A stretch of DNA of 64,000 nt. It comes from a virus. The notes below the pieces were generated by a model. That model was not told the DNA's origin. It saw only the letters and a list, made by a program, of their open reading frames with translations, and made no database searches. Where the stretch lies: the IMG/VR virus record IMGVR_UViG_3300035670_000087. The stretch is one strand, 5' to 3'. The position numbers and the translations under genes are program-made. Below are positions 1 through 64,000 of the stretch, piece after piece. How positions within the stretch are numbered: the first letter of the stretch is position 1; the number at the start of each line of letters is the position of its first letter.

Positions 1-480
1 TAGTGGTGATCCTGTTAAAGTTCCATAAGTGTCAAAAGGGTATGTATTGTATATTTTATAATAGGCATATGTTGATAGTCCTCCAATAATCTCAGCAGAG
101 GGGCATACAACTGTTATAATGACTATATCCCCTGCATTCCCAGTTACAGATATTCTGTTATATGATCTTCTATCATCTGAAAAAGCTGACAACGCATCCC
201 CAAAACTAGTTCCGGAACAAGTTCCATTTTGGGTATGATTATAGCTAAGAAACTCAGACATAGCATGTTGAGCATTTCTATCAGGCTTTGACGTAGAGTT
301 TTGATTTATACCTGCATATCCATATAGTAATTCAAATTTACTATCAAAATTTCCTCTAGACAATCTAGAGAGGCTATAGTTTGTAGCTTTCCCTGACTGC
401 GTAGTTTCATAAGATATTTGAGTATTAGCAGAAAAAAAGCTAGAACTTATTGATATTTGTCCGCTACTAGGTAATGCCAT
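1..480 (-). CDS. Partial (runs off left edge) tail-fibre-associated protein, not in the supplied ORF track
   Basis: Manual translation from ATG at 480 is open to position 1: MALPSSGQISISSSFFSANT...QHAMSEFLSYNH...; the MALPSSG / MSEF-x-xY pattern is typical of small proteins downstream of phage fibre genes. Confidence 0.65.
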   Translation of the reverse strand, partial: MALPSSGQISISSSFFSANTQISYETTQSGKATNYSLSRLSRGNFDSKFELLYGYAGINQNSTSKPDRNAQHAMSEFLSYNHTQNGTCSGTSFGDALSAFSDDRRSYNRISVTGNAGDIVIITVVCPSAEIIGGLSTYAYYKIYNTYPFDTYGTLTGSPL

Positions 481-489
481 CTTATATGA

Positions 490-834
490 TTATAACCAAG
501 GAGATGGTTGTATTAATACAGTTGGATGTATTTTAGATTCTATTCTATTTTCTAAAGATTGTTGTATAGAATTAACTTCATCTATTCCCATAGCATTCTC
601 TACCCATGAATATACAATTTCTCTTGTTAATTCATTAAAAGGTATAAAGGTTGATCCGCTTTCATAAGTAACGTAAGTAACTCCAGTTTCAAAATCAGAG
701 TAGTAGTCATTAGTTTCTAGAGATCCTGTTGATGCATAACATTGCCAATGTACTTTAAAAACTACATCAACTTGTCCTTCAACAGTTGGATAAGATTCTA
801 AAGGATTAAATTGCCATTCGTAAGTGTAAGACAT
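490..834 (-). CDS. Small tail-fibre-associated hypothetical protein
   Basis: 114 aa, tightly packed after the S74 fibre; YEWQFNPLE...DVVFKVHW pattern recalls fibre-assembly-type proteins. Confidence 0.6.
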   Translation of the reverse strand: MSYTYEWQFNPLESYPTVEGQVDVVFKVHWQCYASTGSLETNDYYSDFETGVTYVTYESGSTFIPFNELTREIVYSWVENAMGIDEVNSIQQSLENRIESKIHPTVLIQPSPWL

Positions 835-835
835 T

Positions 836-1645
836 TTATTTATTTTTTATAAGTTCATGTAATTCTTTTATAGCTTCTATCAAAACAGGTACTAACCTTT
901 CATATTTTACAGTTAAGTAATCTTCTCCAGATTTAGAAGATCCATCATGGTCCATATCAAAAGGAGCTTTTTCTACTGCTTCCGGAAACACTTTCTGTAT
1001 TTCTTGAGCTAATACTCCTATTTTTTGTCTTGGATCTTCGGTAGCCCTTAGCTGCAAAGCTAACTCATTTGGTTTATAATAATACCCTCCTATCTTATTT
1101 ATTTTTTCTAATGCAGATTCTATAGGTATTATGTCTTTTTTTAATCTTTGATCAGAATAGTAAGCTATTACGTCACCTCCAAAATATCCTGTACCTAATC
1201 CTTGTATGTTTCCAGTAGCATAAATAGCCCCTACTATATGTGCTGAGTACTGGGGGTTATTTGTCTGAACCCCTAACCTATAGCCTACAAATACGGATCC
1301 TGAGGCTTCTAGTCCTCCTCTTATATAAGCGCCGCTAGATGTTATATTTACAGTAGATCCTAAAGCAGAATATGCTCCTAAATTTACTGTATAATCAGCA
1401 AATGCCTCCATTACGGGTACGCCTGCTATAGTATTTACAGAAAATATAGAATCAGATAAATCATCAGATACTTCAAATAATCTTCCATTATTACCCTCTA
1501 TAGAAAACAGTTCCGTTCTTCCTAAAGAACCGGATCCATATAGGAGTAAGGACCCTGAAGGGGCTTGGGTTAAGGATGAACTAAAGTTTAAAGAACTTGT
1601 AAATCCTATAACACTTGCTGCTGGTATTATTCTTATATCTGCCAT
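836..1645 (-). CDS. Short tail fibre/spike with C-terminal intramolecular chaperone (peptidase S74)
   Basis: SDQRLKKDIIPIESALEKI...GVLAQEIQKVFPEAV...YLTVKYERLVPVLIEAIKEL is the S74 autocleaving chaperone signature. Confidence 0.9.
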   Translation of the reverse strand: MADIRIIPAASVIGFTSSLNFSSSLTQAPSGSLLLYGSGSLGRTELFSIEGNNGRLFEVSDDLSDSIFSVNTIAGVPVMEAFADYTVNLGAYSALGSTVNITSSGAYIRGGLEASGSVFVGYRLGVQTNNPQYSAHIVGAIYATGNIQGLGTGYFGGDVIAYYSDQRLKKDIIPIESALEKINKIGGYYYKPNELALQLRATEDPRQKIGVLAQEIQKVFPEAVEKAPFDMDHDGSSKSGEDYLTVKYERLVPVLIEAIKELHELIKNK

Positions 1646-1648
1646 TTA

Positions 1649-1987
1649 TTATAATAGTGGTATTGGAGAAGCCCACTCTTCTGTTTGTAAGAGTTCTAAG
1701 ATATCTTTGTACTTATACTCCGGGTATTCTGGAGAATATATATCTGGTCTGCCATATATTCCAGCTTCTATAATATAGCTTCCTGTTTCTTTAGTTTCTG
1801 CATTAATAAATTGTTCTGTATAACTTGCTGTAACTTCTACTATATCATATTTTATAAAAGTTTTAGTTTTATCTATATTAAATCTTAAAGAATCCTGTGA
1901 TTTTTCTATCGTTTGAGAAAAATTTATAGACCCTGTAATACTTGTGGGAATTACTATCCATCTCCTATTTTCTAATAAATTCTCCAT
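1649..1987 (-). CDS. Hypothetical protein of the fibre module
   Basis: 112 aa ORF in operon packing, TATTTATA motif 5 nt upstream of ATG. Confidence 0.7.
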   Translation of the reverse strand: MENLLENRRWIVIPTSITGSINFSQTIEKSQDSLRFNIDKTKTFIKYDIVEVTASYTEQFINAETKETGSYIIEAGIYGRPDIYSPEYPEYKYKDILELLQTEEWASPIPLL

Positions 1988-1992
1988 TTATA

Positions 1993-2000
1993 TATAAATA
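1993..2000 (-). promoter_or_regulatory. TATTTATA putative late-promoter motif
   Basis: 5 nt upstream of ATG 1987. Confidence 0.6.
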
Positions 2001-3215
2001 TTAAGCTAAATTAAATCGTCTTTTATAGTTTGCATAGTTGTCTAGTATTTCAATATTAGATAGGTTTCTGTTGTATATTTTAGCCACGGCTACATATCCA
2101 CTAAATGGGTACCAATTAGTAGTCTGACCATCTCCTATATTAATACTGTTGCCTAAATTAGTTGGAGATCCTGAAAAAGTGTTAGACCCTCTAGATACCC
2201 CATTTATATAAATGGTGTTGGTAGTATTTACACCATCATAATATCTAGTACATACTACATGATTCCACACATTTAGAGATATAGTACCAGCTGATGTTGT
2301 TACTGTTCTTTGTACAGATGCTATATAATCAGAAAATATAATGCTATTTCCTTGATATACTCCCATATATGGTAAGAAACTTCCCATAAACATATTAAAA
2401 GTGTTTACACTTCCTAAGCATTTTATAACTACTTCAAATGTTGCATTTGCTCCTGGATACGTTATATCTGTTGTTATATTATCATCAGTTCCATCAAAAA
2501 GTAAAGATCCGCTAGCATCAAAAGATACTGAGGTTAAATCTATACCTATATTTTTAGATAGGTTATATAAAGATTGAGTTGAAGACCTAGTTGCTGCTAC
2601 TGGTAAAAACTGTCTAGGTCTCAGTACTTGAGATCCTTGACTTATCATAACTCCTGCTAATTGGACTTTGTTATAGGTGGCATACTCATAATGAAATAAA
2701 TAAGGCCTTATATAAGTAGCACTAGCATTAGTTGTAAAAGTTCCCCACGCATGTTTCCAACCTCCTCCTAAATCTTCTTGTCTGGTTGAGTCTAGCAATC
2801 CAAACTCCGATATAAGTCCTGAGGCTCCATATTGGTATTGGTACATATAGTTAGGACTTGAATATCCTGTTTCTGTTCTATATATTATCTGATACACGTA
2901 CTCCGTACTAGCATTTACAGAAATCTGATTAAAATAGAATAGATTTGGACAACACTGGCCGGATCCTCCAACATAATCGTTATATATATTACAATATGTT
3001 ACATTTCTAACTCCTCCCAATCCTTGTATATATACATCTTCTGTGCCGTAGTTAGTTTTGAAATAGAGGGTATCATTTGTACCTTGAAGATTGGTAATCA
3101 AGGGTACTAAATTAGTAGTAGGCTTACCTTTAAAACAATTATAAGGGTCTCCGGTATCATATGAAAATATCATACCATTAGTCACATTTTTAGAAAATCC
3201 TTGATTAGCTGCCAT
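2001..3215 (-). CDS. LamG/concanavalin-A-like lectin-domain virion protein with a central CBM-like domain
   Basis: FDGTDD, WNHVVCT, IYINGV, FSGYVAVAKIYNRNLSNIEILDNY are LamG-like beta-sandwich motifs. Confidence 0.85.
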   Translation of the reverse strand: MAANQGFSKNVTNGMIFSYDTGDPYNCFKGKPTTNLVPLITNLQGTNDTLYFKTNYGTEDVYIQGLGGVRNVTYCNIYNDYVGGSGQCCPNLFYFNQISVNASTEYVYQIIYRTETGYSSPNYMYQYQYGASGLISEFGLLDSTRQEDLGGGWKHAWGTFTTNASATYIRPYLFHYEYATYNKVQLAGVMISQGSQVLRPRQFLPVAATRSSTQSLYNLSKNIGIDLTSVSFDASGSLLFDGTDDNITTDITYPGANATFEVVIKCLGSVNTFNMFMGSFLPYMGVYQGNSIIFSDYIASVQRTVTTSAGTISLNVWNHVVCTRYYDGVNTTNTIYINGVSRGSNTFSGSPTNLGNSINIGDGQTTNWYPFSGYVAVAKIYNRNLSNIEILDNYANYKRRFNLA

Positions 3216-3216
3216 A

Positions 3217-5376
3217 TTATACTATACAAGTTCCGTTATTCGTTATTATTACATTAGAAATAGGCTGCACAGATTGTGCGCATACAAATTCTGTAGACAG
3301 TCCATTTACTGTTATTGAAGTAGAGGCTCCTGAACAATCCACATATGACACTACTCTAGGAGATCCTGCTGAATTATACAATTCATAAGAATCACACGGC
3401 ACAGGTGTTGATGTAGGAGCTTGGGTAGATGTAGGAGTTGGGGTAGGTGTAAATGTTGGTGGTAAAGGAGTTGGGGTTGAGGTAGGAATAGGAGTTGGGG
3501 TAGGTGTAAATGTTGGTGGTAAAGGAGTTGGGGTTGAGGTAGGAATAGGAGTTGGGGTTGAAGTGGCTGGTAATGGTGTAGGTGTGGATGTTGGAATAGG
3601 AGTTGGAGTAGCTGTAGCTGGTAAAGGAGTTGGAGTAGCTGTAGCTGGTAAAGGAGTTGGGGTTGAAGTAGGGACAGGAGTTGGGGTTGCTGTAGCTGGT
3701 AATGGTGTTGGAGTTGAAGTAGGAATAGGTGTTGGGGTTGGTGTAGCTGGTAAAGGAGTTGGGGTTGCTGTAGGTGTAGATGTTGGGGTAGGAGTAGGAG
3801 TAGATGTTGGAGTAGGAGTAGATGTTGGGGTAGGAGTAGATGTTGGAACAGGAGTTGGAGTAGGTAAGTACACAAATCTAGTTCTATAAGATTCGTAGTT
3901 GCTTTTTATTTCTGCTCCTGACAATACTCTATTATATACTCTGGCAATAGATATGTAGCAAGGAGTGTTATAACCTCCTCCGTGATAAGCTCCTAAATAA
4001 AATTTACCAGTTCCGGTAGTAGTTGTGTTTAAAGCTCCGGCAGATCCTATATAATTACCATCTATGTATAAAAAAGCTCCTACAGAGCTATTATTAACTA
4101 CCACTATGTGGTGATACTTTCCGTCTGGATGATAAGAATTAGAAAATGGGTTAGCTGTTCCATTTCCTATATTCCAATATATAGCATTAGAGTAGAAATA
4201 TAGATTAGGTCCGGAAGCATAATTATCCCCATTAACGGAAATAGGTATGACGTTATTATAGCTAGATGCTTGTATCATCATTTCCCAAGTACTATCTTTT
4301 CCTAATATTATATCTGCATTTAAATAATCGTCTGTACCATCAAAATAGAAATTACTACTAGCATCATAAGATAAGTTTCCTATGTTTATACTATTTTTTT
4401 TAGTGCTAATATCTAACAATCCTTGTGTAGATGATCTAGTAGATAGCGTAAATGCAGTAGCATGTCCTTTATTTATTTCTACTTGTAAATCAGATATATC
4501 AAGATCGTAAGGAACTAAAGCCCCTTGTGGAAACCAGTATTGATAAAAACTATATGTAGCAGATGCAATCCATGTATATGTAAATTTTTGCCAAACCCCC
4601 ATAAATCCTAAAATAGTAGACACACTAGGGGCAGAAGCGCCTCCAAAATAAGTTGCCCATACCACACTTTTTCCTTCTGCACTTTTAGTAACAGGTTTTA
4701 TCCAAAAAGACACAGTAACAATATTCCCTATAGTAACTGGGGTATAGACATTATAAGCCATGCCGTCCGCTACATTGTCCCCTCTGTACACATGTAATCT
4801 TATGCATGTTGTATTCTTAACATACCCCGGAGAGACTACTTCTTTTATTAAGCCTGAATTTGGTAAATGTGGATACCCCCACCACATGGTAGGGAAATCA
4901 ACAGAATTTATAGATATTTTAATATCCTTTGCATATGCATCGTGTACTTTGTAAAATCCTGTGTCTGGATTTACAAATCCTTGAGATCCATCTTGAGATG
5001 AATTATACTCATGTAAACTGAATTGAGTATCAGATATTTTTTTTACCACATAATTAACCCCTGCTGTTACTCCGCCTCCTGTTGTTTGTGGTGTAACAAC
5101 ATCAAAACTTCTTAAAGGATGTGCCGCAGTTAAAGTCACTATATTGCTAGTAACATCACTAATAGTCCCTATACTAAAATAACTACCGTTGTTATATTGA
5201 TTTACATTGTAAGTCCCCCATAAATTTCCAAAAGTAAACCTACCATTAAGTTCTGGGTTTGGTAATATATTAGTTGTAGGTTCTCCTACATAAGAATTTA
5301 TCTTATCTCCCGTATCATATGCAAGAGCTACGGAAGAAGTATCAAAAACTATTCTAGGTCCTGTTGTTGTAGGCAT
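3217..5376 (-). CDS. LamG-domain virion protein with C-terminal Pro/Thr mucin-like linker and small Cys domain
   Basis: FDGTDDY...YHHIVVV...LYIDG...[17 protein letters not shown], then about 145 aa of PT/PTST/ATAT repeats and a Cys-containing tail (CDSYEL...DCSG...VCAQ...GTCIV). Confidence 0.85.
3434..3547. repeat. Perfect 57-bp tandem duplication inside the Pro/Thr linker
   Basis: ggagttggggtaggtgtaaatgttggtggtaaaggagttggggttgaggtaggaata at 3434-3490 and 3491-3547. Confidence 0.9.
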
Positions 5377-5378
5377 GA

Positions 5379-6050
5379 TTATAATAAAAATCTACGTCTT
5401 ATTGCATTAAAATTTTGTAATACTTGTCCTTTACTTAAGGCTATATCATATGCTACTACGCAAGCCATATCCCCTTCCCAATACCCTGCGTAGCCATTTC
5501 CTATTGTTATGCTAGTAGTTGTATACGGAAGGGCTCCATATGGGTTTGTCATAGTAGCAGTCTGTACTCCATTTTTATACCAAACAACAGTGTTTATATC
5601 TCTTGTTGCGCACATAACATTCCAAACTCCTGTAGAAGTTGTTCCACTATTTAGAGCTGTGTAAGGAGTACTATTTCCTCCATTATCTCCATAAAAATAG
5701 TTTATATTAACTCCTTGTTCATGAGTCCATGTTCCATACCCTCCATATGCTTGGTTCCAAGGGTTTTTTCTTCCAGAAGTGTAAGTATGTCTCATAACTA
5801 TCATAACAGTCTGTCCTTCTGAAAAATTTAAACTTCCACTATTGCTAGTTATTGTTCCATAATTACTGGTTCCATTAAAAGTAAAATAATTACCTGAATG
5901 CCCAGGTGCGTTTGGTAGAGAACAGTGATTACCAAATCCACTAATATCATACCAAACACTTCCTGATCCAGAATAGGATCTCTTATCCGCTGCATCTAAA
6001 ATAAGAGATATTCCTTCGAGAACTATTCTAGGTCCGTAATTTTGTGCCAT
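5379..6050 (-). CDS. Single-domain LamG/concanavalin-A-like protein
   Basis: [54 protein letters not shown]. Confidence 0.85.
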
Positions 6051-6052
6051 AA

Positions 6053-9000
6053 CTAATATTCTGTTATCAATTTGTCAACATCTTTACGTTCAGCAAATAT
6101 AGTATAATAACAATCTATATAATCTTCCGACCCTACTATTACTTTTTCATAATCACTAGATTTTACATATAAATTTTGATGCTTTCCTATAGGAGTTAAA
6201 TTTACTGTTATAGTATTTTCATCTACAAGATTAACCCAATGATCAGGTAATATTATAGTATTGTCTCCTTTTAGTCTTCCTCTTACATACACAGAGTGTT
6301 CTGGTCCTTCTAATACACCGTACTGCAATTTCATGCCAGGTTTAGTCGGATGGTCTATCACAAACGATTTTATCGTTGCTGTTAAGACCCCTGTAATATC
6401 TACAGTACCTACATTTATTGACATTACTTGTGTAACAGAGGTAGGGGATGAAGTAGTGGTTCCTGCTCCTATAGATAATCCTCCAATATTTCCACCATTG
6501 AACTGGATATACCCCATCCAGGTAGAATCTACTTTTTGTTGAATTCTATGTCCTGATGTGTACCAATCAGAGCCGTTTCCTATTCTAATGTTTGTTATCT
6601 CTAAATTATCAACATTAGTAGTAGTGGTAGTAAAGTTTTGAAGTAACACTCTATCTCCTGAGGTGCTTCCTAAAGATCCTCCCGATATTGTTAATTTAGA
6701 AGCAGGAGATGTAGTACCTACTCCCAACAAACCAGCACTGGATACGTATACAGTACCAGAAGCTCCATTTGCAGAGTTTATATACAAAGGTCTTGCAGTA
6801 TAAGCTCCTATATAAAAAGTACTATCTGTTTCTAATACTAAGTCTCCAGTACCATATAAGCTACCATTTCCAGTTGTTCTGGTTATGTTTAATATGGTAC
6901 CATCAAAAGTTAGATTACTTTCCGCAACTGCTGCATTTGTAGTTCCATCTGAAGTTAGTACTCTATTGTCTGCTGGATTAGATACAGTATTGAACCCTGT
7001 TCCGCTAGTACCAGATGTTCCACTCTCTCCCATTGGACCAAATCCAACATTAGTAAATGCTAAATTCGTATTATATATTGATGAATCAAGGTGTAAAGGA
7101 GAGCCAATAGATCTAGCTACAGTTCTAAGTAAAGTCCCATCTAAATAATACCTAACATTGTACCCATCATAAGTAACATATGCTACAGAATCTACTGTAT
7201 ACGATCCAAAAGAACCTATTGATCCTCCACTCTCATAAATTGAAACAGTTGCGTTATTAAAATAAAAAGCATAATCAATTGATATATAAGAAGCATTTGT
7301 TGTTGGATCTGAGTTTAATCCAATCATCGCATACCCGGTAGTTGACGATATTTTTGATGTTACAAATACACCTCTTACATAGCCTTGTTGAGAATAAACT
7401 TGTGAATCCCATGCATTATTTGTTCCACCAGTTTTTGTAAATACATCAGGACTAGGTCCTTGTGTTACATTTGTCATTACTGGTGTCCAGGTTAAAGATC
7501 CGTTTTGTCCACTAGATCCTGAAGAACCGGATGATCCTGTACTACCAGATGTACCCGATGTTCCTGTTGAACCAGATGAACCAGATGAACCAGATGAACC
7601 GCTAGAACCGCTAGTTCCTGTGGAACCAGAAGAACCAGAAGAACCTCTTGATCCAGAAGATCCGCTAGAACCAGTAGATCCACTTGAACCACTAGTTCCT
7701 GTGGAACCAGAAGAACCAGAAGAACCTCTTGATCCAGAAGATCCACTTGAACCACTAGTTCCTGTGGAACCAGAAGAACCTCTAGAACCAGAAGATCCGG
7801 AAGTACCGCTACTTCCACTAGTACCTGTTGAGCCGCTAGAACCACTAGTTCCTGTGCTACCAGATGATCCGCTTGTTCCTGTAGAACCAGAGCTACCTGA
7901 TGTACCGGTAGAGCCAGAAGAACCGCTAGATCCTCTTGTTCCTGAAGATCCAGAACTGCCAGAAGTTCCGGTAGACCCACTAGACCCGGAAGTACCTGTT
8001 GACCCTGATGATCCTGAAGTGCCAGTTGAACCACTAGAACCAGAAGTACCTGTTGAGCCGCTAGATCCTGATGTTCCTGTAGAACCACTAGTTCCTGTAG
8101 ATCCGGATGTGCCAGTAGAGCCAGAAGATCCGCTTGAACCAGTAGATCCACTTGAACCACTCGTTCCTGTAGATCCAGATGAGCCACTAGATCCTGATGT
8201 TCCGGTTGATCCTGATGTTCCTGTGGAACCGCTGCTACCAGAGCTACCAGTTGATCCAGAGGATCCTGATGTTCCAGATGAACCTGATGTACCTGATGAT
8301 CCAGCTGTGCCGTCAGCTCCACTAGTTCTATAATAAAATTGGCCTGTTGTAGGATCTACTACTACAAATCTAGTTAATCCTGCATTTAGTGCAAGATCTT
8401 TTATTGCTACAGACCCCGATATTTTAACACTTCCTGTAAATTCTTGACTATCTGTTAAAGAATCTCCAAATATGTTACTACCGCTGCTGTATATTACTGA
8501 AGATGTAACATATTGTACTACTAAAGTATTTGCGAATATACTGCCTGGTGTTACTATATTACCACTAACGTTTAATGTGCCTGTTACATTAAAACTGTTG
8601 TTTGCATATATTAAATTTATAGAAGCTGTAGCAGCATTTACAGTATTATCTGCAAGAATTACTCTGCCTATACCAGGATTATGTATTGTATTAAATCCTG
8701 TTCCGCTACTTCCAGAAGAACCGCTAGTTCCTGATGTACCACTAGACCCACTAGAACCAGTAGAACCAGATGAACCAGAAGTACCAGTTGATCCTGAAGA
8801 TCCAGAAGTACCTGTAGAACCAGATGAACCAGAAGTACCAGTTGATCCTGAAGAACCTGAAGTGCCACTAGTACCGGAAGAGCCTCTAGTACCTGATGTA
8901 CCGCTAGACCCACTAGAACCTGAGGTTCCAGAAGATCCTCCAGTTCCTGCAGTTCCAGAAGATCCTGAAGTTCCTGTAGATCCAGAACTGCCAGAAGTTC

Positions 9001-12000
9001 CAGTTGAGCCAGAGGAACCGCTTGATCCGCTAGAACCTGATGTTCCACTAGTTCCCGTAGAACCTGATGTTCCAGTAGATCCTGAACTGCCAGAAGACCC
9101 GCTAGTTCCTGCGCTACCTGATGTTCCTGTTGAGCCACTTGTACCTGTACTACCAGAGGTTCCTGTGGAACCACTACTACCAGATGAACCACTAGAGCCG
9201 CTACTTCCTGATGTTCCTGTGGAACCACTACTACCAGAAGATCCTCTTGTTCCTGAAGAACCTGAGCTACCAGAGGTTCCTGTTGAACCAGACGATCCTG
9301 AAGTCCCTGTAGATCCAGAACTACCTGATGTTCCTGAAGAACCTGAGCTACCAGAGGTTCCTGTTGAACCACTACTACCAGATGAGCCACTAGAGCCGCT
9401 ACTTCCTGATGTTCCTGTACTACCAGAGGTGCCTGTGCTACCGCTACTACCGGAGGAGCCAGTTGAACCACTAGTTCCTGATGTTCCTGTAGAACCACTA
9501 CTACCTGATGTTCCTGAAGAACCTGAGCTACCAGAGGTTCCTGTGGAACCACTAGTTCCTGATGTTCCTGTGGAACCACTACTACCAGAAGATCCTCTTG
9601 TTCCTGAAGAACCTGAGCTACCGCTTGTTCCAGAACTACCCGATGTTCCTGTGCTACCAGAGGTTCCTGTTGAACCACTAGTTCCTGTGCTACCAGATGA
9701 TCCACTAGAGCCGCTTGTCCCTGAACTTCCCGATGACCCAGAAGTACCTGTAGAACCGCTACTTCCACTAGTTCCAGTAGATCCAGAAGAACCTGAAGAA
9801 CCTGAAGAACCTGAAGAACCTGAAGAACCTGAAGAACCTGAAGAACCTGAAGAACCTGAAGAACCTGATGTTCCACTTGACCCTGATGTTCCTGTTGATC
9901 CAGAACTTCCAGATGTTCCATCTGCTCCACTAGTCCTATAAAAAACATTTCCATCCTGGTCTACTACTAAAAATAAATTAGCACTAGAGCTTATTGGAAT
10001 ATTTCTTAAACTTAAAGAACCAGTTATTTTTACACTTCCTGTAAATAAATGATTGTCGGTAACACTATCTCCAAATATATTACTACCGCTACTGTAAATT
10101 ACAGAGGATGTTATATATTGTACTACTAAAGTATTAGCAAAAATATTACCTGGGGTTGAAATGTTCCCACTAACATTAAGAGCCCCTGTAACATTGAAAC
10201 TGTTGTTAGTATATAGTAAATTTATAGACGCAGTTGCTGCGTTTGTAGTTCCATCTGATAAAATAACTCTACCTTGTGCTGGGCTGTTTATTGTATTAAA
10301 TCCTGTACCAGAACTTCCTGAGGAGCCACTTGTGCCAGTAGACCCGCCAGTACCTGAAGAACCTGATGAGCCAGATGTACCTGAGCTCCCTGAAGTGCCT
10401 GTACTGCCGCTGCTACCAGAACTTCCTCTAGATCCAGAAGACCCACTTGAGCCGCTTGATCCTGTTGATCCAGAACTTCCAGATGTTCCAGTAGATCCTG
10501 ATGAACCAGAGGTTCCTGTACTACCAGAAGAACCACTTGTACCTGATGAACCAGAGGTTCCAGATGATCCAGTTGATCCACTACTACCTGATGAACCAGA
10601 TGTACCTGAGCTTCCTCTAGTACCAGAAGAGCCAGAGGAACCGCTAGAGCCAGAAGATCCCCCTGTGCCACTTGTTCCACTACTTCCAGAGGACCCAGAA
10701 GTACCCGTTGAACCTGAAGAACCAGAACTACCGCTAGATCCTGCTGTGCCAGATATACCAGATGAACCAGAGGTTCCTGTAGAACCAGATGTGCCAGAAG
10801 ATCCTGCTGTGCCACTTGTGCCAGAAGAACCGGAAGTTCCTGAAGTACCAGATGAACCACTTGTACCTGTACTACCAGATGAACCAGATGTTCCTGTAGA
10901 TCCTGAAGTTCCACTACTTCCACTAGTACCAGTCGATCCTGAAGTACCTGAGGTACCAGAAGAGCCTGTAGAACCTGAGGAGCCACTTGACCCTGTTGAT
11001 CCGCTTGTACCTGATGTACCGCTAGTACCAGTTGAACCGGAAGATCCAGAGGATCCTGTAGTTCCAGAAGTTCCCGATGTGCCGGAAGTACCACTACTTC
11101 CTCTAGTTCCTGAAGTTCCTGATGACCCAGAGCTGCCAGAAGTACCTGTAGATCCGGAAGAACCAGATGTACCTGTACTACCGCTTGATCCGCTTGTTCC
11201 TGAACTACCGTTTTGTCCTGAAGTTCCTGATGACCCACTAGAACCAGAAGTACCAGATGATCCGGAACTACCGTCTCCCCCACTAGCACCTGCCAAATTT
11301 ATACTCCAAGAAGAATAAGTTCCGCTACCTACTGTTGTACTAGGTGTAATAAATGTCAACAATCCTGTTATAGGATCATAAGATGATACTTGAGCTTCTT
11401 GATAATTATTTAAATCATAAGCTATTACTACAGTTTGTGTAATAGAATAAGCTAAGCCTGTTCCAACATAAAGGCTTCCACTGTTTCCTAAAGTAAATGA
11501 TCCAGTAGAAGATGTTAGATATCTATCTCCAGATAAACCTGCAGTACCTGAAGATCCAGAAGAGCCTGATGTTCCGGTTGATCCGCTAGAGCCGGATGAA
11601 CCTGAAGAGCCTGATGTTCCGGTACTACCGCTAGTACCAGTGGACCCTGATGATCCAGATGTGCCTGTAGATCCGCTACTGCCAGAAGAGCCTGATGTAC
11701 CAGATGACCCACTAGAACCAGAAGTACCAGTTGATCCTGATGTACCTGTTGTTCCTGAGCTGCCACCAGTACCCGAAGTACCTGTACTACCAGAAGATCC
11801 TGAACTTCCAGAAGAGCCAGATGAACCTGCTGTACCAGATGTTCCAGAACTTCCTCTAGATCCAGAAGATCCACTAGAACCTGAGGTACCTGTTGAACCG
11901 CTTGAACCACTAGTCCCACTAGAACCTGACGATCCCGTAGTTCCAGAAGTACCGGAAGATCCAGAAGTACCTGTAGTTCCTGACGATCCAGTAGACCCTG

Positions 12001-13717
12001 ATGACCCGCTAGACCCAGACGTACCTGCTGTACCTGTTGATCCACTACTTCCTGCTGAACCTGAAGAGCCTGATGTTCCTGTTGTTCCTGACGATCCAGT
12101 AGATCCTGAACTTCCTGATGTACCTGTAGACCCCGAACTTCCTGTTGATCCGCTACTTCCACTAGTACCAGACGTGCCTGATGTGCCAGTAGATCCTGAA
12201 GATCCTGATGTGCCACTTGAACCAGATGTTCCTGATGTGCCTGTAGAACCGCTAGATCCTGTAGATCCAGAAGATCCTGTTGAACCAGATGTACCGGATG
12301 ATCCTGAGGTACCAGTTGATCCTGAAGAACCAGAGGTACCAGTAGAGCCTGATGAGCCTGTAGATCCACTACTTCCACTAGAACCAGAAGAGCCTGATGT
12401 TCCGGTTGATCCGCTTGTACCTGATGTACCGCCAGTACCAGATGTACCTGTGGATCCACTAGACCCTGAATTTCCACTAGAACCGGATGTGCCTGAGGAG
12501 CCAGAACTACCTGAAGTACCTGATGAGCCGGATGTACCAGAAGATCCGGATGTGCCTGAACTGCCGGAAGACCCGGAAGTACCGCTTGTACCTGTAGAAC
12601 CTGAACTGCCAGAAGTTCCTGATGAGCCTGTAGAACCTGAGCTACCGCTAGATCCTGAAGTTCCAGTAGAACCGCTTGATCCAGAGCTTCCAGACGTGCC
12701 AGTAGATCCGCTAGATCCGGTGGTGCCTGATAAGCCTGAGGAACCGCTAGAGCCAGAACTTCCGGAGGTGCCGCTAGAACCTGAGGTACCTGAAGTACCA
12801 CTAGAGCCGTCAGCTCCACTAGTTCTATAATAAAATTGTCCAGTTACAGGGTCTACTACTACAAAAGTTGTTGAACCAGAATTTAAAGATAAATCTTTTA
12901 CGCTTAAAGACCCTGTTATAAGTACACTTCCAGTAAATTGATGTGTATCAGTTAAACTATCCCCAAATATATTACTACCGCTGCTGTATACTACTGAAGA
13001 TGTTACATACTCTACTACTAAAGTAGTTGCATATATGTTTCCTGGGGTTACTATATCTCCGCTAACATTTAAAGATCCAGTAACAGTTAAAGTATTATTG
13101 TTATATACTAAATTAGCAGAAGCTGTTGCTGCGTTTACAGAACCATCGGATAAAATTATTCTTCCTGGTCCGGGATCATGTATAGTATCAAATCCTGTTC
13201 CAGAAGAACCAGCTGTACCACTTGTACCTGTTGTTCCAGATGTGCCTGAAGTACCGCTTGTACCTGTTGTTCCAGATGTGCCTGAAGTACCGCTTGTACC
13301 TGTTGTTCCAGAAGAACCAGCTGTACCGCTTGTACCTGTTGTTCCACTTGTTCCACTAGACCCGTTAGTGCCAGAAGATCCTACGCCTCCAGATAAAGTA
13401 TATTGAAACTGCCCAGATACAGGATCTACTACTACAAAATAAGATGCACTAGAAGTTACCAGTAAGTGTTTATTATATATGGACCCAGAAATGTCTAAGG
13501 ACCCAGTAAAAGTTTGAATACCTATAAAAATATTGGATCCAGTAGTTGCTAATGATGCAGATTTTGAAGAAAATATAGGGTCGTTTTCTGGAAAAGAACC
13601 TGAGAAAGAACCTGTAAAAGAGCCTGAGAAAGATCCCGCAGTTACGGTATTCGATACTGTTAGATTTTTAAAATTTGCATCAGAACCATCTCTGGCTATC
13701 TGGATCCATGTTGCCAT
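6053..13717 (-). CDS. Giant (2554 aa) tail fibre-like protein: about 1500 aa of Gly-X-Y (X,Y mostly Ser/Thr) repeats interrupted by globular domains
   Basis: Near-strict Gly every third residue in five blocks; three copies of a ~125-aa domain; C-terminal IKSFVIDHP...LQYGVLEGPEHSVYVRG motif recalled from fibre C-termini. Confidence 0.85.
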   Translation of the reverse strand: MATWIQIARDGSDANFKNLTVSNTVTAGSFSGSFTGSFSGSFPENDPIFSSKSASLATTGSNIFIGIQTFTGSLDISGSIYNKHLLVTSSASYFVVVDPVSGQFQYTLSGGVGSSGTNGSSGTSGTTGTSGTAGSSGTTGTSGTSGTSGTTGTSGTSGTSGTTGTSGTAGSSGTGFDTIHDPGPGRIILSDGSVNAATASANLVYNNNTLTVTGSLNVSGDIVTPGNIYATTLVVEYVTSSVVYSSGSNIFGDSLTDTHQFTGSVLITGSLSVKDLSLNSGSTTFVVVDPVTGQFYYRTSGADGSSGTSGTSGSSGTSGSSGSSGSSGLSGTTGSSGSTGTSGSSGSSGSTGTSGSSGSSGSTGSSGTSGSSGSTGTSGTSGSSGSSGTSGSSGTSGSSGTSGSSGSSGTSGSSGNSGSSGSTGTSGTGGTSGTSGSTGTSGSSGSSGSSGSTGSSGSTGTSGSSGSTGTSGSSGTSGSTGSSGSTGSSGSTGTSGTSGSSGTSGSSGSTGTSGTSGTSGSSGSTGSSGSTGTSGSSGSTGSSGTTGTSGSSGSAGSSGSTGTAGTSGSSGSSGSTGSSGTTGTSGSSGTSGTTGSSGSSGTSGSSGSTGTSGSSGSSGSRGSSGTSGTAGSSGSSGSSGSSGSTGTSGTGGSSGTTGTSGSTGTSGSSGSSGTSGSSGSSGSTGTSGSSGSTGTSGSTGTSGSSGSSGSSGSTGTSGSSGSSGTAGLSGDRYLTSSTGSFTLGNSGSLYVGTGLAYSITQTVVIAYDLNNYQEAQVSSYDPITGLLTFITPSTTVGSGTYSSWSINLAGASGGDGSSGSSGTSGSSGSSGTSGQNGSSGTSGSSGSTGTSGSSGSTGTSGSSGSSGTSGTRGSSGTSGTSGTSGTTGSSGSSGSTGTSGTSGTSGSTGSSGSSGSTGSSGTSGTSGSTGTSGSSGTSGSTGTSGSSGSTGTSGSSGTSGTSGSSGTSGTAGSSGTSGSTGTSGSSGISGTAGSSGSSGSSGSTGTSGSSGSSGTSGTGGSSGSSGSSGSSGTRGSSGTSGSSGSSGSTGSSGTSGSSGTSGSSGSTGTSGSSGSTGTSGSSGSTGSSGSSGSSGSRGSSGSSGSTGTSGSSGTSGSSGSSGTGGSTGTSGSSGSSGTGFNTINSPAQGRVILSDGTTNAATASINLLYTNNSFNVTGALNVSGNISTPGNIFANTLVVQYITSSVIYSSGSNIFGDSVTDNHLFTGSVKITGSLSLRNIPISSSANLFLVVDQDGNVFYRTSGADGTSGSSGSTGTSGSSGTSGSSGSSGSSGSSGSSGSSGSSGSSGSSGSTGTSGSSGSTGTSGSSGSSGTSGSSGSSGSTGTSGSTGTSGSTGTSGSSGTSGSSGSSGTRGSSGSSGSTGTSGTSGSTGTSGSSGSSGTSGSSGSTGTSGTSGSTGSSGSSGSTGTSGSTGTSGSSGSSGSSGSSGSTGTSGSSGSSGTSGSSGSTGTSGSSGSTGTSGSSGSSGTRGSSGSSGSTGTSGSSGSSGSSGSSGSTGTSGSTGTSGSTGTSGSAGTSGSSGSSGSTGTSGSTGTSGTSGSSGSSGSSGSTGTSGSSGSTGTSGSSGTAGTGGSSGTSGSSGSSGTSGTRGSSGTSGTSGSSGSTGTSGSSGSTGTSGSSGSTGTSGSSGSTGSSGSSGTSGTSGSSGSSGTGFNTIHNPGIGRVILADNTVNAATASINLIYANNSFNVTGTLNVSGNIVTPGSIFANTLVVQYVTSSVIYSSGSNIFGDSLTDSQEFTGSVKISGSVAIKDLALNAGLTRFVVVDPTTGQFYYRTSGADGTAGSSGTSGSSGTSGSSGSTGSSGSSGSTGTSGSTGTSGSSGSSGSTGTSGSSGSTGSSGSSGSTGTSGSTGTSGSTGTSGSSGSTGTSGSSGSTGTSGSSGSTGTSGSSGSTGTSGSSGSSGTRGSSGSSGSTGTSGSSGSTGTSGSSGSTGTSGSSGSTGTSGSSGTSGSSGSRGSSGSTGTSGSSGSSGSRGSSGSSGSTGTSGSSGSTGSSGSSGSRGSSGSSGSTGTSGSSGSSGSSGSSGSTGTSGTSGSTGSSGSSGSSGQNGSLTWTPVMTNVTQGPSPDVFTKTGGTNNAWDSQVYSQQGYVRGVFVTSKISSTTGYAMIGLNSDPTTNASYISIDYAFYFNNATVSIYESGGSIGSFGSYTVDSVAYVTYDGYNVRYYLDGTLLRTVARSIGSPLHLDSSIYNTNLAFTNVGFGPMGESGTSGTSGTGFNTVSNPADNRVLTSDGTTNAAVAESNLTFDGTILNITRTTGNGSLYGTGDLVLETDSTFYIGAYTARPLYINSANGASGTVYVSSAGLLGVGTTSPASKLTISGGSLGSTSGDRVLLQNFTTTTTNVDNLEITNIRIGNGSDWYTSGHRIQQKVDSTWMGYIQFNGGNIGGLSIGAGTTTSSPTSVTQVMSINVGTVDITGVLTATIKSFVIDHPTKPGMKLQYGVLEGPEHSVYVRGRLKGDNTIILPDHWVNLVDENTITVNLTPIGKHQNLYVKSSDYEKVIVGSEDYIDCYYTIFAERKDVDKLITEY
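9786..9866. repeat. Perfect 9-bp microsatellite (gaagaacct)x9 encoding (GSS)n
   Basis: Counted directly: nine identical units from 9786 to 9866. Confidence 0.95.
13215..13345. repeat. 36-bp near-perfect tandem repeats (about 3.6 units) in the first Gly-X-Y block
   Basis: Units begin gtacc(a/g)cttgtacctgttgttccaga at 13215, 13251, 13287 and 13323. Confidence 0.85.
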
Positions 13718-13752
13718 TTACGCTTTTGATTTTAGTGTGGACTCTCTTTAAA

Positions 13753-13760
13753 TATAAATA
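13753..13760 (-). promoter_or_regulatory. TATTTATA putative late-promoter motif
   Basis: Intergenic, upstream of the giant fibre gene. Confidence 0.6.
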
Positions 13761-13769
13761 TCAAAAAGC

Positions 13770-14021
13770 TTAAAAAGACTCATCTCCAAGATCTATTACT
13801 GCATTGCTTCCTGTATCTGCAAATGTTCCTAGTCCTTGTATAAATAAAGACCCGCTATAACTATCTATAGAGTGTACTATTTCTTGTGAGCCACTTACAA
13901 CTAATGCTGGTATAGAAGAGGTTTGAACAAAAACACCTTGACCAATAACTGTCAATGACCCTGTTAACACAAAGTCTCCTGATAATTCTTTACTTATTTG
14001 TTTAGCTCTTATTAATGCCAT
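13770..14021 (-). CDS. Small hypothetical virion protein (start revised to MALIRAK)
   Basis: ATG at 14021 directly follows the gp15-like stop; TGS-rich composition like the fibre N-terminus. Confidence 0.65.
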   Translation of the reverse strand: MALIRAKQISKELSGDFVLTGSLTVIGQGVFVQTSSIPALVVSGSQEIVHSIDSYSGSLFIQGLGTFADTGSNAVIDLGDESF

Positions 14022-14022
14022 T

Positions 14023-15282
14023 TTATTCAAATTTTCCTACAGATATAATATCATCTTGACTATCAAAAGAATACCCTAAAGTACCTTCATTTATTGTCAA
14101 CACTGTATTTACACCTGATTCAACAAAAGACGTTATATGTGTTGCATCAACATACACTCCATTTACAAAAAATTTAAAATCACTAACAGAAGTTGCAGGC
14201 AATCCTGATCCTGCTGGGGGCTCTTTGAACGATGTGTTCAAAAAAGTAGCCGTATTACTTGTTGTAGAAGCTGCGTCAGCCTTTTTAGTTTCTGATGTGT
14301 TTAAATACAATATAACATCAGTGTTAGTGTTAGTCGTTGTGTTTGTTATATTTGTCACATTCACTCCTTCTGGTATATATGATGTCAATGCTTGTTTAGG
14401 CTTAACTGGGGCTCTAAATGCTACTTGTTCTACGTCTTGGCTAGATGCTTCCATTGTGAAGAATACTTGCGCTTTAGACCTGTATTTAAGTGCATTTGCA
14501 GCCAAATGTTTACCTATATTACTAGGAGTTAAGTACCCATTCATTGATAAAGTAAATGTACTTAGAAACCTTCTATCGGTCCCCTCATTAATTTCATTAG
14601 TAATAGGAAAATTATCTATCCTAGCTTTAAATAAAAACTTTCCAGGTTCTCCCCAATAAGAGTCTGCTCTAAAACTTATATCCTCAATAATTTTATTTAT
14701 ATCTTCATAAAAAGAAGTATAGGCTGTACACGTATAAGTAAGGGTGTAATAGTCTGGTACAACTACATTATAGAATTCTTTAACCGGAACCCTGTTAGTT
14801 AGAACAGCAAAATTATCATACTGATTTTTAGTAGTGTATCTCTTTTCATAAGTTTGAAAAATATTTACAGTATTGCCGTCTAACTTGTGACTGATGGATC
14901 TGTTTCTTTCCAGGTTGTCCCTTCTTATGGTTATTATAGGTAGCATTATTCTACCGTCCTTATCTCTGTAGATACCGTCTTTTTGTGCTGTTTTCCATCT
15001 TTCGGCATCTGCAAATATTACAGGAATATTTTGCTTTGTACCCTCATTTATAACATAAGGCATTATAACCTCTTGAAAATAATACATTATCGCACTATCT
15101 ATATCTTCTAACCCTACTGATATGTCTTTGAGGTCTTCTCCTCTCATTGACACATCTTCCCCTCTCTTATACTCATGTATAGGAGGTTTTTGTACGTTAC
15201 TATAGTTAGGCTCTATTTTATCATTTAAAATTTCTGCCTCTGTTTTAGGTCTATTTTTTAGAACTCTTTTTTGTAAAGGCAT
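14023..15282 (-). CDS. T4 gp15-like tail terminator/sheath stabiliser with C-terminal extension
   Basis: IPVIFADAERW, RIMLPIITIRR, VPDYYTLTY, INKIIE pattern; position after gp13/gp14-like genes. Confidence 0.65.
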   Translation of the reverse strand: MPLQKRVLKNRPKTEAEILNDKIEPNYSNVQKPPIHEYKRGEDVSMRGEDLKDISVGLEDIDSAIMYYFQEVIMPYVINEGTKQNIPVIFADAERWKTAQKDGIYRDKDGRIMLPIITIRRDNLERNRSISHKLDGNTVNIFQTYEKRYTTKNQYDNFAVLTNRVPVKEFYNVVVPDYYTLTYTCTAYTSFYEDINKIIEDISFRADSYWGEPGKFLFKARIDNFPITNEINEGTDRRFLSTFTLSMNGYLTPSNIGKHLAANALKYRSKAQVFFTMEASSQDVEQVAFRAPVKPKQALTSYIPEGVNVTNITNTTTNTNTDVILYLNTSETKKADAASTTSNTATFLNTSFKEPPAGSGLPATSVSDFKFFVNGVYVDATHITSFVESGVNTVLTINEGTLGYSFDSQDDIISVGKFE

Positions 15283-15283
15283 A

Positions 15284-15772
15284 CTATGTAGATTTTATAA
15301 TATTTAACTTGTTTACACCAGTAAGATGGGCTTTACACACTATAGACCAAGACTCACCGTAATTCTGCAAGTCCTCTTCAAGAGAATACTCAGGATTTTT
15401 ACCCATATAAAACTGATTTTCTACTACTACACCTACTTCATAGTAAGATTCTTTTAAGTATATAATATCTCCAGACTCCATTACTAAGTTAATGTCTATA
15501 AGATCATCTCTTAAAAATCTAAACTCTGCTGTTTGTGATACAGACTTACCGTAAGACTGATCGTCTGATGTTTGATCATCTATCATGTATAAACACGCTA
15601 TTAAAATAGGCTGTTCATACATTTTATTTTTAGATTCTCCATAAATATTATACCTAGTTTCTGAAAGAGATAGTTTATAATATAGTACCTCCTCAGCGAC
15701 TATCCTATTTACGACTTGTCTACTATGGTGTCTAAAAAATGATCTCGCTCTAGGTCCTCCGTAAAGTGCCAT
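15284..15772 (-). CDS. T4 gp14-like neck/head-closure protein
   Basis: EEVLYYKL, NIYGES, GDIIY..ESYYEV; synteny between gp13- and gp15-like genes. Confidence 0.65.
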   Translation of the reverse strand: MALYGGPRARSFFRHHSRQVVNRIVAEEVLYYKLSLSETRYNIYGESKNKMYEQPILIACLYMIDDQTSDDQSYGKSVSQTAEFRFLRDDLIDINLVMESGDIIYLKESYYEVGVVVENQFYMGKNPEYSLEEDLQNYGESWSIVCKAHLTGVNKLNIIKST

Positions 15773-16173
15773 TAATCAGTTTTTATTAGTGTATCTAATT
15801 TGGGAGTAGCAGCAACTATACCAGGAATATTATTTAATCCTTTTTCTTTATCTGATCTAACCATAGCATGTTTTATAAAATTCAAATGGGTTTTTGGATC
15901 TTTATTAGTTATGAATTTTACTTCTACAGTGCTATATTCGTAGTCTTTTAATGTTCTATTTATTTTATCAAGCCTTTCATCGCCTCTCAGGTCTACAATA
16001 GTTACCGTAGGTATGCCCCTAACTCTTTCAACTGCCTGTACTCTATTTATTTTTCTTTTAAACTTTACAAGAAACACACAAGAATAGCTATGAAAGGTTT
16101 TTTTTATAGATTGTTTTCTTCTAAACCTATAATCATTATCTTTTTCTAATAATATGTCTAATAATTTAGTCAT
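15772..16173 (-). CDS. Hypothetical protein
   Basis: 133 aa, stop/start overlaps with both neighbours; N-terminus MTKLLDILLE. Confidence 0.7.
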   Translation of the reverse strand: MTKLLDILLEKDNDYRFRRKQSIKKTFHSYSCVFLVKFKRKINRVQAVERVRGIPTVTIVDLRGDERLDKINRTLKDYEYSTVEVKFITNKDPKTHLNFIKHAMVRSDKEKGLNNIPGIVAATPKLDTLIKTD

Positions 16174-17339
16174 TAAGCTATAATAATTGGCATTGGAAAA
16201 TTAACAAAAGTCTCTCTCATCATCGAAGCCTCTTGAGATTTCTTTTCTAACTGCTTTTGACGAGACGTATCATCTAAAGTTGCTCTTAATTGTTCAACTA
16301 AAGCAGTCTTTTCTGCATTTGCTTGATCAATTAATGTCTGTCCGTTAACTGTAACCTCCGCTCCTGGTACAGGTATCTGACTATATACACCCCTAATATT
16401 ACCTAATGTCTCTTTTGTGACAGCTAAAGCGTAATCAAATATCCATTTTTTAAATATATCATTTATTTGATTGTAATTAATGTTATTATAAGGAACATTG
16501 CTTACATTAGTTATCAATCCATTAGAAGGGTTTCTATATAAAGCACTTCTTTCTGATTTTTTAATATAAGTAAAGAACATTTTTCTATTAAAAGTAGGTA
16601 TTGGAAAAATCCTAAGCTTATTATTTATAAGTTCAAACCCGTACCCTGACTTTCTTATTTGATCATTAAACTCAATTGCTTGTATTTTTAATACATCAAA
16701 ATAAACTGGCATCAACATAAAGTTAATTCCAGGAGAAAATTGACCAAATCCAAAAGTTTCCATCAAAGATTGAAGACCAGTACCCGTTCCGGCATACGGA
16801 TCAAAATACCTTACAATCGCTGGGGATGCCTCATAAAATATTCTTTTTATTTCTATACTATCTCCGGGAGTTAAAGAGGCTGATGCGCTAGCCCATGCAG
16901 CTAAATCATAATGTTGTTGTCCTGCTATTAAGTCTATAGACCCAGAATAGTAGTTTATATTACCTCCGCTACCTACTTCACTTCCATAATCAGCAGCTAT
17001 TCTAAACATATTCTCAAAATTCGGTTGAATTAGAGTTGTGTTTAGTGAACTTCCAGTTGTATTTCCTTCTAAAGAAAGATAGTTTTCTCTTATTTTATAC
17101 TCATATAACTCTTTGCCATACACAGCTACTGCATCTTCTAAAGAAGCGTAGAAATTTATGTCTTGCAATTCAATTTCCATGATTGGATAACCAAGTCTCC
17201 TAGCAGCAAACTTGACAAATTTTTGACCATCAGTCTGAAATTCAGAGTCTGTATCAAAAAATCCAAATGGAGTATTTCCCGAAACAGGAAGTAACGGGAC
17301 ACTCGCATCATAATATTGTATTTCTACTTGGCCAGCCAT
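16173..17339 (-). CDS. T4 gp13-like neck protein (head-tail adaptor)
   Basis: ARRLGYPIMEIEL, WIFDYALAVTKETLGNIRG.YS.IPVPG..VTVNGQTL resembles the gp13 family. Confidence 0.75.
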   Translation of the reverse strand: MAGQVEIQYYDASVPLLPVSGNTPFGFFDTDSEFQTDGQKFVKFAARRLGYPIMEIELQDINFYASLEDAVAVYGKELYEYKIRENYLSLEGNTTGSSLNTTLIQPNFENMFRIAADYGSEVGSGGNINYYSGSIDLIAGQQHYDLAAWASASASLTPGDSIEIKRIFYEASPAIVRYFDPYAGTGTGLQSLMETFGFGQFSPGINFMLMPVYFDVLKIQAIEFNDQIRKSGYGFELINNKLRIFPIPTFNRKMFFTYIKKSERSALYRNPSNGLITNVSNVPYNNINYNQINDIFKKWIFDYALAVTKETLGNIRGVYSQIPVPGAEVTVNGQTLIDQANAEKTALVEQLRATLDDTSRQKQLEKKSQEASMMRETFVNFPMPIIIA

Positions 17340-17349
17340 TATAATTCTT

Positions 17350-17363
17350 TATAAATATAAATA
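17350..17363 (-). promoter_or_regulatory. Two overlapping TATTTATA motifs
   Basis: 17350-57 and 17356-63, upstream of the gp13-like gene. Confidence 0.6.
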
Positions 17364-17366
17364 TTA

Positions 17367-18056
17367 CTAACTCCTATATTGTTCAAATATAGCAAGCATA
17401 GGATCCACTATTGGATGTCTATGGTTTGTTTGTAGAGTTATTATGGTAAATCCTGGAATATCTTTCATATGTTTACATACAAAATCAAATCCGGAATCTT
17501 TTTTATTTCTTAAATCGATTTGTGCAGAGTCACCGCATATGATTATCTTAGATCCCATACATAATCTACCCATAATTAATTCTAATTGGTTCTCAGAACA
17601 GTTTTGTGCTTCATCAATTATAACTACACAATTAGTAAAGTTGAATCCTCTTAAAAAACCTACTGGGATTATCTCTATGAGTCCTTCTGTTACTATTTTT
17701 TCTATCTTTTCTTTACCGCAAAGCCTGAACATGTTATCATACACAGGTGCGGTAAATGGCGCCATCTTTTCTTCTTTGGTACCCGGTAAAAATCCTATTT
17801 GTTCTCCTGCTGTAATAGCTGGTCTTGCTATTATTATCTTCTCTACTTCCTTTTTAAACATCATATCTAGTGCTACTTGAGCTGCTAGTAATGATTTACC
17901 ACTACCTGCTTTGCCTCTTATTACCGATATGTCGCTGTTTATTATTTTATCTTTTGCATTTTTCTGTTCATCGTTTAATGATACATTAAATTTTATTGGA
18001 TTTTTAGGAACTTTCTTTGACTTAAACACTGAATCGGTGTGGTGATTTGATGACAT
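17367..18056 (-). CDS. phoH: PhoH-like ATPase (start revised to ATG at 18056)
   Basis: GKAGSGKS Walker A, IIIARP, GFLPG, GFLRGFNF, IIDEAQN, GDSAQID, HRHPIV. Confidence 0.95.
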   Translation of the reverse strand: MSSNHHTDSVFKSKKVPKNPIKFNVSLNDEQKNAKDKIINSDISVIRGKAGSGKSLLAAQVALDMMFKKEVEKIIIARPAITAGEQIGFLPGTKEEKMAPFTAPVYDNMFRLCGKEKIEKIVTEGLIEIIPVGFLRGFNFTNCVVIIDEAQNCSENQLELIMGRLCMGSKIIICGDSAQIDLRNKKDSGFDFVCKHMKDIPGFTIITLQTNHRHPIVDPMLAIFEQYRS

Positions 18057-18067
18057 AAACAATTTTA

Positions 18068-18075
18068 TATAAATA
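18068..18075 (-). promoter_or_regulatory. TATTTATA putative late-promoter motif
   Basis: Between the capsid terminator and phoH. Confidence 0.6.
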
Positions 18076-18084
18076 TTTTAAAAT

Positions 18085-18118
18085 AAATAAAAAAGCCGGA
18101 AATAATATTCCGGCCTTT
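18085..18118 (-). terminator. Rho-independent terminator after the major capsid gene
   Basis: Minus strand GCCGGAA-tattat-TTCCGGC followed by TTTTTTATTTATTT. Confidence 0.9.
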
Positions 18119-18138
18119 CTATATTTTATCTTCTCAGA

Positions 18139-19779
18139 TTAGTAACCATTGTCAAGATCTGCTACTTCAACTTTACCGAAGAACTCGGAACGCAACATTT
18201 TCTTAGCGTACCTGGTCATCAGACCTTTTCTTGGAGTGAAAGTCTCAGGATCATACAACAGTGGAGTCATAATCAATGGGATATAAGGAGCAAACACAGC
18301 ACCTGTTTCAAGGAACTGGCTACCTTTATAAGCCAAGAGAATAGTGTTTTCGTTCATGTATGGATTAACATACACTTTGTAACGGCTATTCAGTTGTCCA
18401 GCTTTGTGTGAACCCATTGCAAATTCTTCTTTGCTACCATCGGTATCAGCGGCATAGCCAGGGATAGATTCGATGATTGTTGCGATAGAAGGACCGCACA
18501 TGAGAACGTTAGCTTGACCACGCAAAGTCTTCTGGTGAATCTTACGAGCTACGCTCTGGATCTTAGTACCAAGAGTGGCGAACCACTGACCTTGAGTGTT
18601 GTAATAACCACCAGCACCAGCAGCAGACTGTGACCAAGTACCAGCTACCCTGTTGTAGAAGGTGTTGGCAGAAGCAGACCAGTAATCTGTAGTGTTAGCG
18701 TTTTGGATCAACATGTCGATGATTTCGAGGTCGATCTCAAGAGAGATATATTCTGACAGAGTAGAAGTCAATTCAGCTTCAGCGTCAAGAGACTGGTAAG
18801 CATTCAGGTCTTGGCTGAATTCTGGAGTCCACTTAGCTTTAAGTTTCCTTGTTTTAGCAACTACGGCCTCAGAACGAAGTTCAACGTTAATCTCAGGGAT
18901 AGCGTTAGAACCAGTTAAAGGAGATGATGCTGCATCTTCGAAGTCACCACGGCTGTTGTCAGCAGGTTGCTTCTGATAGAATACTACGCCAGAACCAGAA
19001 CCCAAGTTCAATTGACCAGCAGAGCCAGATACAATGAAAGAAAGGGTGTCGTTAGAAGCGTAAGAAGTAAATTCAGCAAACAAGTTGCTTTCGTTTACAC
19101 CACTACCAGTTACGATGAAACCACGAACAGCGTTGATGTCGAGGTTAGTCAAAGAACCGCTAGCAGAAGTTACAGACAACTTACGAAGTCTACCAGCAGC
19201 AGCAGAAGCGCTATAGATAGAGTTAAAGTTAACATCAGCAGCAGAAGCTGTAGTGATGGTGTAGTTTACAGAAGCAGAGTAGTTGTTGATTGAGTAACCA
19301 AAACGACCAGCACCGTAAAGACCACCAGCAGGGTTAACATCTTTTACGTTAGTTGTACCGTACATGCTGTCACCAGATGTGAAACGGTTTGTCAGAGGAG
19401 TACCAGGACGGTTGTTACCATACTTGAATTCCAAGAAGAACACAAGACCAGCAGGCAATGTCATTGGCTGCACGCTAACGAACTCTTTAGAAGAGATTTC
19501 AGCGAAGATCTTACGAACCAAAGGAAGAGCTACACCAGCCCATTGCTCACCAGCACCTACGGTAAATGTACCACCGGTACCAGTTTGAGATTGTTCTACG
19601 AGAAGCTGCTTAGCTTGGTTTTCGAGGATGATAGACATCCTTTCTTTACCGTAGGCTTGGTTCTTAAGGTCATTACCCTCAAGAAGACCCGTAGCTTCCC
19701 ACTTCTTCACCAACCTTGTAGCTTCGTTCATTTGCGAAGCGTACGGATTGGAGCTTTCGAGGAGAGATTGTACGTTCAT
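18139..19779 (-). CDS. gp23: Major capsid protein, T4 gp23-like (HK97 fold)
   Basis: VSVQPMTLPAGLVFFL, AKTRKLKAKWTPEFSQDL, EAELTSTLSEYISLEIDLEII, YAPYIPL-like FAPYIPL, TPRKGLMTRYA. Confidence 0.97.
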   Translation of the reverse strand: MNVQSLLESSNPYASQMNEATRLVKKWEATGLLEGNDLKNQAYGKERMSIILENQAKQLLVEQSQTGTGGTFTVGAGEQWAGVALPLVRKIFAEISSKEFVSVQPMTLPAGLVFFLEFKYGNNRPGTPLTNRFTSGDSMYGTTNVKDVNPAGGLYGAGRFGYSINNYSASVNYTITTASAADVNFNSIYSASAAAGRLRKLSVTSASGSLTNLDINAVRGFIVTGSGVNESNLFAEFTSYASNDTLSFIVSGSAGQLNLGSGSGVVFYQKQPADNSRGDFEDAASSPLTGSNAIPEINVELRSEAVVAKTRKLKAKWTPEFSQDLNAYQSLDAEAELTSTLSEYISLEIDLEIIDMLIQNANTTDYWSASANTFYNRVAGTWSQSAAGAGGYYNTQGQWFATLGTKIQSVARKIHQKTLRGQANVLMCGPSIATIIESIPGYAADTDGSKEEFAMGSHKAGQLNSRYKVYVNPYMNENTILLAYKGSQFLETGAVFAPYIPLIMTPLLYDPETFTPRKGLMTRYAKKMLRSEFFGKVEVADLDNGY

Positions 19780-19804
19780 TTTACTTTGTTTTTATTTTTT
19801 TATT

Positions 19805-20896
19805 TTATTTTATAATACCAGCGAGCTTCTGCCACCTAGATACTTGCGCATCTGCATTAGTAATCACGCCTTCATTTATAACACGCTTAGTTGAGGTACC
19901 AGCTGCCTTAGAAGCAAACCCAATAGACTCTTTCAGACTTCCTTTAGTATTGTCGTTCTTAACGCTAAATGCTTGATCCAGAGATTCGTGTACAATTTTT
20001 GCTTCCCTAGTTGTTCCAGCTTTGTCAAAAGCGCTAATAACTTTTAATTTTTGTTGTTCAGAAAGATTATACTTACGTAAAATCTTATTCAGATAAAGAA
20101 GTTTAGCATTAATCAAGTTAGTTTCATTAACTTTTTGAGCTAATACAGCAGCTTGACGCTTGATTTCTTGAAGTTCTTGAGCTTCAGGTTTTTCCTTCAT
20201 CTTTTTTTCTTTATGAAGTTTAGCCTTTTTCTTTTCCTGAATTTTTTCAAGAAGACTCATCATCTCCTCTTCTAAAATAGCTACTTCGTCTTTATCAGAT
20301 TTTTCATCATCTGGATCTTCGTCATCGCCTTCTTTAATTTCATCATCTTCATCTCCCATTTCAGCAAGAAGTTTAGCTATGTCGATTTCTTCGTCTACAT
20401 TTTTATCACCATCTTCATCGTCATTAGCTTCGTTCACATCATCTTCTTCAGGCTTTTCTTTAGGTTCTTCTTTATGCTCTTCGTCATCTTCGTCTTCGTC
20501 TTCGTCTTCGCCTTCCATTACATCACCTTCACCTTTTTCACCTTTTTCAAGTTCAGCTATGATTTCATCAAGATCGAAAGCTTCATCAGCACCTTCATCT
20601 CCTTCTGAATAGGCTTCTTCTTCAGATTCCATATCTTTTTCGGCTTCTTCCATACCATAGCCTTCGTAATCACCTTCTTCATGCTTTTTTTCATCCATCT
20701 TCTCTTTATCATCGTACCCTTCTTCGTAGTCTTCTTCAAGTTCTGCATCATCAGCTTCTTCTGATAAACGAGCGGCAAGCATTGCCTTAACTTTAGAATC
20801 AAAAGCTTCGTTTAAACTAGCTTTTGCGTTTTCAATAGCCATTTTTTTGATAGCATCCGCTTCTGCGATTGCTTCTTTGAGCAAATTTGTGTTCAT
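19805..20896 (-). CDS. Prohead core scaffolding protein, gp22-like
   Basis: Acidic, low-complexity coiled-coil protein between protease and MCP; C-terminal RWQKLAGI. Confidence 0.8.
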   Translation of the reverse strand: MNTNLLKEAIAEADAIKKMAIENAKASLNEAFDSKVKAMLAARLSEEADDAELEEDYEEGYDDKEKMDEKKHEEGDYEGYGMEEAEKDMESEEEAYSEGDEGADEAFDLDEIIAELEKGEKGEGDVMEGEDEDEDEDDEEHKEEPKEKPEEDDVNEANDDEDGDKNVDEEIDIAKLLAEMGDEDDEIKEGDDEDPDDEKSDKDEVAILEEEMMSLLEKIQEKKKAKLHKEKKMKEKPEAQELQEIKRQAAVLAQKVNETNLINAKLLYLNKILRKYNLSEQQKLKVISAFDKAGTTREAKIVHESLDQAFSVKNDNTKGSLKESIGFASKAAGTSTKRVINEGVITNADAQVSRWQKLAGIIK

Positions 20897-21000
20897 TTTT
20901 CCTTAAATTTTTTTTTGGATTTACGCCTATTAAAGAGGTGTAATAGATTTCTTTTTATTCAACTCTTTATAAGAAAAAGAGTATTAGGCGAATATGTCGA
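20897..21000 (-). promoter_or_regulatory. Putative structured 5' leader of the scaffold-capsid transcript
   Basis: Inverted repeats cgccta(20924-29)/taggcg(20985-90), ctatta(20927-32)/taatag(20941-46), actcttt(20962-68)/aaagagt(20976-82). Confidence 0.45.
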
Positions 21001-21053
21001 TAATAAATATATAAAAAAAGTAAAAAACTATATTTTATATAAAATTTTTACTT

Positions 21054-21662
21054 TTAGCAATGACAAACTCCTGTATTATTACAGATAAGATCTTTTATAA
21101 TAGTATCTATACTTTGAAAAGATTGGCCTATTTCGTACCCTTCTTTTAAACTTAAATTAGCTCCTTGAGTTGACTCAAAAGATACTAAATCGAATGTCAA
21201 TAACTTAAAATCATCGTTTACAGTTACAATACCATCATGTCCTTCCTGAACACTCCCCATACCTCTAGAGCTGATTCCTACTGGTATTCCTCTGCGAAGA
21301 AGCCCTGCAGCAATTCTTCCTGCTGGAAACTCATCCCCATCTAATATTTCTATATCTCCCATTACATCATCTCCTTTCCAGTAAATGTTTACTATGTTAT
21401 GGGACACATTTTTAAGATTAACCACGTTAGAATCGCTATGATCCAACTCTCCTAAAGCACGGTTTTGCTTTACCATGGTATTGTTATACTCTTCTATTTC
21501 TTTACGCAGTACTCCTTCCGGATAAACCCTACCATTCCTATTTTTAGCATTAGCCCTTTGTATGACTACGTTCTTAATAATCATTCTCTCACCAGGCTTG
21601 TAAGCCTCCGTAAGCTTTATAGGGTTTACATCTAACTTGTAATATTCTGTAAGTACTTGCAT
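21054..21662 (-). CDS. gp21: Prohead core protease, T4 gp21-like
   Basis: NRNGRVYP, RALGELDH, VSHNI, GISSRGMGS, TFDLV. Confidence 0.95.
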   Translation of the reverse strand: MQVLTEYYKLDVNPIKLTEAYKPGERMIIKNVVIQRANAKNRNGRVYPEGVLRKEIEEYNNTMVKQNRALGELDHSDSNVVNLKNVSHNIVNIYWKGDDVMGDIEILDGDEFPAGRIAAGLLRRGIPVGISSRGMGSVQEGHDGIVTVNDDFKLLTFDLVSFESTQGANLSLKEGYEIGQSFQSIDTIIKDLICNNTGVCHC

Positions 21663-21673
21663 GTTATATATAA

Positions 21674-24649
21674 TTATCTATATTTGTTCATTTGTCTATC
21701 GGATATTACCTGTAGTGCTTGTAGTATTTTACTTTTAGGGTCTATATCTTTTCTAGTTCCTTTTTCTGAGGCTTTTTGTATAAACTTTACTATTGTTTTT
21801 TCTACGTGACCTAAATTAGGATTTTTTTGTATTCCTTTAGATAATGTTCTATCTCTCATGTAATCACTAGCTAACTCTTCAGCATTTTTAAGCTGCTGGT
21901 CCATTGGTACATTGTCATTAAACATAGAGTCTATTTCTTGTTCTGTGGCTTCAGCTACTCTACCGCCTCTCATAGTCAATGTATTTGGCTCAAAAGGACG
22001 TGCCATTTGAGATCCTAATGGACTATCAGCCATATCATTTAAGTCGTCAGGACGAGCTATTTCGTAGCCTTTAGGGGCGTAAGAATTAAATATAGAAACT
22101 CCTTCGTCTCCTAACTCATGAACAAGTTTATTTACAATAGAGTGTTTTTCTGTTCCATTAGATCTTACATAAGGATCTTCACTTTCTTGAAATCCCCACT
22201 CATATTTTTTCATGTATTCCTCAAGACGCTTTTTTTTTACTTCAGGACCTTGTACTCCCATGTATTGAGATAATTCAGCTTCTTGAAGAGCTCTTTGAAT
22301 GCGTTTACGAATGTATGATTCTAATTTAGATTCTGTTTTTGATGGTTCTTTTGAAGGAGAAAATACCTTTTTCAATACTGAACTAAGATTTTGTGGAATA
22401 AAACTAACAACACTAAAAGTATTTTTATCTTGAGGATTTTTATAATATTTACCTGTATCTTTATTACTAAATATTACTTGTGAATTATCATCCATAGTAA
22501 TAACTAACCCATCTTTTTTATTAAAAGTAGCACTTTTTGCATTCCCACTTACGTCCCCTTCAACATCAGGATCCTTAGGATTTTTGGGGTCTATTGGATC
22601 TTTAGGATTTGATTTTATATTAAAAGATATTTGATTAGATACGATTTTGCTTTTTTCTTTATCTGTAAACTCTTCGTATATGTCTCCTGTATATTTTGAT
22701 ACTGCTGTTTTTGGAACAGCTTTATAGTAAGAGACATTCTCCTTACTATTAAGATTAGCAGCTGCTAATTTAGCATCTCCCCAATTATCAAATCCTCTCG
22801 GTACATACTTTTTATTTTGAGTATCTACAACATAATAAGAACTTTTAAGTTGATTAGGAGTAGCATTTACCTTAGTAACGCCTCTGTTGTCAGGAGCTTT
22901 ATAAAATCCAGCAGGTTGTCCTGCTATACTAGTCCTAAAATTTTTATCTTTTTCTTTTGAAGCAGTATTTGTATTTACAGATTTTCCTGTGGAGTCTCTT
23001 TTCCCTTTTAACATTAGATTTCTATCAGGAACAATACCCCCAAGAGGTCTTAAAACAGTTATCTTACCTGATACGGTTTCTCTTTCATACGTTGTTGACC
23101 CTTTTTTTACAGGAACTTCAACCACTTTTTGAAAATCGTACTCTTTTTTAAATTCTATAGAGTTTTTCTTTATTAGTGCTTTTATAGCCTTTCCTTTCAT
23201 TTTAGCTTCTTGTGTCTTTTCATACCCAGGTTTTACGCTATCACTAGAATATTTTATAATCACATTAAAAAGCATATCATCAGGAAGATCTCCTTCCATT
23301 TCTAATAATGAGTTTTCTTGTTTATTATTTTCCATTTTCTGTTTTTTTTGGTATTCGTAAGCTCTGCTAAGCATGCTGTATAGTTCGGTATCGTCTTGGC
23401 CTGCTAATGCAGCAATTCTATTCCTTATCATTTCATTAACTATGTAATCTGTTACTTCAACTTTTTTACTAGTTTTATAAATATTATTTAATAGTTTTCC
23501 TATATACTCAAGAACCTTTCCTCTTTGATACTCTCTTTCTTCTCTGCTATTTTTTCTATCTTCAAATTCAGAAAAAGCTTTTATCATATTATTCAAAAGA
23601 TAGATATTGTTATTATCAAGCATAAACTCTTGTCCTTTAGACTTAGCATCATCTTTATTTACTTTTCCATTTGTAGAGGATTTAGACTTATCTATTTTTT
23701 GTTTTTTAGGCTCAGATTTTGGTTCTGGGCTTATGTCAGACGAGGGTTTAGTTTTTGTATCTGTACTTGTATTTGTATACTCCGATACTAACATGTTGTA
23801 CAATGTCATTTTATCTGAAAACCTTTCTTTCAAAGTTGACCATACTTTTGCAATAACTGTATCGTTTTTTTCATCTTTTAGGCTATCAGTATACCTTTTA
23901 ATAAACCTCACTAAAAGACTCTTATACTCTTCTACCGCATCTGCTTTTTGTCCAGGCTTCTTATACTGATCGTATAGGCTCTCTATTTTATCTAAAGTGC
24001 TGCTATTATTGATTAAAAAATTCTTTGTTTCCTGCTCTATGTCACTTTTAGGTTTTTGTAGCGATTGCTTTTTAAACTTTTTTGACTTTTCTAAATTTTC
24101 TACATAATCTATATAATCTTTTATAGACGTACTTCTGACGCCTATTCCTTTTTCATATATATCTTTTAGGGGTACAAGTTCTAGTTTGTATTCATCAGGA
24201 AGTTCTCTGTTATATTGATCTACTTCTTTTTTTGATAGATATATAAATTGTTTGCTCTCGTACTTTTTTGGAGGATTATAATCATCTTCAGAATCTTTTT
24301 TACTTTTATCCCCCTTAGTATACTGCTTAACTGCTGTATAATATACATCTTTAAAATGTTCCTCTTCTTTACTTGGTACTACGGCAGCTACTATTTTATA
24401 ACTTCTTTTTAAACTGTCATACTCAGCTTTACTAATTTTTCTGTATATTTCTCTGTACACTCTTTTTTGCCCGTCAACAATATTTTTAAATGGGATCATA
24501 TGAACACTACCCTCTTCAAAAGAAGATTTAGTGCTCGGATAAGTATCTCTGGTTCTTTGTGGGTCATTAGAGGCTGCTGCTAATCTTAAAGATCGTAGAC
24601 TGTCCGAATCTTCGTTTAGAATGTTATATATTATGCTTTCAAAATCCAT
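21674..24649 (-). CDS. Large Lys-rich hypothetical protein, candidate internal head protein
   Basis: 991 aa upstream of gp21; several L/I/V-x-E sites; no recognisable catalytic motif. Confidence 0.6.
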   Translation of the reverse strand: MDFESIIYNILNEDSDSLRSLRLAAASNDPQRTRDTYPSTKSSFEEGSVHMIPFKNIVDGQKRVYREIYRKISKAEYDSLKRSYKIVAAVVPSKEEEHFKDVYYTAVKQYTKGDKSKKDSEDDYNPPKKYESKQFIYLSKKEVDQYNRELPDEYKLELVPLKDIYEKGIGVRSTSIKDYIDYVENLEKSKKFKKQSLQKPKSDIEQETKNFLINNSSTLDKIESLYDQYKKPGQKADAVEEYKSLLVRFIKRYTDSLKDEKNDTVIAKVWSTLKERFSDKMTLYNMLVSEYTNTSTDTKTKPSSDISPEPKSEPKKQKIDKSKSSTNGKVNKDDAKSKGQEFMLDNNNIYLLNNMIKAFSEFEDRKNSREEREYQRGKVLEYIGKLLNNIYKTSKKVEVTDYIVNEMIRNRIAALAGQDDTELYSMLSRAYEYQKKQKMENNKQENSLLEMEGDLPDDMLFNVIIKYSSDSVKPGYEKTQEAKMKGKAIKALIKKNSIEFKKEYDFQKVVEVPVKKGSTTYERETVSGKITVLRPLGGIVPDRNLMLKGKRDSTGKSVNTNTASKEKDKNFRTSIAGQPAGFYKAPDNRGVTKVNATPNQLKSSYYVVDTQNKKYVPRGFDNWGDAKLAAANLNSKENVSYYKAVPKTAVSKYTGDIYEEFTDKEKSKIVSNQISFNIKSNPKDPIDPKNPKDPDVEGDVSGNAKSATFNKKDGLVITMDDNSQVIFSNKDTGKYYKNPQDKNTFSVVSFIPQNLSSVLKKVFSPSKEPSKTESKLESYIRKRIQRALQEAELSQYMGVQGPEVKKKRLEEYMKKYEWGFQESEDPYVRSNGTEKHSIVNKLVHELGDEGVSIFNSYAPKGYEIARPDDLNDMADSPLGSQMARPFEPNTLTMRGGRVAEATEQEIDSMFNDNVPMDQQLKNAEELASDYMRDRTLSKGIQKNPNLGHVEKTIVKFIQKASEKGTRKDIDPKSKILQALQVISDRQMNKYR

Positions 24650-24651
24650 TG

Positions 24652-25206
24652 TTAAGACTTCTTTGGAGTTTTCTTTTTTGGTGCATTTTTCATTTGATTT
24701 TCCTTGTCTTTGAAGTTATTCTTTTTAACTTCAGTAGGAAGATCAGCACGCCCTTTTTTCTTCTTTGCCTTAAACTCAATCATATCCAAACGTGTATAAT
24801 AATTTGGATCCTCTGCTAAATGATCTAGAGCTATTTCCTTAGCTTTATCTATATCATCAGTATGCTCAAGCTCATGTTTCCAACCTTTAGTAAACTCATA
24901 ATAGTTAACTTGATCAGGAGTAAGTTTATCACCTTTTCCACCTTTAAGCTTTTGTTTTTTACCTTCAGTAAGAGACTCTTGCAATGCTTTAAAAGCGCTA
25001 AAAAAGTTATACCCTTGCTTTATTTCTGATTTTGGTTGTGCTTCCCATACGTGTCCTTTTCCTTTTAATTTAGACACAGTGTCATCGTATGACATAGTAT
25101 TAGTAATAGACTCCTGATATAGGGGGTTTCTCCTTATGTGCCATAAGAATTCAGATTTAGACATTTCTTCTTTTAGCACTTTTTGATATAATTGCTGTGT
25201 TGTCAT
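24652..25206 (-). CDS. Hypothetical head-region protein with a DUF5661-like motif
   Basis: GWKHELEHTDDIDKAKEIALDHLAEDPNYYTRL; family name from recollection. Confidence 0.6.
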   Translation of the reverse strand: MTTQQLYQKVLKEEMSKSEFLWHIRRNPLYQESITNTMSYDDTVSKLKGKGHVWEAQPKSEIKQGYNFFSAFKALQESLTEGKKQKLKGGKGDKLTPDQVNYYEFTKGWKHELEHTDDIDKAKEIALDHLAEDPNYYTRLDMIEFKAKKKKGRADLPTEVKKNNFKDKENQMKNAPKKKTPKKS

Positions 25207-25464
25207 TTATAGTTCTTTTTTAAAAAGTCTTTTATATTCTGTGGCTAAATCTATTGATTCTGCCCATTTTCCTATTTTTTTAGTAACTAGTATTCCTTTT
25301 TTTCTTTTTGCTTTTGTCCCTCCAGCTCCACCAAATGAATGTTTGGTAGCCACTCCTTCTCCATCACCAGGGGTAACGTGCCCTTGATCTGCTGCAGGAG
25401 CTCCTCCTCCAGTTGTAGACATTTCGTCTACTTTATCTTTTAATATTTTCGAGTTCTTTTTCAA
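25207..25464 (-). CDS. Small Gly-rich/basic hypothetical head-region protein
   Basis: 85 aa, VDE|MSTTGG; overlaps the upstream gene by 32 nt. Confidence 0.55.
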   Translation of the reverse strand: MKKNSKILKDKVDEMSTTGGGAPAADQGHVTPGDGEGVATKHSFGGAGGTKAKRKKGILVTKKIGKWAESIDLATEYKRLFKKEL

Positions 25465-26281
25465 GTTGATAAAAATATAGTAAATTTTCTAACTCTAAAT
25501 CTGATACCTGTCTTCCGGCTGGTATAGGTTTTATTATATTTACAACCTCTTCTAACTTAACTTTTCTAACTGTATCTTCTATATTTTTTGTTAATTTAGT
25601 TAATTTAGTTTTTATTCTGTCGTACTCCTCATTTACATACTCTTTAAAAGATTCAGGAGTGGATATGTCAGTTATATACCTTTTTAAAAGATTTTTTTGG
25701 CTCTCATTGAGATTTGAATACTTCTCATTGAATTTCTGAATTACAAGTTTATATACAAGAGCTTTGGTGCCCTTATCATAAGAAGCAAACTCTGTTAACA
25801 ATGGATCAATCTCTTTATTTTTTGACCCATTACAAATGTCTTCCATTATAGAAAACTTGTACTTTATTTCAGATTCTGGGTCTACTTTATCGCTTTGTTG
25901 TATCTCAAAAAGCATGTAAACAGATGCTATGCTTTTGTAGTTATCTACCTTAGTTTTAAAAAAATCATCAAGGTTGTAATGCTCTTTAATTTGGGATATT
26001 AAATCGTATTTTTGTTTACTTAAAGTTTTTTTATTTATCTTTTTATGTGCCTGTAAAGCGGTGTCTATTACAACGTTTGCTTTAGATTCAGAAAGATTTT
26101 TACTAGTTAAAAGTGCTTTGTAAATACGATATTCTTTGGCAATAAGAGTATTGTTGAAATTCTTTTTAAGAATATCTACAGCTCTAGACTCTTTATTATT
26201 TAAAGTATCCGTAGTTATTTGTCTGACTAGCAGTTCAAATAAGAGTCCCGTGTTTCGAAGTTTATTATGCTTAAGCTTCAT
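25433..26281 (-). CDS. Conserved hypothetical protein following portal (possible prohead core component)
   Basis: MKLKHNKLRNTGLLFELLVRQIT N-terminus; helical; TATTTATA upstream. Confidence 0.65.
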   Translation of the reverse strand: MKLKHNKLRNTGLLFELLVRQITTDTLNNKESRAVDILKKNFNNTLIAKEYRIYKALLTSKNLSESKANVVIDTALQAHKKINKKTLSKQKYDLISQIKEHYNLDDFFKTKVDNYKSIASVYMLFEIQQSDKVDPESEIKYKFSIMEDICNGSKNKEIDPLLTEFASYDKGTKALVYKLVIQKFNEKYSNLNESQKNLLKRYITDISTPESFKEYVNEEYDRIKTKLTKLTKNIEDTVRKVKLEEVVNIIKPIPAGRQVSDLELENLLYFYQLEKELENIKR

Positions 26282-26296
26282 TTTATGTTGATCTTC

Positions 26297-26304
26297 TATA
26301 AATA
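26297..26304 (-). promoter_or_regulatory. TATTTATA putative late-promoter motif
   Basis: Intergenic after portal. Confidence 0.6.
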
Positions 26305-26307
26305 TTA

Positions 26308-28164
26308 CTAAATATCTTCATTAAGTATGTTACTCTCATTTAAAAGGTCAGATTCTTCATTTTTTTGTTCAAAAAGAACTATTTTCTTTGTTCTTTTAGA
26401 TTCTAGACCTTTTAAAGAAGTTTCTAGTTGGAAGGCACCTATTTTATCTTTTCTAGTCTTATCAAACGGAGTTTCTGGTTTCATATCTTTGGACCCTAGA
26501 GGATCTCTTCCAAAAGCAGATTTATCCGTTTTAAAAATAGAAGACTTTTCTTTTGGTCTTCCTACTGGATTTTTTTCCATCTCATCATACCCATTAGGAA
26601 CATCTGGTCTACCTTCTTTCTCATCTGTTTTAGAGTAGACTGATGCAAGATCATGAGGGGTCCCATAAGACTCGCCAGAGATGGCTGGGTCGTTTCCTTC
26701 GTTTTCAATTTGATTATACCTGTACACCCTTTTAACATCTTCAACAATAAGATCTCTCTCTTGATTAAGTTGATCCTCTGACATCTGGAATATCTTATCC
26801 CCTATCCAATCACTAGAAAATATTTTCTTATCCATGATATCCCCAGCAAGAGCTACTTTCTCTTTCAACAAAGCAATCTTCTCTTGTTCATAAATTATAG
26901 ACGGATTGTTTAACTCTAAGGTAAAGTTCAACAAATCTGCATCTTCAAATCCTTGAACATATAAATGAATAATAGCTATCTTTTCAAGCTCACTTATTAT
27001 AATTCTTTGAAGTCTTTCTACAGTCCTACTAAACCTAACGTCTAATGCACTTATGGTGGATTTACCATTAAGTTCATCAGAGTAGTTCAAAAATGATTTA
27101 GGTACTTTTAACGATCCTAACATTAAATCTCTTAAAAATTCAACGTCTTCTATACCAGCATACTCAAGACCTTTAGTTGTATCTATTTTTGTAGTATTAT
27201 CTCCAGGTCTAACAGGAATATAAAAGTCCTCAAGCATGTTCTGTACATTGAACTTAAGGTTATAATCTCCTGTTTGTTGGTCCACAAATGGAGTTTTTTT
27301 CATTCCGTTTATAGTGTTCTGCACAAACGCATTTACTTCGTTTGGAGGGATATTTCCTACATTAATGTAAAATACACGCTTCTCAGGAGCTCTCATAATT
27401 CTGTGCAATAACATTGCGTCCATCATAAGAGTGTACTGCTTAAAATATTTTCTAGCAGGCTCTATATAAGATCTACCAAATGGAAGATAGTTAGTATCTG
27501 TAAGAAGTCTAAAATGAGCTATTTCAAAATTCTCAAAAGCTTCTTTACTTTTAGTAGCAGTTGTACCTCCAGCTACTGCCACTGGATCATATATAAACTT
27601 AATGTAGGATGGATTATTAGGATCTTGACCTTCCTCTCTGATCATATCATAAACAGATAGAGGCCTTACACTATATACTCCGTATTTTTCAGCTATATCT
27701 AATTTTAAAAAGAAGTCTCCATATTTACACATGGATCTAATCCACATCGGTAGATTAAATTCTACATTTAATACTTGATAAAATAAATTATAAAGTATTT
27801 TTTGAATGTTTTCATTACTACTTCTAATCTTTAAAACCTCATTACTTTCCCCTTTTAGTGTTGCTTCTTCACAAAGAATGTCTAAAACAGAGGATATTAT
27901 ACCATCTGTGTCCATTGCTTCGTAATCAGCATACAACTGAAGCCTAAGAGTTTGATAGTTTAGGGTTGGATTAAATTGCATCCTTTGCCCAGCTTTATGC
28001 AAGCGAGTAAATCTATCTACTAAACTATTAGTTTGTAACTGGCCAAAAGACTGTATTCTCTCTACATCTGCCACCTTAAGCTGCTTACCTCCAACATTAC
28101 GTATTACTACGTCTGTTGAAAATAATCGTTTAAGACGGGGAAAAAGTGACTTATCTACTGGCAT
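26308..28164 (-). CDS. gp20: Portal vertex protein, T4 gp20-like
   Basis: GDFFLKLDI, RIMRAPEKRVFYINVGN, MLEDFYIPVR, LKVPKSFL, ISALDVRF. Confidence 0.95.
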   Translation of the reverse strand: MPVDKSLFPRLKRLFSTDVVIRNVGGKQLKVADVERIQSFGQLQTNSLVDRFTRLHKAGQRMQFNPTLNYQTLRLQLYADYEAMDTDGIISSVLDILCEEATLKGESNEVLKIRSSNENIQKILYNLFYQVLNVEFNLPMWIRSMCKYGDFFLKLDIAEKYGVYSVRPLSVYDMIREEGQDPNNPSYIKFIYDPVAVAGGTTATKSKEAFENFEIAHFRLLTDTNYLPFGRSYIEPARKYFKQYTLMMDAMLLHRIMRAPEKRVFYINVGNIPPNEVNAFVQNTINGMKKTPFVDQQTGDYNLKFNVQNMLEDFYIPVRPGDNTTKIDTTKGLEYAGIEDVEFLRDLMLGSLKVPKSFLNYSDELNGKSTISALDVRFSRTVERLQRIIISELEKIAIIHLYVQGFEDADLLNFTLELNNPSIIYEQEKIALLKEKVALAGDIMDKKIFSSDWIGDKIFQMSEDQLNQERDLIVEDVKRVYRYNQIENEGNDPAISGESYGTPHDLASVYSKTDEKEGRPDVPNGYDEMEKNPVGRPKEKSSIFKTDKSAFGRDPLGSKDMKPETPFDKTRKDKIGAFQLETSLKGLESKRTKKIVLFEQKNEESDLLNESNILNEDI

Positions 28165-28191
28165 TTATGTTTTGTTTACTGTTTTAATATA

Positions 28192-28199
28192 TATAAATA
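28192..28199 (-). promoter_or_regulatory. TATTTATA putative late-promoter motif
   Basis: Intergenic upstream of portal. Confidence 0.6.
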
Positions 28200-28206
28200 T
28201 CTACTT

Positions 28207-29793
28207 TTACTCTAATAACCAAGTTATGTTTTCTTGTTGTCCATTGACATTCATTTGGTAGGGATTTTGAAATTGATTTGGATTATGTCCAGTAGTTGTT
28301 GTTGTATTATACCCGCTTCCCCTAGATATGTTATTTATCAAGGCCCTTTGTAAATCAATCCCTCTAGCCCTATATTCTACAGCACTGTCTCTTAGGTACA
28401 GTCCTATAGCATATGCCATAACACAATCATCATGGTACCCAGTTTGAGCTATAGGCTTACCATTTTTCCATACAAAAGTAGACATTTCAGAAGATAATCT
28501 CCTAGAATTCAAAGATATACTGTGATCTCTTACATATTGTTTAAAGGCTAGTAATACTTCCGGTCTTGTTTTTGTAGATGTTGTAAACCCTGGTGTCATT
28601 TTACTAGTATCATAATCATATATTTGAGTCAGATACTGAGATACATTTGTTGTGTCTCCTTTAGGAGAGTAGTATATGTTACTGTAATTGAGTTCTAAAA
28701 CATCGGATATGGTTGCATGCCCCAGTCCAGTATTTTCTACAACAAGCAAAGCAGAATTATACTCTGTAGCTATTGAAACAGCAAACTTAGATAGCGATTT
28801 GGTATCCATATCACCTTTGTACTCGGCTACTTGAGACCCAGTAAAAACGTCCATTACTTGAATTACTGAAGAGTCTGACCCATCTCCCTTAGCAGTGTCT
28901 ATTATTACTATATAAGATCTCTCTGGTACGGGATATTCCCAAATCCAATAGTCTTTTTTGGGGCCTCTCATTTCTATTGGATCTTTTACTCTTTCTGTAT
29001 AGTATTCTAAATCTTCAGCTTCAAAGTAAGTGTCTCCAGATGAATTAAAATTACAATCACACTCTTGTGCAGCCAATCTTTTTCCAAGTTCTTTGTCCTG
29101 ATCTTCTCTCCATTTTTGGTTTCTTAGGGGGTGCACACTCCAAGGAAGTCTTACAGGAATAAAATTATTTTCTTCTGATTCAGCTCCTACCCATTGTTGG
29201 TGGAACCATTGACCTATTCCATTTGGAGTAGAAAGTACTATAGCTCTACCACCTGTGGCAAGTGTTTGTTGTGCTGATCCCCATAAATCCTCCGCATTTT
29301 CTATAAACGCAGCCTCATCTAATATAAGAACATTAGCAGTATAGCCCCTAGCACTCTCAGAAGCTCCTGAAGCAGCCTTTATCTTAGAACCATTCTCTAG
29401 TATTAAACTTAATTTATTGTCTTCTAATGCGGCTATTTTAAGCCAACTAGGTAACTGGGAATACGCAAATCTAACTTTATCTACTATATTCCTAGCTTTT
29501 TCTTGAGTAGGAGCCAGTGCTAGTATAGATTGGTCTTTTTTAAACAGCATTAACCATAAAGCATAAGCAGCTGTTAAAGTAGTTATACCTAGCTGCCTAG
29601 ACTTTAAAATAAGAGTCCTATCATGTTTGTTTAAAAGATATAAAAGCTTCTCTTGAAACAGATAAGGGGTGAATAACATTCTCCCCTCTGAAGTCTGTAT
29701 AAAAACAAACTTTTTTAAAAAGTATATAGGATCTCCGGCACACTTGAGATATTCCTCACGAATAATCTCTTTTATTGATTTCTCATTCGACAT
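28207..29793 (-). CDS. gp17: Terminase large subunit, T4 gp17-like
   Basis: KSRQLGITT Walker A, LILDEAAF Walker B, STPNG coupling motif, IDTAKG and DDCVMA nuclease aspartates. Confidence 0.97.
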   Translation of the reverse strand: MSNEKSIKEIIREEYLKCAGDPIYFLKKFVFIQTSEGRMLFTPYLFQEKLLYLLNKHDRTLILKSRQLGITTLTAAYALWLMLFKKDQSILALAPTQEKARNIVDKVRFAYSQLPSWLKIAALEDNKLSLILENGSKIKAASGASESARGYTANVLILDEAAFIENAEDLWGSAQQTLATGGRAIVLSTPNGIGQWFHQQWVGAESEENNFIPVRLPWSVHPLRNQKWREDQDKELGKRLAAQECDCNFNSSGDTYFEAEDLEYYTERVKDPIEMRGPKKDYWIWEYPVPERSYIVIIDTAKGDGSDSSVIQVMDVFTGSQVAEYKGDMDTKSLSKFAVSIATEYNSALLVVENTGLGHATISDVLELNYSNIYYSPKGDTTNVSQYLTQIYDYDTSKMTPGFTTSTKTRPEVLLAFKQYVRDHSISLNSRRLSSEMSTFVWKNGKPIAQTGYHDDCVMAYAIGLYLRDSAVEYRARGIDLQRALINNISRGSGYNTTTTTGHNPNQFQNPYQMNVNGQQENITWLLE

Positions 29794-29794
29794 G

Positions 29795-30214
29795 TTACTT
29801 TATAATCAAAAACCCAATTGATATTACTAAAAGTCCAATAGCGGATTTTTTTATAAGTTTTTGTTTTTTAACTTCCTTTTCTAAACCTTTAATGGTTCCT
29901 GTGTATACTACTTCTTTTTCTTGATTGATATTTATAATATCTTTATAAGAAAATATTTCTTTGTCTTTATGTGCTATTATAGAATCTTTATAAGACTTTT
30001 GATTCTCAAGCGTATCTATACTTTCTAATAAAAGATTTCGCTCTTGTTTAAGAACATCTGAATGTACTAAATCTTTTATAACTCTTTTGGCTACATTTTT
30101 GTGTAACCTTAAAGTATCAGTATTCGGTACTTGTTGAATCTTTATAACGGTTTGAGAAGAAGCGCTCAAGCTCATCAATATCATAGCTATCAACAGACAA
30201 TAAATGTATTTCAT
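29795..30214 (-). CDS. Secreted/membrane coiled-coil protein, spanin-like candidate (start revised)
   Basis: MKYIYCLLIAMILMSLSASSQ signal peptide, coiled coil, C-terminal hydrophobic SAIGLLVISIGFLII. Confidence 0.5.
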   Translation of the reverse strand: MKYIYCLLIAMILMSLSASSQTVIKIQQVPNTDTLRLHKNVAKRVIKDLVHSDVLKQERNLLLESIDTLENQKSYKDSIIAHKDKEIFSYKDIININQEKEVVYTGTIKGLEKEVKKQKLIKKSAIGLLVISIGFLIIK

Positions 30215-30461
30215 ATTCCTTGTATATTTTTTTAATCTTAAGTTTATTTTCCTGCAATTGTAATTCGGCTCTATGAACTTTGTCAACAAATATCTCTACT
30301 TTCTCTCTATAAGCAATTATAGAATCCTCTCTTAGATGTATCTGATAATTTAAACTGTCAATGGCTTTTTTATACTCTATTTCTTTTTTTACATTAGATC
30401 TGTAAAATATTATAGCAGCTCCTATAAAAACAAAAACGGTTATTATTATAAATTTTTTCAT
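30117..30461 (-). CDS. Membrane-anchored coiled-coil protein, i-spanin-like candidate (start revised)
   Basis: MKKFIIITVFVFIGAAIIFY N-terminal TM then coiled coil; 3' end overlaps the next gene by 98 nt. Confidence 0.5.
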   Translation of the reverse strand: MKKFIIITVFVFIGAAIIFYRSNVKKEIEYKKAIDSLNYQIHLREDSIIAYREKVEIFVDKVHRAELQLQENKLKIKKIYKEYEIHLLSVDSYDIDELERFFSNRYKDSTSTEY

Positions 30462-30462
30462 A

Positions 30463-30897
30463 CTATTTAATTGAATCTTCCCAAAATCTAAACAATATAT
30501 TGCCTCTAAGATACGCATCTTTTTCCATTTCTAACAAATATTTGTCATTTTGTGCGTATTTAGGATCAGATAAAGCTTGCATATTTAATGAATCAAACTT
30601 TCCAGAAAGGTTTTGATTATGATGTATTAATTCGTGAGCATAGCTTCTCAAAACATCTTTTATGTGCCTTCCTGCCACAAATAAAGTTATTGACTTTCCC
30701 TGTGGGTCATAATATGCAGTTTTACCAAAAGGATCCGTAGCATACTCTTGACTGCTTGATATTATTACAGACGGGTATGGCATTATTTTAACTCCTGAAT
30801 TTTGGATCCACTCTGCCAAATTAAGTAGGTACGGAACTACGTTATGTCCCGAAACTGGTACCTGTTGATTTATATTTTGATATTTAGTAAGATCCAT
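30463..30897 (-). CDS. Putative zincin-type metallopeptidase
   Basis: RSYAHELIHHNQ (HExxH) plus downstream EKDAY. Confidence 0.7.
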   Translation of the reverse strand: MDLTKYQNINQQVPVSGHNVVPYLLNLAEWIQNSGVKIMPYPSVIISSSQEYATDPFGKTAYYDPQGKSITLFVAGRHIKDVLRSYAHELIHHNQNLSGKFDSLNMQALSDPKYAQNDKYLLEMEKDAYLRGNILFRFWEDSIK

Positions 30898-31451
30898 TAT
30901 GCTTCTGGTTCTGGGGTTTCTTCTTCTCCTTCCGGTGGAGGTTCGTTCCCTCCAGGTGCCTCTCCTTCTCCTCCTTCAGCTTCTGGAGATGCTGGCTCTT
31001 CCCCTGGCTCCGGTTCATTAATTACAGATTTTGTTTTTAATAATATATTTATCTGATCCAAAGCTTGTTCGAACTCAGATCTGTTAACAATATCGTATTT
31101 TTTCCCGTTTGCAATAACTTGAAAAAAATCAAAGTCTTTATAATCTTCAGGATAATTTAACTCAAGAGGACTTGGATTATACTTTAAATCAAAAAAATTA
31201 CCGTTAGGTATAACTACTCTAAAAGTAGTAGGTTTATATGCAATGCATCTAATATCAGAAACTACTTCTCTAAGTTGATTTATAGACTTTTCATTCTTTT
31301 TTTCCTGAGTGGTTAAAAGTTTTATGAGGGTATTTGTAACTTTTGGAGATTTTCTAATAATTTTTTCTAAGTTAGATTCATTTTCTACTTTAGTTATTTC
31401 TACCTCCCAAAGGACTTTGTTTCTAAATATTTCGTAAAATCTTGGCTTCAT
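30897..31451 (-). CDS. Hypothetical protein with acidic Pro/Glu tail (start revised from 31625 to 31451)
   Basis: ATG at 31451 lies 4 nt after a TATTTATA motif and removes a 161-nt overlap with the upstream gene. Confidence 0.7.
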   Translation of the reverse strand: MKPRFYEIFRNKVLWEVEITKVENESNLEKIIRKSPKVTNTLIKLLTTQEKKNEKSINQLREVVSDIRCIAYKPTTFRVVIPNGNFFDLKYNPSPLELNYPEDYKDFDFFQVIANGKKYDIVNRSEFEQALDQINILLKTKSVINEPEPGEEPASPEAEGGEGEAPGGNEPPPEGEEETPEPEA

Positions 31452-31455
31452 TATA

Positions 31456-31463
31456 TATAAATA
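31456..31463 (-). promoter_or_regulatory. TATTTATA putative late-promoter motif
   Basis: Between TAG at 31465 and ATG at 31451. Confidence 0.6.
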
Positions 31464-31464
31464 T

Positions 31465-31785
31465 CTAATCTTCCTTAGATTTAGATTTTTTAAGTTCTCT
31501 GCCTTTTTCAGGTTCGCTAGTTTTTTTAGGTATTCCGCCTTTTCTAGGTTCCCACCAATCAGTACAATACTCTTTTGGATCGTATGGAATTGAGTCAGTA
31601 CCTGCCCATTTTTGATAATACTCATTTATACAATGGTACTGCTCAGATTTATCTTTAGGCACCCACCATTTACAATTTGCACAACATGAGCCCCCATATG
31701 GAACTTTCATACCTGCTTTGTGGTTATTAGGAAGCTCGTAAGGACCGCCTCCGTACTCTTCTAATAATTTTAAAAATTTTATCAT
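31465..31785 (-). CDS. Small Cys-rich protein (possible Fe-S or Zn binding)
   Basis: CCANCKWW...HC...YCTDWW. Confidence 0.55.
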   Translation of the reverse strand: MIKFLKLLEEYGGGPYELPNNHKAGMKVPYGGSCCANCKWWVPKDKSEQYHCINEYYQKWAGTDSIPYDPKEYCTDWWEPRKGGIPKKTSEPEKGRELKKSKSKED

Positions 31786-32300
31786 TGTTTATCTTTTTCT
31801 CTAGATTTAAAGGACACTTTAGCTTTATTTGTATTTGACACAAACTGTTTTCCTTTTTTAGAAGCAGCTACTTTCTTTTTTGATGTAGCAGCTCTTTCTT
31901 CTTTTGATAGGCTTTTTGCTTTAGCTAATGGTAAACATCTTGTAGTAGGTTTTCCTTTTTTCATAGTCCCACAAGGGCCTGCTATATTGCCTTCAGTGTC
32001 TATTCTAACCCACTTCTCTCTTTTAAACCAACTATGTAAACTTTCTTCTATATCCTCTAATCCTTCTTTTTTTACTTTCCTCTTTTTTCCTATACCTCCT
32101 TTACACACTTGAACAGCCCTTCCCATTAAATACGCAGAGTGTTTTTCTCCAGCAGCTTTTCTACGTTCTGCATAAGCTTTTCCTTTTGGACAAAGCTTTT
32201 CATACAACATCTCCATATTGGCATCTTGCCCACAACTTTCACAATTCATGGCTTCTAGCTCTTCTAAAATCATTTTTTTTAGTATGTCTAAAAGTTTCAT
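31782..32300 (-). CDS. Basic hypothetical protein, CxxC plus DUF5872-like C-terminus
   Basis: CESCG; WFKREKWVRI...GPCG...RCLPLAKA; family name from recollection. Confidence 0.55.
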   Translation of the reverse strand: MKLLDILKKMILEELEAMNCESCGQDANMEMLYEKLCPKGKAYAERRKAAGEKHSAYLMGRAVQVCKGGIGKKRKVKKEGLEDIEESLHSWFKREKWVRIDTEGNIAGPCGTMKKGKPTTRCLPLAKAKSLSKEERAATSKKKVAASKKGKQFVSNTNKAKVSFKSREKDKQ

Positions 32301-33415
32301 TACTCAGCAGATTTAATTGCTTGTGCAGTTGCTATTGCATATTGTTTAGGACCCATCTTTTTTTTGCCTCCACCTTCTTTCTCCATTCCTTTTATTATCT
32401 CATCTTTCTTTTCTTTTTCAGCTTTAGTCAGTTTTTTTTCGTTTATGCTCTCTAGATCCTTTATATCTACTATAGTTTTTCCTATAGATGCTAAATACTT
32501 GTCTAGAGGTAAATCATCGCTTTTTATTGGAGTGTATTTTTTAGAAAGTTCTAAAGCCATTTTTTGGCCTGTATTGTCTTTCTGTGTAGGGAGCTTAGCA
32601 TTAATTTTCCTATAAGGATCGTTATAATATATACTATTACGATCTTTATTCTCATCTACTGGCTGTATCATTTGTGACTTTTCTTCATCATCATCTTCTT
32701 CTTCCTCATCGTGTCCACCTAATTCGTGGAATCCTTGAGCTGCTTGATCTATAAAGTTTTCTGCATTAGTTATATGATCTTGTATCCAGCCTGGAATGTC
32801 TCTTTCTTCGTCTCCTAGTTTTTGCATTAAATCCATTACCGATTTAGCTATAGATTTTAAACTATTTTTGGCCATAGATACTTCATGGTCCTCGCCTTCT
32901 TCTAAGCTTTTTGAGTATTTAGCAGTGTCTTTAATGTATTGTTTATCCTTTAAATCTAGATTTTTAATTTTATTAATATGAGGGAGTAGAGACTTTACAG
33001 CACTGTCAACATCTGGTTTTCCCGCATTTAGGAGTTCATTTTTAAATTTTTCAAATGTCGAATTACCCTTAATAGATAACTCCATATTTAATAACTCTCT
33101 TACTTTATCGTCACCATTTTGAAAAGCTTTTACAAGTACTAACCCTCCTAAATCTCCGGATCCAACTTCATCAACAGTACCTTCTTTAACTCTCTTAATA
33201 TTCTTCCACATTGCTGCGGCAGCTATCTTTTTACCTTTCTCTCCCCCACCAGCTTTTTTGGCTAATTTCTCAAAGCCTTTACCTTTTTTTCCTATGTCTT
33301 CACCTGCTTTTGCCTTCTTGGCAACATCAGATTTTTGCTTTTTTGTAAGTCCAGCAGATGGTTTTTTCTTCTTAGCCTCAAGCAACGCTTCTTTAAAAAT
33401 ATCAGAGAGGTTCAT
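32300..33415 (-). CDS. Hypothetical multi-segment protein, candidate internal head protein
   Basis: MNLSDIFKEALLE start; alternating basic and acidic segments separated by x-x-E sites. Confidence 0.6.
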   Translation of the reverse strand: MNLSDIFKEALLEAKKKKPSAGLTKKQKSDVAKKAKAGEDIGKKGKGFEKLAKKAGGGEKGKKIAAAAMWKNIKRVKEGTVDEVGSGDLGGLVLVKAFQNGDDKVRELLNMELSIKGNSTFEKFKNELLNAGKPDVDSAVKSLLPHINKIKNLDLKDKQYIKDTAKYSKSLEEGEDHEVSMAKNSLKSIAKSVMDLMQKLGDEERDIPGWIQDHITNAENFIDQAAQGFHELGGHDEEEEDDDEEKSQMIQPVDENKDRNSIYYNDPYRKINAKLPTQKDNTGQKMALELSKKYTPIKSDDLPLDKYLASIGKTIVDIKDLESINEKKLTKAEKEKKDEIIKGMEKEGGGKKKMGPKQYAIATAQAIKSAE

Positions 33416-33433
33416 TTTTATATAATTTATAGA

Positions 33434-33441
33434 TATAAATA
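33434..33441 (-). promoter_or_regulatory. TATTTATA putative late-promoter motif
   Basis: Intergenic upstream of ATG 33415. Confidence 0.6.
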
Positions 33442-33442
33442 T

Positions 33443-34021
33443 TTAATTTTCTAGTCTTTCTTTCATTTCCTTAAGACCTTCTTTTAATTTATCAACTAAT
33501 TTGTTCTTATCTAATCCTCCTTCCCACTCTTCTACATCTCCTTGTTCCGTAACATAAGTCTCTTTTATGTTAGATTTAGCAAACTCCTCTATAAACTGTT
33601 CAGCCTCTTCTATATGAGTTATTATGTTTTTAGTAACCATGTTTCTAGAATATTCTTCGTACTTTCCCTCCATTTTTAACTGTGTTTCCATGCTAATTAC
33701 GCAGTTAAAACACATACCATGTAAAGGATACATTTTCTTATCTAGAGGGTTTTTAGTAGGCTGAGAACACTTTGGACATAATAAAGGTATTCTAGTTAGT
33801 TTTTTTATCCTATCTAGCTTTGTTACTGTTTGTTTTATACCATCTTTTATAGTCCAAGTCTTATCCCCTTCTTCCCAAACATCCCCTTCTAAATGATCTT
33901 CCGTTTGTTTTTCGTAACCTACTTGTACTCCGGTGGCATCTCCATATTTTTTGGTAATGATGTTTCTCAGCCTTTGTACATCTCTCTCTCTAAACTCTTT
34001 TTTTAACTTTGTGTCTGACAT
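33443..34021 (-). CDS. Zn-finger hypothetical protein
   Basis: CPKC...HGMCFNC. Confidence 0.65.
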   Translation of the reverse strand: MSDTKLKKEFRERDVQRLRNIITKKYGDATGVQVGYEKQTEDHLEGDVWEEGDKTWTIKDGIKQTVTKLDRIKKLTRIPLLCPKCSQPTKNPLDKKMYPLHGMCFNCVISMETQLKMEGKYEEYSRNMVTKNIITHIEEAEQFIEEFAKSNIKETYVTEQGDVEEWEGGLDKNKLVDKLKEGLKEMKERLEN

Positions 34022-34023
34022 AA

Positions 34024-34284
34024 CTATAGTTTTTTTATTCTTATTTTTAAATCACCTGTACCTTTTATTGTTCTGTGCCACTGTCCCATAGGTATATTAA
34101 TCTGCGCCTCTATTTTTATAGGAAGCTCATTTTCCCTTTGAAACATCCAATCAGTAGGTTCTATAGGTTCTACTATCCTATCTTCACGATCTCTGTGCCA
34201 TACTAGCTCTCCTGATTCTATATCACTTTTAAAAACCCTTTCGTACCAGCCTTCATTATAATTTTCTGTGTATGGTTTATTCAT
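34024..34284 (-). CDS. Small cupin-like protein
   Basis: LVWHRDRE...IPMGQWHRTIKG matches the two His-containing cupin motifs. Confidence 0.6.
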   Translation of the reverse strand: MNKPYTENYNEGWYERVFKSDIESGELVWHRDREDRIVEPIEPTDWMFQRENELPIKIEAQINIPMGQWHRTIKGTGDLKIRIKKL

Positions 34285-34287
34285 ATT

Positions 34288-34884
34288 CTACCAGTATCCT
34301 GTAAAACTCGATTTTAATCCAAGCATAGATGCATATCTAGGAAGCCTGCAAGCCCAATATCCTGCACTTGTCCTGTCTTTATTCTGTGCACACTTATGTC
34401 TGGCTGCAAATGATTTACGTGCCTTAGGATCGTTTATTTTAGCTTTTAAACCACTGGTATCACCAAACGAAACTTTCTTGATACCTCCGCCTGGTTTACG
34501 CACATAAACGTAGAACTTCTTTGATCCTCCACGCTTAGGTTTATTTAATGGAGGTTGCTTCTTCTTAGCTGCTTTTGCTTCCATTAATTGCTCTTCGCTC
34601 ATAGGAAAATCAAGAGGCACTTTAATACCGTTGTAGTATCCGAATTCCCCAAGATCGGTATTTTTTATAAGCTTCTCTTCTTCTTCTGTAAGAATCAACT
34701 CTCCACTTCGGTATAATTCTCTAGCTTCTTTGAATAGTTCAAAATACTTTTTGGAGAATGGACGGTATACGTTTTCTGTAAGTAGTTTTTGATTGTCTAT
34801 GTGATATTGTAAACCCTCTGATATGGGTTTTTTATTGCAGTTGCAATCTTCTGCTACCTCTCTTAAATAATCGGTGAACTTCAT
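34288..34884 (-). CDS. Hypothetical protein with basic C-terminal DUF6321-like domain
   Basis: KKVSFGD...ARKSFAARHKC...SAGYWAC; family name from recollection. Confidence 0.55.
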   Translation of the reverse strand: MKFTDYLREVAEDCNCNKKPISEGLQYHIDNQKLLTENVYRPFSKKYFELFKEARELYRSGELILTEEEEKLIKNTDLGEFGYYNGIKVPLDFPMSEEQLMEAKAAKKKQPPLNKPKRGGSKKFYVYVRKPGGGIKKVSFGDTSGLKAKINDPKARKSFAARHKCAQNKDRTSAGYWACRLPRYASMLGLKSSFTGYW

Positions 34885-35255
34885 TATTGTAAATTTACAA
34901 GTTTATACTTAGTAGTTTGAATTAAAGTTTCTATCTCATCGTACTGATTCAACAGATAGCTATCTTGCGGAAGGGTGGGTTTTATTGATGTCATAAACAT
35001 GCATAAGCCTTCAAAGTACATAGCATGCGCCCCATCTTCTCTTAAGGTGCCAGCCATTTTATATCCGTATAAGATACCGTATTTTCCTTGATATGATTCT
35101 ACAAGCTCGTCTATTAAAGGTATAATACCTTCATAATACGCTTGTAAAGCTAAATGTGCTTGGCCAGAGCCAAGTCCTTTGGTCTGCCAATGATATATTT
35201 GTGCTTGGTTTCTACTTTGTAGTAATGTTCCTATTAGTAAAGGTAAATTATTCAT
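34884..35255 (-). CDS. Ferritin/Dps-like four-helix protein (DUF5856-like)
   Basis: QIYHWQTKG...HLALQAYYE...LIDELVESYQGKYG resembles the Dps HW-x-G...H...E..D ferroxidase pattern. Confidence 0.7.
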   Translation of the reverse strand: MNNLPLLIGTLLQSRNQAQIYHWQTKGLGSGQAHLALQAYYEGIIPLIDELVESYQGKYGILYGYKMAGTLREDGAHAMYFEGLCMFMTSIKPTLPQDSYLLNQYDEIETLIQTTKYKLVNLQ

Positions 35256-37981
35256 TATTTCTTTTTTGATCTTTTTGCTTTAATTTTATCCCACTCTCTG
35301 GCTAAATAGGCGGGTGCCGCAATATCAACATAATATCCAGTTTTATTATATATTTTTAAGTCATCTGGCAATGACGTAATGTTTGTATCAGTTATATCAA
35401 GGCTTCCTCCTACTTTTAAATTTTTAGGTAGTTCGCTTATTGAGGTGCCGGCAATTTCTAAATTTCCTCCTACTTTGAAGTTATCAGGTAATGAGGTTAT
35501 TAGGCTATCTCTCAAATCTAAATCTCCTCCTACTTTTAAGTCAGCAGGTATTGAGGTTATTTTAGTGTCTCTTAAATATAGATTACCTCTTACTTGTAAA
35601 TTATTAGGAAGTTTTTCTATTTTAGTATCTGAAATAACTAACCTCCCAACTTTTAAGTTATCAGGTAGATACTTTATTTTAGTTCTACTTAAATCTAGCT
35701 CACCTCCTACTTTTAAATTATTAGGAAGTTTTTCTATTTCACTATATGAAAGATCTAAGTAGTCTCGCACTTCTAAGTTATCAGGTAAATACTTTATTTT
35801 AGCGTCTTTTAAATCTAAATACCCTTTTACTTTTAAGTCAGCAGGTATTGAGGTTATTTTAGTCCCTCTCAAATCTAAATCTCCAATTTCTTTTAAGTTA
35901 TCAGGTAGATTCAGTATTTGAGTATCTTTCAAACCTAAAAATCCTTTTATTTTTAAATTAGCAGGTAATAAGGTTACTTGAGTGCCTCTTAAGTCTATTC
36001 CTCCAACTTTTAAATCATCAGGCAAGTCCTTTATTTTAGTATTACCTAATTTTAAAGTTTTTACTACTTCTAAGCCATCGGGCAAGTATAATATTTCTTT
36101 ACAACTTTCTAAATCTAGCCCACCTCCTACTTTTAAATTATTAGGCAGATATTTTATTTTACTGTTATGTAGAACTAAGTCTCCTCCTACTTTTAAATTA
36201 TTAGGTATAGAAGTTATTTTAGTGCTGTTTAAATATAAATCCCCTCCAACTATTAATTTATTAGGTAGGGAAGTTATTTCACTATATGATAAATGTAAAT
36301 CTTTTCCAACTGTTAAATTATTAGGTAAAGAAGTTATTTCACTGCTCTGTAAGTATAAATTTCCAGATATTTTTAAATTATCAGGTATAGACTTTAATCT
36401 CTTGTTTCTTAAATCTAAATGTCCATGTATGTCTAAATCCTCAGGAGTAAGTTCATCCAGATAGTATATAAATTTAGCCTTTTGTCCGTAGCGTTGTATT
36501 CTATTATCTTTTAATTTTTTTCTGTCACTTGTAGGTAATGACTTTTCAATATCTTTAGGAATATTCTCTCCTGTAGTTGTAACTGCATACTTAGATATTA
36601 ATTGTTTAGGAGTGTTTCTTATTTGTTTCTCTGTTAAATCATGGCTAAATCCTATGTACTTTTCCTTATCTGTATAATTTAATTTATCATACTGTTCATC
36701 AGATATTTCATTTTTAAATCTTTCATAATCTTTTCTTTCTTCTGCTGTTAATGGAATGTGTTTAAATAATTTTTGCAGTCCTTTTAATTTAGGTTGTATT
36801 TCTTCTATTTCTGACCAAGACATTTTTTTATCTCCAGGGTTATTTGATGTGGCTACATAGTAGTTCCCTTGAGCATTAATGTATATAACGATTGCATGAT
36901 ATATGTCTTCTTTTGGTTTGTCTTCATCAAAAACAAAATAAAAAACGGGCTCGTTAAGCCTCATACGATAGGAAAAGAACATATTAGAAGAATCTCTTCT
37001 AGATATACACCAACTATATCCTTTGCCGTACCTAACACATTTTTCTTTAAGATCTCCTAATAAAATTAGTAATCCATTTTGATTATAAACTACATCTTCA
37101 GATCCTTTAAAATCTACTTCATCATCATCTGTTTTTTTGGAAACATCTGATGGAAAATTTGCATCTATTAGTTTTTCTAACTCATCAAATTTATATTGAA
37201 ATATGTCTTTTTTTTGAAATACGTTAGATGATTGTTTATCACTAAATTTATCTATATAATACTTTATCTGCTGATCTCCCAGTTCTGGTTTTTCTTTTTT
37301 AAACTTTTCTAATGCTTTTTTCTTGGCGGAATCAGATACAGCTTCTTGCAAGTTTATGGACTCAGCCATAGGCTCAAATACACTTTTCCAAAAACCATCG
37401 TTAAACATTTCTTGGTATTGTTCTGAGTAACTTTTAAGTAAAGGTGACTTATCTATTAAAGGTTCATCATGTACCTTTTCATTCATTATAGACAAATACT
37501 CATTTACTTGATCGTCAGTAAAATCATCTGGTAGTTGTTCTTTGGCTGCCTGTATATCATTATTCTGAGCTGCCTGATGTAATGCAGCGGATGACTTGTA
37601 GAACTGGGAGGGCAGTAGCTGCATCCCATAGTTAGAGAACTTTGCAAATTTAGCCTGTAATTTTTTGTTTCTAGATGACTTTTCATCTAAAGCTATATAA
37701 GCAGGCTTATCGGGTTTAACTTCAAAAAGAGAATAGACCTCAGTTAAAGGCCCATTCTCTTTTGCTTTTATTATTGTTGCTTGAGGTGAAAAATGAGATT
37801 TTAACAACATTTCCCACATTCTTGCTTTTTGATCTTGACTTATAGGTCCATTAGTCTTACCTACTACTACATTAACATGGCTTACTTCAGGTCTGTTTAA
37901 AAGCCAATACAAAGCATTTAAATGCATTTTAGTAGGAGGTGCAAACTCTCCAGGATAATAACAAGGGTGCTGTGCTTCCAT
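35255..37981 (-). CDS. Multidomain protein: degenerate cytidylyltransferase-like N-terminus, central WCIS domain, 18 x 20-aa leucine-rich repeats
   Basis: YPGEFAPPTKMH (HIGH-like), YSWCISR, repeat consensus LP(D/N)NLKVGGDLDLxxTKITS. Confidence 0.7.
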   Translation of the reverse strand: MEAQHPCYYPGEFAPPTKMHLNALYWLLNRPEVSHVNVVVGKTNGPISQDQKARMWEMLLKSHFSPQATIIKAKENGPLTEVYSLFEVKPDKPAYIALDEKSSRNKKLQAKFAKFSNYGMQLLPSQFYKSSAALHQAAQNNDIQAAKEQLPDDFTDDQVNEYLSIMNEKVHDEPLIDKSPLLKSYSEQYQEMFNDGFWKSVFEPMAESINLQEAVSDSAKKKALEKFKKEKPELGDQQIKYYIDKFSDKQSSNVFQKKDIFQYKFDELEKLIDANFPSDVSKKTDDDEVDFKGSEDVVYNQNGLLILLGDLKEKCVRYGKGYSWCISRRDSSNMFFSYRMRLNEPVFYFVFDEDKPKEDIYHAIVIYINAQGNYYVATSNNPGDKKMSWSEIEEIQPKLKGLQKLFKHIPLTAEERKDYERFKNEISDEQYDKLNYTDKEKYIGFSHDLTEKQIRNTPKQLISKYAVTTTGENIPKDIEKSLPTSDRKKLKDNRIQRYGQKAKFIYYLDELTPEDLDIHGHLDLRNKRLKSIPDNLKISGNLYLQSSEITSLPNNLTVGKDLHLSYSEITSLPNKLIVGGDLYLNSTKITSIPNNLKVGGDLVLHNSKIKYLPNNLKVGGGLDLESCKEILYLPDGLEVVKTLKLGNTKIKDLPDDLKVGGIDLRGTQVTLLPANLKIKGFLGLKDTQILNLPDNLKEIGDLDLRGTKITSIPADLKVKGYLDLKDAKIKYLPDNLEVRDYLDLSYSEIEKLPNNLKVGGELDLSRTKIKYLPDNLKVGRLVISDTKIEKLPNNLQVRGNLYLRDTKITSIPADLKVGGDLDLRDSLITSLPDNFKVGGNLEIAGTSISELPKNLKVGGSLDITDTNITSLPDDLKIYNKTGYYVDIAAPAYLAREWDKIKAKRSKKK
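35350..36440 (-). repeat. Degenerate ~60-bp tandem array encoding 18 short LRRs
   Basis: 18 LP/IP-x-x-L/F units counted in the translation. Confidence 0.85.
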
Positions 37982-37997
37982 ATATATTCAATACTCA

Positions 37998-38005
37998 TAT
38001 AAATA
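37998..38005 (-). promoter_or_regulatory. TATTTATA putative late-promoter motif
   Basis: Intergenic upstream of the LRR gene. Confidence 0.6.
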
Positions 38006-38011
38006 TTGAAT

Positions 38012-38563
38012 TTATCCATTAATCATCGTTTGCTTAAATGTTGATGTGGAACTCTTTACAGGAGGGTACAATTCTACATTTTCGTGGAATTCTGAAGTGT
38101 CTGGGTCTACTACATTCATTACTACAGACTCTTTAAGAGTTTTTAAGAAAGACTCTCTTTCTTTCATTTTTACTTTAAGAAGTTCTATTTCTTTACTCAT
38201 CCTATTCCAGATAGGGTCCCCACAAGATTCATAATCAAATTTTGTAGCTGCTTCAAACAATTCAAACTTTACACCGTGCTTAGATACATAAGTTTTACCG
38301 TCATCAGCATTTTTTTCAATCTCATCTCTTACTAGGTCCACAAAAGTATTTTTACCATCATCGTCAGTTAATTCTTTCAATTGTTTACCTGTTTCCTCTA
38401 CAAACTTAAGCATTATAGCAACGTCAGTGGCTGACATATGACCTTCCATTAAAGCCACATAAATACTCATAGCCGCCTTTGCTACGCCTTTTTTAGTTAA
38501 ATCTGGGGTTTGATACTGTGTTTCGTCTAATTTAATTAGAAAGTTTGATGTTGTTTCTGTCAT
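38012..38563 (-). CDS. Conserved hypothetical phage protein
   Basis: GVKFELFEAATKFDYESCGDPIW...KERESFLK; ATGA overlap with primase. Confidence 0.65.
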   Translation of the reverse strand: MTETTSNFLIKLDETQYQTPDLTKKGVAKAAMSIYVALMEGHMSATDVAIMLKFVEETGKQLKELTDDDGKNTFVDLVRDEIEKNADDGKTYVSKHGVKFELFEAATKFDYESCGDPIWNRMSKEIELLKVKMKERESFLKTLKESVVMNVVDPDTSEFHENVELYPPVKSSTSTFKQTMING

Positions 38564-39501
38564 AACGATAGTTTATATTTTAACAATTTATCTGCACTTA
38601 AAGGATCTACTGTTTGAATTAAAGATAGAAATGCTTTAAATCCCATTTCTGACGGGTCTTTGTCATCCATTTCAACTAAAAATACTTTTTTGCCTAGTGA
38701 CATAAGAGTCTCACAATGCTTTAATGCCATCCTAATAGCATCTTTATCTAAAGCTATATACACCTTTTTAATCTTAGCTTCAACAAGCCTTTTCATCAAT
38801 TTAGGAGTTATGGACTTTCCCAAAAGAGGAATAGCATTTCTTTTTATAGATAGCATATCAAATCCACCTTCACATAAGACTATTGGCAAATCCCAATTTA
38901 TATACATCTCAAAAGGTATTATGTCTCTAGAAGCTTGAGGGTATTTATATTTTAACCTTGTTTCCGGATCAAAGGATCTGCCTACAAAAAAGTTTATCTT
39001 ACCGGAAGAATCAAAAGAAGGCATTATTATCCTTTCTGCGTATTTACCATCTTCACAATAACCTATTTGATATTTGATTATATCCTCCTCTGTTACGCCT
39101 CTTTTTTTAAGGTACAACATGGCGTGTTTTGCAAGTATATCATGTGGTTTTGCATCTAGTAGAAACTTATATTCTATAGGCAAAACACCATCAAATTCCT
39201 CTGTATCCTCATCATCCCTATCATTTTTTACAACTATGTACGATAGTTTTTTTAGTATGTCTGAAGTTACTCCTGTCTTTACGAATAGGGATCGTATTGT
39301 TCTACCTTTATTTCCACATACCCAGCAAGCCCATCTATTATTGCCTTCTGAGTCGGTTAATATATCAACTTCTAGCTTTTTTTTGTGTGTCCCATGAGTA
39401 GGACAATCCGGGAAAGGACAGTTGTACTTTCGGTTGGTTTTAGATGCTTTTTCTCCATACCCTAAAACCTGATCTATAAGCCCAGAGAGAATCGTCTCCA
39501 T
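38560..39501 (-). CDS. DNA primase (Zn ribbon plus TOPRIM), gp61/DnaG-like
   Basis: CPFPDC...WACWVC Zn-binding region; LCEGGFD and ALDKDA TOPRIM motifs. Confidence 0.9.
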   Translation of the reverse strand: METILSGLIDQVLGYGEKASKTNRKYNCPFPDCPTHGTHKKKLEVDILTDSEGNNRWACWVCGNKGRTIRSLFVKTGVTSDILKKLSYIVVKNDRDDEDTEEFDGVLPIEYKFLLDAKPHDILAKHAMLYLKKRGVTEEDIIKYQIGYCEDGKYAERIIMPSFDSSGKINFFVGRSFDPETRLKYKYPQASRDIIPFEMYINWDLPIVLCEGGFDMLSIKRNAIPLLGKSITPKLMKRLVEAKIKKVYIALDKDAIRMALKHCETLMSLGKKVFLVEMDDKDPSEMGFKAFLSLIQTVDPLSADKLLKYKLSL

Positions 39502-39505
39502 AGGT

Positions 39506-39537
39506 CAAAGATATAGACTATATATCTTTCTTCCAAA
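39506..39537 (-). promoter_or_regulatory. Bacteroidota housekeeping-sigma promoter upstream of primase
   Basis: Minus strand TTTG (39537-39534), 20-nt spacer, TATCTTTG (39513-39506), ending 4 nt before the ATG. Confidence 0.7.
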
Positions 39538-39952
39538 ACTTACCTAAAATGTTTCCATTAAAACAGTTGTCAGATTCTAAGCATCCTTGTAATATTTGAT
39601 GCCTCAGTTCCTGATATGTCATCTGTTTCTTGTGTGTACAAATATGTAAAACCTCTCTTTTAAAGGCTCCTTTACCTACTTCTTTTACCTCTGCTTTAAG
39701 GGACGCTTCAGATCCGTAATAGTCCTTCCAATCACTTTCAGCAATCACTTTCTTCTTTGTAGGCTTCTTTCCTTTTCCTGTATGTTCAGATAGTTCTTTT
39801 TTAGTTAAGGCTTTTGTCCTTTCTGAGTAAAGGTTTTTTCTACCTATATAGAACTTTCCTCCCTCTATTTTAGTTATTTTATAAATAAAACCGTAAGTAT
39901 TTTCCGGAAATTCGGATATGTCTTTTATAACCTGTCCTTTGTAAAACCACAT
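39518..39952 (-). CDS. GIY-YIG family endonuclease
   Basis: GFIYKIT...KFYIGRK and WKDYYGS. Confidence 0.85.
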   Translation of the reverse strand: MWFYKGQVIKDISEFPENTYGFIYKITKIEGGKFYIGRKNLYSERTKALTKKELSEHTGKGKKPTKKKVIAESDWKDYYGSEASLKAEVKEVGKGAFKREVLHICTHKKQMTYQELRHQILQGCLESDNCFNGNILGKFWKKDI

Positions 39953-39953
39953 A

Positions 39954-40253
39954 TTATATATCCATTCTGATTAAAAAATTGGTATCTGTGTCTGGGGAAA
40001 TTGGTATCGGTTGTGCAAATTTAGCTACCATCAATAAGTCATTAGAATCATTGTAAAATCCTACCATGGTAGCATATGGAGTAAAATCAGACCCGCTGGC
40101 AAACCCAACCATAGTCTCCTTACTACATGCTGTTAATAAAGAAGGATTATAACTATATCCCATTTCGTGATCCTTAATAGTACACTTTATACTCCTCTCT
40201 ATTATTAAGTGGTTATTAGAAAATTGTAGATTAAAGTCCTCGTATCCTGGCAT
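39954..40253 (-). CDS. Stand-alone C-terminal domain of a baseplate/fibre-attachment protein
   Basis: YSYNPS...PYATMVGFYNDSNDLLMVAKFAQPIP matches the C-terminus of the 51777-52847 protein (YTTNPS...FPTTIGLYNDSNELLAVAKLSKPLP). Confidence 0.7.
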   Translation of the reverse strand: MPGYEDFNLQFSNNHLIIERSIKCTIKDHEMGYSYNPSLLTACSKETMVGFASGSDFTPYATMVGFYNDSNDLLMVAKFAQPIPISPDTDTNFLIRMDI

Positions 40254-40263
40254 ATATTATATT

Positions 40264-41022
40264 TTATGGACAAATTCCTGCATCTGAGCATGCATATGTC
40301 GTTTGTATAAAGTCCCCGTTAGTTACTGCAACACTATTTACAGTTTTTATAGTTGCTTTTACACTTCCATTTGAGAATCCAGAAGTTAAGTTAGTCGTCC
40401 TGTAAACCAAAATAATGTCCTGATAACCTTCTGCTGGAATAGTTATGTTAGTACTTGTTGCATCAGTTAATACACTTGGAACATTAGCAGCTAGTACTGT
40501 AGCAGATACCTGTGCTAAGAATGTAGACTCAGGAGGTGTAGTTTGAGGTAATATTGTAGTACTTAATCTACCGCTAATACAAGCAGAAGGTCCGCTTATA
40601 CTTAGCATATAGTGCTGTGCGTACAATTCTACTCCTATTACAGCTCCTACAGGACCTCTTAAACGAGTCCATACTTTACCCCCTTGTCCACATATATTTA
40701 AGTATCCTGTGTAGCTAGAATCAAATAGTACAGGCATTGTAGTTGGTGTTGAAGTTGGAGTAGGTGTGGATGTTACTGCAGGAGTTGGTGTTGGGGTCAA
40801 TGTAGGGTTAACTAGATTATATGAAATACTGTCAGTGCAGACTCCAGTAGATGTTACAGTTATTTGAGTAGAATTGACATCTGTATTTACATTAAACCCT
40901 GCTAATAACTGATCTCTGGTTACTCCTATTGCTATAGTACCTAAAACATTATCTGATATTGTGAAAGGCCCTGCGGAAGTACCTATACTAGAAAGACTTA
41001 CTGTGGCTACTCTTGTTGGCAT
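40264..41022 (-). CDS. Putative virion appendage protein with Pro/Thr linker (paralog C)
   Basis: N-terminal AGPFTI...LLAGF..C domain, PTLTPTPTPAVTSTPTPT linker, beta-rich C-terminus. Confidence 0.65.
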   Translation of the reverse strand: MPTRVATVSLSSIGTSAGPFTISDNVLGTIAIGVTRDQLLAGFNVNTDVNSTQITVTSTGVCTDSISYNLVNPTLTPTPTPAVTSTPTPTSTPTTMPVLFDSSYTGYLNICGQGGKVWTRLRGPVGAVIGVELYAQHYMLSISGPSACISGRLSTTILPQTTPPESTFLAQVSATVLAANVPSVLTDATSTNITIPAEGYQDIILVYRTTNLTSGFSNGSVKATIKTVNSVAVTNGDFIQTTYACSDAGICP

Positions 41023-41023
41023 A

Positions 41024-41773
41024 CTATCCCTCCCATATTTGAATACTTACGAAATCGGTTGATATTATATTAACAGATAGATAAAAATCTATAACATCAT
41101 TCATATTAAAGTTGTAAGATTGGTAAACAGTTCCATTAACTTGTATCATAACGTATCCAGCATCCATTGCTGTATTCGTTGGAGATATTTTCCTAACCCT
41201 ATACACAACTTCGTTTGATACTCCCTCTGTTATATAAGAATCGTTTTTACCATAGGCTGGTATAGTGGAACTTGCCACGTTTATAGTATCTAAGCTAGCT
41301 CCTGCGGTGCTATTGAATATCTCAAACACATTTGAAGGGGATATATCATTCAATACTACCTGGGCTCTATTCCTAACTGTAGCTCCAGTAGGTGTAGGCG
41401 TAGGCGTTGATGTAGCTGTTGGAGTTGCTGTAACAGTTGGAGTAGGTGTAGGAGTGGCATTTTCTGCTACGGTAACAGACATTCCAAACAATGTACAATT
41501 TAATATTGTCGGGAATGGGGTTGGTGTAGGAGTAGATGTAGGCACAGGAGTAGGAGTATACTGTATGACTTGGTAAACTTCAGAATTTCCGCAATACGGA
41601 TCTGAATTTACTACTATAATTGTAGCAGGACTGCCAGCTATGGTTACTGAATACCCTGCTAGTAAAGACGCTCTATCTACGCCACTATCTACCAGTGTTC
41701 CTTCAGAAATACTGTTATAGTAAATGTCAAACGGGCCTGCTGCGTCTCCTGATATAGTAACTATAAAATCCAT
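41024..41773 (-). CDS. Putative virion appendage protein with Pro/Thr linkers (paralog B)
   Basis: N-terminal AGPFDI...LLAGY..C domain and two PT-rich linkers. Confidence 0.65.
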   Translation of the reverse strand: MDFIVTISGDAAGPFDIYYNSISEGTLVDSGVDRASLLAGYSVTIAGSPATIIVVNSDPYCGNSEVYQVIQYTPTPVPTSTPTPTPFPTILNCTLFGMSVTVAENATPTPTPTVTATPTATSTPTPTPTGATVRNRAQVVLNDISPSNVFEIFNSTAGASLDTINVASSTIPAYGKNDSYITEGVSNEVVYRVRKISPTNTAMDAGYVMIQVNGTVYQSYNFNMNDVIDFYLSVNIISTDFVSIQIWEG

Positions 41774-41774
41774 A

Positions 41775-42860
41775 TTATATAAATATAGTTTTGTTTACTT
41801 TTGACAAAGCGGATCCTATTACTTGATGCATATCGTAGTATTTGTAATCAGCAAGTCTACCTCCAAAAATATATTTAGTTTCTATATTCATTAAACTTTT
41901 ATACTTATTATACTTAATATTATTTTCAGTATCATTTATAGGATAATAAGGGTCTCCATTATTTTCAGGAAATTCCATAGATATTACAGTGTTACTTTGT
42001 TTGCCATACTCAAAATGCTTGTGTTCTGTTATCCTAGTAAACGGGACTTCCTCGTCCGTATAATTCATCCCAGCAACTCCTTGATAATCACTCATTTGAA
42101 GATTGTATGTCTCAAATCTCAAACTTCTGTAATCTAGTTTTCCAAACTGATTATTATAAAATTCATCTATAGGTCCTGTATAGATTATTTTTTTAGCTAT
42201 GGATTCAAAATAGTCCCTGTCTTTAAAATAATCATAGTTTAGTCTAACATTTATACCTTTTAACAGTTTTTGGAATATTTGAGTATAACCTCCTATGGGT
42301 ATCCCAGAGTAAGTATCGTCATAGTAATTATCATCGAAAGATAACCTTATTGGAAGCCTTTTTATTATACTAGTAGGTAAGTTTTTTGGATCCTTATTCC
42401 ATTGTTTTTTTGTATATCCTTTTATAAAAATATTATAAATCTCAGGACCTACTTGAGAAATAGCCCAATCTTCTAAATTCTTTGGGTCATTTATATTTAC
42501 TTTAACATCCTCTAGCTTCCTAAAAGCTTCATCCGGAGTCGTCACTCCATAGATTTGATACAACGTCATTAAATTTATAGGAAAAGAATATATACTTCCT
42601 TTATAATTTACTTTCGGCCTATACTTAAAATCATTAAACTCTGCGTACTTTCTTACGTAGTCCCATATATTTTTATCAGAGGTATGAAATATGTGAGGAC
42701 CGTATTTATGTACATTTATACCTTCCGTATTTTCAGTATAACAGTTACCTCCTATATGAGATCTTTTGTCTATTACTAAACACTTAAACCCTCTATCGGT
42801 TAATTCTCTAGCACATACAGCTCCAAATAGACCTGATCCTACAATTAAATAATCAAACAT
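41775..42860 (-). CDS. glf: UDP-galactopyranose mutase
   Basis: IVGSGLFGA FAD motif, HIGGNCY, HKYGPHIFHT, GYTKKQW, TRITEHKHF, PYYP, GGRLADYKYYDMHQVI. Confidence 0.97.
   Translation of the reverse strand: MFDYLIVGSGLFGAVCARELTDRGFKCLVIDKRSHIGGNCYTENTEGINVHKYGPHIFHTSDKNIWDYVRKYAEFNDFKYRPKVNYKGSIYSFPINLMTLYQIYGVTTPDEAFRKLEDVKVNINDPKNLEDWAISQVGPEIYNIFIKGYTKKQWNKDPKNLPTSIIKRLPIRLSFDDNYYDDTYSGIPIGGYTQIFQKLLKGINVRLNYDYFKDRDYFESIAKKIIYTGPIDEFYNNQFGKLDYRSLRFETYNLQMSDYQGVAGMNYTDEEVPFTRITEHKHFEYGKQSNTVISMEFPENNGDPYYPINDTENNIKYNKYKSLMNIETKYIFGGRLADYKYYDMHQVIGSALSKVNKTIFI
41778..41785 (-). promoter_or_regulatory. TATTTATA putative late-promoter motif overlapping the last codons of glf
   Basis: 4 nt upstream of ATG 41773. 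Confidence 0.55.
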
Positions 42861-43469
42861 TTATTTCTTTATATATAGAGCATCTCCCCATTTATGAACT
42901 GTCATAAAAGTTTCAACTCTTGTTAAATTATATTTTGACAAATACTCATCTATTTCACTTACAAGTGCACAATCTTGATACAAATAATCTTCATTTACTT
43001 CGCAATACACGTAGTCAAATTTACTTAAATAATCCTTGAATCCTTTAAAAACCTCTAATTCATATCCTTGTACATCTACATTTAAAAAGTTATACATGTC
43101 GATATTAATATTATTATCTAAAATTATATCTGACATTGTTTTTATTTGTATCTCTACTTCTTTTATAAAATTAACATGTGGATGTTCTTTTTCATGAGTT
43201 CCTAATTTTAAAAAAGAAGAAGATTCTCCATTATTTGCTATTTTAAATGTCTCTATTTTATTCTCGTTACCTACCCCAGATATGATAACAATATCATTAG
43301 GACATCTTGATTTGAGACCCTCCTCATACTCTGGATTGGCCTCCACCCAAACAATAGGATTTATGCTATTACTTTCATACCAACCCTTTTCTTGTCCGTG
43401 GTGGGCTCCTATATGTATAGCTCCTTTTAGTGGGGTTATAAAGTGCTTCTTGAGATCTGTTATTAACAT
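42861..43469 (-). CDS. FkbM family SAM-dependent methyltransferase
   Basis: IHIGAHHGQE, VWVEAN, FLNVDVQGYELEVFKG, WGDALY. Confidence 0.92.
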   Translation of the reverse strand: MLITDLKKHFITPLKGAIHIGAHHGQEKGWYESNSINPIVWVEANPEYEEGLKSRCPNDIVIISGVGNENKIETFKIANNGESSSFLKLGTHEKEHPHVNFIKEVEIQIKTMSDIILDNNINIDMYNFLNVDVQGYELEVFKGFKDYLSKFDYVYCEVNEDYLYQDCALVSEIDEYLSKYNLTRVETFMTVHKWGDALYIKK

Positions 43470-43472
43470 GTA

Positions 43473-44246
43473 TTATATTTTTAAAAAATTAGAACAATAT
43501 AAATCATTCACATTCCAATCGGAATATCTTGATCCAAACCAAGTTATTGGAGCTATTATTTTTTTATTTTCATTGGTGCTTAGCCAAGATCCCCACCAAC
43601 TAAAGGTACTATTTGCTATTATGTGATGGTCGCATTTTGATATTAGACACATGTCATGAGCTAAGTCCTGTTTGTTGTATATTATGTTGGGGATTTTAAA
43701 ATTATCTTTGCACCATACTATGTCATCTGAGGTACACACAAAAACTACATCTTCCCCATCTAACATTTTAATAGCCTTATTATAGTACTCTATAGTACAT
43801 AAAGGATGGGCATCCGGATATAGCAAATAATCTCCTCTCCTCACATGCAAAGACACTTTTACTTTATTTTCATAGGGTTTTAAAAAATTATCTACCTTAT
43901 TAGATATTTCTTTTTTGAAAGTATACTCTTTTTTAACTGCGCTAGGACAATGTTCAAAATACTTCTCAGTCTGGAAATACCCTCTAAAATTAGTACTTGT
44001 ATCTATATTAAAGACTCCTTGATCAAAATGAAAGTGTTTTTCCTGATATAAGTTTAGTGTGTAAGTCTCTTTAATTTCACATTCTTTTATATCAAAAAAA
44101 TCAAATAGATAACTTCTTTTTTTTACTTCTGGGTGTATTACTATATCTGCCTCTATTTTATACTTTACTCCTAATAGTAATGCATATTGGAACATTTGAT
44201 TTCCTAATTGTCCATATTTAGCAAGAAAATCATAAGTAATTACCAT
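43473..44246 (-). CDS. GT11 alpha-1,2-fucosyltransferase-like glycosyltransferase
   Basis: GQLGNQMFQYA, GYFQTEKYF, SLHVRRGDY, SDDIVWCK, IIANSTFSWWG. Confidence 0.93.
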   Translation of the reverse strand: MVITYDFLAKYGQLGNQMFQYALLLGVKYKIEADIVIHPEVKKRSYLFDFFDIKECEIKETYTLNLYQEKHFHFDQGVFNIDTSTNFRGYFQTEKYFEHCPSAVKKEYTFKKEISNKVDNFLKPYENKVKVSLHVRRGDYLLYPDAHPLCTIEYYNKAIKMLDGEDVVFVCTSDDIVWCKDNFKIPNIIYNKQDLAHDMCLISKCDHHIIANSTFSWWGSWLSTNENKKIIAPITWFGSRYSDWNVNDLYCSNFLKI

Positions 44247-44947
44247 TCTGCTGGTTTTTGAACTACATTATATATATACTTATCAGCTATAGATAAGGTA
44301 TAGTCCACTTCTGAAGATTCTATATCAGAATAGTTTTTTCTCTGAGTTACTAAATTTTTAAGAGACATGTATATTTTATTTTCTTTCCTCTGACCTAAAT
44401 TACCATAATACCCATCATTACAAGGATAACTTCTAAAAAAATTTGAATTAGTCAATATTTTGTCATAAAATTTATTATTAATAGCATAAGCGTGATTAGT
44501 TGTTGTTCTTATAACTCTGCCTAAATTATCAGTTTCTTTATAGTATTCTAATGGGTTGCACCCTAAATAAAACATATCCCAATCAATATTAGACAAATCA
44601 TTAACGCAGTTTGCTAAATCTAATACTATATTATCATCAAAAGAAGCATCGTCTTCAAATATCAATACATTTCTATAGTTCATCATTTTACTTCTTAATA
44701 AAACTGTAAGATGAGACATAGTACATGACTTTATTCTTGGGGCATACTCTGGTCTTGGGGTATCATAAAAATCACAACCTCTTTTTACTAAATCATCATT
44801 TTGCTCTTTAGTAAGACTTATTGCAGAAAACCTTTCTGCTTCTATATCATATCTTTTAAATTGATCTTCCATGTACTCTTTTCTATCTACACGGTGATCT
44901 AAATTTATATAATATATTTTGTCAAAAAAATGAAATGGATTTTTCAT
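44240..44947 (-). CDS. GT25 family glycosyltransferase (beta-galactosyl/glucosyltransferase-like)
   Basis: YYINLDHRVDR, ERFSAI, SCTMSH, LIFEDDA, WDMFYLG, HAYAIN. Confidence 0.88.
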   Translation of the reverse strand: MKNPFHFFDKIYYINLDHRVDRKEYMEDQFKRYDIEAERFSAISLTKEQNDDLVKRGCDFYDTPRPEYAPRIKSCTMSHLTVLLRSKMMNYRNVLIFEDDASFDDNIVLDLANCVNDLSNIDWDMFYLGCNPLEYYKETDNLGRVIRTTTNHAYAINNKFYDKILTNSNFFRSYPCNDGYYGNLGQRKENKIYMSLKNLVTQRKNYSDIESSEVDYTLSIADKYIYNVVQKPAEW

Positions 44948-46035
44948 ATAAATTCATTTAGTAAATTAATCCATAAGTTTCCAACTACTTCTATATTAAA
45001 ATTGTTTTTTATAAGATCTTTAGATCTATTTCTTATATCATTTTTTACTTCAGGATTGTTTTCTAAGTAGATTAACTTTTTGACATACTCACTATGATCA
45101 TTCATGTATTGTGCGTCACAAGTCACTTTCTCATTTAACATTTTTTCCATATCTGTTTCAACAGGAAAATCTACATATACACATCCTGGGCTAAAATACT
45201 CAGGTATGGCTCCTAAAGGATAAGTCAGTACTATAACTCCAGCAGCTATTGCTTCAGCTACTGAACAAGAAAATGTATCCTTGTAAACACAACCATTTGG
45301 ATGGTATAAAGGAAATATAAAATAATCAGTCTCTAATAATTTATAAAATAACTCTTTTTTATCTGTGCCGTTTTGAGGGTTTACATAATCAAATGTATAC
45401 ATTTTTTCCCATCCAAGTTCTAATACTGTTCTATTTGCTACATCCCCTCCTCTTCCATATTGAGCATGGAATATAGAACTTTTTTCTTTTCTAACTATTT
45501 TTTCTTCTTTCTCAATCTTTTCTATTAACTCGGTCATTATTGGATTCGGAATAATTACGTCTACAGTATTTTCTATTTTCTGTTTACCTAATTCTACATT
45601 CCAATCATTTTGGCTTCTAGACCATTTTGATATATTAACAAACCCCATTTTTAATTTATGAGTATTGCAAAAATCGATCATCTCGTTTATACAATAAACC
45701 CATGCCATGTGGTACCAGTATAATAGCCCTTTGGTTACTTTAAAAGGTATTTTATCATACTTATCAAACCAAAGAGCCGTTATTAAAATATCAACATCCC
45801 CTTGCCCTATAAAACTTTTATAATCAAAATCATCGTAACTAACCCCCCTGCATTTTTGTCTGTCAGTTTTATCTAAAACTATAGTTACGTCATGACCTTT
45901 TGTAGCAAGATACTCTGCTATCATAATAACAGACTGATCTGTTCCGGAAGCAGGCGCTTTACCTTCTCTAATAGTATCTCCATTTAATATTTTAGGCCTA
46001 CCTTCAGTACCTACTAATATAAAAACAATTTTCAT
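44944..46035 (-). CDS. GT-B fold glycosyltransferase, GT4-like
   Basis: DYFIFP...DTFSCSVAEAIAAGVIVLTYPLGAIPE (E-x7-E type motif with D variant). Confidence 0.85.
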   Translation of the reverse strand: MKIVFILVGTEGRPKILNGDTIREGKAPASGTDQSVIMIAEYLATKGHDVTIVLDKTDRQKCRGVSYDDFDYKSFIGQGDVDILITALWFDKYDKIPFKVTKGLLYWYHMAWVYCINEMIDFCNTHKLKMGFVNISKWSRSQNDWNVELGKQKIENTVDVIIPNPIMTELIEKIEKEEKIVRKEKSSIFHAQYGRGGDVANRTVLELGWEKMYTFDYVNPQNGTDKKELFYKLLETDYFIFPLYHPNGCVYKDTFSCSVAEAIAAGVIVLTYPLGAIPEYFSPGCVYVDFPVETDMEKMLNEKVTCDAQYMNDHSEYVKKLIYLENNPEVKNDIRNRSKDLIKNNFNIEVVGNLWINLLNEFI

Positions 46036-47285
46036 TATAATACTTTTTCGTATCTATCGCTCCATTGTTTTTCCTCATCAAATAAATACATTACTATTTT
46101 TTGAGGTTTATCAGAAGTTTGAATATTGACTGTAGTCTTGTTTTTTTCCAATTTTACATATTCAGGACTTTCCTCAATTGTAAAATCTTTTCTATACAAT
46201 TCAACTCCACTTCTAGTATGTACAGCAAAAGTTAAAAATTTAGGATTTTGAAAGTCATACTGTTTAAAAAATTCAACATCCCATTCGCAATCAAAAGTAT
46301 ACTTAGTTAATACAAACTGATCTTCCCAAGGTTCTGGATTTGGTGGTTCTTTTACTTTTAGGGTGTACTCTTGTATTCTACAATTCTTAAAATCAAATCC
46401 TCCATAAACTTCGTAATCATGTAAAGATCTTACGTCTCCTAGTCCATACATTCCCATATCTATACCATGATCCTCCTGTCCAAAAAGTTGCCTTGTTTTG
46501 TTCCTAGCAAAAATATCTCTTTCCCCAGAAGTTTTTTTAGTTTGACTTTCTAATCCATGATCGTCCCAATGCTTTACACGATAGTTTCTCGTGTACTCGT
46601 GCCACATTACCATTCGATATGGGCTGAAAAAATCATATCCTTTTGTGAAAGCTCTGACGCTTAGTGTAGTTTCTTCTGTGTACCCTCCAAAATATATGTC
46701 TGGGTCATATGGTACCTCCTCTATGAACTTTCCTGATGTAAAATAGAAATGGCCGCTTATAGTTCGGGCTCTTATAACTTTATCCCTCTCTTTATAATCT
46801 TGTATGTACCATGGCATACTCATTAAGAGTTTATCAGCAGAAAATTCATACTGAGACATTAAACATGGTGTTTTATCGTATTTACACGAACAATCTTTAG
46901 GATTAAACGGAGTGCAATAAGTAGTTATAATTGGTTTTTCGGATACTTGAAGAGCTTGATTATAGTCCTCCAGTACGATCTCATCCCAATCCTGAACAAA
47001 TCTATGGTGGCTATCTATTTGTAAAGTGTATTTTTCACCATCATATAATTTGTTTGTTATGTTTCTTGCCCAACCTAAACCTTGACTTTCAGAATAATGA
47101 TGTTTACTTATTCTGACATTTTCCATGTGATCTAATACACTAATATCTTCTGTTTCGTCATATTGCCAACAAATGCCAAAAGTTAAATTATTAGCATTTT
47201 TTGCCTTGGTTATCATATCATCAATAGTAGGAATAAGTTCAGGATCTCTATAACTAGCTATTTGCACAAATATCTTATTATTCAT
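46035..47285 (-). CDS. GT60-like (Skp1/mucin-type) peptide N-acetylglucosaminyltransferase
   Basis: IFVQIASYRD, QGLGWAR, LQIDSHHRFVQDWD, ISGHFYF, VPYDP..YF.GYTEE..LSVRAFTKGYD, WHEY. Confidence 0.85.
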   Translation of the reverse strand: MNNKIFVQIASYRDPELIPTIDDMITKAKNANNLTFGICWQYDETEDISVLDHMENVRISKHHYSESQGLGWARNITNKLYDGEKYTLQIDSHHRFVQDWDEIVLEDYNQALQVSEKPIITTYCTPFNPKDCSCKYDKTPCLMSQYEFSADKLLMSMPWYIQDYKERDKVIRARTISGHFYFTSGKFIEEVPYDPDIYFGGYTEETTLSVRAFTKGYDFFSPYRMVMWHEYTRNYRVKHWDDHGLESQTKKTSGERDIFARNKTRQLFGQEDHGIDMGMYGLGDVRSLHDYEVYGGFDFKNCRIQEYTLKVKEPPNPEPWEDQFVLTKYTFDCEWDVEFFKQYDFQNPKFLTFAVHTRSGVELYRKDFTIEESPEYVKLEKNKTTVNIQTSDKPQKIVMYLFDEEKQWSDRYEKVL

Positions 47286-47302
47286 AAACTAAATTTACAC
47301 AA

Positions 47303-47310
47303 CAAATATA
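47303..47310 (-). promoter_or_regulatory. Bacteroidota -7 promoter element in front of the glycosylation operon
   Basis: TATATTTG (TAnnTTTG) in the 35-nt gap, 17 nt upstream of the ATG; -33 TTTG not well matched. Confidence 0.55.
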
Positions 47311-47320
47311 GTAAAATTAT

Positions 47321-48880
47321 CTATAAAGGAACGCAAGATCCGCCAGAACATACTAAAATATCTAAAACTTGTCCACTACTATCTACTTCCATAATTCTGA
47401 AAGGACCCGTATTAGTATCTGTGCTAGTACTTGAGTATGCATAAAATCCTGAAGATGCTATGTCAACAAAGTCTCCTATAGATAATGAGTTGTAATCGTT
47501 ATCTGATCCTATTTGGGTATTTATCAGATAATTAGTGGCTCCGCAGAAAGTACTACAAACTCCCTGTGCTCCGGATATATAAATTGTTTGAGGGAACGCT
47601 GGGGTCGGCGTAGGAGTTGCTGTAGCAGTAGGGGTTGGGGTTGCTGTAGTACAAGAGGAGATCTGCGTTATTTCTCCAAATCCATCTATTTCTTGGTATC
47701 TATAGCAAGTTGTTCCATCACTATAATAGAAGTTGTAGAATACCTCATTTGTAAGAGAACTATCAAAGAATAATCTTGATCCTATAACCAATGGACTGTC
47801 TGCGCTATATATAGAAACAGGCTCCATGTATTCGCAAGCTACTGCACAAGTAGAAGCATAATCAAAGCTATAGGAAAAAGAGTTTACGGTAGGTGTAGGT
47901 GTTGGAGTTGCTGTTGCTGGTATAGGAGTTGGGCTAGGGGTAGCTGTAGCTGGTATAGGAGTTGGTGTAGGAGTTGCTGTTGCTGGTATAGGAGTTGGTG
48001 TAGGAGTTGGTGTAGGTGTTGATGTAGGTACAGGTGTAGCTGTAGCAGGTACAGGTGTGGCTGTAGGTGTTGATGTAGGTACAGGTGTAGCTGTAGCAGG
48101 TACAGGTGTTGGAGTTGCTGTTGCTGGTAACGGTGTTTCGGTAGGTGTTGATGTAGGTATCGGTGTTGCTGTAGCAGGTACAGGTGTTGGGCTAGGAGTA
48201 GCCGTAGGTACAGGTGTAGCTGTAGCTGGTATCGGGGTTGGAGTAGGGGTTGCTGTAGGTGCTTCAGTAGGTACTGGTGTAGCTGTAGCTGGCACAGGGG
48301 TTGGAGTTGGTGTAGCTGTAGGTACTGGTGTAGCTGTAGCAGGTTCAGGAGTTGGTGTAGGAGTTTCAGTAGGTGTAGGTGTTGCTGTAGCAGGTATAGG
48401 AGTTTCAGTAGGTGTAGGTGTAGGTGTAAATGTTGGGGCTCCTATAGGGGTAGCTGTAGGAGTAGCCGTTGCAGGTACAGGTTCTGTAGGAGTTGGGCTA
48501 GGGTCAGGAGTTGGTGTAGCAGGTTCAGGAGTTGGTGTAGGAGTTTCAGTAGGTGTAGCTGTTGGAGTAGCTGTAGCAGGTATAGGAGTTTCAGTAGGTG
48601 TTGGTGTAGAAGTAGGAGTAGAAGTAGGAGTAGCAGTAGGAGTAGGGGTAGCAGTAGGACAGTTTATTGGTATATCAACAAAACTTCCTGTACATAATCC
48701 TAAAGGTCTGACTTCTATACTAGTAGCAAAATCATCTATAGTAACGGTAACTCCTGCTAATAGCTCAATTCCTGTTGCTGTACTAGGAACTGCACTTCCT
48801 ATATTTGGAGACATAGTAAAAGTAGGTCCTGATGAGGAGCTTCCAGTTGAAGTCAATACTACTATTACTTGTTTCGCCAT
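47321..48880 (-). CDS. Mucin-like virion appendage protein, about 255-aa Pro/Thr/Ala tract (paralog A)
   Basis: N-terminal SGPTF...LLAGV..C domain, long [10 protein letters not shown] repeats, two small Cys-containing C-terminal domains. Confidence 0.7.
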
Positions 48881-48891
48881 TTTCTATTTTA

Positions 48892-48899
48892 TATAAATA
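48892..48899 (-). promoter_or_regulatory. TATTTATA putative late-promoter motif
   Basis: Intergenic upstream of the mucin-like gene. Confidence 0.6.
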
Positions 48900-48912
48900 C
48901 TACACAACTTTA

Positions 48913-51759
48913 TTATACCAATCCTATACTTCTTACATTGTAGTAACTATCGGCAACGGTTCTTACGTCATCGGCTGGATAATAGCTAGCTCCTCCATTA
49001 TAGGTCTGGAGTTCCCAATAAGCTTCCCACCCTTCAGTTACACCAGGTTCTACACCAGTAGAAGTTGCTATAGCTCTGTATATTCTAGATTTATGAGTTA
49101 CATACCAAGTATTGTCATAAGGAGCCAATATATCCCAGTACATAAACCTATGATGATCGAAGCCAGGGCCTATATAATAGTTCTCAAACTGTACATCTAT
49201 AACTGATGTTTGTACGTTGTTATAGTTAATTGTCCAGTCAGTTCCTCCTACAAATGTAGTTACATCTCCAGTGTTGTCAAAAATATTGTTTCTAAACAAT
49301 AATGGAGATGTTGGACTATTCTCCATTCCATTTTCTACAACATTTGTATTTGAATTTGGACTTAAGAAGAATCCAAATACGTTATTATTAATGTCTGTAG
49401 TAACAGGTGGATATGGTACATTGTAGCTTGGTCCTCTTAAGAATAAGCCCCTAGCCCCAGAGAACTGGTCTGTTCCTCTATTAGCAGGATCGTACATTCC
49501 TATGTATAATACAGCATTATTCTCACAAAGAGTTGTTCCTCCAGTAGGAGGATAATCAATAACATCCTCAAAGAAGTACTGTATGCCTGCGTACCCCATT
49601 GTTCCTACAAGCAGATTATTTCTGAAAGAAGTCCCTCCATCAGTTATTGCTAAGTTAACTCCTAGATCTTGACCTTCTTCATTATCTAAGCCTACACTTA
49701 CAATAGCATTATTATATATGTCAGATCCGGAAACCATTCTTTTAACCTGTACTCCATCATACCCACATCTAATAAATCTGTTATTATATATTTCTATGCC
49801 TTTATAAACTTCAAAAGTATCTACACCAGTAAAGTATCCCCAATAAAGACCTTCTCCGGATATATCATGGAAATAACAATCGTGTATTCTTATGTTTTCT
49901 ACAACTGCGTACCTGTTATCTATGCTTTGGTTGGTGTACCCACCGTTTCCGGATTCTATGTACTCTACTTCGTAATTTGTTGCATGGTATACAGTTGTTC
50001 CAATAGTAGCAGCGTCTATTTGAAGCAAGTTTCCTGTAGAATTTTGCCACCTATTGTTAATAAAGATACCATATTTACCTTGGCTCCATGCGTAACCAGT
50101 GTCATGTCCTTGGTAGCTTATGTCTCCTGTCTTATTAGCTGCATCGTACTTACCTGTTAACTTAAAGTAAGACATGCCCTCTATATGCAAAGTTCTTGTT
50201 TCTACTTGGCCGCAGAAGTTTGTTATTACAATAGGATCTTCTGCTGTACCAGCTGATGAGTTGGTTATTCTTATAAAATCATACCTAATTCCACCTCTAA
50301 TCAATATCTTATTCCCAGGACCTAAAGTAAAGCTAGTATCAGTTAAATTAATTGCAGGAAGTCCTGCACTAGTTTGAGTTCCTCCTAATACTATAAGATC
50401 TCCTACCGTTACATTAGGTATAGTGGCCGCATCTTCAGAAGTTGCGTATCTAAAGTTAGCACTGCTAGGAGAAGGTATAGAAGGACATCCTGCGCTAAGT
50501 GTCGGTGTAGGAGTAGGAGTTCCAGTTACAGTAGGAGTAGCTGATATTGTTGGAGTTGGTGTTGGTGTAGGGGTGGCTGTTGTTAAGCCTACGCAATAAG
50601 CTATACCAGTCAATGTACCACAGAAAAGAGTTGGTGTTGGTGTAGGGGTCGTTGTGGCTGTAGGTGTAGGTGTTGATGTAGGTGTTGCTGTAGGCAAAGG
50701 AGTTGCAGTTGCCGGAGGCATTACAAATGTAGGAGTTGCTGTAGGAGTAGAAGTAGGTGCTGCGGTAGGAGTGGCTGTGAAAGTAGGCGCAGGTGTTATA
50801 CTTGGTCCAGGTGTGGAAGTTGGTACAGGTGTTGGAGTAGGTGCCGGTGTTGTTACATCTTGTACAATTAGAACAAAACCACAAAGAGGCCTTTGTACAT
50901 TTACTGTTATTTTAGCAAAATTTGAAGGAAATGTACAAGAACTTGTTGTAGTTGTAGCTAAGAATTGATAAGAAGTTTCGTATGTTCCAGGGGTTGCTTG
51001 GGTAAATGATAAAGTACCGTTACCAACATTAGTAAAAAATGAAGAATCTCCCCCCGAAAGGACCAGAGATTCTGTAGCCAGTGTTAACCCTCTTAAATCA
51101 TCATTAGCTGTTGGATTTATGCTATACGGAACATCAGCTGGGCTTATAGTAAAAGTATCGTCTTTTGCATAAGGAGCTAAAATAAATATAGTTTGGTAGT
51201 CTTCATGAGATATAACTGCTACACCTTGTCCATAAAAAATATTACCAACAAGAGTATATGGATCTGTAGCTAGATCAAATATATTACCTTTTCCGTCATC
51301 TTGTAGATTATAAAGAGAAGTAGATATGTTAAAAGACAACTCTTTAATAGATTGTCCGTACACTTCTTTGGACACAGATAATACTTTTATTTCAGCTCCA
51401 GAAGCTGTTGGTAAAGTTTTAATCATGTAGCCTACAGGAATGTAGTCAAAATAAGATCCAGATGCTCTATAAATAGAAGCATCTTCGTAGTAATTTGATT
51501 CTAAATTAGATGTATTATCTAATAAAGACCCTGAAAAGTATTGATAATATAGATGGTTTATGGAATCGTATACAAACCTGTCGTATTCATTGTAAGTCTT
51601 TTCATCGTTACTATAGTCAAAAGTAGTATCGGTTTTTACTCCATTTAAAACTCTTATCCCATAAGAACTTAGATCACAAGAACTAATCGTCCACTCCTTA
51701 TTTGCAATATAAGGAATACTTACTACATCTGACTTATATAGACGTTTGTATGATGACAT
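48913..51759 (-). CDS. Baseplate-anchored spike: baseplate-type N-terminus, Ig-like domain, PT linker, parallel beta-helix, C-terminal CBM5/12-like module
   Basis: VGNIFYGQG; APYAKDD; RIHDCYFHDISGEGLY, IYNNRFIRCGYDGVQ, IYNNAI beta-helix rungs; WYVTHKSRIYRA...EPG...W..YW. Confidence 0.7.
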   Translation of the reverse strand: MSSYKRLYKSDVVSIPYIANKEWTISSCDLSSYGIRVLNGVKTDTTFDYSNDEKTYNEYDRFVYDSINHLYYQYFSGSLLDNTSNLESNYYEDASIYRASGSYFDYIPVGYMIKTLPTASGAEIKVLSVSKEVYGQSIKELSFNISTSLYNLQDDGKGNIFDLATDPYTLVGNIFYGQGVAVISHEDYQTIFILAPYAKDDTFTISPADVPYSINPTANDDLRGLTLATESLVLSGGDSSFFTNVGNGTLSFTQATPGTYETSYQFLATTTTSSCTFPSNFAKITVNVQRPLCGFVLIVQDVTTPAPTPTPVPTSTPGPSITPAPTFTATPTAAPTSTPTATPTFVMPPATATPLPTATPTSTPTPTATTTPTPTPTLFCGTLTGIAYCVGLTTATPTPTPTPTISATPTVTGTPTPTPTLSAGCPSIPSPSSANFRYATSEDAATIPNVTVGDLIVLGGTQTSAGLPAINLTDTSFTLGPGNKILIRGGIRYDFIRITNSSAGTAEDPIVITNFCGQVETRTLHIEGMSYFKLTGKYDAANKTGDISYQGHDTGYAWSQGKYGIFINNRWQNSTGNLLQIDAATIGTTVYHATNYEVEYIESGNGGYTNQSIDNRYAVVENIRIHDCYFHDISGEGLYWGYFTGVDTFEVYKGIEIYNNRFIRCGYDGVQVKRMVSGSDIYNNAIVSVGLDNEEGQDLGVNLAITDGGTSFRNNLLVGTMGYAGIQYFFEDVIDYPPTGGTTLCENNAVLYIGMYDPANRGTDQFSGARGLFLRGPSYNVPYPPVTTDINNNVFGFFLSPNSNTNVVENGMENSPTSPLLFRNNIFDNTGDVTTFVGGTDWTINYNNVQTSVIDVQFENYYIGPGFDHHRFMYWDILAPYDNTWYVTHKSRIYRAIATSTGVEPGVTEGWEAYWELQTYNGGASYYPADDVRTVADSYYNVRSIGLV

Positions 51760-51776
51760 ATTGAGTCATAGCAAAT

Positions 51777-52847
51777 TTAGAATTCTAATTTAACTCTACA
51801 AGTAATTTGCTTGGTAAAATCTTTTGGTAATGGTTTACTAAGCTTAGCGACCGCTAAAAGTTCATTAGAATCATTATATAATCCTATAGTAGTTGGAAAT
51901 ACCTGAGGATTATCTATTAGGGTTGCGTATAGTACATTGCCATTGTTATCTATTACAGATGGATTTGTAGTATAATTTAATTGAGAGCTTTTAGCATTTA
52001 CGAAAAAATATCTTGCTGATATTGTTTCTTGGCTATTTGCCTTAAAAGAAAGGCCTGCGCTTATTAATTTATACAACCTATCGTTGTTTATATTGTAAGC
52101 AGCTGAGTAGCTAGTTGCTGCCGTTTCGTCTACTGTCATTCCCACACCAAAATCTCCTGATGATAATGCTAGGGCTCTTGGATTCAATATGAAAACTCCC
52201 ATATCTGGAAAAAATAATCCGTAACTTCCGCTAGCTGTTTGTACTGCCGTAGCGTTGTAACTATTTCCATCAGATCCACTAACTATATAGTAAAATCTAT
52301 TTCCGTTTATAAAGTTAGTAGTAGAGGAGTCTTTACTATTATCTGTTAACTGGATTGTTGTTCCTCCGTTATTTAATATTAAATTCCAAGTACCGGTACT
52401 TATTTTTTCTTTATATCTAGACCTATTGACACTTATGGCAAATATGTCTCTAGAGTTACCTGCTGTAGTTACTGATATTGGGGCACAAGAAGACCCAACG
52501 TTAGCGCTACTCCCAAAATTAAACACAGCTGACTCATCTCCATACACTAAATTTCTATACTGTCCGTATATATCTCTAGTAGGAGATTTCTCATTAACTA
52601 AAGAATTAAACAAAGCGGATCCGCTTCCAGATACATGTCCATAGGCTACTGCATATTGAACCTCTGATCCGCTAGATCCTACAGCTAAGTTATATACATT
52701 CAAATAGTATTTACCGCTTGTCCCTGTTTGTTGAACGCTAGAAGTAAAAGCAGTTGTTAAATTGTATACATTATTAGTCCATAACCCAGCTGTTATGCTG
52801 TCTGAACTTACTACGCTATCATCTTCTTGAAATACTATATAAGACAT
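51777..52847 (-). CDS. Baseplate/tail-fibre attachment protein
   Basis: C-terminal TTIGLYNDSNELLAVAKLSKP resembles the EVGLY..G.L.AVA segment of P2 gpH-type N-domains. Confidence 0.65.
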   Translation of the reverse strand: MSYIVFQEDDSVVSSDSITAGLWTNNVYNLTTAFTSSVQQTGTSGKYYLNVYNLAVGSSGSEVQYAVAYGHVSGSGSALFNSLVNEKSPTRDIYGQYRNLVYGDESAVFNFGSSANVGSSCAPISVTTAGNSRDIFAISVNRSRYKEKISTGTWNLILNNGGTTIQLTDNSKDSSTTNFINGNRFYYIVSGSDGNSYNATAVQTASGSYGLFFPDMGVFILNPRALALSSGDFGVGMTVDETAATSYSAAYNINNDRLYKLISAGLSFKANSQETISARYFFVNAKSSQLNYTTNPSVIDNNGNVLYATLIDNPQVFPTTIGLYNDSNELLAVAKLSKPLPKDFTKQITCRVKLEF

Positions 52848-52849
52848 TT

Positions 52850-53509
52850 TTATTTGTTTTTAGTGACAGTTAAAGGGATTGATATTCTAGCTCCGGAGTC
52901 TCTACCAGTAACTGTTATAGTAGTGCTTAAACTAGTTGTAGAAGTTCCAAACAATGTGTCTATAGTTGTTCCAACTAAAGTAAAAGATGTTCCTATTGCT
53001 GTCTTGCTTATCTGTGTACCAGTGCTGCTATTTACATCAGACACCCCTAAATTTGAAGTATCTATTCCTATGCCTGTAAATGTTGATAGTAACCTAGCAT
53101 CTCCTACTGTCATTACGTATCCACTAGGCTCAAAAGTAGATGTGGCGCCAAGATAGTTTAAAGTCTGTGGAGTTATTACTATCGAAGCCGCTTGTTTTAA
53201 AGTTATAGAACTATTTCCTGTGCTTATTACTGGAAGCTTACTAGTGCCTCTAGGTAGCGTAACTAGTTTATACTTCATTATTTGTGTTTCATCAGGGAAA
53301 GCTTCTAATAGAGGCATATTTTCAATTGCTTCTCCGTAAAATGCAGATCCTGATGGGTGGTTTGGGTTGTACAAGGTATAATCTACCTCATCATCGGCCA
53401 AAGCAAATTGAGTTATTCTAAACGATCCATCATTTCTTGCTAGTAATTCCCTACCTTTTTTGGTAAGTATCGCATCTACAGTAACTACTATGTTATTTAA
53501 ATATCCCAT
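52850..53509 (-). CDS. Baseplate/tail-fibre attachment protein
   Basis: AILTKKGRELLA...ITQFALAD resembles the first strands of P2 gpH-type N-domains. Confidence 0.65.
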   Translation of the reverse strand: MGYLNNIVVTVDAILTKKGRELLARNDGSFRITQFALADDEVDYTLYNPNHPSGSAFYGEAIENMPLLEAFPDETQIMKYKLVTLPRGTSKLPVISTGNSSITLKQAASIVITPQTLNYLGATSTFEPSGYVMTVGDARLLSTFTGIGIDTSNLGVSDVNSSTGTQISKTAIGTSFTLVGTTIDTLFGTSTTSLSTTITVTGRDSGARISIPLTVTKNK

Positions 53510-53525
53510 TTTTTCTATTTGTATA

Positions 53526-53533
53526 TATAAATA
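53526..53533 (-). promoter_or_regulatory. TATTTATA putative late-promoter motif
   Basis: Intergenic upstream of ATG 53509. Confidence 0.6.
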
Positions 53534-53553
53534 TTATCTTTTGGTTTTTTAAA

Positions 53554-55707
53554 TTACCCTACTAAAAGAACTTTAGCAAGTATTGTGTCTTTAAGAGGAC
53601 CAGTTATGTTTCCAATATCTTTTCTCATACTGTCTTTTAGATTAAAAGGCAATAAATACGCATTCGATGTTTGTCCATCTTTTTTCCTAAAATTTATAAT
53701 GACACTTGTTTCATCTGGCGATTTTCTAAAAAAAGCAAAATATGATGTTGATATAGTTCCAGGTAGAAACTCTTTATTAAAAGTTATTTTTAAGGGGCTA
53801 ACAACAGACTCAACACCATTTATCAATACTATATCTGGTTCCATTACATCTATGATGTAAAAATATTCAGGATCTATTGAATAAAATGGAGTAAATCTAA
53901 CTACATCATATTCCTCAAATTTAAATATATTTTCTACAAAAGTGTATAAATTTCCAACAGACTGTGGGTTATCTAGGTTTTGAGGTTCAAATATAGATTT
54001 ATTGTATAGTAAAGAAGCTTCGGAGCTAAAAACTAAAGTCCTATTATCGGAGTCAAGAGTAAATAAAGGAATATCTGAAGTTAAAGTTTCGGTTTCCTGC
54101 AAAGTTATCTGTGAATTCACAGCATCATATACTTCAAAATATGTTTGAGAATTATCTCCTATTGGTATTTCAAAATATATATTTTCTGATCTTCTAAAGA
54201 AGGTAGTTACTTCTGCAAAGTAAAATTTAACTCTTATCTTGTCTCCTTGTTTTAAGGATACTTTATGATTCAAAAGTTGACATCTTATTTCAAAATAAGG
54301 GCTAACATATCTTGTTCCTACTGTTCCTCCTACTGTATCTTCTGGAAAATACAAAAAACTATTTGCTTCATCTACTAGCGCTCTTGTAGTTCCTGTAGCT
54401 TGTCTACCCCCTGTGGCTATTGGTATATTTGTTGCTTTTATTTTTGTATACCCAAAAGGTCTAATATTAGAAACGTCTGTGGTATCTAGATAGTCCCATG
54501 TAGATGTTCCAAATCTCTGCACTTCTAATACTCCTATAACTTTTACTATTGACGGACCTTTTTCTTGACCTCTCTCTCCTCCGGTCTCTCTATTAGTAGC
54601 TTTTATTTTAAATGGAACATCTATGTTTATAGCATAGGTAGATGATACAGGAGCTTCTACATATGTATACTGATTTGGAGGGCTAGTAACAGTATTTACT
54701 TTTCCTGTCATATTATTACTTAAATAACCTCCTTGAGCTGTATCTGTACCATTAGGAATAAACCAGTCTATTGTATAAAAAGAAGGATCATCATCGTCTG
54801 TGTCATGGGGTCCTATATTTCTATATTGATTTAAATAATCTTTGTACCTACCTACTTGATATGCAGATAAAGGCATTCTACCATATGGCCATGCAGTACT
54901 TAATGTTTTTGTAAAAGAAAATTGGTTTGTTGTAGGAGTTCCATCTACAGTTGATATTATGTTAATATTATTAGGAGGGCTCGTAAACTCTTGGTTTGAA
55001 TCTCCAACAGTTCTCCATAAATACCCACTTGTATTTACAATTCTAGTTCCTAATTTACTCTCTACACTTTCTTTTGGTTCTAAGTAAGTAAATACTAAAT
55101 TTTCGCTAGATTCTCGATATATTATGGGATTGTATGAAAACCCTCCTTCAAAAATTACTTTATCTCCATCTAAAGTATTTTGATTACTTGGATTATATTT
55201 ATCCATTAAGGAAACTGTAACAATATCTCCTTTTTTAAACATATTTTGAACTTCAAAAAGGTTTCTGTTAGAGTTATTCAACTCTACTAAAGATCCTGTT
55301 TCGTCTATTAAAAATCGAATGTTTATTATAGTCTTGTCATAAAAATTTAAACTAGTCTTTACTACGTTATTTGAGAATGCGAATTTTTCAACATTGTAAT
55401 CAACAGCAGCTGTTTTACCAAAAGAGGTATCTCCTGTCCAATTTATAACATCTATTCCATTTTTAAAAAGAACAGATTCTGATGTATATACATTATATTT
55501 TAAACTAGTTGTTTTAGATCCATTGTATCTAGGTCTGATATAAGATTGCTTATCATAGTTAGAATCTTGTAGTTCAACTAATTCTAAAATAGAACTATCA
55601 TATGGATTTATTTTTCTGTATATATTTGAATATATGCTTGATGATACATTGTTTAACAAAGTATTAAAATCACTATGCTCAAATATATTCAAATTTATAT
55701 CACTCAT
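53554..55707 (-). CDS. Large baseplate-region structural protein
   Basis: 717 aa, beta-rich, ATGA-coupled to the upstream wedge-like gene. Confidence 0.6.
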   Translation of the reverse strand: MSDINLNIFEHSDFNTLLNNVSSSIYSNIYRKINPYDSSILELVELQDSNYDKQSYIRPRYNGSKTTSLKYNVYTSESVLFKNGIDVINWTGDTSFGKTAAVDYNVEKFAFSNNVVKTSLNFYDKTIINIRFLIDETGSLVELNNSNRNLFEVQNMFKKGDIVTVSLMDKYNPSNQNTLDGDKVIFEGGFSYNPIIYRESSENLVFTYLEPKESVESKLGTRIVNTSGYLWRTVGDSNQEFTSPPNNINIISTVDGTPTTNQFSFTKTLSTAWPYGRMPLSAYQVGRYKDYLNQYRNIGPHDTDDDDPSFYTIDWFIPNGTDTAQGGYLSNNMTGKVNTVTSPPNQYTYVEAPVSSTYAINIDVPFKIKATNRETGGERGQEKGPSIVKVIGVLEVQRFGTSTWDYLDTTDVSNIRPFGYTKIKATNIPIATGGRQATGTTRALVDEANSFLYFPEDTVGGTVGTRYVSPYFEIRCQLLNHKVSLKQGDKIRVKFYFAEVTTFFRRSENIYFEIPIGDNSQTYFEVYDAVNSQITLQETETLTSDIPLFTLDSDNRTLVFSSEASLLYNKSIFEPQNLDNPQSVGNLYTFVENIFKFEEYDVVRFTPFYSIDPEYFYIIDVMEPDIVLINGVESVVSPLKITFNKEFLPGTISTSYFAFFRKSPDETSVIINFRKKDGQTSNAYLLPFNLKDSMRKDIGNITGPLKDTILAKVLLVG

Positions 55708-58091
55708 AAATAAGGATTCTTATTTCTTGTTTCAAATTGATAATAAACATTTATAACCGATCCTGAAAGTTGTCCTTGATAGAAATCACTTCCGTCTCCA
55801 TGTCCACTTTTATAAATACTATCGGCTTCTATTTTACCTGCCTGTATTTCTCCTTCTACGCTTAGATAATTTTCATCAACTCCAGTTTTTACCGTTTTTG
55901 CTTTAGGTCTTTCAATTATAGGAGATTTTATAATTAAACCTGTTTGCAGATTAGATCTTGCAGGTACAAAATCTCTAATCATTTTAAATAAAGAGTTATC
56001 GAAAAACTGTATTAGTCTTACGAAATCCTTTATGTTGTATTGCTTGAAGTACCCTTCAGATTGATAATAGTTATTATTAAATGCAACTAGGCTTGGATAC
56101 TCTGTTCTTTGACTTTCTCTAGGATCGCCTATATAAGTGTCGATATTAAAAGAGCTTCCGTATAAAGATATTATTTGATCATTTATTTCATTTTGTGGAG
56201 AAAATCCTACTTCTGTAAAATGGGTATCTCTTATAAACTCTTGCGACAGGTTTTCTTCTAATCTCAAAAAAGGAGACAATACGCTTCCCGTTATTGTGTT
56301 ATTTACTATCCTTACTTTATTATCTACAGGAGCAGAATACACAGCATTTAATTCCGTAAGCTTATCAGATCCCCCAAATTCATTAATATTTAATATAGAT
56401 CCTGTTATTCCAAAAGTAGTTATTAATGCCCTTATTCCCCTATTAGTACCTTTTGATTTTAAAAGATATGGTATATTATGATAAATTCTTTTTAAGATCT
56501 CTTTTTGAATATCCTGACCAGCTACTGTATACTCTGATGCGCTTACTAATGTATTCAAACTAGATCCGGTAGGCAAAAAACTTCCAGATACAGAACTTCC
56601 TATTAAGTATTTGAATATATCTTCATTACTCTTTGAATTATATAATTTTATACCTAGTGATCTTAGGGCATGATATACTAAGTCTTTTGAAATACCTTCA
56701 TACAAATTATTATATGATTTCCACTGATCGGTTATAGCTTTTTCAAATACCCATATATTATCAAAATGCTGTCCGATCATATTAAGAAATAGACTATATC
56801 CATCATTAACAGGATCTATTGTTATATACTCTGGTACAGTGTATACTAGATTGTTTTGATTTTCTAAATCATACGCTGACGAAGTGTATAACTGTCCTCC
56901 GTATACATTAGAAGATGGATCATCACTACCCAACCAATTAACCACTTGTGTAGAAGTTGATGAATATAAGGGGTATGGTTTTACAGCTCCAGACTTAGGC
57001 CAAGAATTTGATTCAGATGCATAATACAAATAAGATTCATACCCGTCAAAATTAGATATTAAATTATCAATCTTCGATTGTAGATTATATATACTGGCGC
57101 TTGAATTGTAAGAAGACTCATAAGAATTAGTACTTTCTATAGATGATATGTCTGTCTGATAAGCTTCTATTAATTTTACTTTGTATCTAAAATTTAACAG
57201 TCTTTCTTTTGCTGATGAAAAATGAATGAAATTATTATAATCACTATAATCTATGTTTATATATATACCTTTTTTATTCAGAGAGTTTAACAACTCTCTG
57301 TAGGCGGTTATAGATTTATTAGAAAGTAATTCATTTATGTTTATATAATCTGACGGCTTTATAGATTTATCATCTACTTCTATATCAAAATTGGCTGATT
57401 TTAAAAAAGGTACAACTTCTGGGGTAACATCTGGAAATACCTCTACTTCGTATGATATAGCCTCGGAAAGTTCTTCTACTATCCAGAAAGATGACTTTAA
57501 AGTAAACTCGTCAGGAAGCGGTTGATATAGCTTTATTAAAATACTATAAGGGTCAGTATTCTTATCTAGTGCTATATTAACACCGTTTATAAATTTATTA
57601 TCTCCAAAATCAAGTAAAAAGTCCTTAAAGTAACTTGAGTTTTGTATTTCATACAAAAAATTTAAAACTCCTTCTTCAATAGATAAATTGGATATATCAT
57701 TAGTAGATACTCTTATTTCCGTCCTATCATTAGATATTTCTTTTATAAAAAATATCTTTTGATTTATATCTACTATTTTTTTTCTTAGTATATTAAATTG
57801 TACTATAAAAGTGCCGTAGGTAAATCCTAACTGTTCTACAATAAGCTCTGGGAATAATTGTATCTCTTCGGTATAAGTCTCTGTAGACCCTTGTAAATTT
57901 CCGGGTACTTTATAATCTGAATAATTGTAGTTTGAATATAGTAGAGTACTAGCTTTTGTGTAAACATGGTATTCTATATAATCTTCTTTTAGTCCAAATT
58001 GTCTTATGTAATCTCTAGATGAGACCAAAGAAGTATCAATAGTATCATATTGAGTAAGGGTCGTATTTATTTTTTTTACTGTTATACCCAT
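55704..58091 (-). CDS. Baseplate wedge-like protein (gp7/P2 gpI-type segment)
   Basis: MIGQHFDNIW, YLLKSKGTNRGIRALITTFG (KGT..G motif). Confidence 0.65.
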   Translation of the reverse strand: MGITVKKINTTLTQYDTIDTSLVSSRDYIRQFGLKEDYIEYHVYTKASTLLYSNYNYSDYKVPGNLQGSTETYTEEIQLFPELIVEQLGFTYGTFIVQFNILRKKIVDINQKIFFIKEISNDRTEIRVSTNDISNLSIEEGVLNFLYEIQNSSYFKDFLLDFGDNKFINGVNIALDKNTDPYSILIKLYQPLPDEFTLKSSFWIVEELSEAISYEVEVFPDVTPEVVPFLKSANFDIEVDDKSIKPSDYININELLSNKSITAYRELLNSLNKKGIYINIDYSDYNNFIHFSSAKERLLNFRYKVKLIEAYQTDISSIESTNSYESSYNSSASIYNLQSKIDNLISNFDGYESYLYYASESNSWPKSGAVKPYPLYSSTSTQVVNWLGSDDPSSNVYGGQLYTSSAYDLENQNNLVYTVPEYITIDPVNDGYSLFLNMIGQHFDNIWVFEKAITDQWKSYNNLYEGISKDLVYHALRSLGIKLYNSKSNEDIFKYLIGSSVSGSFLPTGSSLNTLVSASEYTVAGQDIQKEILKRIYHNIPYLLKSKGTNRGIRALITTFGITGSILNINEFGGSDKLTELNAVYSAPVDNKVRIVNNTITGSVLSPFLRLEENLSQEFIRDTHFTEVGFSPQNEINDQIISLYGSSFNIDTYIGDPRESQRTEYPSLVAFNNNYYQSEGYFKQYNIKDFVRLIQFFDNSLFKMIRDFVPARSNLQTGLIIKSPIIERPKAKTVKTGVDENYLSVEGEIQAGKIEADSIYKSGHGDGSDFYQGQLSGSVINVYYQFETRNKNPYL

Positions 58092-58094
58092 TAT

Positions 58095-58427
58095 CTATTT
58101 TGTTATTGTCACTATCTGATTTTTCAATGAAACATTTTCCTCTCTCAAAACTCTTATTTCTTCTTGCAAATCTTCTATGCTAATTCCTATATACTCCCCA
58201 CTTCTTTTTACTATCTCTAAATGAGACATATCAGATCCGCTAGGAGGTATATCATAAAAAATAGTATCATAATCATTAAAAAAAGATACTACAGATACAA
58301 CAGTATTACTATCTCCTTCTTGTGGATTTCCGTCTTGAGGAACAAACTGTTTAAAAGAAACATCTACAACATTAGCAAATGTATTTCTTCCATATATTTT
58401 TCTTTTTATTTCTACTGCATCTGCCAT
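58095..58427 (-). CDS. Small baseplate-region protein with C-terminal coiled coil
   Basis: 110 aa; IEDLQEEIRVLREENVSLK. Confidence 0.6.
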   Translation of the reverse strand: MADAVEIKRKIYGRNTFANVVDVSFKQFVPQDGNPQEGDSNTVVSVVSFFNDYDTIFYDIPPSGSDMSHLEIVKRSGEYIGISIEDLQEEIRVLREENVSLKNQIVTITK

Positions 58428-59527
58428 TACTCTGTTACTTTAAAGAAGTATTGATCATCAAAAATTAAAGTAGATCCGCTTATTATTGTCTTTATAAGAA
58501 TCTTATAGTATCTCTCTGGTTCTAACCCATACATGTACATATCAAAATAATTACCTTCTAGGTCGGCACTTATTTTAGTAAAGTTATTATCAAAATCGAT
58601 AACTGTAACATCCCCTTTTACGTCTTTTACTGAATAGTAAGAACTTGATGGTAAGTATTTTTGAGTAGTATACAAAGAGGAAGTTGCGTAAGTTCTTACT
58701 GGAAACTGGTCTCTTACATTAAGTCTGAATCTATGTATCTCATATTGATTAAATTCTCCTTTATTATTAGCCAGAGATACTCTAATGTCTTGAGACCCTA
58801 CACCTGTTACGTTTGATCCAGATGTATTATAGGTTGAATCATCCCATTTAAACTCTAATACTGGTGCGTATATAGTATTAGTATCTCTTCCAAAATAACA
58901 TAATTTAAAAGTAGAACTTTCTGCAAACTCTAGAGATCCTGACAGCTTTATTATAAATCCTTGATTACTTATAGAAGATGATAACATTGCTGTTACTGCG
59001 GAAGTAACATCTATATTAATGTCTTTATTAACATAAACCCCAAAAGGTTGTATAAATTCATACCCAGTATACCAAGTGCCTCCTCCTTTATTTACATCAG
59101 TAAAAGAAGCTGTTACTCCTGTGGTATAGCTTCCTGTTGACCATGGATAAGTCCCATTAGAACTCATATATTTCCAAGAGACTCCATCAGTAGGAATAGG
59201 TATATCCCCGAACTTACCAGTACCCATATCCCAGGCTCCAGAGACTGCAAAAACTTGTATGCTATAATCACTAGGGAGTCCTGTTGCATCTGCTAAATAT
59301 ATTTTCAAACTACTACTAAAAGAGGAAGTTCCTATGTAGTTTGATACTACCTCGGACATATCTCCGTCTGCAAATTTTATAAGAGATCTAGCAGCTGTTG
59401 ATTGGCTTGCATATAGTAGACTTGTACTCTTAGTAAGTTCTAATATAGGATCTAATCCAGAATTTAGAGTCTGATAATCAGAATATAGAGTTGAATCTTT
59501 CTCAGCAAATATTTTATATACAGCCAT
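58427..59527 (-). CDS. Baseplate-region protein with DNRLRE-like domain
   Basis: KDSTLYSD...NSGLDPILE...RSLIKF...LKIYLA...GFIIK...PVLEFKWDD. Confidence 0.6.
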   Translation of the reverse strand: MAVYKIFAEKDSTLYSDYQTLNSGLDPILELTKSTSLLYASQSTAARSLIKFADGDMSEVVSNYIGTSSFSSSLKIYLADATGLPSDYSIQVFAVSGAWDMGTGKFGDIPIPTDGVSWKYMSSNGTYPWSTGSYTTGVTASFTDVNKGGGTWYTGYEFIQPFGVYVNKDINIDVTSAVTAMLSSSISNQGFIIKLSGSLEFAESSTFKLCYFGRDTNTIYAPVLEFKWDDSTYNTSGSNVTGVGSQDIRVSLANNKGEFNQYEIHRFRLNVRDQFPVRTYATSSLYTTQKYLPSSSYYSVKDVKGDVTVIDFDNNFTKISADLEGNYFDMYMYGLEPERYYKILIKTIISGSTLIFDDQYFFKVTE

Positions 59528-59537
59528 TTTGTTTTTC

Positions 59538-61433
59538 TTAATAAGTTAAAACTCTTCCATATATGTCTGAGTTAGGAAATCTAACTTCGAATATAGAAGG
59601 ATCTAAACTTGGGTATATGATTCCATTTTTAGTAGCGCCTTGTATATCATAACCGTATTGTGAATATCCGCTAGATATTCCATACTTATTTACTATGTCT
59701 ACTTTTACAACACTTTGAACACCTTTTACATTTCCACAACTAATAACGTTATACAATTCTGATAATATTATTGGTTGATTTATTTGCCACTTATCTATAT
59801 CAAAATAAGACCTTATCGCATTTAAACAATCGTTCAAAACCTCTCTACTATTGTACGCAGGTAAAACTATTATGTCAAAATTAATTCCTATGTTTATGTA
59901 ATAAGCATCTTTAATGCTTATAGAATCTGATATTATTTTATATTGGGATATATAAGTTTTTAAATTTTCTTTTACCGCAGGTGATGCTTGAGTTAATTTC
60001 TTTGTAGAATCATAAGACAATATATATAGACTTAAAGCTAATGGATTATCTTCCACAAAATCATATGTATCATCAACTTCTTTTAGTGATAGTTCTTGTG
60101 TAACATATGCTTTAGACACACTTCCAAATTTAGGAGGAAGGCTTAGAGCTCTGATAATATGATCTTCCTTTGTAACATTTCTTAACTGTGCCGGAAAAGA
60201 AGCCATAGTCTTTTGCCTTATATCTTCTACCGTATCTCCAGAACCTCCACCAGACGATGGTAAGTCATTTGTAAAAGAAATAGATCTCTGTATATAAGAT
60301 AGTAACCCCTGATTTAAAGAGTTGGGAGTTAGTGATACAGGGTTTATTGTAATCTCATTTATTTGAGATATATCTCCAGCAGGAACATTTGTTTGTGCTC
60401 CACCTCCTACAAGATACCTAACTGTAAGAGTAGTGTTATTAGGAGCCAAACCATATTCTTTTGTATATATAAAATTTGATGGATCGTATGCTGTAAACAT
60501 TCTATCTACAGAACTTCCGTTACCTATTCCTACATTATCTGGGTTAGGTATTATAACATTATCGTTGTCGCTTACTATTCCGGAGCCAAACTGTAAAGAT
60601 AGTTGGTTATTTTCATCATATCTAGAAACAAATCTTCTGTTAACAGTTCTTAATTTTAATATGTAAGGAGCTGTATTATTATACTGAGCTAACGTTGCAT
60701 CGTTTGAAGCATTATTCAAAACTTCTTCAAATACAGTATTTTGAGCTAAATAAGGAACTTCATACCACTTATTTCCATCGCTATCTACTACATCTAATAT
60801 TTGAATTACATCGGTATCAGGAATAGTTATACTATCAAACTTAACTGCTTGTCCAAATGTAAAATCTTGAGATTTCACTGTACCTGCTACAGCCCTTACT
60901 TTCTTTTTTAGTAAATAATATTCAGGTTGATTTGTTGTCCCATTTATCTGATAAACGCTTATTTCTGTAGGACTAGCAGATGAGGAGAAGCTAAAGTCAA
61001 CAAGATCTTCTGTAACAAATACAATATCTGAATTAGTTCCTGATTTTACTTTTGCCTCTTTTTCTATTATCAAGGAATATGAGTAGTCCGGATTAGCAAT
61101 ACCTCCATTTATAGATGCTGGTAGCTGTTGATATACGGACAATTCCGCTATGGCAGTGCTAACTACTTTAGGCCTATATCCCAAAGTGTATGCCATAGAT
61201 ATTAAATTTTGCTTATCCTGTGCGTATAGTAAAAAGTTTTCTTGAGTTTGTTTATCTACATAAAAAGAAAGAACATCTCCTACATAAGACGCCATTTCAA
61301 TAAACATATTTCCTGGGGTTGCCTCTGTAAAATCATTATATACCTCAGGAAAATAGTTCTTAGCGTACTCTATCAAGGCTTGTTTAAAGCTTGAAAAGTC
61401 CTTGTTTATATATTTAATGTCTTTAGTTGCCAT
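59538..61433 (-). CDS. gp6: Baseplate wedge subunit, T4 gp6 / baseplate-J-like
   Basis: KDFSSFKQALIEY, YNDFTE..PGNMFIEMASYVGDVLSFY, VRYLVGGG, RNVTKEDH. Confidence 0.9.
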   Translation of the reverse strand: MATKDIKYINKDFSSFKQALIEYAKNYFPEVYNDFTEATPGNMFIEMASYVGDVLSFYVDKQTQENFLLYAQDKQNLISMAYTLGYRPKVVSTAIAELSVYQQLPASINGGIANPDYSYSLIIEKEAKVKSGTNSDIVFVTEDLVDFSFSSSASPTEISVYQINGTTNQPEYYLLKKKVRAVAGTVKSQDFTFGQAVKFDSITIPDTDVIQILDVVDSDGNKWYEVPYLAQNTVFEEVLNNASNDATLAQYNNTAPYILKLRTVNRRFVSRYDENNQLSLQFGSGIVSDNDNVIIPNPDNVGIGNGSSVDRMFTAYDPSNFIYTKEYGLAPNNTTLTVRYLVGGGAQTNVPAGDISQINEITINPVSLTPNSLNQGLLSYIQRSISFTNDLPSSGGGSGDTVEDIRQKTMASFPAQLRNVTKEDHIIRALSLPPKFGSVSKAYVTQELSLKEVDDTYDFVEDNPLALSLYILSYDSTKKLTQASPAVKENLKTYISQYKIISDSISIKDAYYINIGINFDIIVLPAYNSREVLNDCLNAIRSYFDIDKWQINQPIILSELYNVISCGNVKGVQSVVKVDIVNKYGISSGYSQYGYDIQGATKNGIIYPSLDPSIFEVRFPNSDIYGRVLTY

Positions 61434-61831
61434 TAGGTTATTTGTATTAAAATTGAATCGGCATCATTGTTTATTGAATAAACTAATTTTATATTTAAAA
61501 TGCTTCTGTTTATGTCAGAGGTAAATTCAAGAGACTCTACTGTTATCATTGGAAAATATATAGACAAATCCTCTAATAAAATATCCCTAGCATTAGTATA
61601 ATCAGAGTTTTGATCAAATAAAATCCTTCTGAGGTTTGCTCCGAATTCGGGATTAAAGACCCTTTCTCCCTTATTAGTTAGCATGTAATTAGTTAAATTA
61701 CTCTTTATTTGGTTCTTTGTAGTGTAATTTATTGTAAATACATTGTAAGTATTAAAAGGAAGTTTTATTCCTATCCCTCTATTTGGGTTTCTTTGACTTG
61801 AATCAATCCTATATTCTTTTCTTGGAGGCAT
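61433..61831 (-). CDS. gp25: Baseplate wedge subunit, T4 gp25-like (sheath initiator)
   Basis: QIKSNLTNYMLTNKGERVFNPEFGANL. Confidence 0.92.
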   Translation of the reverse strand: MPPRKEYRIDSSQRNPNRGIGIKLPFNTYNVFTINYTTKNQIKSNLTNYMLTNKGERVFNPEFGANLRRILFDQNSDYTNARDILLEDLSIYFPMITVESLEFTSDINRSILNIKLVYSINNDADSILIQIT

Positions 61832-61832
61832 A

Positions 61833-62219
61833 TTATCCTACTCTGTTTTTAAGCTCTTTCCAAGCTATTGAATCTTTTTTTATAAATGGAATAGGTGCGT
61901 CTATATCCGGCAAAGTCCCATTTGTGGATATCTGCATAGCTGCTTCTTCAGATATTTTAGGTATTGGAGAAGCAGTTCTAGGACTATAATCAGATCCTAT
62001 AGCTTCTCTAAGCCTAGTCCTAAATTCTTCTGGGTTTTGGGAAGTTTGTTGAGATTGTACTAATCTTCCCTCTTTTATTGACTTGGCTACCAATAGTTTA
62101 ACTTCTTTAAGTTCTTTTCTAATACCATTATCAACTTCCTCCTTAACCGCCTCTCTTACAGCTGATTTTACGGCTTCTTTTATAAGTTCTTTAAAAAGTA
62201 TTAATTCATCTCTTGTCAT
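61833..62219 (-). CDS. Hypothetical protein
   Basis: 128 aa; FKELIKEAVKSAVREAVKEE helical repeat. Confidence 0.65.
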   Translation of the reverse strand: MTRDELILFKELIKEAVKSAVREAVKEEVDNGIRKELKEVKLLVAKSIKEGRLVQSQQTSQNPEEFRTRLREAIGSDYSPRTASPIPKISEEAAMQISTNGTLPDIDAPIPFIKKDSIAWKELKNRVG

Positions 62220-62244
62220 ATTAATAAATATTTAGTTAAAAATT

Positions 62245-63213
62245 TTATATGTCATTTAAGATAGCTTTAATTTCTTCCAAGAGTTCTTCTGGTGTTGAAA
62301 AATAACTAGGGGCGGTCTGTGCCATTATCATCCCTGATGATTTATCATAAGCCCTAGCTATGAGCCTTTTTGGGTCATACTTTTCAACTTTTAATGTGTA
62401 TGTATCTAAATTCTGGTCCGTAAAGTCCTCTGTTTCCTGAGTTATGCCCTCGCCTAAAAGATCGTCAGCTAAGAGTTCCTCCGCTATATTAGAATCTATA
62501 TAACTACCTTTATTAGCCTCATCTTGTATTTTTACAGACACTTGTAAAGATCTAAACCTATCAATTAATCTAGTCAAAACTTGCTTATTTTGTGCAAGTT
62601 CATTTCCAAGAACTTTTAGATACTCCCCTAATATTTCTTTTAGAAATATTAATTTGATTCCTTTTTTAACAACTAAAAATATAGGACCACTAATGGGATT
62701 TGCAGATAAAAGAATCTCCTGTACATCCAATGCGGTCTTGTAAGCTGTTATAGCTTGCTGCACAGTTGTTAACGTACTTATTGTAGTTCTTAGTCCATTT
62801 AAAGTATTTTGTATAGATTTTATTTTACTATCTACACTTCTCTTTATTTCCTCAGCTTTAACCAAATCCCCCCTAGTTATAGTTATTACTAAAGTATTAC
62901 CTTCCAAAGATACTCTTCCTTTGCTATCAGTTTTTTTTACAACATCTTTTAATAGTTGATCTATTTTATTTTCTACGTTTACTATTAAAGAATTTATTTT
63001 GTTTAAAGTCTTTTTTATAACAAAACCAAAAGGATCTTTAACAGCACCTGTTACATCGTTTATAGCACTTGATACTTTTTCTTGAGCATCGTTTATTTTC
63101 TGCTGAGCAGAATCTATTTTTTCTTTAGCAGTGTTAATAGTATTATTTGCTTTTTGTGTTGCAGATTGTACAACAGAATCTACTTTGTTAGTATCTGATG
63201 TGCTTAGAGCCAT
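62245..63213 (-). CDS. Coiled-coil hypothetical protein of the baseplate cluster
   Basis: 322 aa with long heptad-like helices. Confidence 0.6.
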   Translation of the reverse strand: MALSTSDTNKVDSVVQSATQKANNTINTAKEKIDSAQQKINDAQEKVSSAINDVTGAVKDPFGFVIKKTLNKINSLIVNVENKIDQLLKDVVKKTDSKGRVSLEGNTLVITITRGDLVKAEEIKRSVDSKIKSIQNTLNGLRTTISTLTTVQQAITAYKTALDVQEILLSANPISGPIFLVVKKGIKLIFLKEILGEYLKVLGNELAQNKQVLTRLIDRFRSLQVSVKIQDEANKGSYIDSNIAEELLADDLLGEGITQETEDFTDQNLDTYTLKVEKYDPKRLIARAYDKSSGMIMAQTAPSYFSTPEELLEEIKAILNDI

Positions 63214-63680
63214 TATATTGTTTTAGATATTTTTGATTTTATAGGAGAGTCTATTTGGGTGTACTTGGTTTTATAAAAATTTAATTTCCCTTTCAAAGCA
63301 GAAGCAGCTACATTTATTTGAGGTAACCCAGACACTCCTACACCTAATGCTGTAGCGCTTGCTAAGCTAGTAGAAAAAGCGTCTAATGCTGATATTAAGT
63401 CGCTTATAAAGTTGATTACAGAGTCCGCTTTTGCAACTGGTTCATTTATACCATTTTCTGGTAATCCTAGCTGTACATTTGGAGAATTGATAACAAATAC
63501 ATTATTATCATCTTTAGAACCCCTCAATCCAACATTAAAATGTACAGAGTCTACCGCAGATACCCCCACTGTTTTTTTAGATATCAAAAACACAGAATCG
63601 TTTTTACTGTTAAGTATCACTCTGTCAGAGTTTAGGATTACTGTATCTTTTTCAAAGCTATTAAAATCTACGAATGGCAT
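63213..63680 (-). CDS. gp5/VgrG-type baseplate spike C-terminal-like protein
   Basis: VILNSDRVILNSKNDSVFLISKKTVGVSA beta-solenoid pattern; located just upstream of gp25/gp6. Confidence 0.6.
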   Translation of the reverse strand: MPFVDFNSFEKDTVILNSDRVILNSKNDSVFLISKKTVGVSAVDSVHFNVGLRGSKDDNNVFVINSPNVQLGLPENGINEPVAKADSVINFISDLISALDAFSTSLASATALGVGVSGLPQINVAASALKGKLNFYKTKYTQIDSPIKSKISKTI

Positions 63681-64000
63681 TATCTACGATTTATGAATAA
63701 AGAATCAACAAACAATTTAAATGCCTGAACTGTTATTGGATATCCATCATTTATACTAGGATTCCACTTTCCTACAGAATATGGAAAAGATTTATTTTTA
63801 GAGCTTGATCCTAATACATAAAAAGGATCCTTTTTTATAGTACCATTGGATACTATCTCAGGAAAGAAAACTACTCCATAAGTAGCGTACCTGTCTACTT
63901 TTCCATTAACCGGATTTTTAAGTGCTGATGAATTTGTAGATAGATAAAAATCTAATAAATCGAGTTGATCAAAATTATATTTAGAAGTAGTAGTACTAGT
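63680..64000 (-). CDS. Partial CDS (3' end) entering from the right edge
   Basis: Manual translation open from 64000 to TAA at 63680-63682 (...GYPITVQAFKLFVDSLFINRR*); TAATG overlap with the next gene. Confidence 0.7.
   Translation of the reverse strand, partial: TSTTTSKYNFDQLDLLDFYLSTNSSALKNPVNGKVDRYATYGVVFFPEIVSNGTIKKDPFYVLGSSSKNKSFPYSVGKWNPSINDGYPITVQAFKLFVDSLFINRR

Follow-up and report, generated by a model that had tools for sequence, protein, structure and literature searches.

A TATTTAT(A/T) box as a candidate phage promoter read by a gp55-like sigma factor in an Immutovirus-related myovirus

Introduction

Late transcription of phage T4 is the textbook example of a minimal sigma factor that depends on a sliding clamp to be fully active, and its promoter box is treated by reviews as nearly invariant among T4 relatives. 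T4 late promoters carry TATAAATA, which gp55 reads, with gp33 and the gp45 clamp as activators (PMC2988020, PMC7892883). In Bacteroidota, the primary sigma factor uses a -33/-7 promoter, TTTG/TANNTTTG (PMC6847099, PMC9723704). Leaderless mRNAs are rare in such hosts, amounting to 5.5% in F. psychrophilum (PMC9723704).

Here, we analysed a 64,000-nucleotide stretch of viral DNA (the window), the virion region of an Immutovirus-related, large T4-like myovirus that probably infects Flavobacterium-type bacteria. A collinear relative with 75-88% nucleotide identity (G001, ~80% complete) served as the stand-in for the sequence beyond the window, and Flavobacterium phage immuto and G002 are complete genomes. 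Neither the box described below nor the promoters of immuto or RM378 are described in the literature searched, mostly non-subscription papers, and the bS21-phage paper (PMC9723584) is silent on both promoters and sigma.

Results

The box marks the heads of gene blocks

TATTTAT(A/T) lies on the minus strand, on which all genes of the window are encoded. The coordinates given in the first-pass annotation were borne out, as exact TATTTATA or, at 21002 and 62223, as TATTTATT (Table 1), and its spacing agrees with our measurements, 3-35 nt from box end to ATG and 105 nt at 21002. Counted over the whole window, the box is marginally frequent (22 copies, 18 of them on the coding strand, versus 14.5 +/- 3.6 in shuffles; 3 of 100 shuffles reach 22). 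The signal is positional, since the 50-nt segments upstream of genes (2,950 nt) hold 13 boxes and the remaining 60,291 nt hold 5 (odds ratio 53, p=3e-14). In shuffles, ~1.6 of these 59 segments hold a box, versus 13 observed. Exact TATTTATA occurs in 12 of the 59, whereas 1,000 dinucleotide shuffles of the AT-rich segments themselves averaged 0.83 and never gave more than 5, so the claimed enrichment over an AT-matched background holds. TATAAATA occurs in none of the 59; in T4, the same upstream-motif test, run as a control, returned TATAAATA as the top 8-mer with 12 hits. That the box is merely a chance word in AT-rich spacers, or a phage repressor or activator site, has next to no probability in our judgement: intergenic DNA is 84% AT and the whole-window count leans high, but the matched shuffles fall well short of the observed number, and strict orientation and start-like spacing favour a core promoter over an operator.

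The statement that the motif stands in nearly every intergenic gap was too strong, as 37 of 58 gene junctions are shorter than 10 nt. It does apply to longer gaps, with a box in 13 of 21 gaps of at least 10 nt and 11 of 13 of at least 20 nt. Boxes are found at the heads of gene blocks only (portal, scaffold/capsid, adaptor, baseplate and fibre), and internal genes and the capsid gene's own leader have none.

Table 1. Boxes and neighbouring features of the window
Feature	Position (strand)	Distance to gene start	Context
Box TATTTATA	1993..2000 (-)	5 nt to ATG 1987	
Box TATTTATA	13753..13760 (-)	35 nt	2554-aa collagen-repeat fibre gene
Two overlapping boxes	17350..17363 (-)	10 and 16 nt	Head-tail adaptor gene (16173-17339)
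Box TATTTATA	18068..18075 (-)	11 nt	phoH; directly after terminator of capsid transcript
Weaker box copy TATTTATT	18082-18089 (-)		Inside T tract of capsid terminator
Intrinsic terminator-like hairpin	18087..18122 (-)		After major capsid gene
gp23-type major capsid gene	18139..19779 (-)		Places the phage; own A-rich leader without box
Box TATTTATT	21002..21009 (-)	105 nt	Putative scaffold gene (19805-20896), with major capsid gene behind it
Box TATTTATA	26297..26304 (-)	15 nt	282-aa gene heading block that leads to prohead protease
Box TATTTATA	28192..28199 (-)	27 nt	Portal gene (26308-28164)
Box TATTTATA	31456..31463 (-)	4 nt to ATG 31451	Before block ending in large terminase; predicted leaderless
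Box TATTTATA	33434..33441 (-)	18 nt to ATG 33415	
Box TATTTATA	37998..38005 (-)	16 nt to ATG 37981	After primase block
Host-type -7 element TATCTTTG	39506..39513 (-)		Before DNA primase gene, which has no box
Box TATTTATA	41778..41785 (-)	4 nt to ATG 41773	Overlaps stop codon of upstream ORF; predicted leaderless
Host-type -7 element TATATTTG	47303..47310 (-)		Upstream TTG; before glycosyltransferase block, which has no box
Box TATTTATA	48892..48899 (-)	11 nt to ATG 48880	
Box TATTTATA	53526..53533 (-)	16 nt to ATG 53509	
Box TATTTATT	62223..62230 (-)	3 nt to ATG 62219	128-aa gene heading baseplate-wedge genes; predicted leaderless mRNA

The box is conserved in immuto, G001, G002, Mel-JY01 and 144 of 160 related loci. 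The box at 53526 recurs in immuto (90661) and G001 ahead of the correspondingly placed gene, and both genomes share the long-leader arrangement seen at 21002. In Rhodothermus phage RM378, the counterpart of the box is TATTTAAA, which precedes 16 minus-strand and 11 plus-strand genes and is oriented with the genes on both strands, including both sides of divergent pairs. No clear TATTTAT enrichment was seen in the 90 kb examined of the 484-kb phage LR756508, whose sigma has 36% identity.

The box probably reads in the sense direction

The first-pass description of the box as the reverse complement of the T4 late promoter is literally true and nonetheless misleading, since the frame TATnnATA is self-complementary and the box is equally a sense variant of TATAAATA with AA replaced by TT at positions 4-5. 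Judged from the sequence, the reverse-complement likeness is a coincidence of this palindromic frame. Read in sense, the box equals the T4 box at 6 of 8 positions, including A-12 and A-8, both held by gp55 in deep pockets (PMC7892883), and differs in having TT where T4 has AA. Both are single 8-bp boxes without an upstream element that stand before the virion genes of a gp23-type myovirus.

Distances of 3-4 nt between box and ATG are the commonest, followed by a dip at 5-9 nt, and at long-leader sites a purine is found 3 nt after the box in 70 of 79 cases (p=3e-9). This spacing pattern places the predicted start 3-4 nt after the box, compared with 5 nt in T4, and some mRNAs would therefore be leaderless. 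Such a class is predicted in this clade, whereas 14-28 nt separate box and ATG in the T4 region tested. In the family whose N-terminus resembles that of the 62219 gene (likely the same gene), the 3-nt spacing is kept in 42 of 48 loci.

The first-pass annotation had also offered antisense promoters as an alternative, in which TATAAATA on the opposite strand is the functional element and T4-type promoters fire into upstream genes. The plus strand does carry the exact T4 consensus, and the clade has a gp55-like sigma (see below). We nevertheless regard this as extremely improbable, as the box keeps a preferred distance to the ATG that follows it, the purine bias is found downstream of the box in the sense direction, the conserved flank is a 5' A/C, and the window has no plus-strand genes to serve. 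Moreover, the common TATTTATT variant, when reverse-complemented, departs from the T4 box, and so does the RM378 box (TTTAAATA), in its case at A-12, a position that sits in a gp55 deep pocket (PMC7892883).

The other alternative raised there, a translational enhancer, was weighed as an AU-rich mRNA element, such as a bS1 site, or as a signal for processing. In its favour, Shine-Dalgarno sequences are missing from the presumed hosts, whose leaders are A-rich (PMC6847099), and most boxes lie no more than 25 nt from the ATG. However, distances span 3-105 nt, and the purine bias sits at a fixed offset, independent of ATG position. The restriction to block heads, sparing the capsid leader and internal genes, also argues against an mRNA element, as do boxes directly 3' of terminators with no host-type promoter between them (18068 in the window; 15 cases in four genomes). 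Individual adenines at -3, -6, -12 and -13, rather than this word, are the determinants known in the host. We consider an mRNA element very unlikely.

Host-type promoters form a separate class

A second class, TTG..TAnnTTT(A)G, precedes early and replication genes in the same phages. TTG at host spacing is present at 8 of 77 box sites versus 43 of 61 host-type sites (p=1e-13), the pooled box-site counts including homologous sites. The pooled box sites show a flat base composition over 40 nt upstream, with no -35-like element. Scanning 13-33 kb for generic sigma-70 promoters gave no more matches than expected by chance (71 vs 71.6). In immuto, the virion half has a box in 21 of its 38 gaps and the other half in 13 of 69 (p=2e-4); the regional skew of the host-type class runs the other way (p=0.002). 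About one third of the immuto boxes lie outside the virion half, several of them preceding GroES/EL and an endolysin-holin block, and phoH in the window also has a box, so the 'late' class is not strict.

The box resembles the Bacteroidota promoter in its position relative to the predicted start and in beginning with TA. It differs in lacking T-7, G-5 and the upstream TTG and in serving a different gene set; in the register of the host TAHHTTTG it reads TATTTATA, which does not match the -7 consensus. Recognition by the host primary sigma, alone or redirected by an activator of the phage, with the box as a variant -7 element and the phage sigma acting elsewhere, is in our view unlikely. In its favour, an initial TA ~11 nt ahead of the predicted start and a TATTTA string are common to both classes, a few sites look hybrid (immuto 25061), and the missing TTG is not decisive given how weak the -33 element is in F. 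johnsoniae (PMC6847099). Against this, the box aligned in register (TA-TT-TATA) has neither T-7 nor G-5, both nearly invariant in TAHHTTTG (PMC6847099). Genome region and the presence of TTG also separate the two classes, and in RM378, where the sigma is divergent, the box becomes TATTTAAA, although the RM378 host differs too.

A candidate sigma factor is encoded by collinear relatives

G001 encodes an unannotated 262-aa sigma-like protein with a PF04542 match. By G001 collinearity, its gene is placed ~2 kb past the window end, upstream of the virion cluster, and judging from the relatives this genome would carry it there as well. The G001 sigma operon is itself preceded by two boxes, and no host-type promoter was found near it. 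A box follows or overlaps the sigma stop codon in all 51 loci examined, and the RM378 box takes the same position. The family comprises 1,328 clusters at 50% identity (E below 1e-10) and is annotated 'hypothetical' in cultured members (immuto gp118 and RM378 p020, the divergent homologue that accompanies the changed box).

In a fold search of 48,161 chains with the sigma model, the top match was T4 gp55 (7d7d_F, Z 10.2, rmsd 5.5, 115 aligned), and S. aureus SigB (Z 9.6) was level with it to within 1 Z unit. Foldseek gave weak matches only, mostly to sigma factors. At the sequence level, a deeper profile compared with gp55 gave E=0.001 and an hhalign probability of 20%; shallow profile comparisons gave no significance, the gp55 HMM does not retrieve the sigma, and the sigma sequence has no matches among solved structures. 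The profile alignment puts Y97 on Y118, a tyrosine conserved in 105 of 116 sequences, so that the residue stacking on A-12 in T4 gp55 is kept in this clade, whereas the gp55 A-9 contacts N13 and H95 align to T and F/Y. On the model, the protein appears to be a sigma that is gp55-like in its sigma-2 domain.

The family (~250 aa) is longer than T4 gp55 and carries an additional, conserved helical domain at its C-terminus, modelled confidently as four helices (pLDDT 87). In a fold search with this domain, sigma-4 scored Z 4.8-5.3, below unrelated helical folds (Z 6.3), and gp33 was absent from the best 50 matches. The two-domain size is shared with group 3/ECF sigmas (SigB, SigW, SigE) and RM378 p144 (phrog_1740), as are the sigma-2 fold (Z 7.6-9.6) and a C-terminal helix-turn-helix-like domain. 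Unlike their promoters, however, the candidate's targets show no second element, and the candidate has no sequence match to solved sigmas and a C-terminal domain no closer to sigma-4 than to unrelated helical folds.

Searches for the T4 co-activators recovered the T4 proteins only. PF16805 (gp33) finds T4 (6e-28) and nothing in immuto, G001, G002 or G003, where a very divergent form is possible. PF09116 (gp45 clamp) finds T4 (4e-53) and nothing in immuto, RM378, the incomplete G001 or G002; PF02916 has no match in these phages, and neither T4 gp45 nor the clamp-loader proteins gp44 and gp62 have a phmmer match there. Unlike T4, immuto has family A DNA polymerases. From these searches, the phage sigma appears to work without gp33 and the gp45 clamp.

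Discussion

We consider it likely that TATTTAT(A/T) is a sense-strand phage promoter read by a phage-encoded gp55-like sigma on virion-type blocks. The earlier proposal of a clade-specific late promoter with a gp55-like sigma accords with the candidate found in collinear relatives and the promoter-like spacing, and the late timing and the pairing of this sigma with the box are what we infer beyond them. In the mechanism we propose, the box would act as a one-element, -10-type promoter heading virion, packaging, lysis and chaperone transcription units, and its reader would be the host RNA polymerase core with a phage sigma of this large family. Transcription would start at the purine 3-4 nt after the box, giving a leaderless mRNA where the ATG lies 3-5 nt downstream. 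Early and replication genes would use the separate host-type promoter, TTG-N-TAnnTTT(A)G. The extra C-terminal domain may provide a second polymerase contact, gp33 and the clamp being apparently missing.

More tentatively, and with a little less than an even chance of being right, a very large T4-related clade, its hosts apparently Bacteroidota and Rhodothermota, may run late transcription by a stand-alone sigma that joins a gp55-like sigma-2 domain to a C-terminal domain of its own and requires neither gp33 nor a clamp, with a co-varying box and conserved leaderless mRNAs. The clade apparently differs from T4 in its box, its longer sigma and the lack of clamp and gp33, and, if the proposal is true, would show a gp55 system without replication coupling. 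The sigma-box pairing, clamp independence and leaderless translation are open to direct test in two cultured systems, immuto on Flavobacterium LMO8 and RM378 on Rhodothermus marinus. The sigma-box pair is a possible orthogonal expression system for Bacteroidota, and the box is useful for annotating where operons and genes begin in these phages, which are abundant in aquatic habitats.

Distribution of the box in the window

The window is from a gp23-type myovirus and spans its virion region, with genes for the capsid, portal, terminase, protease, adaptor, baseplate wedges, and fibres. Flavobacterium phage immuto is the closest isolate, with 54% capsid identity and a similar gene order, and the leaders in the window are A-rich and lack Shine-Dalgarno sequences. 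We infer a Bacteroidota host. A 2554-aa protein with 15 collagen-repeat stretches (6053-13717) is followed by LamG and endosialidase-chaperone genes; several collagen-repeat genes also occur in G001, a collinear IMG/VR genome.

The box reads TATTTATA on the minus strand, the coding strand of every gene in the window. All box coordinates in the first-pass annotation were correct on re-check. The whole-window count (22 against 14.5 expected) barely exceeds chance. The proposed enrichment upstream of genes, however, is strongly non-random: the 50-nt upstream windows contain 13 matches and the other ~60 kb 5 (p = 3e-14), and 12 of 59 upstream windows carry a box, compared with a maximum of 5 when these windows were shuffled 1,000 times. 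The box in the window is a real feature. Its reported presence in nearly every gap holds for 11 of the 13 gaps of at least 20 nt but not for most junctions, which are tight and lack it. Two large gaps have no box: one is the leader of the capsid gene itself, and the other precedes the glycosyltransferase block, which carries a host-type element (resembling the Bacteroidota primary-sigma promoter) instead. The scaffold-capsid block has a 105-nt leader (20897-21001) with an inverted repeat at 20921-20943; a long leader, perhaps regulatory, is also kept in G001 and immuto.

Conservation and orientation of the box

The box precedes comparable genes in immuto, G001, the complete IMG/VR genome G002, and phage Mel-JY01, and is conserved at 144 of 160 related loci; no paper describing it was found in the searchable literature. 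Mel-JY01 (PP395634.1, labelled 'Microcystis phage') carries the box, the candidate sigma factor described below, and bS21; its capsid and that of the window phage are 52% identical. As these are Bacteroidota-type phage traits, its cyanobacterial host label may deserve checking. The 484-kb phage LR756508 encodes a sigma homologue, though its intergenic DNA shows only a looser (T/A)A(C/T)TTA(A/T)(A/T) pattern, possibly a box variant.

Rhodothermus phage RM378 has genes on both strands. There, TATTTAAA stands before 27 of 152 ORFs, 16 on the minus and 11 on the plus strand, and is oriented with the gene; the distance to the ATG is often 5-8 nt, and several divergent gene pairs have one copy for each side. 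No description of it was found in the literature searched. The box had been read as the reverse complement of the T4 consensus, which could place a T4-type element on the opposite strand. The reverse-complement reading is literally correct, but TATnnATA equals its own reverse complement, which makes the word a two-base sense variant of T4's TATAAATA. The numbering of the T4 late box begins at T-13 (PMC2988020); gp55, the T4 late sigma, inserts A-12 and A-8 into deep pockets and A-9 into a shallow one (PMC7892883). The sense-read box retains A-12 and A-8 and differs at A-10 and A-9. Read in antisense, the RM378 box would lose A-12.

Predicted transcription start

A signal acting in the mRNA could also lie close to start codons. 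Against this, in 15 cases in four genomes the box comes after an intrinsic terminator with no host-type promoter between; in the window, the box at 18068 is directly 3' of the capsid terminator. The box-to-ATG distance is bimodal: of 477 pooled sites, 90 have 3-4 nt, distances of 5-9 nt are uncommon, and a second group spans 10-22 nt; by gene family, medians are 3-5 nt in 15 of 86 and 6-9 nt in 4 of 86. Of 79 long-leader sites in three genomes, 70 have a purine 3 nt past the box. Bimodal spacing and purine bias form the pattern expected if the box were a promoter with transcription starting 3-4 nt 3' of it. The mRNAs of window genes 62219, 41773, and 31451 would then be leaderless, and perhaps that of gene 1987.

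A candidate sigma factor

The gp55-like sigma expected elsewhere in the genome has a candidate past the window edge, seen in relatives. Window position 63686 corresponds to G001 126403, and an ORF of 262 aa located ~2 kb farther on gives a weak match to Sigma70_r2. Homologues occur in immuto (gp118, 43%), Mel-JY01, and LR756508, and RM378 p020 matches the family profile at E = 1e-8; in annotated records they are labelled hypothetical. The family comprises 2,134 clusters at 50% identity. In addition, RM378 encodes another sigma, annotated as such (p144), and G002 contains a second sigma-like ORF of 178 aa.

Coordinates of sigma-like genes
Gene	Location	Remark
immuto gp118	L002:28174-28872	sigma-like family; annotated hypothetical
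RM378 p020	L090:17032-17826	sigma-like family; annotated hypothetical
G001 ORF	G001 128397-129182	262 aa
closest lineage	L087:1096-1884	ORF extended through the downstream box, now coding its last codons

Likeness to gp55 is predicted from sequence and modelling. The AlphaFold model (pLDDT 76) best matched T4 gp55 among 48,161 chains (Z 10.2), followed by SigB (9.6) and other sigmas, and a deep profile aligned to gp55 residues 13-120 (E = 0.001). There, gp55 Y97 falls on Y118, conserved in 105 of 116, whereas the A-9 contacts N13 and H95 align to T38 and F/Y116. The conserved C-terminal domain (~95 aa) has a confident predicted fold, for which sigma-4 structures scored lower (Z 4.8-5.3) than unrelated helical folds (6.3). 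A basic, AT-hook-like N-terminal motif, G-x-x-R-K-R-K-P-K, is common to close relatives and absent from most distant members.

Of 51 loci, 48 have a box 3' of the sigma stop; in the remaining three, as in G001, it overlaps the final codons. The G001 sigma operon is itself preceded by boxes, so another source of first expression would be needed.

A second putative promoter class

Immuto and G002 carry a second motif, mostly on small early genes: TTG at a fixed distance 5' of TA(T/C)nTTTAG, near the Bacteroidota primary-sigma consensus (PMC6847099). Of 61 host-type sites, 43 have the TTG, against 8 of 77 box sites. About 25 near-identical, predicted strong early promoters at 61-76 kb of immuto (L002:10900-26300) read AGTTGC-N-TA(T/C)nTTTAG then (G/A)TAT, differing from the host consensus by AG in place of G. 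In immuto the box is biased to the virion half (p = 2e-4) and the host-type class to the other half (p = 0.002), where several boxes nevertheless precede GroES/EL and an endolysin-holin block; the bias of the box to putative late (virion) genes is thus partial. In the window, the box is missing before the primase and glycosyltransferase genes, which carry host-type elements. The element at 39502-39513 lies just 4 nt 5' of the primase ATG, which suggests that this host-type promoter, too, would give a leaderless mRNA. A block of glycosyltransferase-like and sugar-modifying genes (41775-47285) lies within the virion region, headed by a predicted host-type promoter.

Relation to the T4 late system

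Profiles of gp33 (co-activator) and gp45 (clamp) recovered T4 and matched nothing in the genomes scanned (immuto, G001, and G002 for both, with G003 for gp33 and RM378 for gp45), nor did T4 clamp and clamp-loader proteins used as queries find matches. The box would work like a T4 late promoter, but neither its sequence nor the cofactors place it in the T4 gp55/gp33/gp45 system.

What the first reader, a model, noticed from the sequence alone, without database searches (positions are those of the whole stretch)
6053..13717. Proline-free Gly-X-Y (Ser/Thr) giant fibre: glyco-collagen or polyglycine-II bundle
Seen: five blocks of roughly 65, 430, 330, 410 and 275 aa with Gly at nearly every third position and X/Y almost only Ser or Thr (rare Ala/Arg/Asn). 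Pro and charged residues are almost absent. Known: Gly-X-Y triple helices rise about 0.29 nm per residue, which would give about 400 nm of jointed fibre. Without Pro/Hyp or charge pairs such a helix is hard to stabilise, and glycosylated Thr stabilises some invertebrate collagens. Gly-X-X repeats can alternatively fold as compact polyglycine-II bundles, as in snow-flea antifreeze protein. Inference: a very long tether, possibly the main acceptor for the phage GTs.
Basis: partly seen in the sequence, partly recalled or inferred. Interest (0 to 1): 0.82.

Follow-up and report, generated by a model that had tools for sequence, protein, structure and literature searches.

The report
Giant proline-free collagen-like phage fibre
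An uncultured T4-like phage of Bacteroidota encodes a 2,554-residue fibre with five long collagen-type rods made only of glycine, serine and threonine, and just outside the window it carries an enzyme of the family that attaches heptose to protein serines, so the fibre is probably a sugar-coated tether about 0.4 µm long; nobody has studied this kind of fibre experimentally.

Summary
ORF 6053-13717 (- strand, 2,554 aa) holds five uninterrupted Gly-X-Y blocks of 22, 144, 110, 137 and 92 triplets. X and Y are 95% Ser/Thr, with no Pro.

The blocks are separated by conserved knots. One knot, folded as three copies, is predicted to trimerise. After the last block come a ConA/SPRY-like β-sandwich and a tip shared with phage fibre proteins. 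The gene follows a T4 gp15-like tail-terminator gene.

- **Triple helix favoured over disorder:** all 12 Arg sit in Y. Pro is absent although it is as reachable by mutation as Ala (15 seen).
- **Polyglycine-II bundle rejected:** Gly is only 34% and no turns punctuate the blocks.
- **Glyco-collagen idea gains support from a different enzyme:** the same contig, 11.5 kb downstream and outside the window, encodes a TibC/Aah-type protein-serine O-heptosyltransferase. This family is present in 8 of 10 Ser/Thr-collagen phage contigs against 1 of 6 controls.
- **Widespread class:** at least 109 IMG/VR contigs carry such blocks.

This scan has already noted the same class on other genomes (for example e1-5320997 and e1-3970573). 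Neither the helix nor the sugars have been shown. I rate it a new variant of a known kind, interest 0.62.

The parts
6053..13717 (-). Fibre gene, 2,554 aa (P0001)
   Evidence: Single open frame; Pfam Collagen 622 bits; PHROG tail-fibre families 5073, 6320 and 8745.
13391..13717 (-). N-terminal anchor, aa 1-109
   Evidence: 77% identical to the N-terminus of the orthologous fibre in the closest relative G004, whose rods and tip differ. Its start motif is shared with immuto gp052 and L026.
13193..13390 (-). Collagen block 1, aa 110-175, 22 triplets
12818..13192 (-). Knot M1, aa 176-300
   Evidence: Paralogue of M3 and M4. Its core motif is invariant in 38 fibre segments.
11522..12817 (-). Collagen block 2, aa 301-732, 144 triplets
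11291..11521 (-). Knot M2, aa 733-809, a different 77-aa module
   Evidence: 52-60% identical copies lie between Ser/Thr-collagen blocks in 16 of 120 viral loci and in a 735-kb uncultured phage.
10301..11290 (-). Collagen block 3, aa 810-1139, 110 triplets
9929..10300 (-). Knot M3, aa 1140-1263
   Evidence: Predicted homotrimer interface. Relatives occur in 103 giant fibre proteins.
8696..9928 (-). Collagen block 4, aa 1264-1674, 137 triplets; contains a perfect 9-bp x 9.2 repeat at 9786-9868
8321..8695 (-). Knot M4, aa 1675-1799
7493..8320 (-). Collagen block 5, aa 1800-2075, 92 triplets
7013..7492 (-). ConA-like / SPRY-like β-sandwich domain, aa 2076-2235
   Evidence: AF2 pLDDT about 97. Foldseek top matches are SPRY/B30.2, CBM66 and L-type lectins. 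The domain repeats up to 24 times in giant relatives.
6056..7012 (-). Four-triplet mini-collagen, half-knot and C-terminal tip, aa 2236-2554
   Evidence: The last 118 aa are 65% identical to immuto gp052 'putative tail fiber-like protein' and about 50% identical to T4-like cyanophage proteins. The monomer fold has low confidence.
13753..13760 (-). TATTTATA late-promoter-like motif, ending 35 nt before the fibre ATG
Evidence: Read directly.
13770..14030 (-). Small ORF (84-86 aa) with fibre-like sequence between the terminator and fibre genes
14023..15282 (-). Tail terminator, T4 gp15-like, with a C-terminal extension of about 160 aa
   Evidence: The AF2 core matches T4 gp15 (4huh_B, Z 12.3, rmsd 4.1, 156 aligned), followed by about 50 tail terminators at Z 9-11. 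The nearest Atlas cluster carries PF16724 in 19% of members.
5379..6050 (-). Laminin_G_3 protein, 223 aa; its ATG lies 2 nt after the fibre stop codon
3217..5376 (-). Laminin_G_3 protein, 719 aa
2001..3215 (-). Laminin_G_3 protein, 404 aa
836..1645 (-). Short fibre protein with a Peptidase_S74 chaperone domain, 269 aa

Best explanation
The gene encodes a homotrimeric, segmented virion fibre.

Architecture:
- A conserved N-terminal anchor fixes it to the particle. The attachment site is unresolved: the neck/collar, suggested by the adjacent tail-terminator gene, or the baseplate.
- Five Gly-(Ser/Thr)-(Ser/Thr) blocks form collagen-type triple-helical rods of about 19, 125, 96, 119 and 80 nm.
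- Each rod is held in register and nucleated by trimeric β-rich knots at its ends. The knots probably also act as hinges.
- The far end carries a ConA/SPRY-like β-sandwich and an exchangeable tip, followed in the operon by three Laminin_G_3 proteins. These are the likely host-binding parts.

The fibre would work as a tether about 0.4 µm long that enlarges the phage's capture radius.

The exposed Ser hydroxyls are probably O-glycosylated in the infected cell's cytoplasm. The candidate enzymes are the phage's own TibC/Aah-type heptosyltransferase and the neighbouring GT1/FkbM-methyltransferase proteins. The sugars would take over the stabilising and hydrating role that proline, hydroxyproline and charge pairs play in other collagens.

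A helix without proline would also avoid slow prolyl isomerisation during folding. That last point is inference from collagen biochemistry.

Shown here: the sequence pattern, the module architecture, the homologies, the gene neighbourhood and the enzyme family. Predicted: the knot trimer. Inferred: the triple helix, the glycosylation, the attachment site and the tether function.
For: 1. Phase. All 505 triplets are in perfect phase, and every block ends at a conserved module, not at decayed repeats. Codons have diverged while Gly positions 1 and 2 never change.

2. X/Y asymmetry typical of triple helices.
- Arg is 0 in X and 12 in Y (Fisher p = 4.6e-4). The Ser/Thr ratio differs between X and Y (chi-square p = 4e-7).
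- Over 109 viral loci and 20,850 triplets, Arg is 11 in X and 90 in Y, Glu 106 and 19, Leu 156 and 21.
- This is the acidic-in-X, basic-in-Y pattern reported for collagens (PMC3368898).

3. Pro is selected against. Pro and Ala are equally reachable by single-base change from the codons present (15.6% each), yet Ala occurs 15 times and Pro never. Pro is 0.2% across the class.

4. Knot trimer. Three copies of aa 1095-1308 gave a score of 0.87 against a best of three controls of 0.11.
- The mark was reached by 20 of 30 proteins solved as pairs of one chain and by 1 of 23 solved as single chains.
- The three runs agree in at least 82% of contacts, and the partner's pLDDT is at least 70.
- The counts hold only roughly here, because my own alignment and three copies were used.
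- Confident contacts lie in the knot, aa ~1139-1267.

5. The same knot core separates Ser/Ala-rich coiled-coil-like rods in 103 giant fibre proteins that lack collagen. The knots are therefore generic joints of trimeric rods.

6. Receptor-binding-fibre behaviour.
- The closest relative G004 (terminator 88% identical) keeps the N-terminal anchor (77%) but has different rod numbers and an S74-chaperone tip.
- Ten loci share the synteny terminator-then-fibre, with 48 to more than 612 triplets.
- Immuto's fibre-like gp052, which shares the start motif and the C-terminal tip, has no collagen.

7. Glycosylation link.
- The same contig (L244, 100% identical to window 1-11645) encodes an 852-aa GT1+FkbM protein, a 309-aa FkbM protein and a 692-aa protein, all in the fibre's direction.
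- The 692-aa protein scores 295 bits on TIGR04414 (cut-off 200). It keeps TibC's D110, K230 and four iron-finger Cys.
- G004 has the same island between its two Ser/Thr-collagen fibre genes (300.9 bits).
- TIGR04414 is over its cut-off in 8 of 10 Ser/Thr-collagen contigs, including 3 of 3 that are at least 90% complete, against 1 of 6 control phage genomes (Fisher p = 0.035).
- TibC heptosylates serines of a rod-shaped repetitive substrate, apparently processively (PMC4358343).
Against: - No experiment exists on any member of this class. No cultured phage carries these modules.
- Without Pro, Hyp or charge pairs, the intrinsic helix stability is expected to be low. From memory, (Gly-Pro-Thr)10 does not form a helix unless it is glycosylated (Bann et al. 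2000).
- Gly/Ser/Thr composition is also typical of flexible linkers.
- The enzyme association rests on small samples that are not phylogenetically independent. Two Ser/Thr-collagen contigs (70% and 84% complete) show no BAHT. One control phage without Ser/Thr collagen has one.
- BAHTs are known to act on β-helix autotransporters, not on collagen. The sugar donor in a Bacteroidota host is unknown.
- Gene order alone does not place the fibre on the neck or on the baseplate.
Confidence: 0.6

Rival explanations
1. The blocks are intrinsically disordered, possibly mucin-like glycosylated spacers. Three flexible chains would run between trimeric knots without forming a triple helix.
For: X/Y positions are 95% Ser/Thr, with no Pro and almost no charge, a composition common in linkers. 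The low intrinsic helix propensity of such triplets is established knowledge, cited from memory.
Against: - A linker has no need for Gly at exactly every third residue over 505 triplets after the codons have diverged.
- It has no need for Arg only in Y, or for the class-wide X/Y rules.
- It has no need to exclude Pro while tolerating Ala.
- The blocks sit in register between knots predicted to trimerise (score 0.87, best control 0.11; mark reached by 20 of 30 solved pairs of one chain and 1 of 23 single chains; runs agree in at least 82% of contacts; partner pLDDT at least 70).
Confidence: 0.22
2. The blocks fold back on themselves into compact polyglycine-II helix bundles, as in snow-flea antifreeze protein or the T-even gp38 adhesin.
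For: Gly-x-x periodicity and small residues. Such bundles do occur in phage adhesins (10.1101/2023.11.25.568672).
Against: - Gly is 34% of block residues. One-third Gly gives collagen, and layered bundles need more Gly, the more so the more neighbouring helices there are.
- Known bundles consist of PPII helices joined by turns or loops. Here runs of up to 432 residues have no punctuation, and the 53 non-Ser/Thr residues are irregularly spaced.
- The blocks are flanked by parallel trimer knots (score and controls as above).
Confidence: 0.03
3. The frame is a gene-calling artefact. The real genes would be the open frames on the + strand inside the repeats (7620-8333, 8472-9941, 10161-11318, 11640-12830), which a public pipeline did call.
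For: The reverse-complement frame of (GGN-WSN-WSN)n is open and reads as Pro/Glu/Asp-rich repeats. JGI's annotation of the contig lists three of these frames and only the last 474 aa of the fibre.
Against: - One 2,554-codon frame joins all repeats to nine non-repeat modules that have homologues.
- Every neighbouring gene is on the - strand.
- The + strand frames stop at the knots.
- The orthologue in G004 has the same organisation.
Confidence: 0.01

Closest known systems
Prophage collagen-like side-tail-fibre proteins EPclA/EPclB of E. coli O157:H7 (PMC3368898)
   Same: Both are phage-encoded homotrimeric fibres in which a Gly-X-Y stalk lies between globular trimer domains. EPclA also contains Ser/Ala-rich coiled-coil rods, as do this fibre's non-collagen relatives.
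   Different: EPclA's collagen has 48% Pro in X and many charged pairs, and the molecule is about 60 nm long. This fibre has 0 Pro, 95% Ser/Thr, 505 triplets in five rods (about 440 nm), and none of the PfN/PfC/Pf2 domains (no Pfam match).
BclA-type exosporium collagen-like glycoproteins of Bacillus and Clostridioides (PMC8968730; weak sequence match to 1wck)
   Same: Both have a Thr-rich Gly-X-Y stalk that is O-glycosylated, and a globular trimeric end domain. In BclA the sugars are thought to help hydration and stability.
   Different: BclA repeats are mostly Gly-Pro-Thr, so Pro is present. BclA is a bacterial spore surface protein rather than a phage fibre. Its sugars and transferases differ, and it is far shorter.
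TibC/Aah bacterial autotransporter heptosyltransferases with TibA/AIDA-I (BAHT, TIGR04414; PDB 4RAP; PMC4358343)
   Same: The phage enzyme scores 295 bits on TIGR04414 (cut-off 200). It aligns to TibC residues 27-380 and keeps D110, K230 and the four iron-finger Cys. Known BAHT substrates are also rod-shaped, repetitive and Ser-rich.
   Different: The presumed substrate is a collagen-like fibre, not a β-helix passenger domain. The enzyme carries an extra N-terminal GT1-like half and sits beside FkbM methyltransferases. Activity, donor sugar and target are untested.
T4 fibritin (wac) and other neck/collar fibres (established knowledge, from memory)
   Same: Both are segmented homotrimeric rods with an N-terminal anchor and a folding nucleus, encoded beside neck genes. 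Here the fibre gene follows the gp15-like terminator gene.
   Different: Fibritin is a 487-aa coiled coil of about 50 nm. This fibre uses collagen-type rods, is about eight times longer, and its attachment site is unknown.
Polyglycine-II bundle proteins: snow-flea antifreeze protein, phage S16 gp38 (10.1101/2023.11.25.568672)
   Same: Both use a PPII backbone with Gly-x-x periodicity.
   Different: The bundles have higher Gly content and PPII helices joined by turns or loops. Neither feature is present here.
Virion O-glycosylation of mycobacteriophages
   Same: Phage-encoded glycosyltransferases decorate the phage's own structural proteins.
   Different: The mycobacteriophage targets are short Ser/Thr tails of capsid and tail-tube proteins. 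The enzyme families differ, and no collagen is involved.

Membership tests
Collagen triple-helix repeat proteins (PF01391) | Uninterrupted Gly-X-Y repeats | tested here: met
   505 triplets in five blocks with no break. PF01391 scores 622 bits against a cut-off of 27.2.
Collagen triple-helix repeat proteins (PF01391) | Flanking non-collagenous domain that trimerises and sets the register | tested here: met
   By prediction only. Knot M3 with flanks, three copies: score 0.87, best of 3 controls 0.11. The mark was reached by 20 of 30 solved pairs of one chain and 1 of 23 single chains. Runs agree in at least 82% of contacts, and partner pLDDT is at least 70.
Collagen triple-helix repeat proteins (PF01391) | Stabilising imino acids or charge pairs in X/Y | tested here: not met
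   0 Pro, and 17 charged residues among 1,010 X/Y positions. This feature is usual in collagens, not strictly defining.
Collagen triple-helix repeat proteins (PF01391) | Position-specific X/Y preferences (acidic in X, Arg/Lys in Y) | tested here: met
   Arg is 0 in X and 12 in Y. Across the class, Arg is 11 and 90, Glu 106 and 19. Reference pattern: PMC3368898.
Collagen triple-helix repeat proteins (PF01391) | Physical triple helix (CD, melting, protease resistance, fibre diffraction) | not testable with these tools
   Needs recombinant protein.
Phage tail/side fibre proteins | Homology to annotated fibre families, and location in the structural gene cluster | tested here: met
   PHROG tail-fibre families at E down to 5e-207, driven largely by the repeats. 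The tip is 65% identical to immuto 'tail fiber-like protein'. The gene lies between a gp15-like terminator gene and an S74 fibre gene.
Phage tail/side fibre proteins | Conserved anchor with exchangeable distal parts among relatives | tested here: met
   Against G004, the N-terminus is 77% identical while the rods and tip differ.
Polyglycine-II helix bundles (snow-flea AFP type) | Gly well above one third, and PPII helices joined by turns or loops | tested here: not met
   Gly is 34%, and uninterrupted runs reach 432 aa with no regular breaks. Criteria from 10.1101/2023.11.25.568672.
BAHT protein O-heptosyltransferases (TIGR04414), for the 692-aa enzyme outside the window | Profile score over the curated cut-off | tested here: met
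   295.1 bits against a cut-off of 200, covering profile positions 24-373 of 374.
BAHT protein O-heptosyltransferases (TIGR04414), for the 692-aa enzyme outside the window | Catalytic Asp (TibC D110), sugar-binding Lys (K230) and four iron-finger Cys | tested here: met
   All are conserved in the alignment to 4rap_A. Residue roles are taken from PMC4358343.
BAHT protein O-heptosyltransferases (TIGR04414), for the 692-aa enzyme outside the window | Heptosylation of serines on a protein substrate | not testable with these tools
   Needs co-expression and mass spectrometry.
T4 gp15-type tail terminator, for the upstream gene 14023-15282 | Terminator fold | tested here: met
   4huh_B Z 12.3, rmsd 4.1, 156 aligned, followed by about 50 terminators. 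The model core has pLDDT 65-84 and the whole model 45. Pfam PF16724 itself gave no hit.

The most novel reading that the evidence does not exclude
Ser/Thr-only Gly-X-Y fibres would be a distinct structural class, a proline-free 'glyco-collagen'. Its triple helix would fold fast because it has no prolyl bonds. It would become stable only after a ring-shaped TibC-type heptosyltransferase, followed by extending and methylating enzymes, coats the rod with sugars. Phages would use it as a length-tunable tether of 50 to more than 800 triplets.
Probability: 0.3. Interest if true: 0.85.

Novelty: new variant of a known kind. Interest (0 to 1): 0.62.

Why it matters
- **Collagen biophysics.** The field still asks how little a triple helix needs to be stable. 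Here nature offers hundreds of sequences with no imino acids and almost no charge, in runs of up to 843 triplets, together with a candidate sugar-adding enzyme. This makes sugar-stabilised collagen directly testable in E. coli.
- **Phage biology.** It points to fibres about 0.4 µm long, several times the length of a T4 tail fibre, whose length varies more than tenfold between close relatives. It also points to a second kind of virion glycosylation beside the mycobacteriophage case.
- **Annotation.** These genes are mis-called. Public pipelines call shadow frames on the opposite strand and keep only the last 474 aa, so the class is under-represented in protein databases.

Tried and rejected
**Identity of the phage**
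- No near DNA match in 50,697 phage records.
- No whole genome is held for the window.

**Searches that gave nothing**
- Knots, N-terminus, M2 and tip: no Pfam family even at E 10, and no PDB sequence match.
- The PDB sequence search with block 4 returned only animal collagens, a GAPGxQ-type fibril (8zxl) and a weak BclA match. These are compositional matches, not relatives.
- The AF2 monomer of aa 2236-2554 has pLDDT below 50, so no fold could be assigned to the tip.

**Trimer job**
- The collagen flanks (segment residues 1-44 and 174-214) had almost no contacts of low expected error.
- The tool states that unnamed residues are merely uncertain, so I use this neither for nor against a helix.

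**GT60-like operon of the window as the fibre's enzyme**
- A homologue is present in G004 (83% identity) and G008 (39%).
- It is absent from 3 of 3 Ser/Thr-collagen contigs that are at least 90% complete, and from immuto. It is therefore not generally coupled to Ser/Thr collagen.
- Homologues of the window's GT operon occur in only 2 of 120 short Ser/Thr-collagen loci.

**Cultured phages carrying the knots**
- Only an uncultured 735-kb phage has M2, and only Microcystis phage Mel-JY01 has the knot core.

**Literature**
- Four full-text searches found no paper on proline-free Ser/Thr collagen in phages. The library is incomplete, so this is not proof of absence.

**Sequencing runs**
- No RNA holder is listed. 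I did not lay reads, because the gene is repetitive and the tool turns away long repeats.

**Not analysed**
- The 120 prokaryote contigs that match the DNA pattern.
Full report
**What is there**

All genes of the window lie on the - strand. It is a T4-like phage. The major capsid protein is Gp23-type (PF07068, E 4e-75). Portal, terminase, protease and baseplate-wedge genes are present. Its nearest cultured relatives are Baltic Flavobacterium phages of the genus Immutovirus. No near-identical phage record exists.

ORF 6053-13717 translates into 2,554 residues. A strict count finds five blocks with Gly at every third residue and no interruption: 22, 144, 110, 137 and 92 triplets. X and Y are 95% Ser/Thr, and there is no Pro. 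The triplets GSS (214), GTS (146) and GST (90) make up 89% of all triplets.

**Architecture**

The blocks are separated by real modules.
- M1, M3 and M4 (124-125 aa) are paralogues.
- The N-terminal 109 residues contain the second half of such a module.
- M2 (77 aa) is a different module.

After block 5 comes a domain that AlphaFold2 models at pLDDT about 97 as a β-sandwich. It matches SPRY/B30.2 domains, CBM66 and L-type lectins, that is, the ConA-like fold.

Next come four more triplets, a half-knot, and a C-terminal tip. The last 118 residues of the tip are 65% identical to immuto gp052 ('putative tail fiber-like protein') and about 50% identical to proteins of T4-like cyanophages.

The next gene starts 2 nt after the fibre's stop codon. 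It and the two genes after it carry Laminin_G_3 domains.

The gene upstream (14023-15282) has a tail-terminator fold. Its top match is T4 gp15 (4huh_B, Z 12.3, rmsd 4.1, 156 residues aligned), followed by about fifty terminators from other phages. A TATTTATA motif ends 35 nt before the fibre's ATG.

**Are the knots trimeric joints?**

I folded three copies of aa 1095-1308: 15 triplets, M3, then 15 triplets.
- The score was 0.87 against a best of three controls of 0.11.
- The mark was reached by 20 of 30 proteins solved as pairs of one chain and by 1 of 23 solved as single chains.
- The runs agree in at least 82% of contacts, and the partner's pLDDT is at least 70.
- The calibration holds only roughly here, because I used my own alignment and three copies.
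- The confident contacts fall in the knot.

The knot core is invariant or nearly so at 19 positions across 38 fibre segments. It occurs several times per protein in 103 giant proteins of 1,400-4,400 aa. Only three of these have any Gly-X-Y run. In them the knots alternate with Ser/Ala-rich coiled-coil-like repeats.

The knots are therefore generic joints of trimeric rods. In this phage, collagen-type rods stand where relatives have coiled coils.

**Helix, linker or bundle?**

Four observations favour a collagen-type helix.
1. The phase is perfect over 505 triplets, although Gly, Ser and Thr codons are thoroughly mixed and repeat identity is 60-90%.
2. Arg occurs 12 times, always in Y (p = 4.6e-4), and the Ser/Thr ratio differs between X and Y.
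3. The same rules hold across 109 viral loci with 20,850 triplets:
   - X is Ser 49% and Thr 45%; Y is Ser 85%.
   - Arg is 11 in X and 90 in Y; Glu 106 and 19; Leu 156 and 21.
   - This is the acidic-in-X, basic-in-Y pattern of known collagens (PMC3368898).
4. Pro is as reachable by mutation as Ala, yet Ala appears 15 times and Pro never. A disordered spacer would not exclude Pro; the Pro/Thr stalks elsewhere in this phage show the opposite habit.

The polyglycine-II bundle is unlikely. One-third Gly is the collagen regime. Layered bundles need more Gly and consist of PPII helices joined by turns or loops (10.1101/2023.11.25.568672). Here there is no punctuation in runs of up to 432 residues.

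The helix itself remains unproven. I put it at about two in three.

**Relatives and evolution**

- 109 of them carry ORFs with at least 80% Ser/Thr in X/Y and essentially no Pro.
- The longest uninterrupted run is 843 triplets, and the largest total in one ORF is 952.
- These ORFs have many different N- and C-terminal domains.

Ten loci share the order head-completion gene, terminator gene, Ser/Thr-collagen fibre gene, with 48 to more than 612 triplets.

The closest relative is contig G004 (terminator 88% identical). It has an orthologue with the same N-terminus (77% identical) but different rods (10+71+70+129+73 triplets) and an S74-chaperone tip. It also has a second Ser/Thr-collagen fibre, followed by Laminin_G_3 genes.

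A conserved anchor with variable rods and tips is the behaviour of host-recognition fibres.

**Glycosylation**

In G004, however, a GT1/FkbM-methyltransferase/GT9-like island lies between the two fibre genes.

Earlier notes of this scan suggested a TibC-type enzyme, so I tested that.
- G004's 693-aa protein scores 300.9 bits on TIGR04414 (cut-off 200).
- A look-up by exact protein found the window's own contig. L244 is 100% identical to window 1-11645 and runs 9.2 kb further.
- In the fibre's direction it encodes the same island, ending in a 692-aa protein that scores 295 bits on TIGR04414.
- That protein keeps TibC's D110, K230 and four iron-finger cysteines.
- It starts 11.5 kb after the fibre's stop codon.

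The family is over its cut-off in 8 of 10 Ser/Thr-collagen contigs, including 3 of 3 that are at least 90% complete. Among 6 control genomes it occurs in 1 (Fisher p = 0.035). The one positive control, Microcystis phage Mel-JY01, has the enzyme about 3 kb from a knot-bearing Ser-rich structural protein.

TibC is a ring-shaped dodecamer that heptosylates serines of a rod-like repetitive substrate, apparently processively (PMC4358343). A Ser-rich triple-helical rod is a plausible substrate of this kind.

The samples are small and not independent. I put glycosylation of the fibre at a little over one in two.

**Verdict**

This is a real fibre gene, mis-annotated in public data, of a widespread but experimentally unstudied variant of phage collagen-like fibres.
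- The jointed-fibre and glyco-collagen ideas are partly supported, with a different enzyme from the one assumed.
- The antifreeze-type alternative is rejected.

This scan has already reported the same class on at least six other genomes. What this window adds:
- the knot/rod-swap architecture;
- the positional statistics;
- the position next to the tail-terminator gene;
- the off-window enzyme island.

Noticed in passing
window 7620-8333, 8472-9941, 10161-11318, 11640-12830 (+ strand): Long open 'shadow' frames lie opposite the collagen blocks and read as Pro/Glu/Asp-rich repeats. JGI's annotation of this contig calls three of them as genes and keeps only the last 474 aa of the fibre, which is the form found in the protein library (P0002). 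Ser/Thr-collagen genes are probably mis-called in a systematic way.
   Followed up: partly
window 13770-14030 (- strand): A small ORF of 84-86 aa lies between the terminator and fibre genes. Its sequence resembles fibre knots (LTGSL..V.G motifs). It may be an adaptor or a fibre remnant.
   Followed up: no
window 9786-9868: A perfect (GAAGAACCT) x 9.2 tandem repeat, which encodes (Gly-Ser-Ser)9, sits inside otherwise diverged repeats. It is a likely hot spot for slippage and length change.
   Followed up: no
L244:12797-19187 (same contig, 1.2-7.5 kb beyond window position 1): A glycosylation island in the fibre's direction: an 852-aa GT1+FkbM+Methyltransf_24 fusion, a 277-aa unknown, a 309-aa FkbM methyltransferase, and a 692-aa GT1-like/TibC-type heptosyltransferase fusion.
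   Followed up: yes
G004:C1:46427-79527 (loci L122, L123): The closest relative has two giant Ser/Thr-collagen fibre genes (2,865 and 2,786 aa) that flank the same glycosylation island. The window's single fibre has the N-terminus of the first and the Laminin_G_3 followers of the second, as if the region between had been recombined out.
   Followed up: partly
Microcystis phage Mel-JY01 (PP395634.1) 3065-4591 and 7339-8421: This cultured cyanophage has no Ser/Thr collagen. It has a knot-bearing 'structural protein' about 3 kb from a 1,234-aa open frame that contains a TIGR04414 domain (320 bits). The enzyme may serve Ser-rich fibres in general, and this phage could be an experimental entry point.
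   Followed up: no
window 14023-15282: The gp15-like tail terminator has about 160 extra C-terminal residues with predicted β-strands (aa 369-397) that shorter relatives lack. This could be a docking site for a neck fibre.
   Followed up: no
Three of them have a BAHT homologue within 8 kb. I did not check whether these are prophages or cellular surface proteins.
   Followed up: no
window 5400-7400: Two runs of a 2025 lagoon metagenome hold 77% of the sampled 31-mers of this stretch, beside three subsurface-metagenome runs that may be the source. I did not lay them, so this is only a hint that a close relative lives elsewhere.
   Followed up: no
L035 and other viral loci: M2-like modules of about 79 aa recur as regular spacers between Ser/Thr-collagen blocks (for example C93-[79]-C85-[79]-C90-[79]-C38). 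This is a second, widespread kind of collagen joint with no known fold.
   Followed up: no

Follow-up and report, generated by a model that had tools for sequence, protein, structure and literature searches.

A six-gene operon in a 64,000-nucleotide stretch of viral DNA (IMG/VR record IMGVR_UViG_3300035670_000087; hereafter the window) probably glycosylates the phage's own Pro/Thr-stalk appendage proteins, a reading to which we assign a probability of about 0.6. Genes for GT60-type glycosyltransferases and Pro/Thr (PT) stalks occur together across many uncultured phages, suggesting that the appendages of the phage are probably sugar-coated by its own enzymes. Putative self-glycosylation of this GT60/PT type is common in metagenomes.

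The variable slot and its Pro/Thr-tract proteins

Judged from its sequence, the source virus of the window is a distant T4-like myophage from the same lineage as Flavobacterium phage immuto. The operon occupies a variable slot bounded by the conserved genes g219 and g356 on one side and a GIY-YIG/primase block on the other (g219 is 69% identical to immuto gp107 and has at least 582 relatives in IMG/VR). In immuto, the slot follows gp105 (a hypothetical protein homologous to the N-terminus of PT_948) and carries genes annotated as tail fibre and tail spike. In the window it holds four modular PT proteins and the operon of six soluble enzymes (Table 1), and slot content clearly varies between related loci. 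An earlier note on this DNA had placed the operon inside the baseplate/tail module. Rather, the enzyme/PT island marks the distal edge of the baseplate/fibre module; the next genes code for a 99-aa protein, a GIY-YIG/HNH endonuclease and a DNA primase.

Table 1. Coordinates and assignments of the features discussed, in window order.
Feature	Position	Strand	Assignment or architecture
PT_719	3217..5376	-	Laminin_G_3 (ConA-like) domain, 166-aa PT tract, small Cys-containing C-terminal module
Collagen-like fibre, 2554 aa	6053..13717	-	Pfam Collagen E 6e-192
PT_252	40264..41022	-	paralogue; shared N-domain, one PT tract, distinct C-terminal domain
PT_249	41024..41773	-	paralogue; shared ~70-aa N-domain, two short PT tracts, distinct C-terminal domain
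UDP-galactopyranose mutase (UGM; UDP-Galf supply)	41775-42860	-	PF03275 E 6e-75; TIGR00031 equivalog, 369 bits vs cut-off 304
FkbM-family methyltransferase	42861-43469	-	Pfam E 1.8e-16; NCBIfam TIGR01444
GT11 (alpha-1,2-fucosyltransferase family)	43473-44246	-	Pfam E 1.2e-27; phrog_2644 E 6e-72
GT25 glycosyltransferase	44240-44947	-	Pfam E 1.4e-15
GT-B/GT4-like glycosyltransferase (weak assignment)	44944-46035	-	Pfam Glycos_transf_1 E 1.5e-4; phrog_2170 E 1e-5
GT60/PF11397 GlcNAc-transferase	46035-47285	-	Pfam E 3.7e-61, 208 bits vs cut-off 21; phrog_24687
PT_519	47321..48880	-	~70-aa N-terminal domain, ~270-aa PT tract, Cys-rich tip modules split by second PT tract
PT_948 (fibre/spike-like)	48913..51759	-	two PT tracts, residues ~298-427
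g356 and g219	51777..53509	-	conserved; downstream of the baseplate wedge homologue, bounding the variable slot upstream
Baseplate wedge homologue	59538-61433		

A composition scan (PT tract defined as at least 75% Pro plus Thr in 20 aa) found such tracts in five ORFs of the window and in no others. As the earlier note had described, four flank the operon on both sides; they are its immediate neighbours. The fifth, PT_719, lies 35 kb away from the island. By a rough hypergeometric estimate assuming about 60 genes, the chance of four of the five falling beside the operon is ~1e-5. With a looser threshold, 691 aa fall within tracts, of which 35% are threonine, 30% proline and 5% serine.

Sequence comparison indicates that the four slot proteins most likely share one layout: an N-terminal attachment domain that is conserved, a stalk of Pro/Thr and a tip that varies. 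The N-terminal ~300 aa of PT_948 are conserved in relatives (the N-terminal 70-300 aa recur in 72 related loci, always immediately after a g356 homologue), while the C-terminal ~500 aa are unique, without relatives. Its N-terminal model gave weak Ig/cadherin-like matches only, and a weak Atlas lead suggests that the C-terminus is possibly a beta-helix. The PT_519 gene is directly upstream of the GT60 gene, and its orthologue in a near-identical relative (L161) retains the N-domain and PT tract with a swapped tip. An ATATTTATAT motif of its own precedes PT_519, 12 nt ahead of the ATG, and PT_249 has one 5 nt before its ATG, within the final mutase codons; the same motif precedes g219 and the genes for the portal and the collagen fibre. 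For PT_252, the Atlas structural neighbours were hypothetical proteins from viruses only (TM at most 0.41), and Pfam and PHROG searches matched none of the PT proteins to known virion protein families. We infer a virion location for the PT proteins, as appendages in the form of stalked fibres or decorations, because the immuto slot contains tail fibre and spike genes, because PT_948 combines a conserved N-terminus with a unique C-terminus and the PT_519 tip is swapped, and because PT_519 and PT_249 share their upstream motif with g219 and with the genes for the portal and the collagen fibre.

The enzyme operon and its putative initiating transferase

The operon (41775-47285, minus strand) is tightly packed, with gaps of -7 to +3 nt. 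All six enzymes that the earlier note had named were recovered by Pfam/NCBIfam, the GT4 solely as a match below threshold: Glycos_transf_1 scored 21.8 bits against a cut-off of 26.4, so the label 'GT4' is tentative. Gene content was counted in 39 related loci whose GT60 is at least 55% identical. The GT4-like gene accompanied GT60 in every one of them (39/39) and UGM in 35, while GT25 was present in 28, GT11 in 21 and FkbM in only 2. The core common to relatives is thus GT60-GT4-UGM only, with GT25 and GT11 optional and FkbM rare.

The AF2 model of the GT60-type enzyme (pLDDT 84) carries an extra ~100-aa C-terminal beta domain. Solved structures gave no detectable sequence match; the closest PDB structures to the model were polypeptide GalNAc-transferases (ppGalNAc-T2/T4/T12, PGANT9 and TgGalNAc-T3; E about 1e-9, TM 0.45-0.49, identity only 13-16%). 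The DxH motif (D91-S92-H93) and a downstream histidine (H229) were invariant across 21 homologues. Its family and ppGalNAc-T-like fold point to a putative initiating polypeptide O-HexNAc transferase.

The best structural matches thus belong to GT27, the metazoan and apicomplexan initiators of mucin-type O-glycosylation, which have the DxH metal motif in common with the phage enzyme and whose acceptors are Ser/Thr/Pro-rich tandem repeats. Unlike these Golgi membrane proteins, the phage enzyme is soluble, lacks a ricin-type lectin domain and belongs to GT60. The protist members of CAZy GT60 (T. cruzi TcOGNT1/2, Dictyostelium pp-GlcNAcT2 and Skp1 Gnt1) share with it Pfam PF11397, a GT-A fold related to GT27, and the conserved DxH and downstream histidine. 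GT60 enzymes form GlcNAc-alpha-O-Thr on T. cruzi mucins, with Galp and Galf added later, and initiate mucin-type glycans in Dictyostelium (PMC8724618, PMC9472816). The putative phage acceptors are likewise Thr/Pro-rich repeats, and UDP-Galf supply is linked to the phage GT60, as T. cruzi mucin glycans carry Galf on GlcNAc-O-Thr. The phage enzyme also resembles the cytoplasmic Skp1 enzyme in being soluble. In contrast to the protist enzymes, it is encoded by a bacteriophage, would act in the bacterial cytoplasm on virus proteins, and has the extra C-terminal beta domain.

Alternatively, the operon could act during infection on glycans of the host surface (LPS O-antigen, capsule or host glycoproteins), remodelling them for instance to keep out superinfecting phages, with the PT genes as co-cargo of a hypervariable slot. 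The GT4, GT25, GT11, UGM and FkbM families are described as common components of bacterial gene clusters for O-antigen and capsule, JGI labels some homologues 'glycosyltransferase involved in cell wall biosynthesis', and the slot is indeed variable. However, no membrane segment was predicted in any of the six enzymes, and Pfam searches and TM prediction found no phosphoglycosyl transferase, flippase, polymerase, membrane or export component in the island, which disfavours a polysaccharide pathway. Host-glycan remodelling does not account for a lead enzyme of peptide-acceptor family and fold, for PT ORFs of six unrelated families directly upstream of GT60, or for whole-record co-occurrence with distant genes in jumbo phages (both described below), and we consider it unlikely.

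Association of GT60 genes with Pro/Thr tracts across phages

GT60 homologues were found in 62 IMG/VR loci, 33 of which have PT ORFs within 10 kb. Where an ORF ends within 150 nt upstream of GT60, it contained a PT tract in 20 of 41 cases, and these ORFs came from six unrelated families, indicating that the link is to the tract rather than to one protein. At the level of whole records, TPTPTPT-coding tracts were present in 23/28 GT60-positive phage records (21/26 IMG/VR contigs plus the Xanthomonas jumbo phages XacN1 and Xoo-sp13) and in 0/13 GT60-negative relatives (0/11 contigs, with immuto and Mel-JY01 also lacking them). A reversed-pattern control for this search returned no matches. Fisher tests, which ignore relatedness, gave p 5e-7 overall and 0.0015 for records at least 50% complete. 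GT60 and PT tracts occurred together even when the genes were far apart, as in a 335-kb phage, a 257-kb phage and the Xanthomonas jumbo phages. Within the immuto-like family, the window-type GT60 and PT tracts are jointly present in two separate clades, and two members of the window's own clade (L105/L107) lack both; the few independent lineages provide only 2-4 independent contrasts, too few for a sign test that takes phylogeny into account to have any power.

The survey of related phages that the earlier note had called for strongly supports its link between glycosyltransferases and PT proteins, the two being adjacent in many loci. This adjacency, the co-occurrence and the enzyme family and fold all favour the phage's own PT proteins as the acceptors, with exceptions. 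(S/T)-P repeats were not found in two GT60-positive contigs (63% and 89% complete), and PT tracts are absent from a clade of distant GT60 paralogues (30-36% identity), which adjoin small Thr/Ser-rich fibre-like proteins. Conversely, L078/L079 have PT ORFs, and no GT60 was found in the 32%-complete contig.

The GT60 carriers lacking PT tracts are also compatible with acceptors of another kind, such as the collagen-like Gly-Ser/Thr fibre or other virion or host proteins, the PT tracts then being flexible linkers common in the same phage groups. The window encodes 1515 aa of G-X-Y triplets (GSS/GTS/GST) in its collagen-like fibre, in agreement with the roughly 1500 aa of Ser/Thr-rich repeats reported earlier, and the GT25 family includes collagen galactosyltransferases. 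Nevertheless, GT60 genes adjoin PT genes and not collagen-like genes, and the TP-repeat context fits the acceptors of characterised GT60 enzymes. Collagen-like ORFs were present in only 9/62 GT60 loci, and the earlier proposal that this fibre is a further substrate found no link to the enzymes. Other acceptors seem improbable to us.

Proposed pathway and related viral systems

In the self-glycosylation model, PT proteins would be produced in the cytoplasm late in infection. The GT60-type enzyme would place a HexNAc (probably alpha-GlcNAc from UDP-GlcNAc) on threonines of the TP-repeat stalks, a step modelled on the eukaryotic relatives that act on protist mucins. The always-linked GT4-like enzyme and the mutase would then supply the next sugar, plausibly galactofuranose, and in the window phage GT25, GT11 and FkbM would lengthen and cap the glycan, with hexose, fucose and O-methyl as plausible additions. 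The glycosylated proteins would then be incorporated in virions, forming stalked fibres or decorations, with stiffening, protease protection or mimicry as proposed benefits. Here we infer the acceptor, which sugars are used (GlcNAc, Gal/Glc, Fuc, Galf, O-methyl), how they are linked and the initiate-extend-cap order.

Precedents for viruses that glycosylate their own proteins exist. Mycobacteriophages encode glycosyltransferases beside structural genes and glycosylate their own capsid and tail tube, with glycans on the C-termini of these subunits (Freeman et al. 2023, as cited in PMC12619734). Compared with that account, the candidates here are stalked fibre-like proteins, the capsid protein of the window has no PT tract, and the initiating enzyme is GT60-type. 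Chlorovirus PBCV-1, an example of giant-virus capsid self-glycosylation, modifies its own surface proteins with virus-encoded cytoplasmic machinery and without the host secretory pathway (as cited in PMC5852040); such viruses are eukaryotic, with different enzyme families and acceptor types.

The Xanthomonas jumbo phages XacN1 (ORF334) and Xoo-sp13, of a lineage unrelated to the window phage and with a different host, encode GT60 homologues (34-35% identity) and 16 TPTPTPT-coding tracts each. Their GT60 gene is followed by a carbamoyltransferase gene and set among replication genes, and no GT4 or UGM partners were seen near it. This position, close to DNA polymerase, RNase H and NUDIX genes, would suit hypermodification of phage DNA (glycosylated hydroxymethyl-pyrimidines) in evasion of restriction, and DNA glucosylation occurs in T4-like phages. 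Multi-enzyme glycan decoration of phage DNA is also known (Pyle 2024, as cited in PMC12619734). Against a DNA target, the thymidylate-synthase/hydroxymethylase family was absent from 4 of the 5 GT60-positive genomes searched (including two of three complete ones and an 80%-complete close relative), enzyme family and fold indicate peptide acceptors, and DNA modification leaves the association with PT tracts unexplained; we regard it as very improbable. As to glycosylation of virion proteins, XacN1 virions display at least two Schiff-stained glycoprotein bands, whose proteins were not named and which the authors credited to phage glycosyltransferases (PMC5852040).

Setting and content of the enzyme operon

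Genes for a terminase, a portal, a baseplate wedge protein and a T4-type major capsid protein are present in the window, and the genes of interest all lie on the minus strand. The capsid protein shares 54% identity with that of Flavobacterium phage immuto and 52% with that of Microcystis phage Mel-JY01. Immuto gp107 matches g219, the 219-aa product of a gene downstream of the baseplate wedge homologue, at 69% identity. These sequence similarities place the virus in the immuto lineage as a distant T4-like myophage, whose host is probably a member of the Bacteroidota.

At least 582 relatives of g219 were found in IMG/VR. In the best 80 of these loci the gene order g795-g717-g219-g356 is followed by a protein with the N-terminal 70-300 residues of PT_948 (a Pro/Thr-tract, or PT, protein beside the operon), then by variable content, and then by the 99-aa gene g99, an endonuclease and a primase. 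In immuto the variable slot is annotated with one tail fibre and two tail spike proteins, and Mel-JY01 has the same gene frame, ending in GIY-YIG and primase genes. The conserved frame and the immuto annotation indicate that the island occupies the receptor-binding or fibre slot of immuto-like phages. The earlier note had placed it within the baseplate/tail module; it lies instead at the distal edge of the baseplate/fibre module, followed by g99, a GIY-YIG/HNH endonuclease and a primase. Megablast of the island against GenBank phages returned no match, and Pfam and PHROGs assigned no family to the four flanking PT proteins, g356, g219, g717, g795 or g366.

At 32% identity (E 2e-7), the g99 protein is similar to the last ~65 residues of g356. 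A PT protein of locus L040 ends in a similar motif, which may be a common module for assembly or attachment. The idea of a baseplate gene split by the island was rejected, because island-less relatives keep g99 as a separate gene in the same place.

Coordinates of the operon, the PT genes and other features of the window
Feature	Position	Strand	Basis
GT60 (PF11397, GlcNAc)	46035-47285	-	Pfam E 3.7e-61
GT4-like	44944-46035	-	Glycos_transf_1 21.8 bits, under 26.4 cut-off
GT25	44240-44947	-	Pfam/PHROGs/NCBIfam annotation
GT11	43473-44246	-	Pfam/PHROGs/NCBIfam annotation
FkbM methyltransferase	42861-43469	-	Pfam/PHROGs/NCBIfam annotation
UDP-galactopyranose mutase (UGM)	41775-42860	-	TIGR00031 equivalog 369 bits vs cut-off 304
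PT_252	40264-41022	-	composition scan
PT_249	41024-41773	-	composition scan
PT_519	47321-48880	-	composition scan
PT_948	48913-51759	-	composition scan
PT_719	3217-5376	-	composition scan
Paralogue of PT_719	2001-3215		Laminin_G_3
Collagen-like ORF	6053-13717	-	Pfam Collagen E 6e-192
Capsid gene	18139-19779		
g99	39954-40253		
g356	51777-52847		
g219	52850-53509		
PT-tract antisense frame	48057-48896	+	
Motif sites (examples)	13753, 17350, 18068, 26297, 28192, 33434, 37998, 41778, 48892, 53526	+	motif scan

All ten ORFs listed in the earlier note, six enzymes and four PT neighbours, were recovered. The enzyme genes overlap or lie no more than 3 nt apart. Profile matches bore out the proposed identities of the GT60, GT25, GT11, FkbM and mutase proteins, and the mutase matches both PF03275 and NAD_binding_8, as expected of an FAD-binding N-terminus. 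The GT4 assignment was reached only below threshold, and the Glycos_transf_1 match is only 'faint' in the precomputed annotations for the close relative L161; this protein is likely a GT-B enzyme of uncertain family.

Among 39 loci with a GT60 protein at least 55% identical and sufficient downstream sequence, the GT4-like gene was a downstream partner in all 39, the mutase in 35, GT25 in 28, GT11 in 21 and FkbM in two, in the constant order GT60-GT4-(GT25-GT11-FkbM)-UGM. The 39/39 and 35/39 counts point to a conserved core of GT60, the GT4-like enzyme and UDP-Galf supply. Such a composition suggests a HexNAc-Galf glycan core, with the GT4-like enzyme as a possible furanosyltransferase, while GT25, GT11 and FkbM would be lineage-specific elaborations.

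The families of the extension enzymes would also suit remodelling of host surface glycans. A profile scan of all ten ORFs of 40264-51759 found no phosphoglycosyl transferase, flippase/ABC transporter or polymerase, and none of the six enzymes contains a hydrophobic segment of transmembrane strength; the lipid-linked pathway parts and membrane association of an O-antigen or capsule biosynthesis cluster are absent from the island. With these membrane parts missing, and given the mismatch with the lead enzyme and with the link to PT tracts, host-glycan remodelling is unlikely.

The gene content around GT60 varies among relatives. In the same slot of L125 (4263-10682), a 2OG-Fe(II) oxygenase, a 1205-aa O-FucT (PF10250)-GT60 (PF11397) fusion and a carbamoyltransferase stand in a row, the oxygenase beside GT60 being reminiscent of the prolyl-hydroxylase/Gnt1 pair in the Skp1 pathway. 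A carbamoyltransferase also directly follows the GT60 gene in the Xanthomonas jumbo phages XacN1 and Xoo-sp13. Locus L100 (12990-18277) carries two tandem GT60 paralogues and then GT2-like genes; the paralogues directly follow short Thr/Ser-rich fibre-like proteins, and PT tracts are absent.

The GT60-type enzyme and its predicted product

Polypeptide GalNAc-transferases are the initiators of mucin-type O-glycosylation. The GT60 protein of the window scored 208 bits against PF11397 (cut-off 21), with residues 54-300 aligned to profile positions 96-351. An AF2 model built from 21 homologues (mean pLDDT 84) was compared with the PDB by Foldseek; ranks 1-4 and most top matches were GalNAc-T2/T4/T12, PGANT9 or TgGalNAc-T3, and the remaining ones, which follow the GalNAc-transferases, were the teichoic-acid glycosyltransferases TarS, RmlT and TarP. 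TM-scores to the top matches were only 0.45-0.49 because the target structures have two domains. The model indicates a GT-A fold related to the GT27 polypeptide GalNAc-transferases, with an extra beta domain at residues ~320-416. Residues D91-S92-H93 and H229 are invariant in the alignment of 21 homologues and would correspond to the DxH...H metal site of the superfamily. A phmmer search against PDB sequences gave no match.

Reviews describe GT60 enzymes as missing the ricin domain of the animal enzymes and as initiating the mucin-type glycans of Dictyostelium and T. cruzi with an alpha-GlcNAc; in T. cruzi the residue formed, GlcNAc-alpha-O-Thr on mucin-like proteins, is then extended with Galp and Galf (PMC8724618, PMC9472816). 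By analogy, the phage protein is a putative alpha-GlcNAc transferase acting from UDP-GlcNAc on the hydroxyl of peptide Thr, Ser or Hyp. We propose a model in which the GT60 enzyme would begin a cytoplasmic mucin-type O-glycosylation that places dense O-glycans on the PT tracts, the GT60-GT4-UGM core would give a Galf-HexNAc-O-Thr structure like that of trypanosome mucins, and the Pro/Thr stalks of fibres and decorations would become bottle-brush glycoprotein appendages. Relatives of the GT60 protein form 5277 90%-identity clusters at E <=1e-10, nearly all metagenomic and on contigs of up to ~300 kb, with source names of 'hypothetical protein' or 'glycosyltransferase involved in cell wall biosynthesis'.

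Pro/Thr-tract proteins and their link to GT60

Of all ORFs in the 64-kb window, a composition scan located PT tracts in exactly five, four of which, as the earlier note had described, flank the enzyme block as two neighbours on each side. The tracts sum to 691 residues (Thr 35%, Pro 30%, Ser 5%), and apart from these ORFs no structural gene, the capsid gene included, contains one. PT_519, PT_249 and PT_252 have a ~70-aa N-terminal domain in common, after which come the PT tract and C-terminal parts that bear no relation to one another. As in fibres, the N-terminus of PT_948 is conserved among g219-type loci and its C-terminus is unique. In L161, where neighbouring proteins are 87-100% identical, the PT_519 orthologue (7881-9398) keeps the N-domain and PT tract and has a different Cys-rich tip; such a difference between the two phages suggests that tips are exchanged as cassettes on a constant anchor and stalk. 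Signal peptide-like starts and transmembrane segments are absent from the window's PT proteins. Together with the layout of PT_948, the shared N-domain and the tip swap, this fits proteins that meet the outside world. An AF2 model of the conserved PT_948 N-terminus was of good confidence; it matched no T4 baseplate or fibre protein, and its PDB matches, of Ig/cadherin-like type, were weak throughout. Atlas look-ups for PT_252 and PT_948 gave weak leads only. L161 carries an additional 173-aa Cys-rich ORF.

The fifth PT protein, PT_719, has a Laminin_G_3 (ConA-like lectin) domain, as does its adjacent paralogue; of the pair, only one has a PT tract and, at its C-terminus, a small Cys module. 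The fibre said earlier to hold about 1500 aa of Ser/Thr-rich repeats proved to be a collagen-repeat protein of 2554 aa, with 1515 residues in Gly-Ser/Thr-Ser/Thr triplets. Its five G-X-Y blocks, almost purely Ser/Thr, are parted by a repeated ~125-aa globular module, and a distinct domain forms the C-terminus; such length is unusual for a Ser/Thr collagen repeat free of proline.

A GT60 homologue was present at 62 IMG/VR loci, 33 of them with a PT-tract ORF within 10 kb. Where an ORF of at least 100 aa ended within 150 nt upstream of GT60 (41 loci), it was a PT protein in 20. After tract masking, these 20 PT proteins fell into six unrelated families, PT_519 of the window being a further type. 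In many of them small Cys-rich modules are strung together like beads by long PT linkers. Whole records were scanned with a pattern coding TPTPTPT, whose reversed control gave zero in every record scanned. Tracts were found in 23 of 28 GT60-positive records (21 of 26 IMG/VR contigs, and isolates XacN1 and Xoo-sp13 with 16 tracts each) versus none of 13 GT60-negative relatives (11 contigs lacking PF11397, two of them 94-100% complete, and isolates immuto and Mel-JY01). Complete phages of 335, 257 and 244 kb contain tracts though these are distant from the GT60 gene, and a contig with PT ORFs but no nearby GT60 encodes PF11397 elsewhere. Long Ser/Thr/Pro-rich tracts, as expected of mucin-type acceptors, are encoded alongside the initiating transferase and co-occur with it.

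Fisher tests gave p = 5e-7 for all records and 0.0015 for those at least 50% complete, values that overstate independence within the immuto-like family. On a g219 tree there are about four changes of GT60 state. Two separate clades have the window-type enzyme jointly with PT tracts, both features are missing from two members of the window's clade, and a clade of distant GT60 paralogues (30-36% identity) is without PT tracts. An independent-pairs sign test on this tree had no power because only 2-4 contrasts were usable. The stronger argument is replication over unrelated phage groups and unrelated PT proteins. The co-occurrence test suggested in the earlier note is thus answered in its favour, with PT-free GT60 carriers as exceptions.

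(S/T)-P repeats are missing from two GT60-positive contigs that are 63% and 89% complete, a wider (S/T)-P pattern found none in four PT-negative GT60 contigs, and a search of GT60 loci lacking PT for collagen-like or Ser/Thr-rich ORFs gave nothing of note. Because of these PT-free carriers, some GT60 subfamilies likely have other acceptors; as an account of the system as a whole, protein glycosylation aimed at acceptors other than PT tracts is improbable. Glycosylation of DNA is very improbable, because the thymidylate-synthase/hydroxymethylase family is missing in four of five GT60-positive genomes searched, including two of the three complete ones.

Taken together, the enzyme family, fold, gene order and replicated co-occurrence make phage-encoded O-glycosylation of the phage's own Pro/Thr-stalk proteins the best-supported explanation, with a probability of roughly 0.6. 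The gene arrangement itself is real and far from chance, while the virion location, sugars and function of the system are inferred. We put forward only tentatively that such a pathway is widespread in uncultured aquatic bacteriophages, with a GT60 start known elsewhere only from protists, probably a Galf-HexNAc-O-Thr core, and bottle-brush appendages.

Expression signals, precedents and significance

The window contains 22 copies of TATAAATA against 14.7 expected, 18 of them on the plus strand, where the motif ATATAAATAT corresponds to a ATATTTATAT-like sequence on the coding strand. Twelve of the 18 sites lie 5-36 nt upstream of the start codons of structural and PT genes, including those of the collagen fibre, portal, g219, PT_519 and PT_249, and in this phage group the ATATTTATAT motif may act as a late promoter or an initiation signal. 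In the 35-nt gap upstream of the GT60 gene this motif is absent and TATATTTG, which resembles the Bacteroidota -7 box, is present. An island scan found no terminator-like site between PT_519 and the enzymes, and the number of sigma-70 promoter and terminator sites in the island was no higher than in shuffles. The motif positions fit expression of the PT genes together with the structural genes.

To our knowledge, mycobacteriophages are the only phages whose particles have been shown to be glycosylated by phage enzymes, and the same is suspected of a few others. In mycobacteriophages, the established case of phage self-glycosylation, the major capsid and tail tube are described as glycosylated (PMC12619734). 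Those glycans sit on the C-termini of the capsid and tail tube subunits, a feature of mycobacteriophages, whereas the capsid protein of the window has no PT tract and the candidate acceptors are other proteins. Purified XacN1 virions gave at least two periodate-Schiff-positive bands, for which the authors proposed the phage's two glycosyltransferases as makers (PMC5852040); one of the two is the GT60 homologue ORF334. The only support for dense O-glycans on such tracts, an indirect one, comes from these bands. In XacN1 (AP018399.1), TPTPTPT tracts cluster at 124-133 kb in the paralogous-looking hypothetical genes ORF232-237, and more lie at 272-281 kb in the 2823-aa ORF384, annotated as a glycerophosphoryl diester phosphodiesterase; these proteins are candidates for the Schiff-positive bands. 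In the literature searched, no paper connected GT60 enzymes with phages or with PT-tract proteins of virions. Relative to known virus self-glycosylation, the initiating enzyme family, the acceptor type and the wide environmental distribution would be novel.

If the proposed self-glycosylation is true, a class of environmental phages, including Flavobacterium-phage-like myophages and several jumbo phage groups, builds mucin-like stalks with an enzyme family thought eukaryotic, and glycosylated virion appendages are a common trait of environmental phages. Phages would then enter the evolutionary history of the GT60/GT27 initiating enzymes and the origin of mucin-type O-glycosylation. The system would bear on how phages stick to hosts, particles or mucus and on protease resistance, and the island would supply six soluble enzymes as a compact kit with which defined O-glycans could be made on TP-repeat peptides in bacteria. 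The reading of virion proteomics would be affected, since standard searches do not see PT peptides that are heavily glycosylated.

Genome annotation is affected as well, through mistaken gene calls on the antisense strand of PT tracts. Antisense to the tract, in the window and in L161 (7994-8779, minus strand), runs a long open frame of VGVGVAVAG-type repeats. The JGI gene call for L161 chose this antisense ORF and fragmented the true 505-aa PT gene; for this reason, metagenomic phage records probably miss some PT-stalk genes in their annotation.
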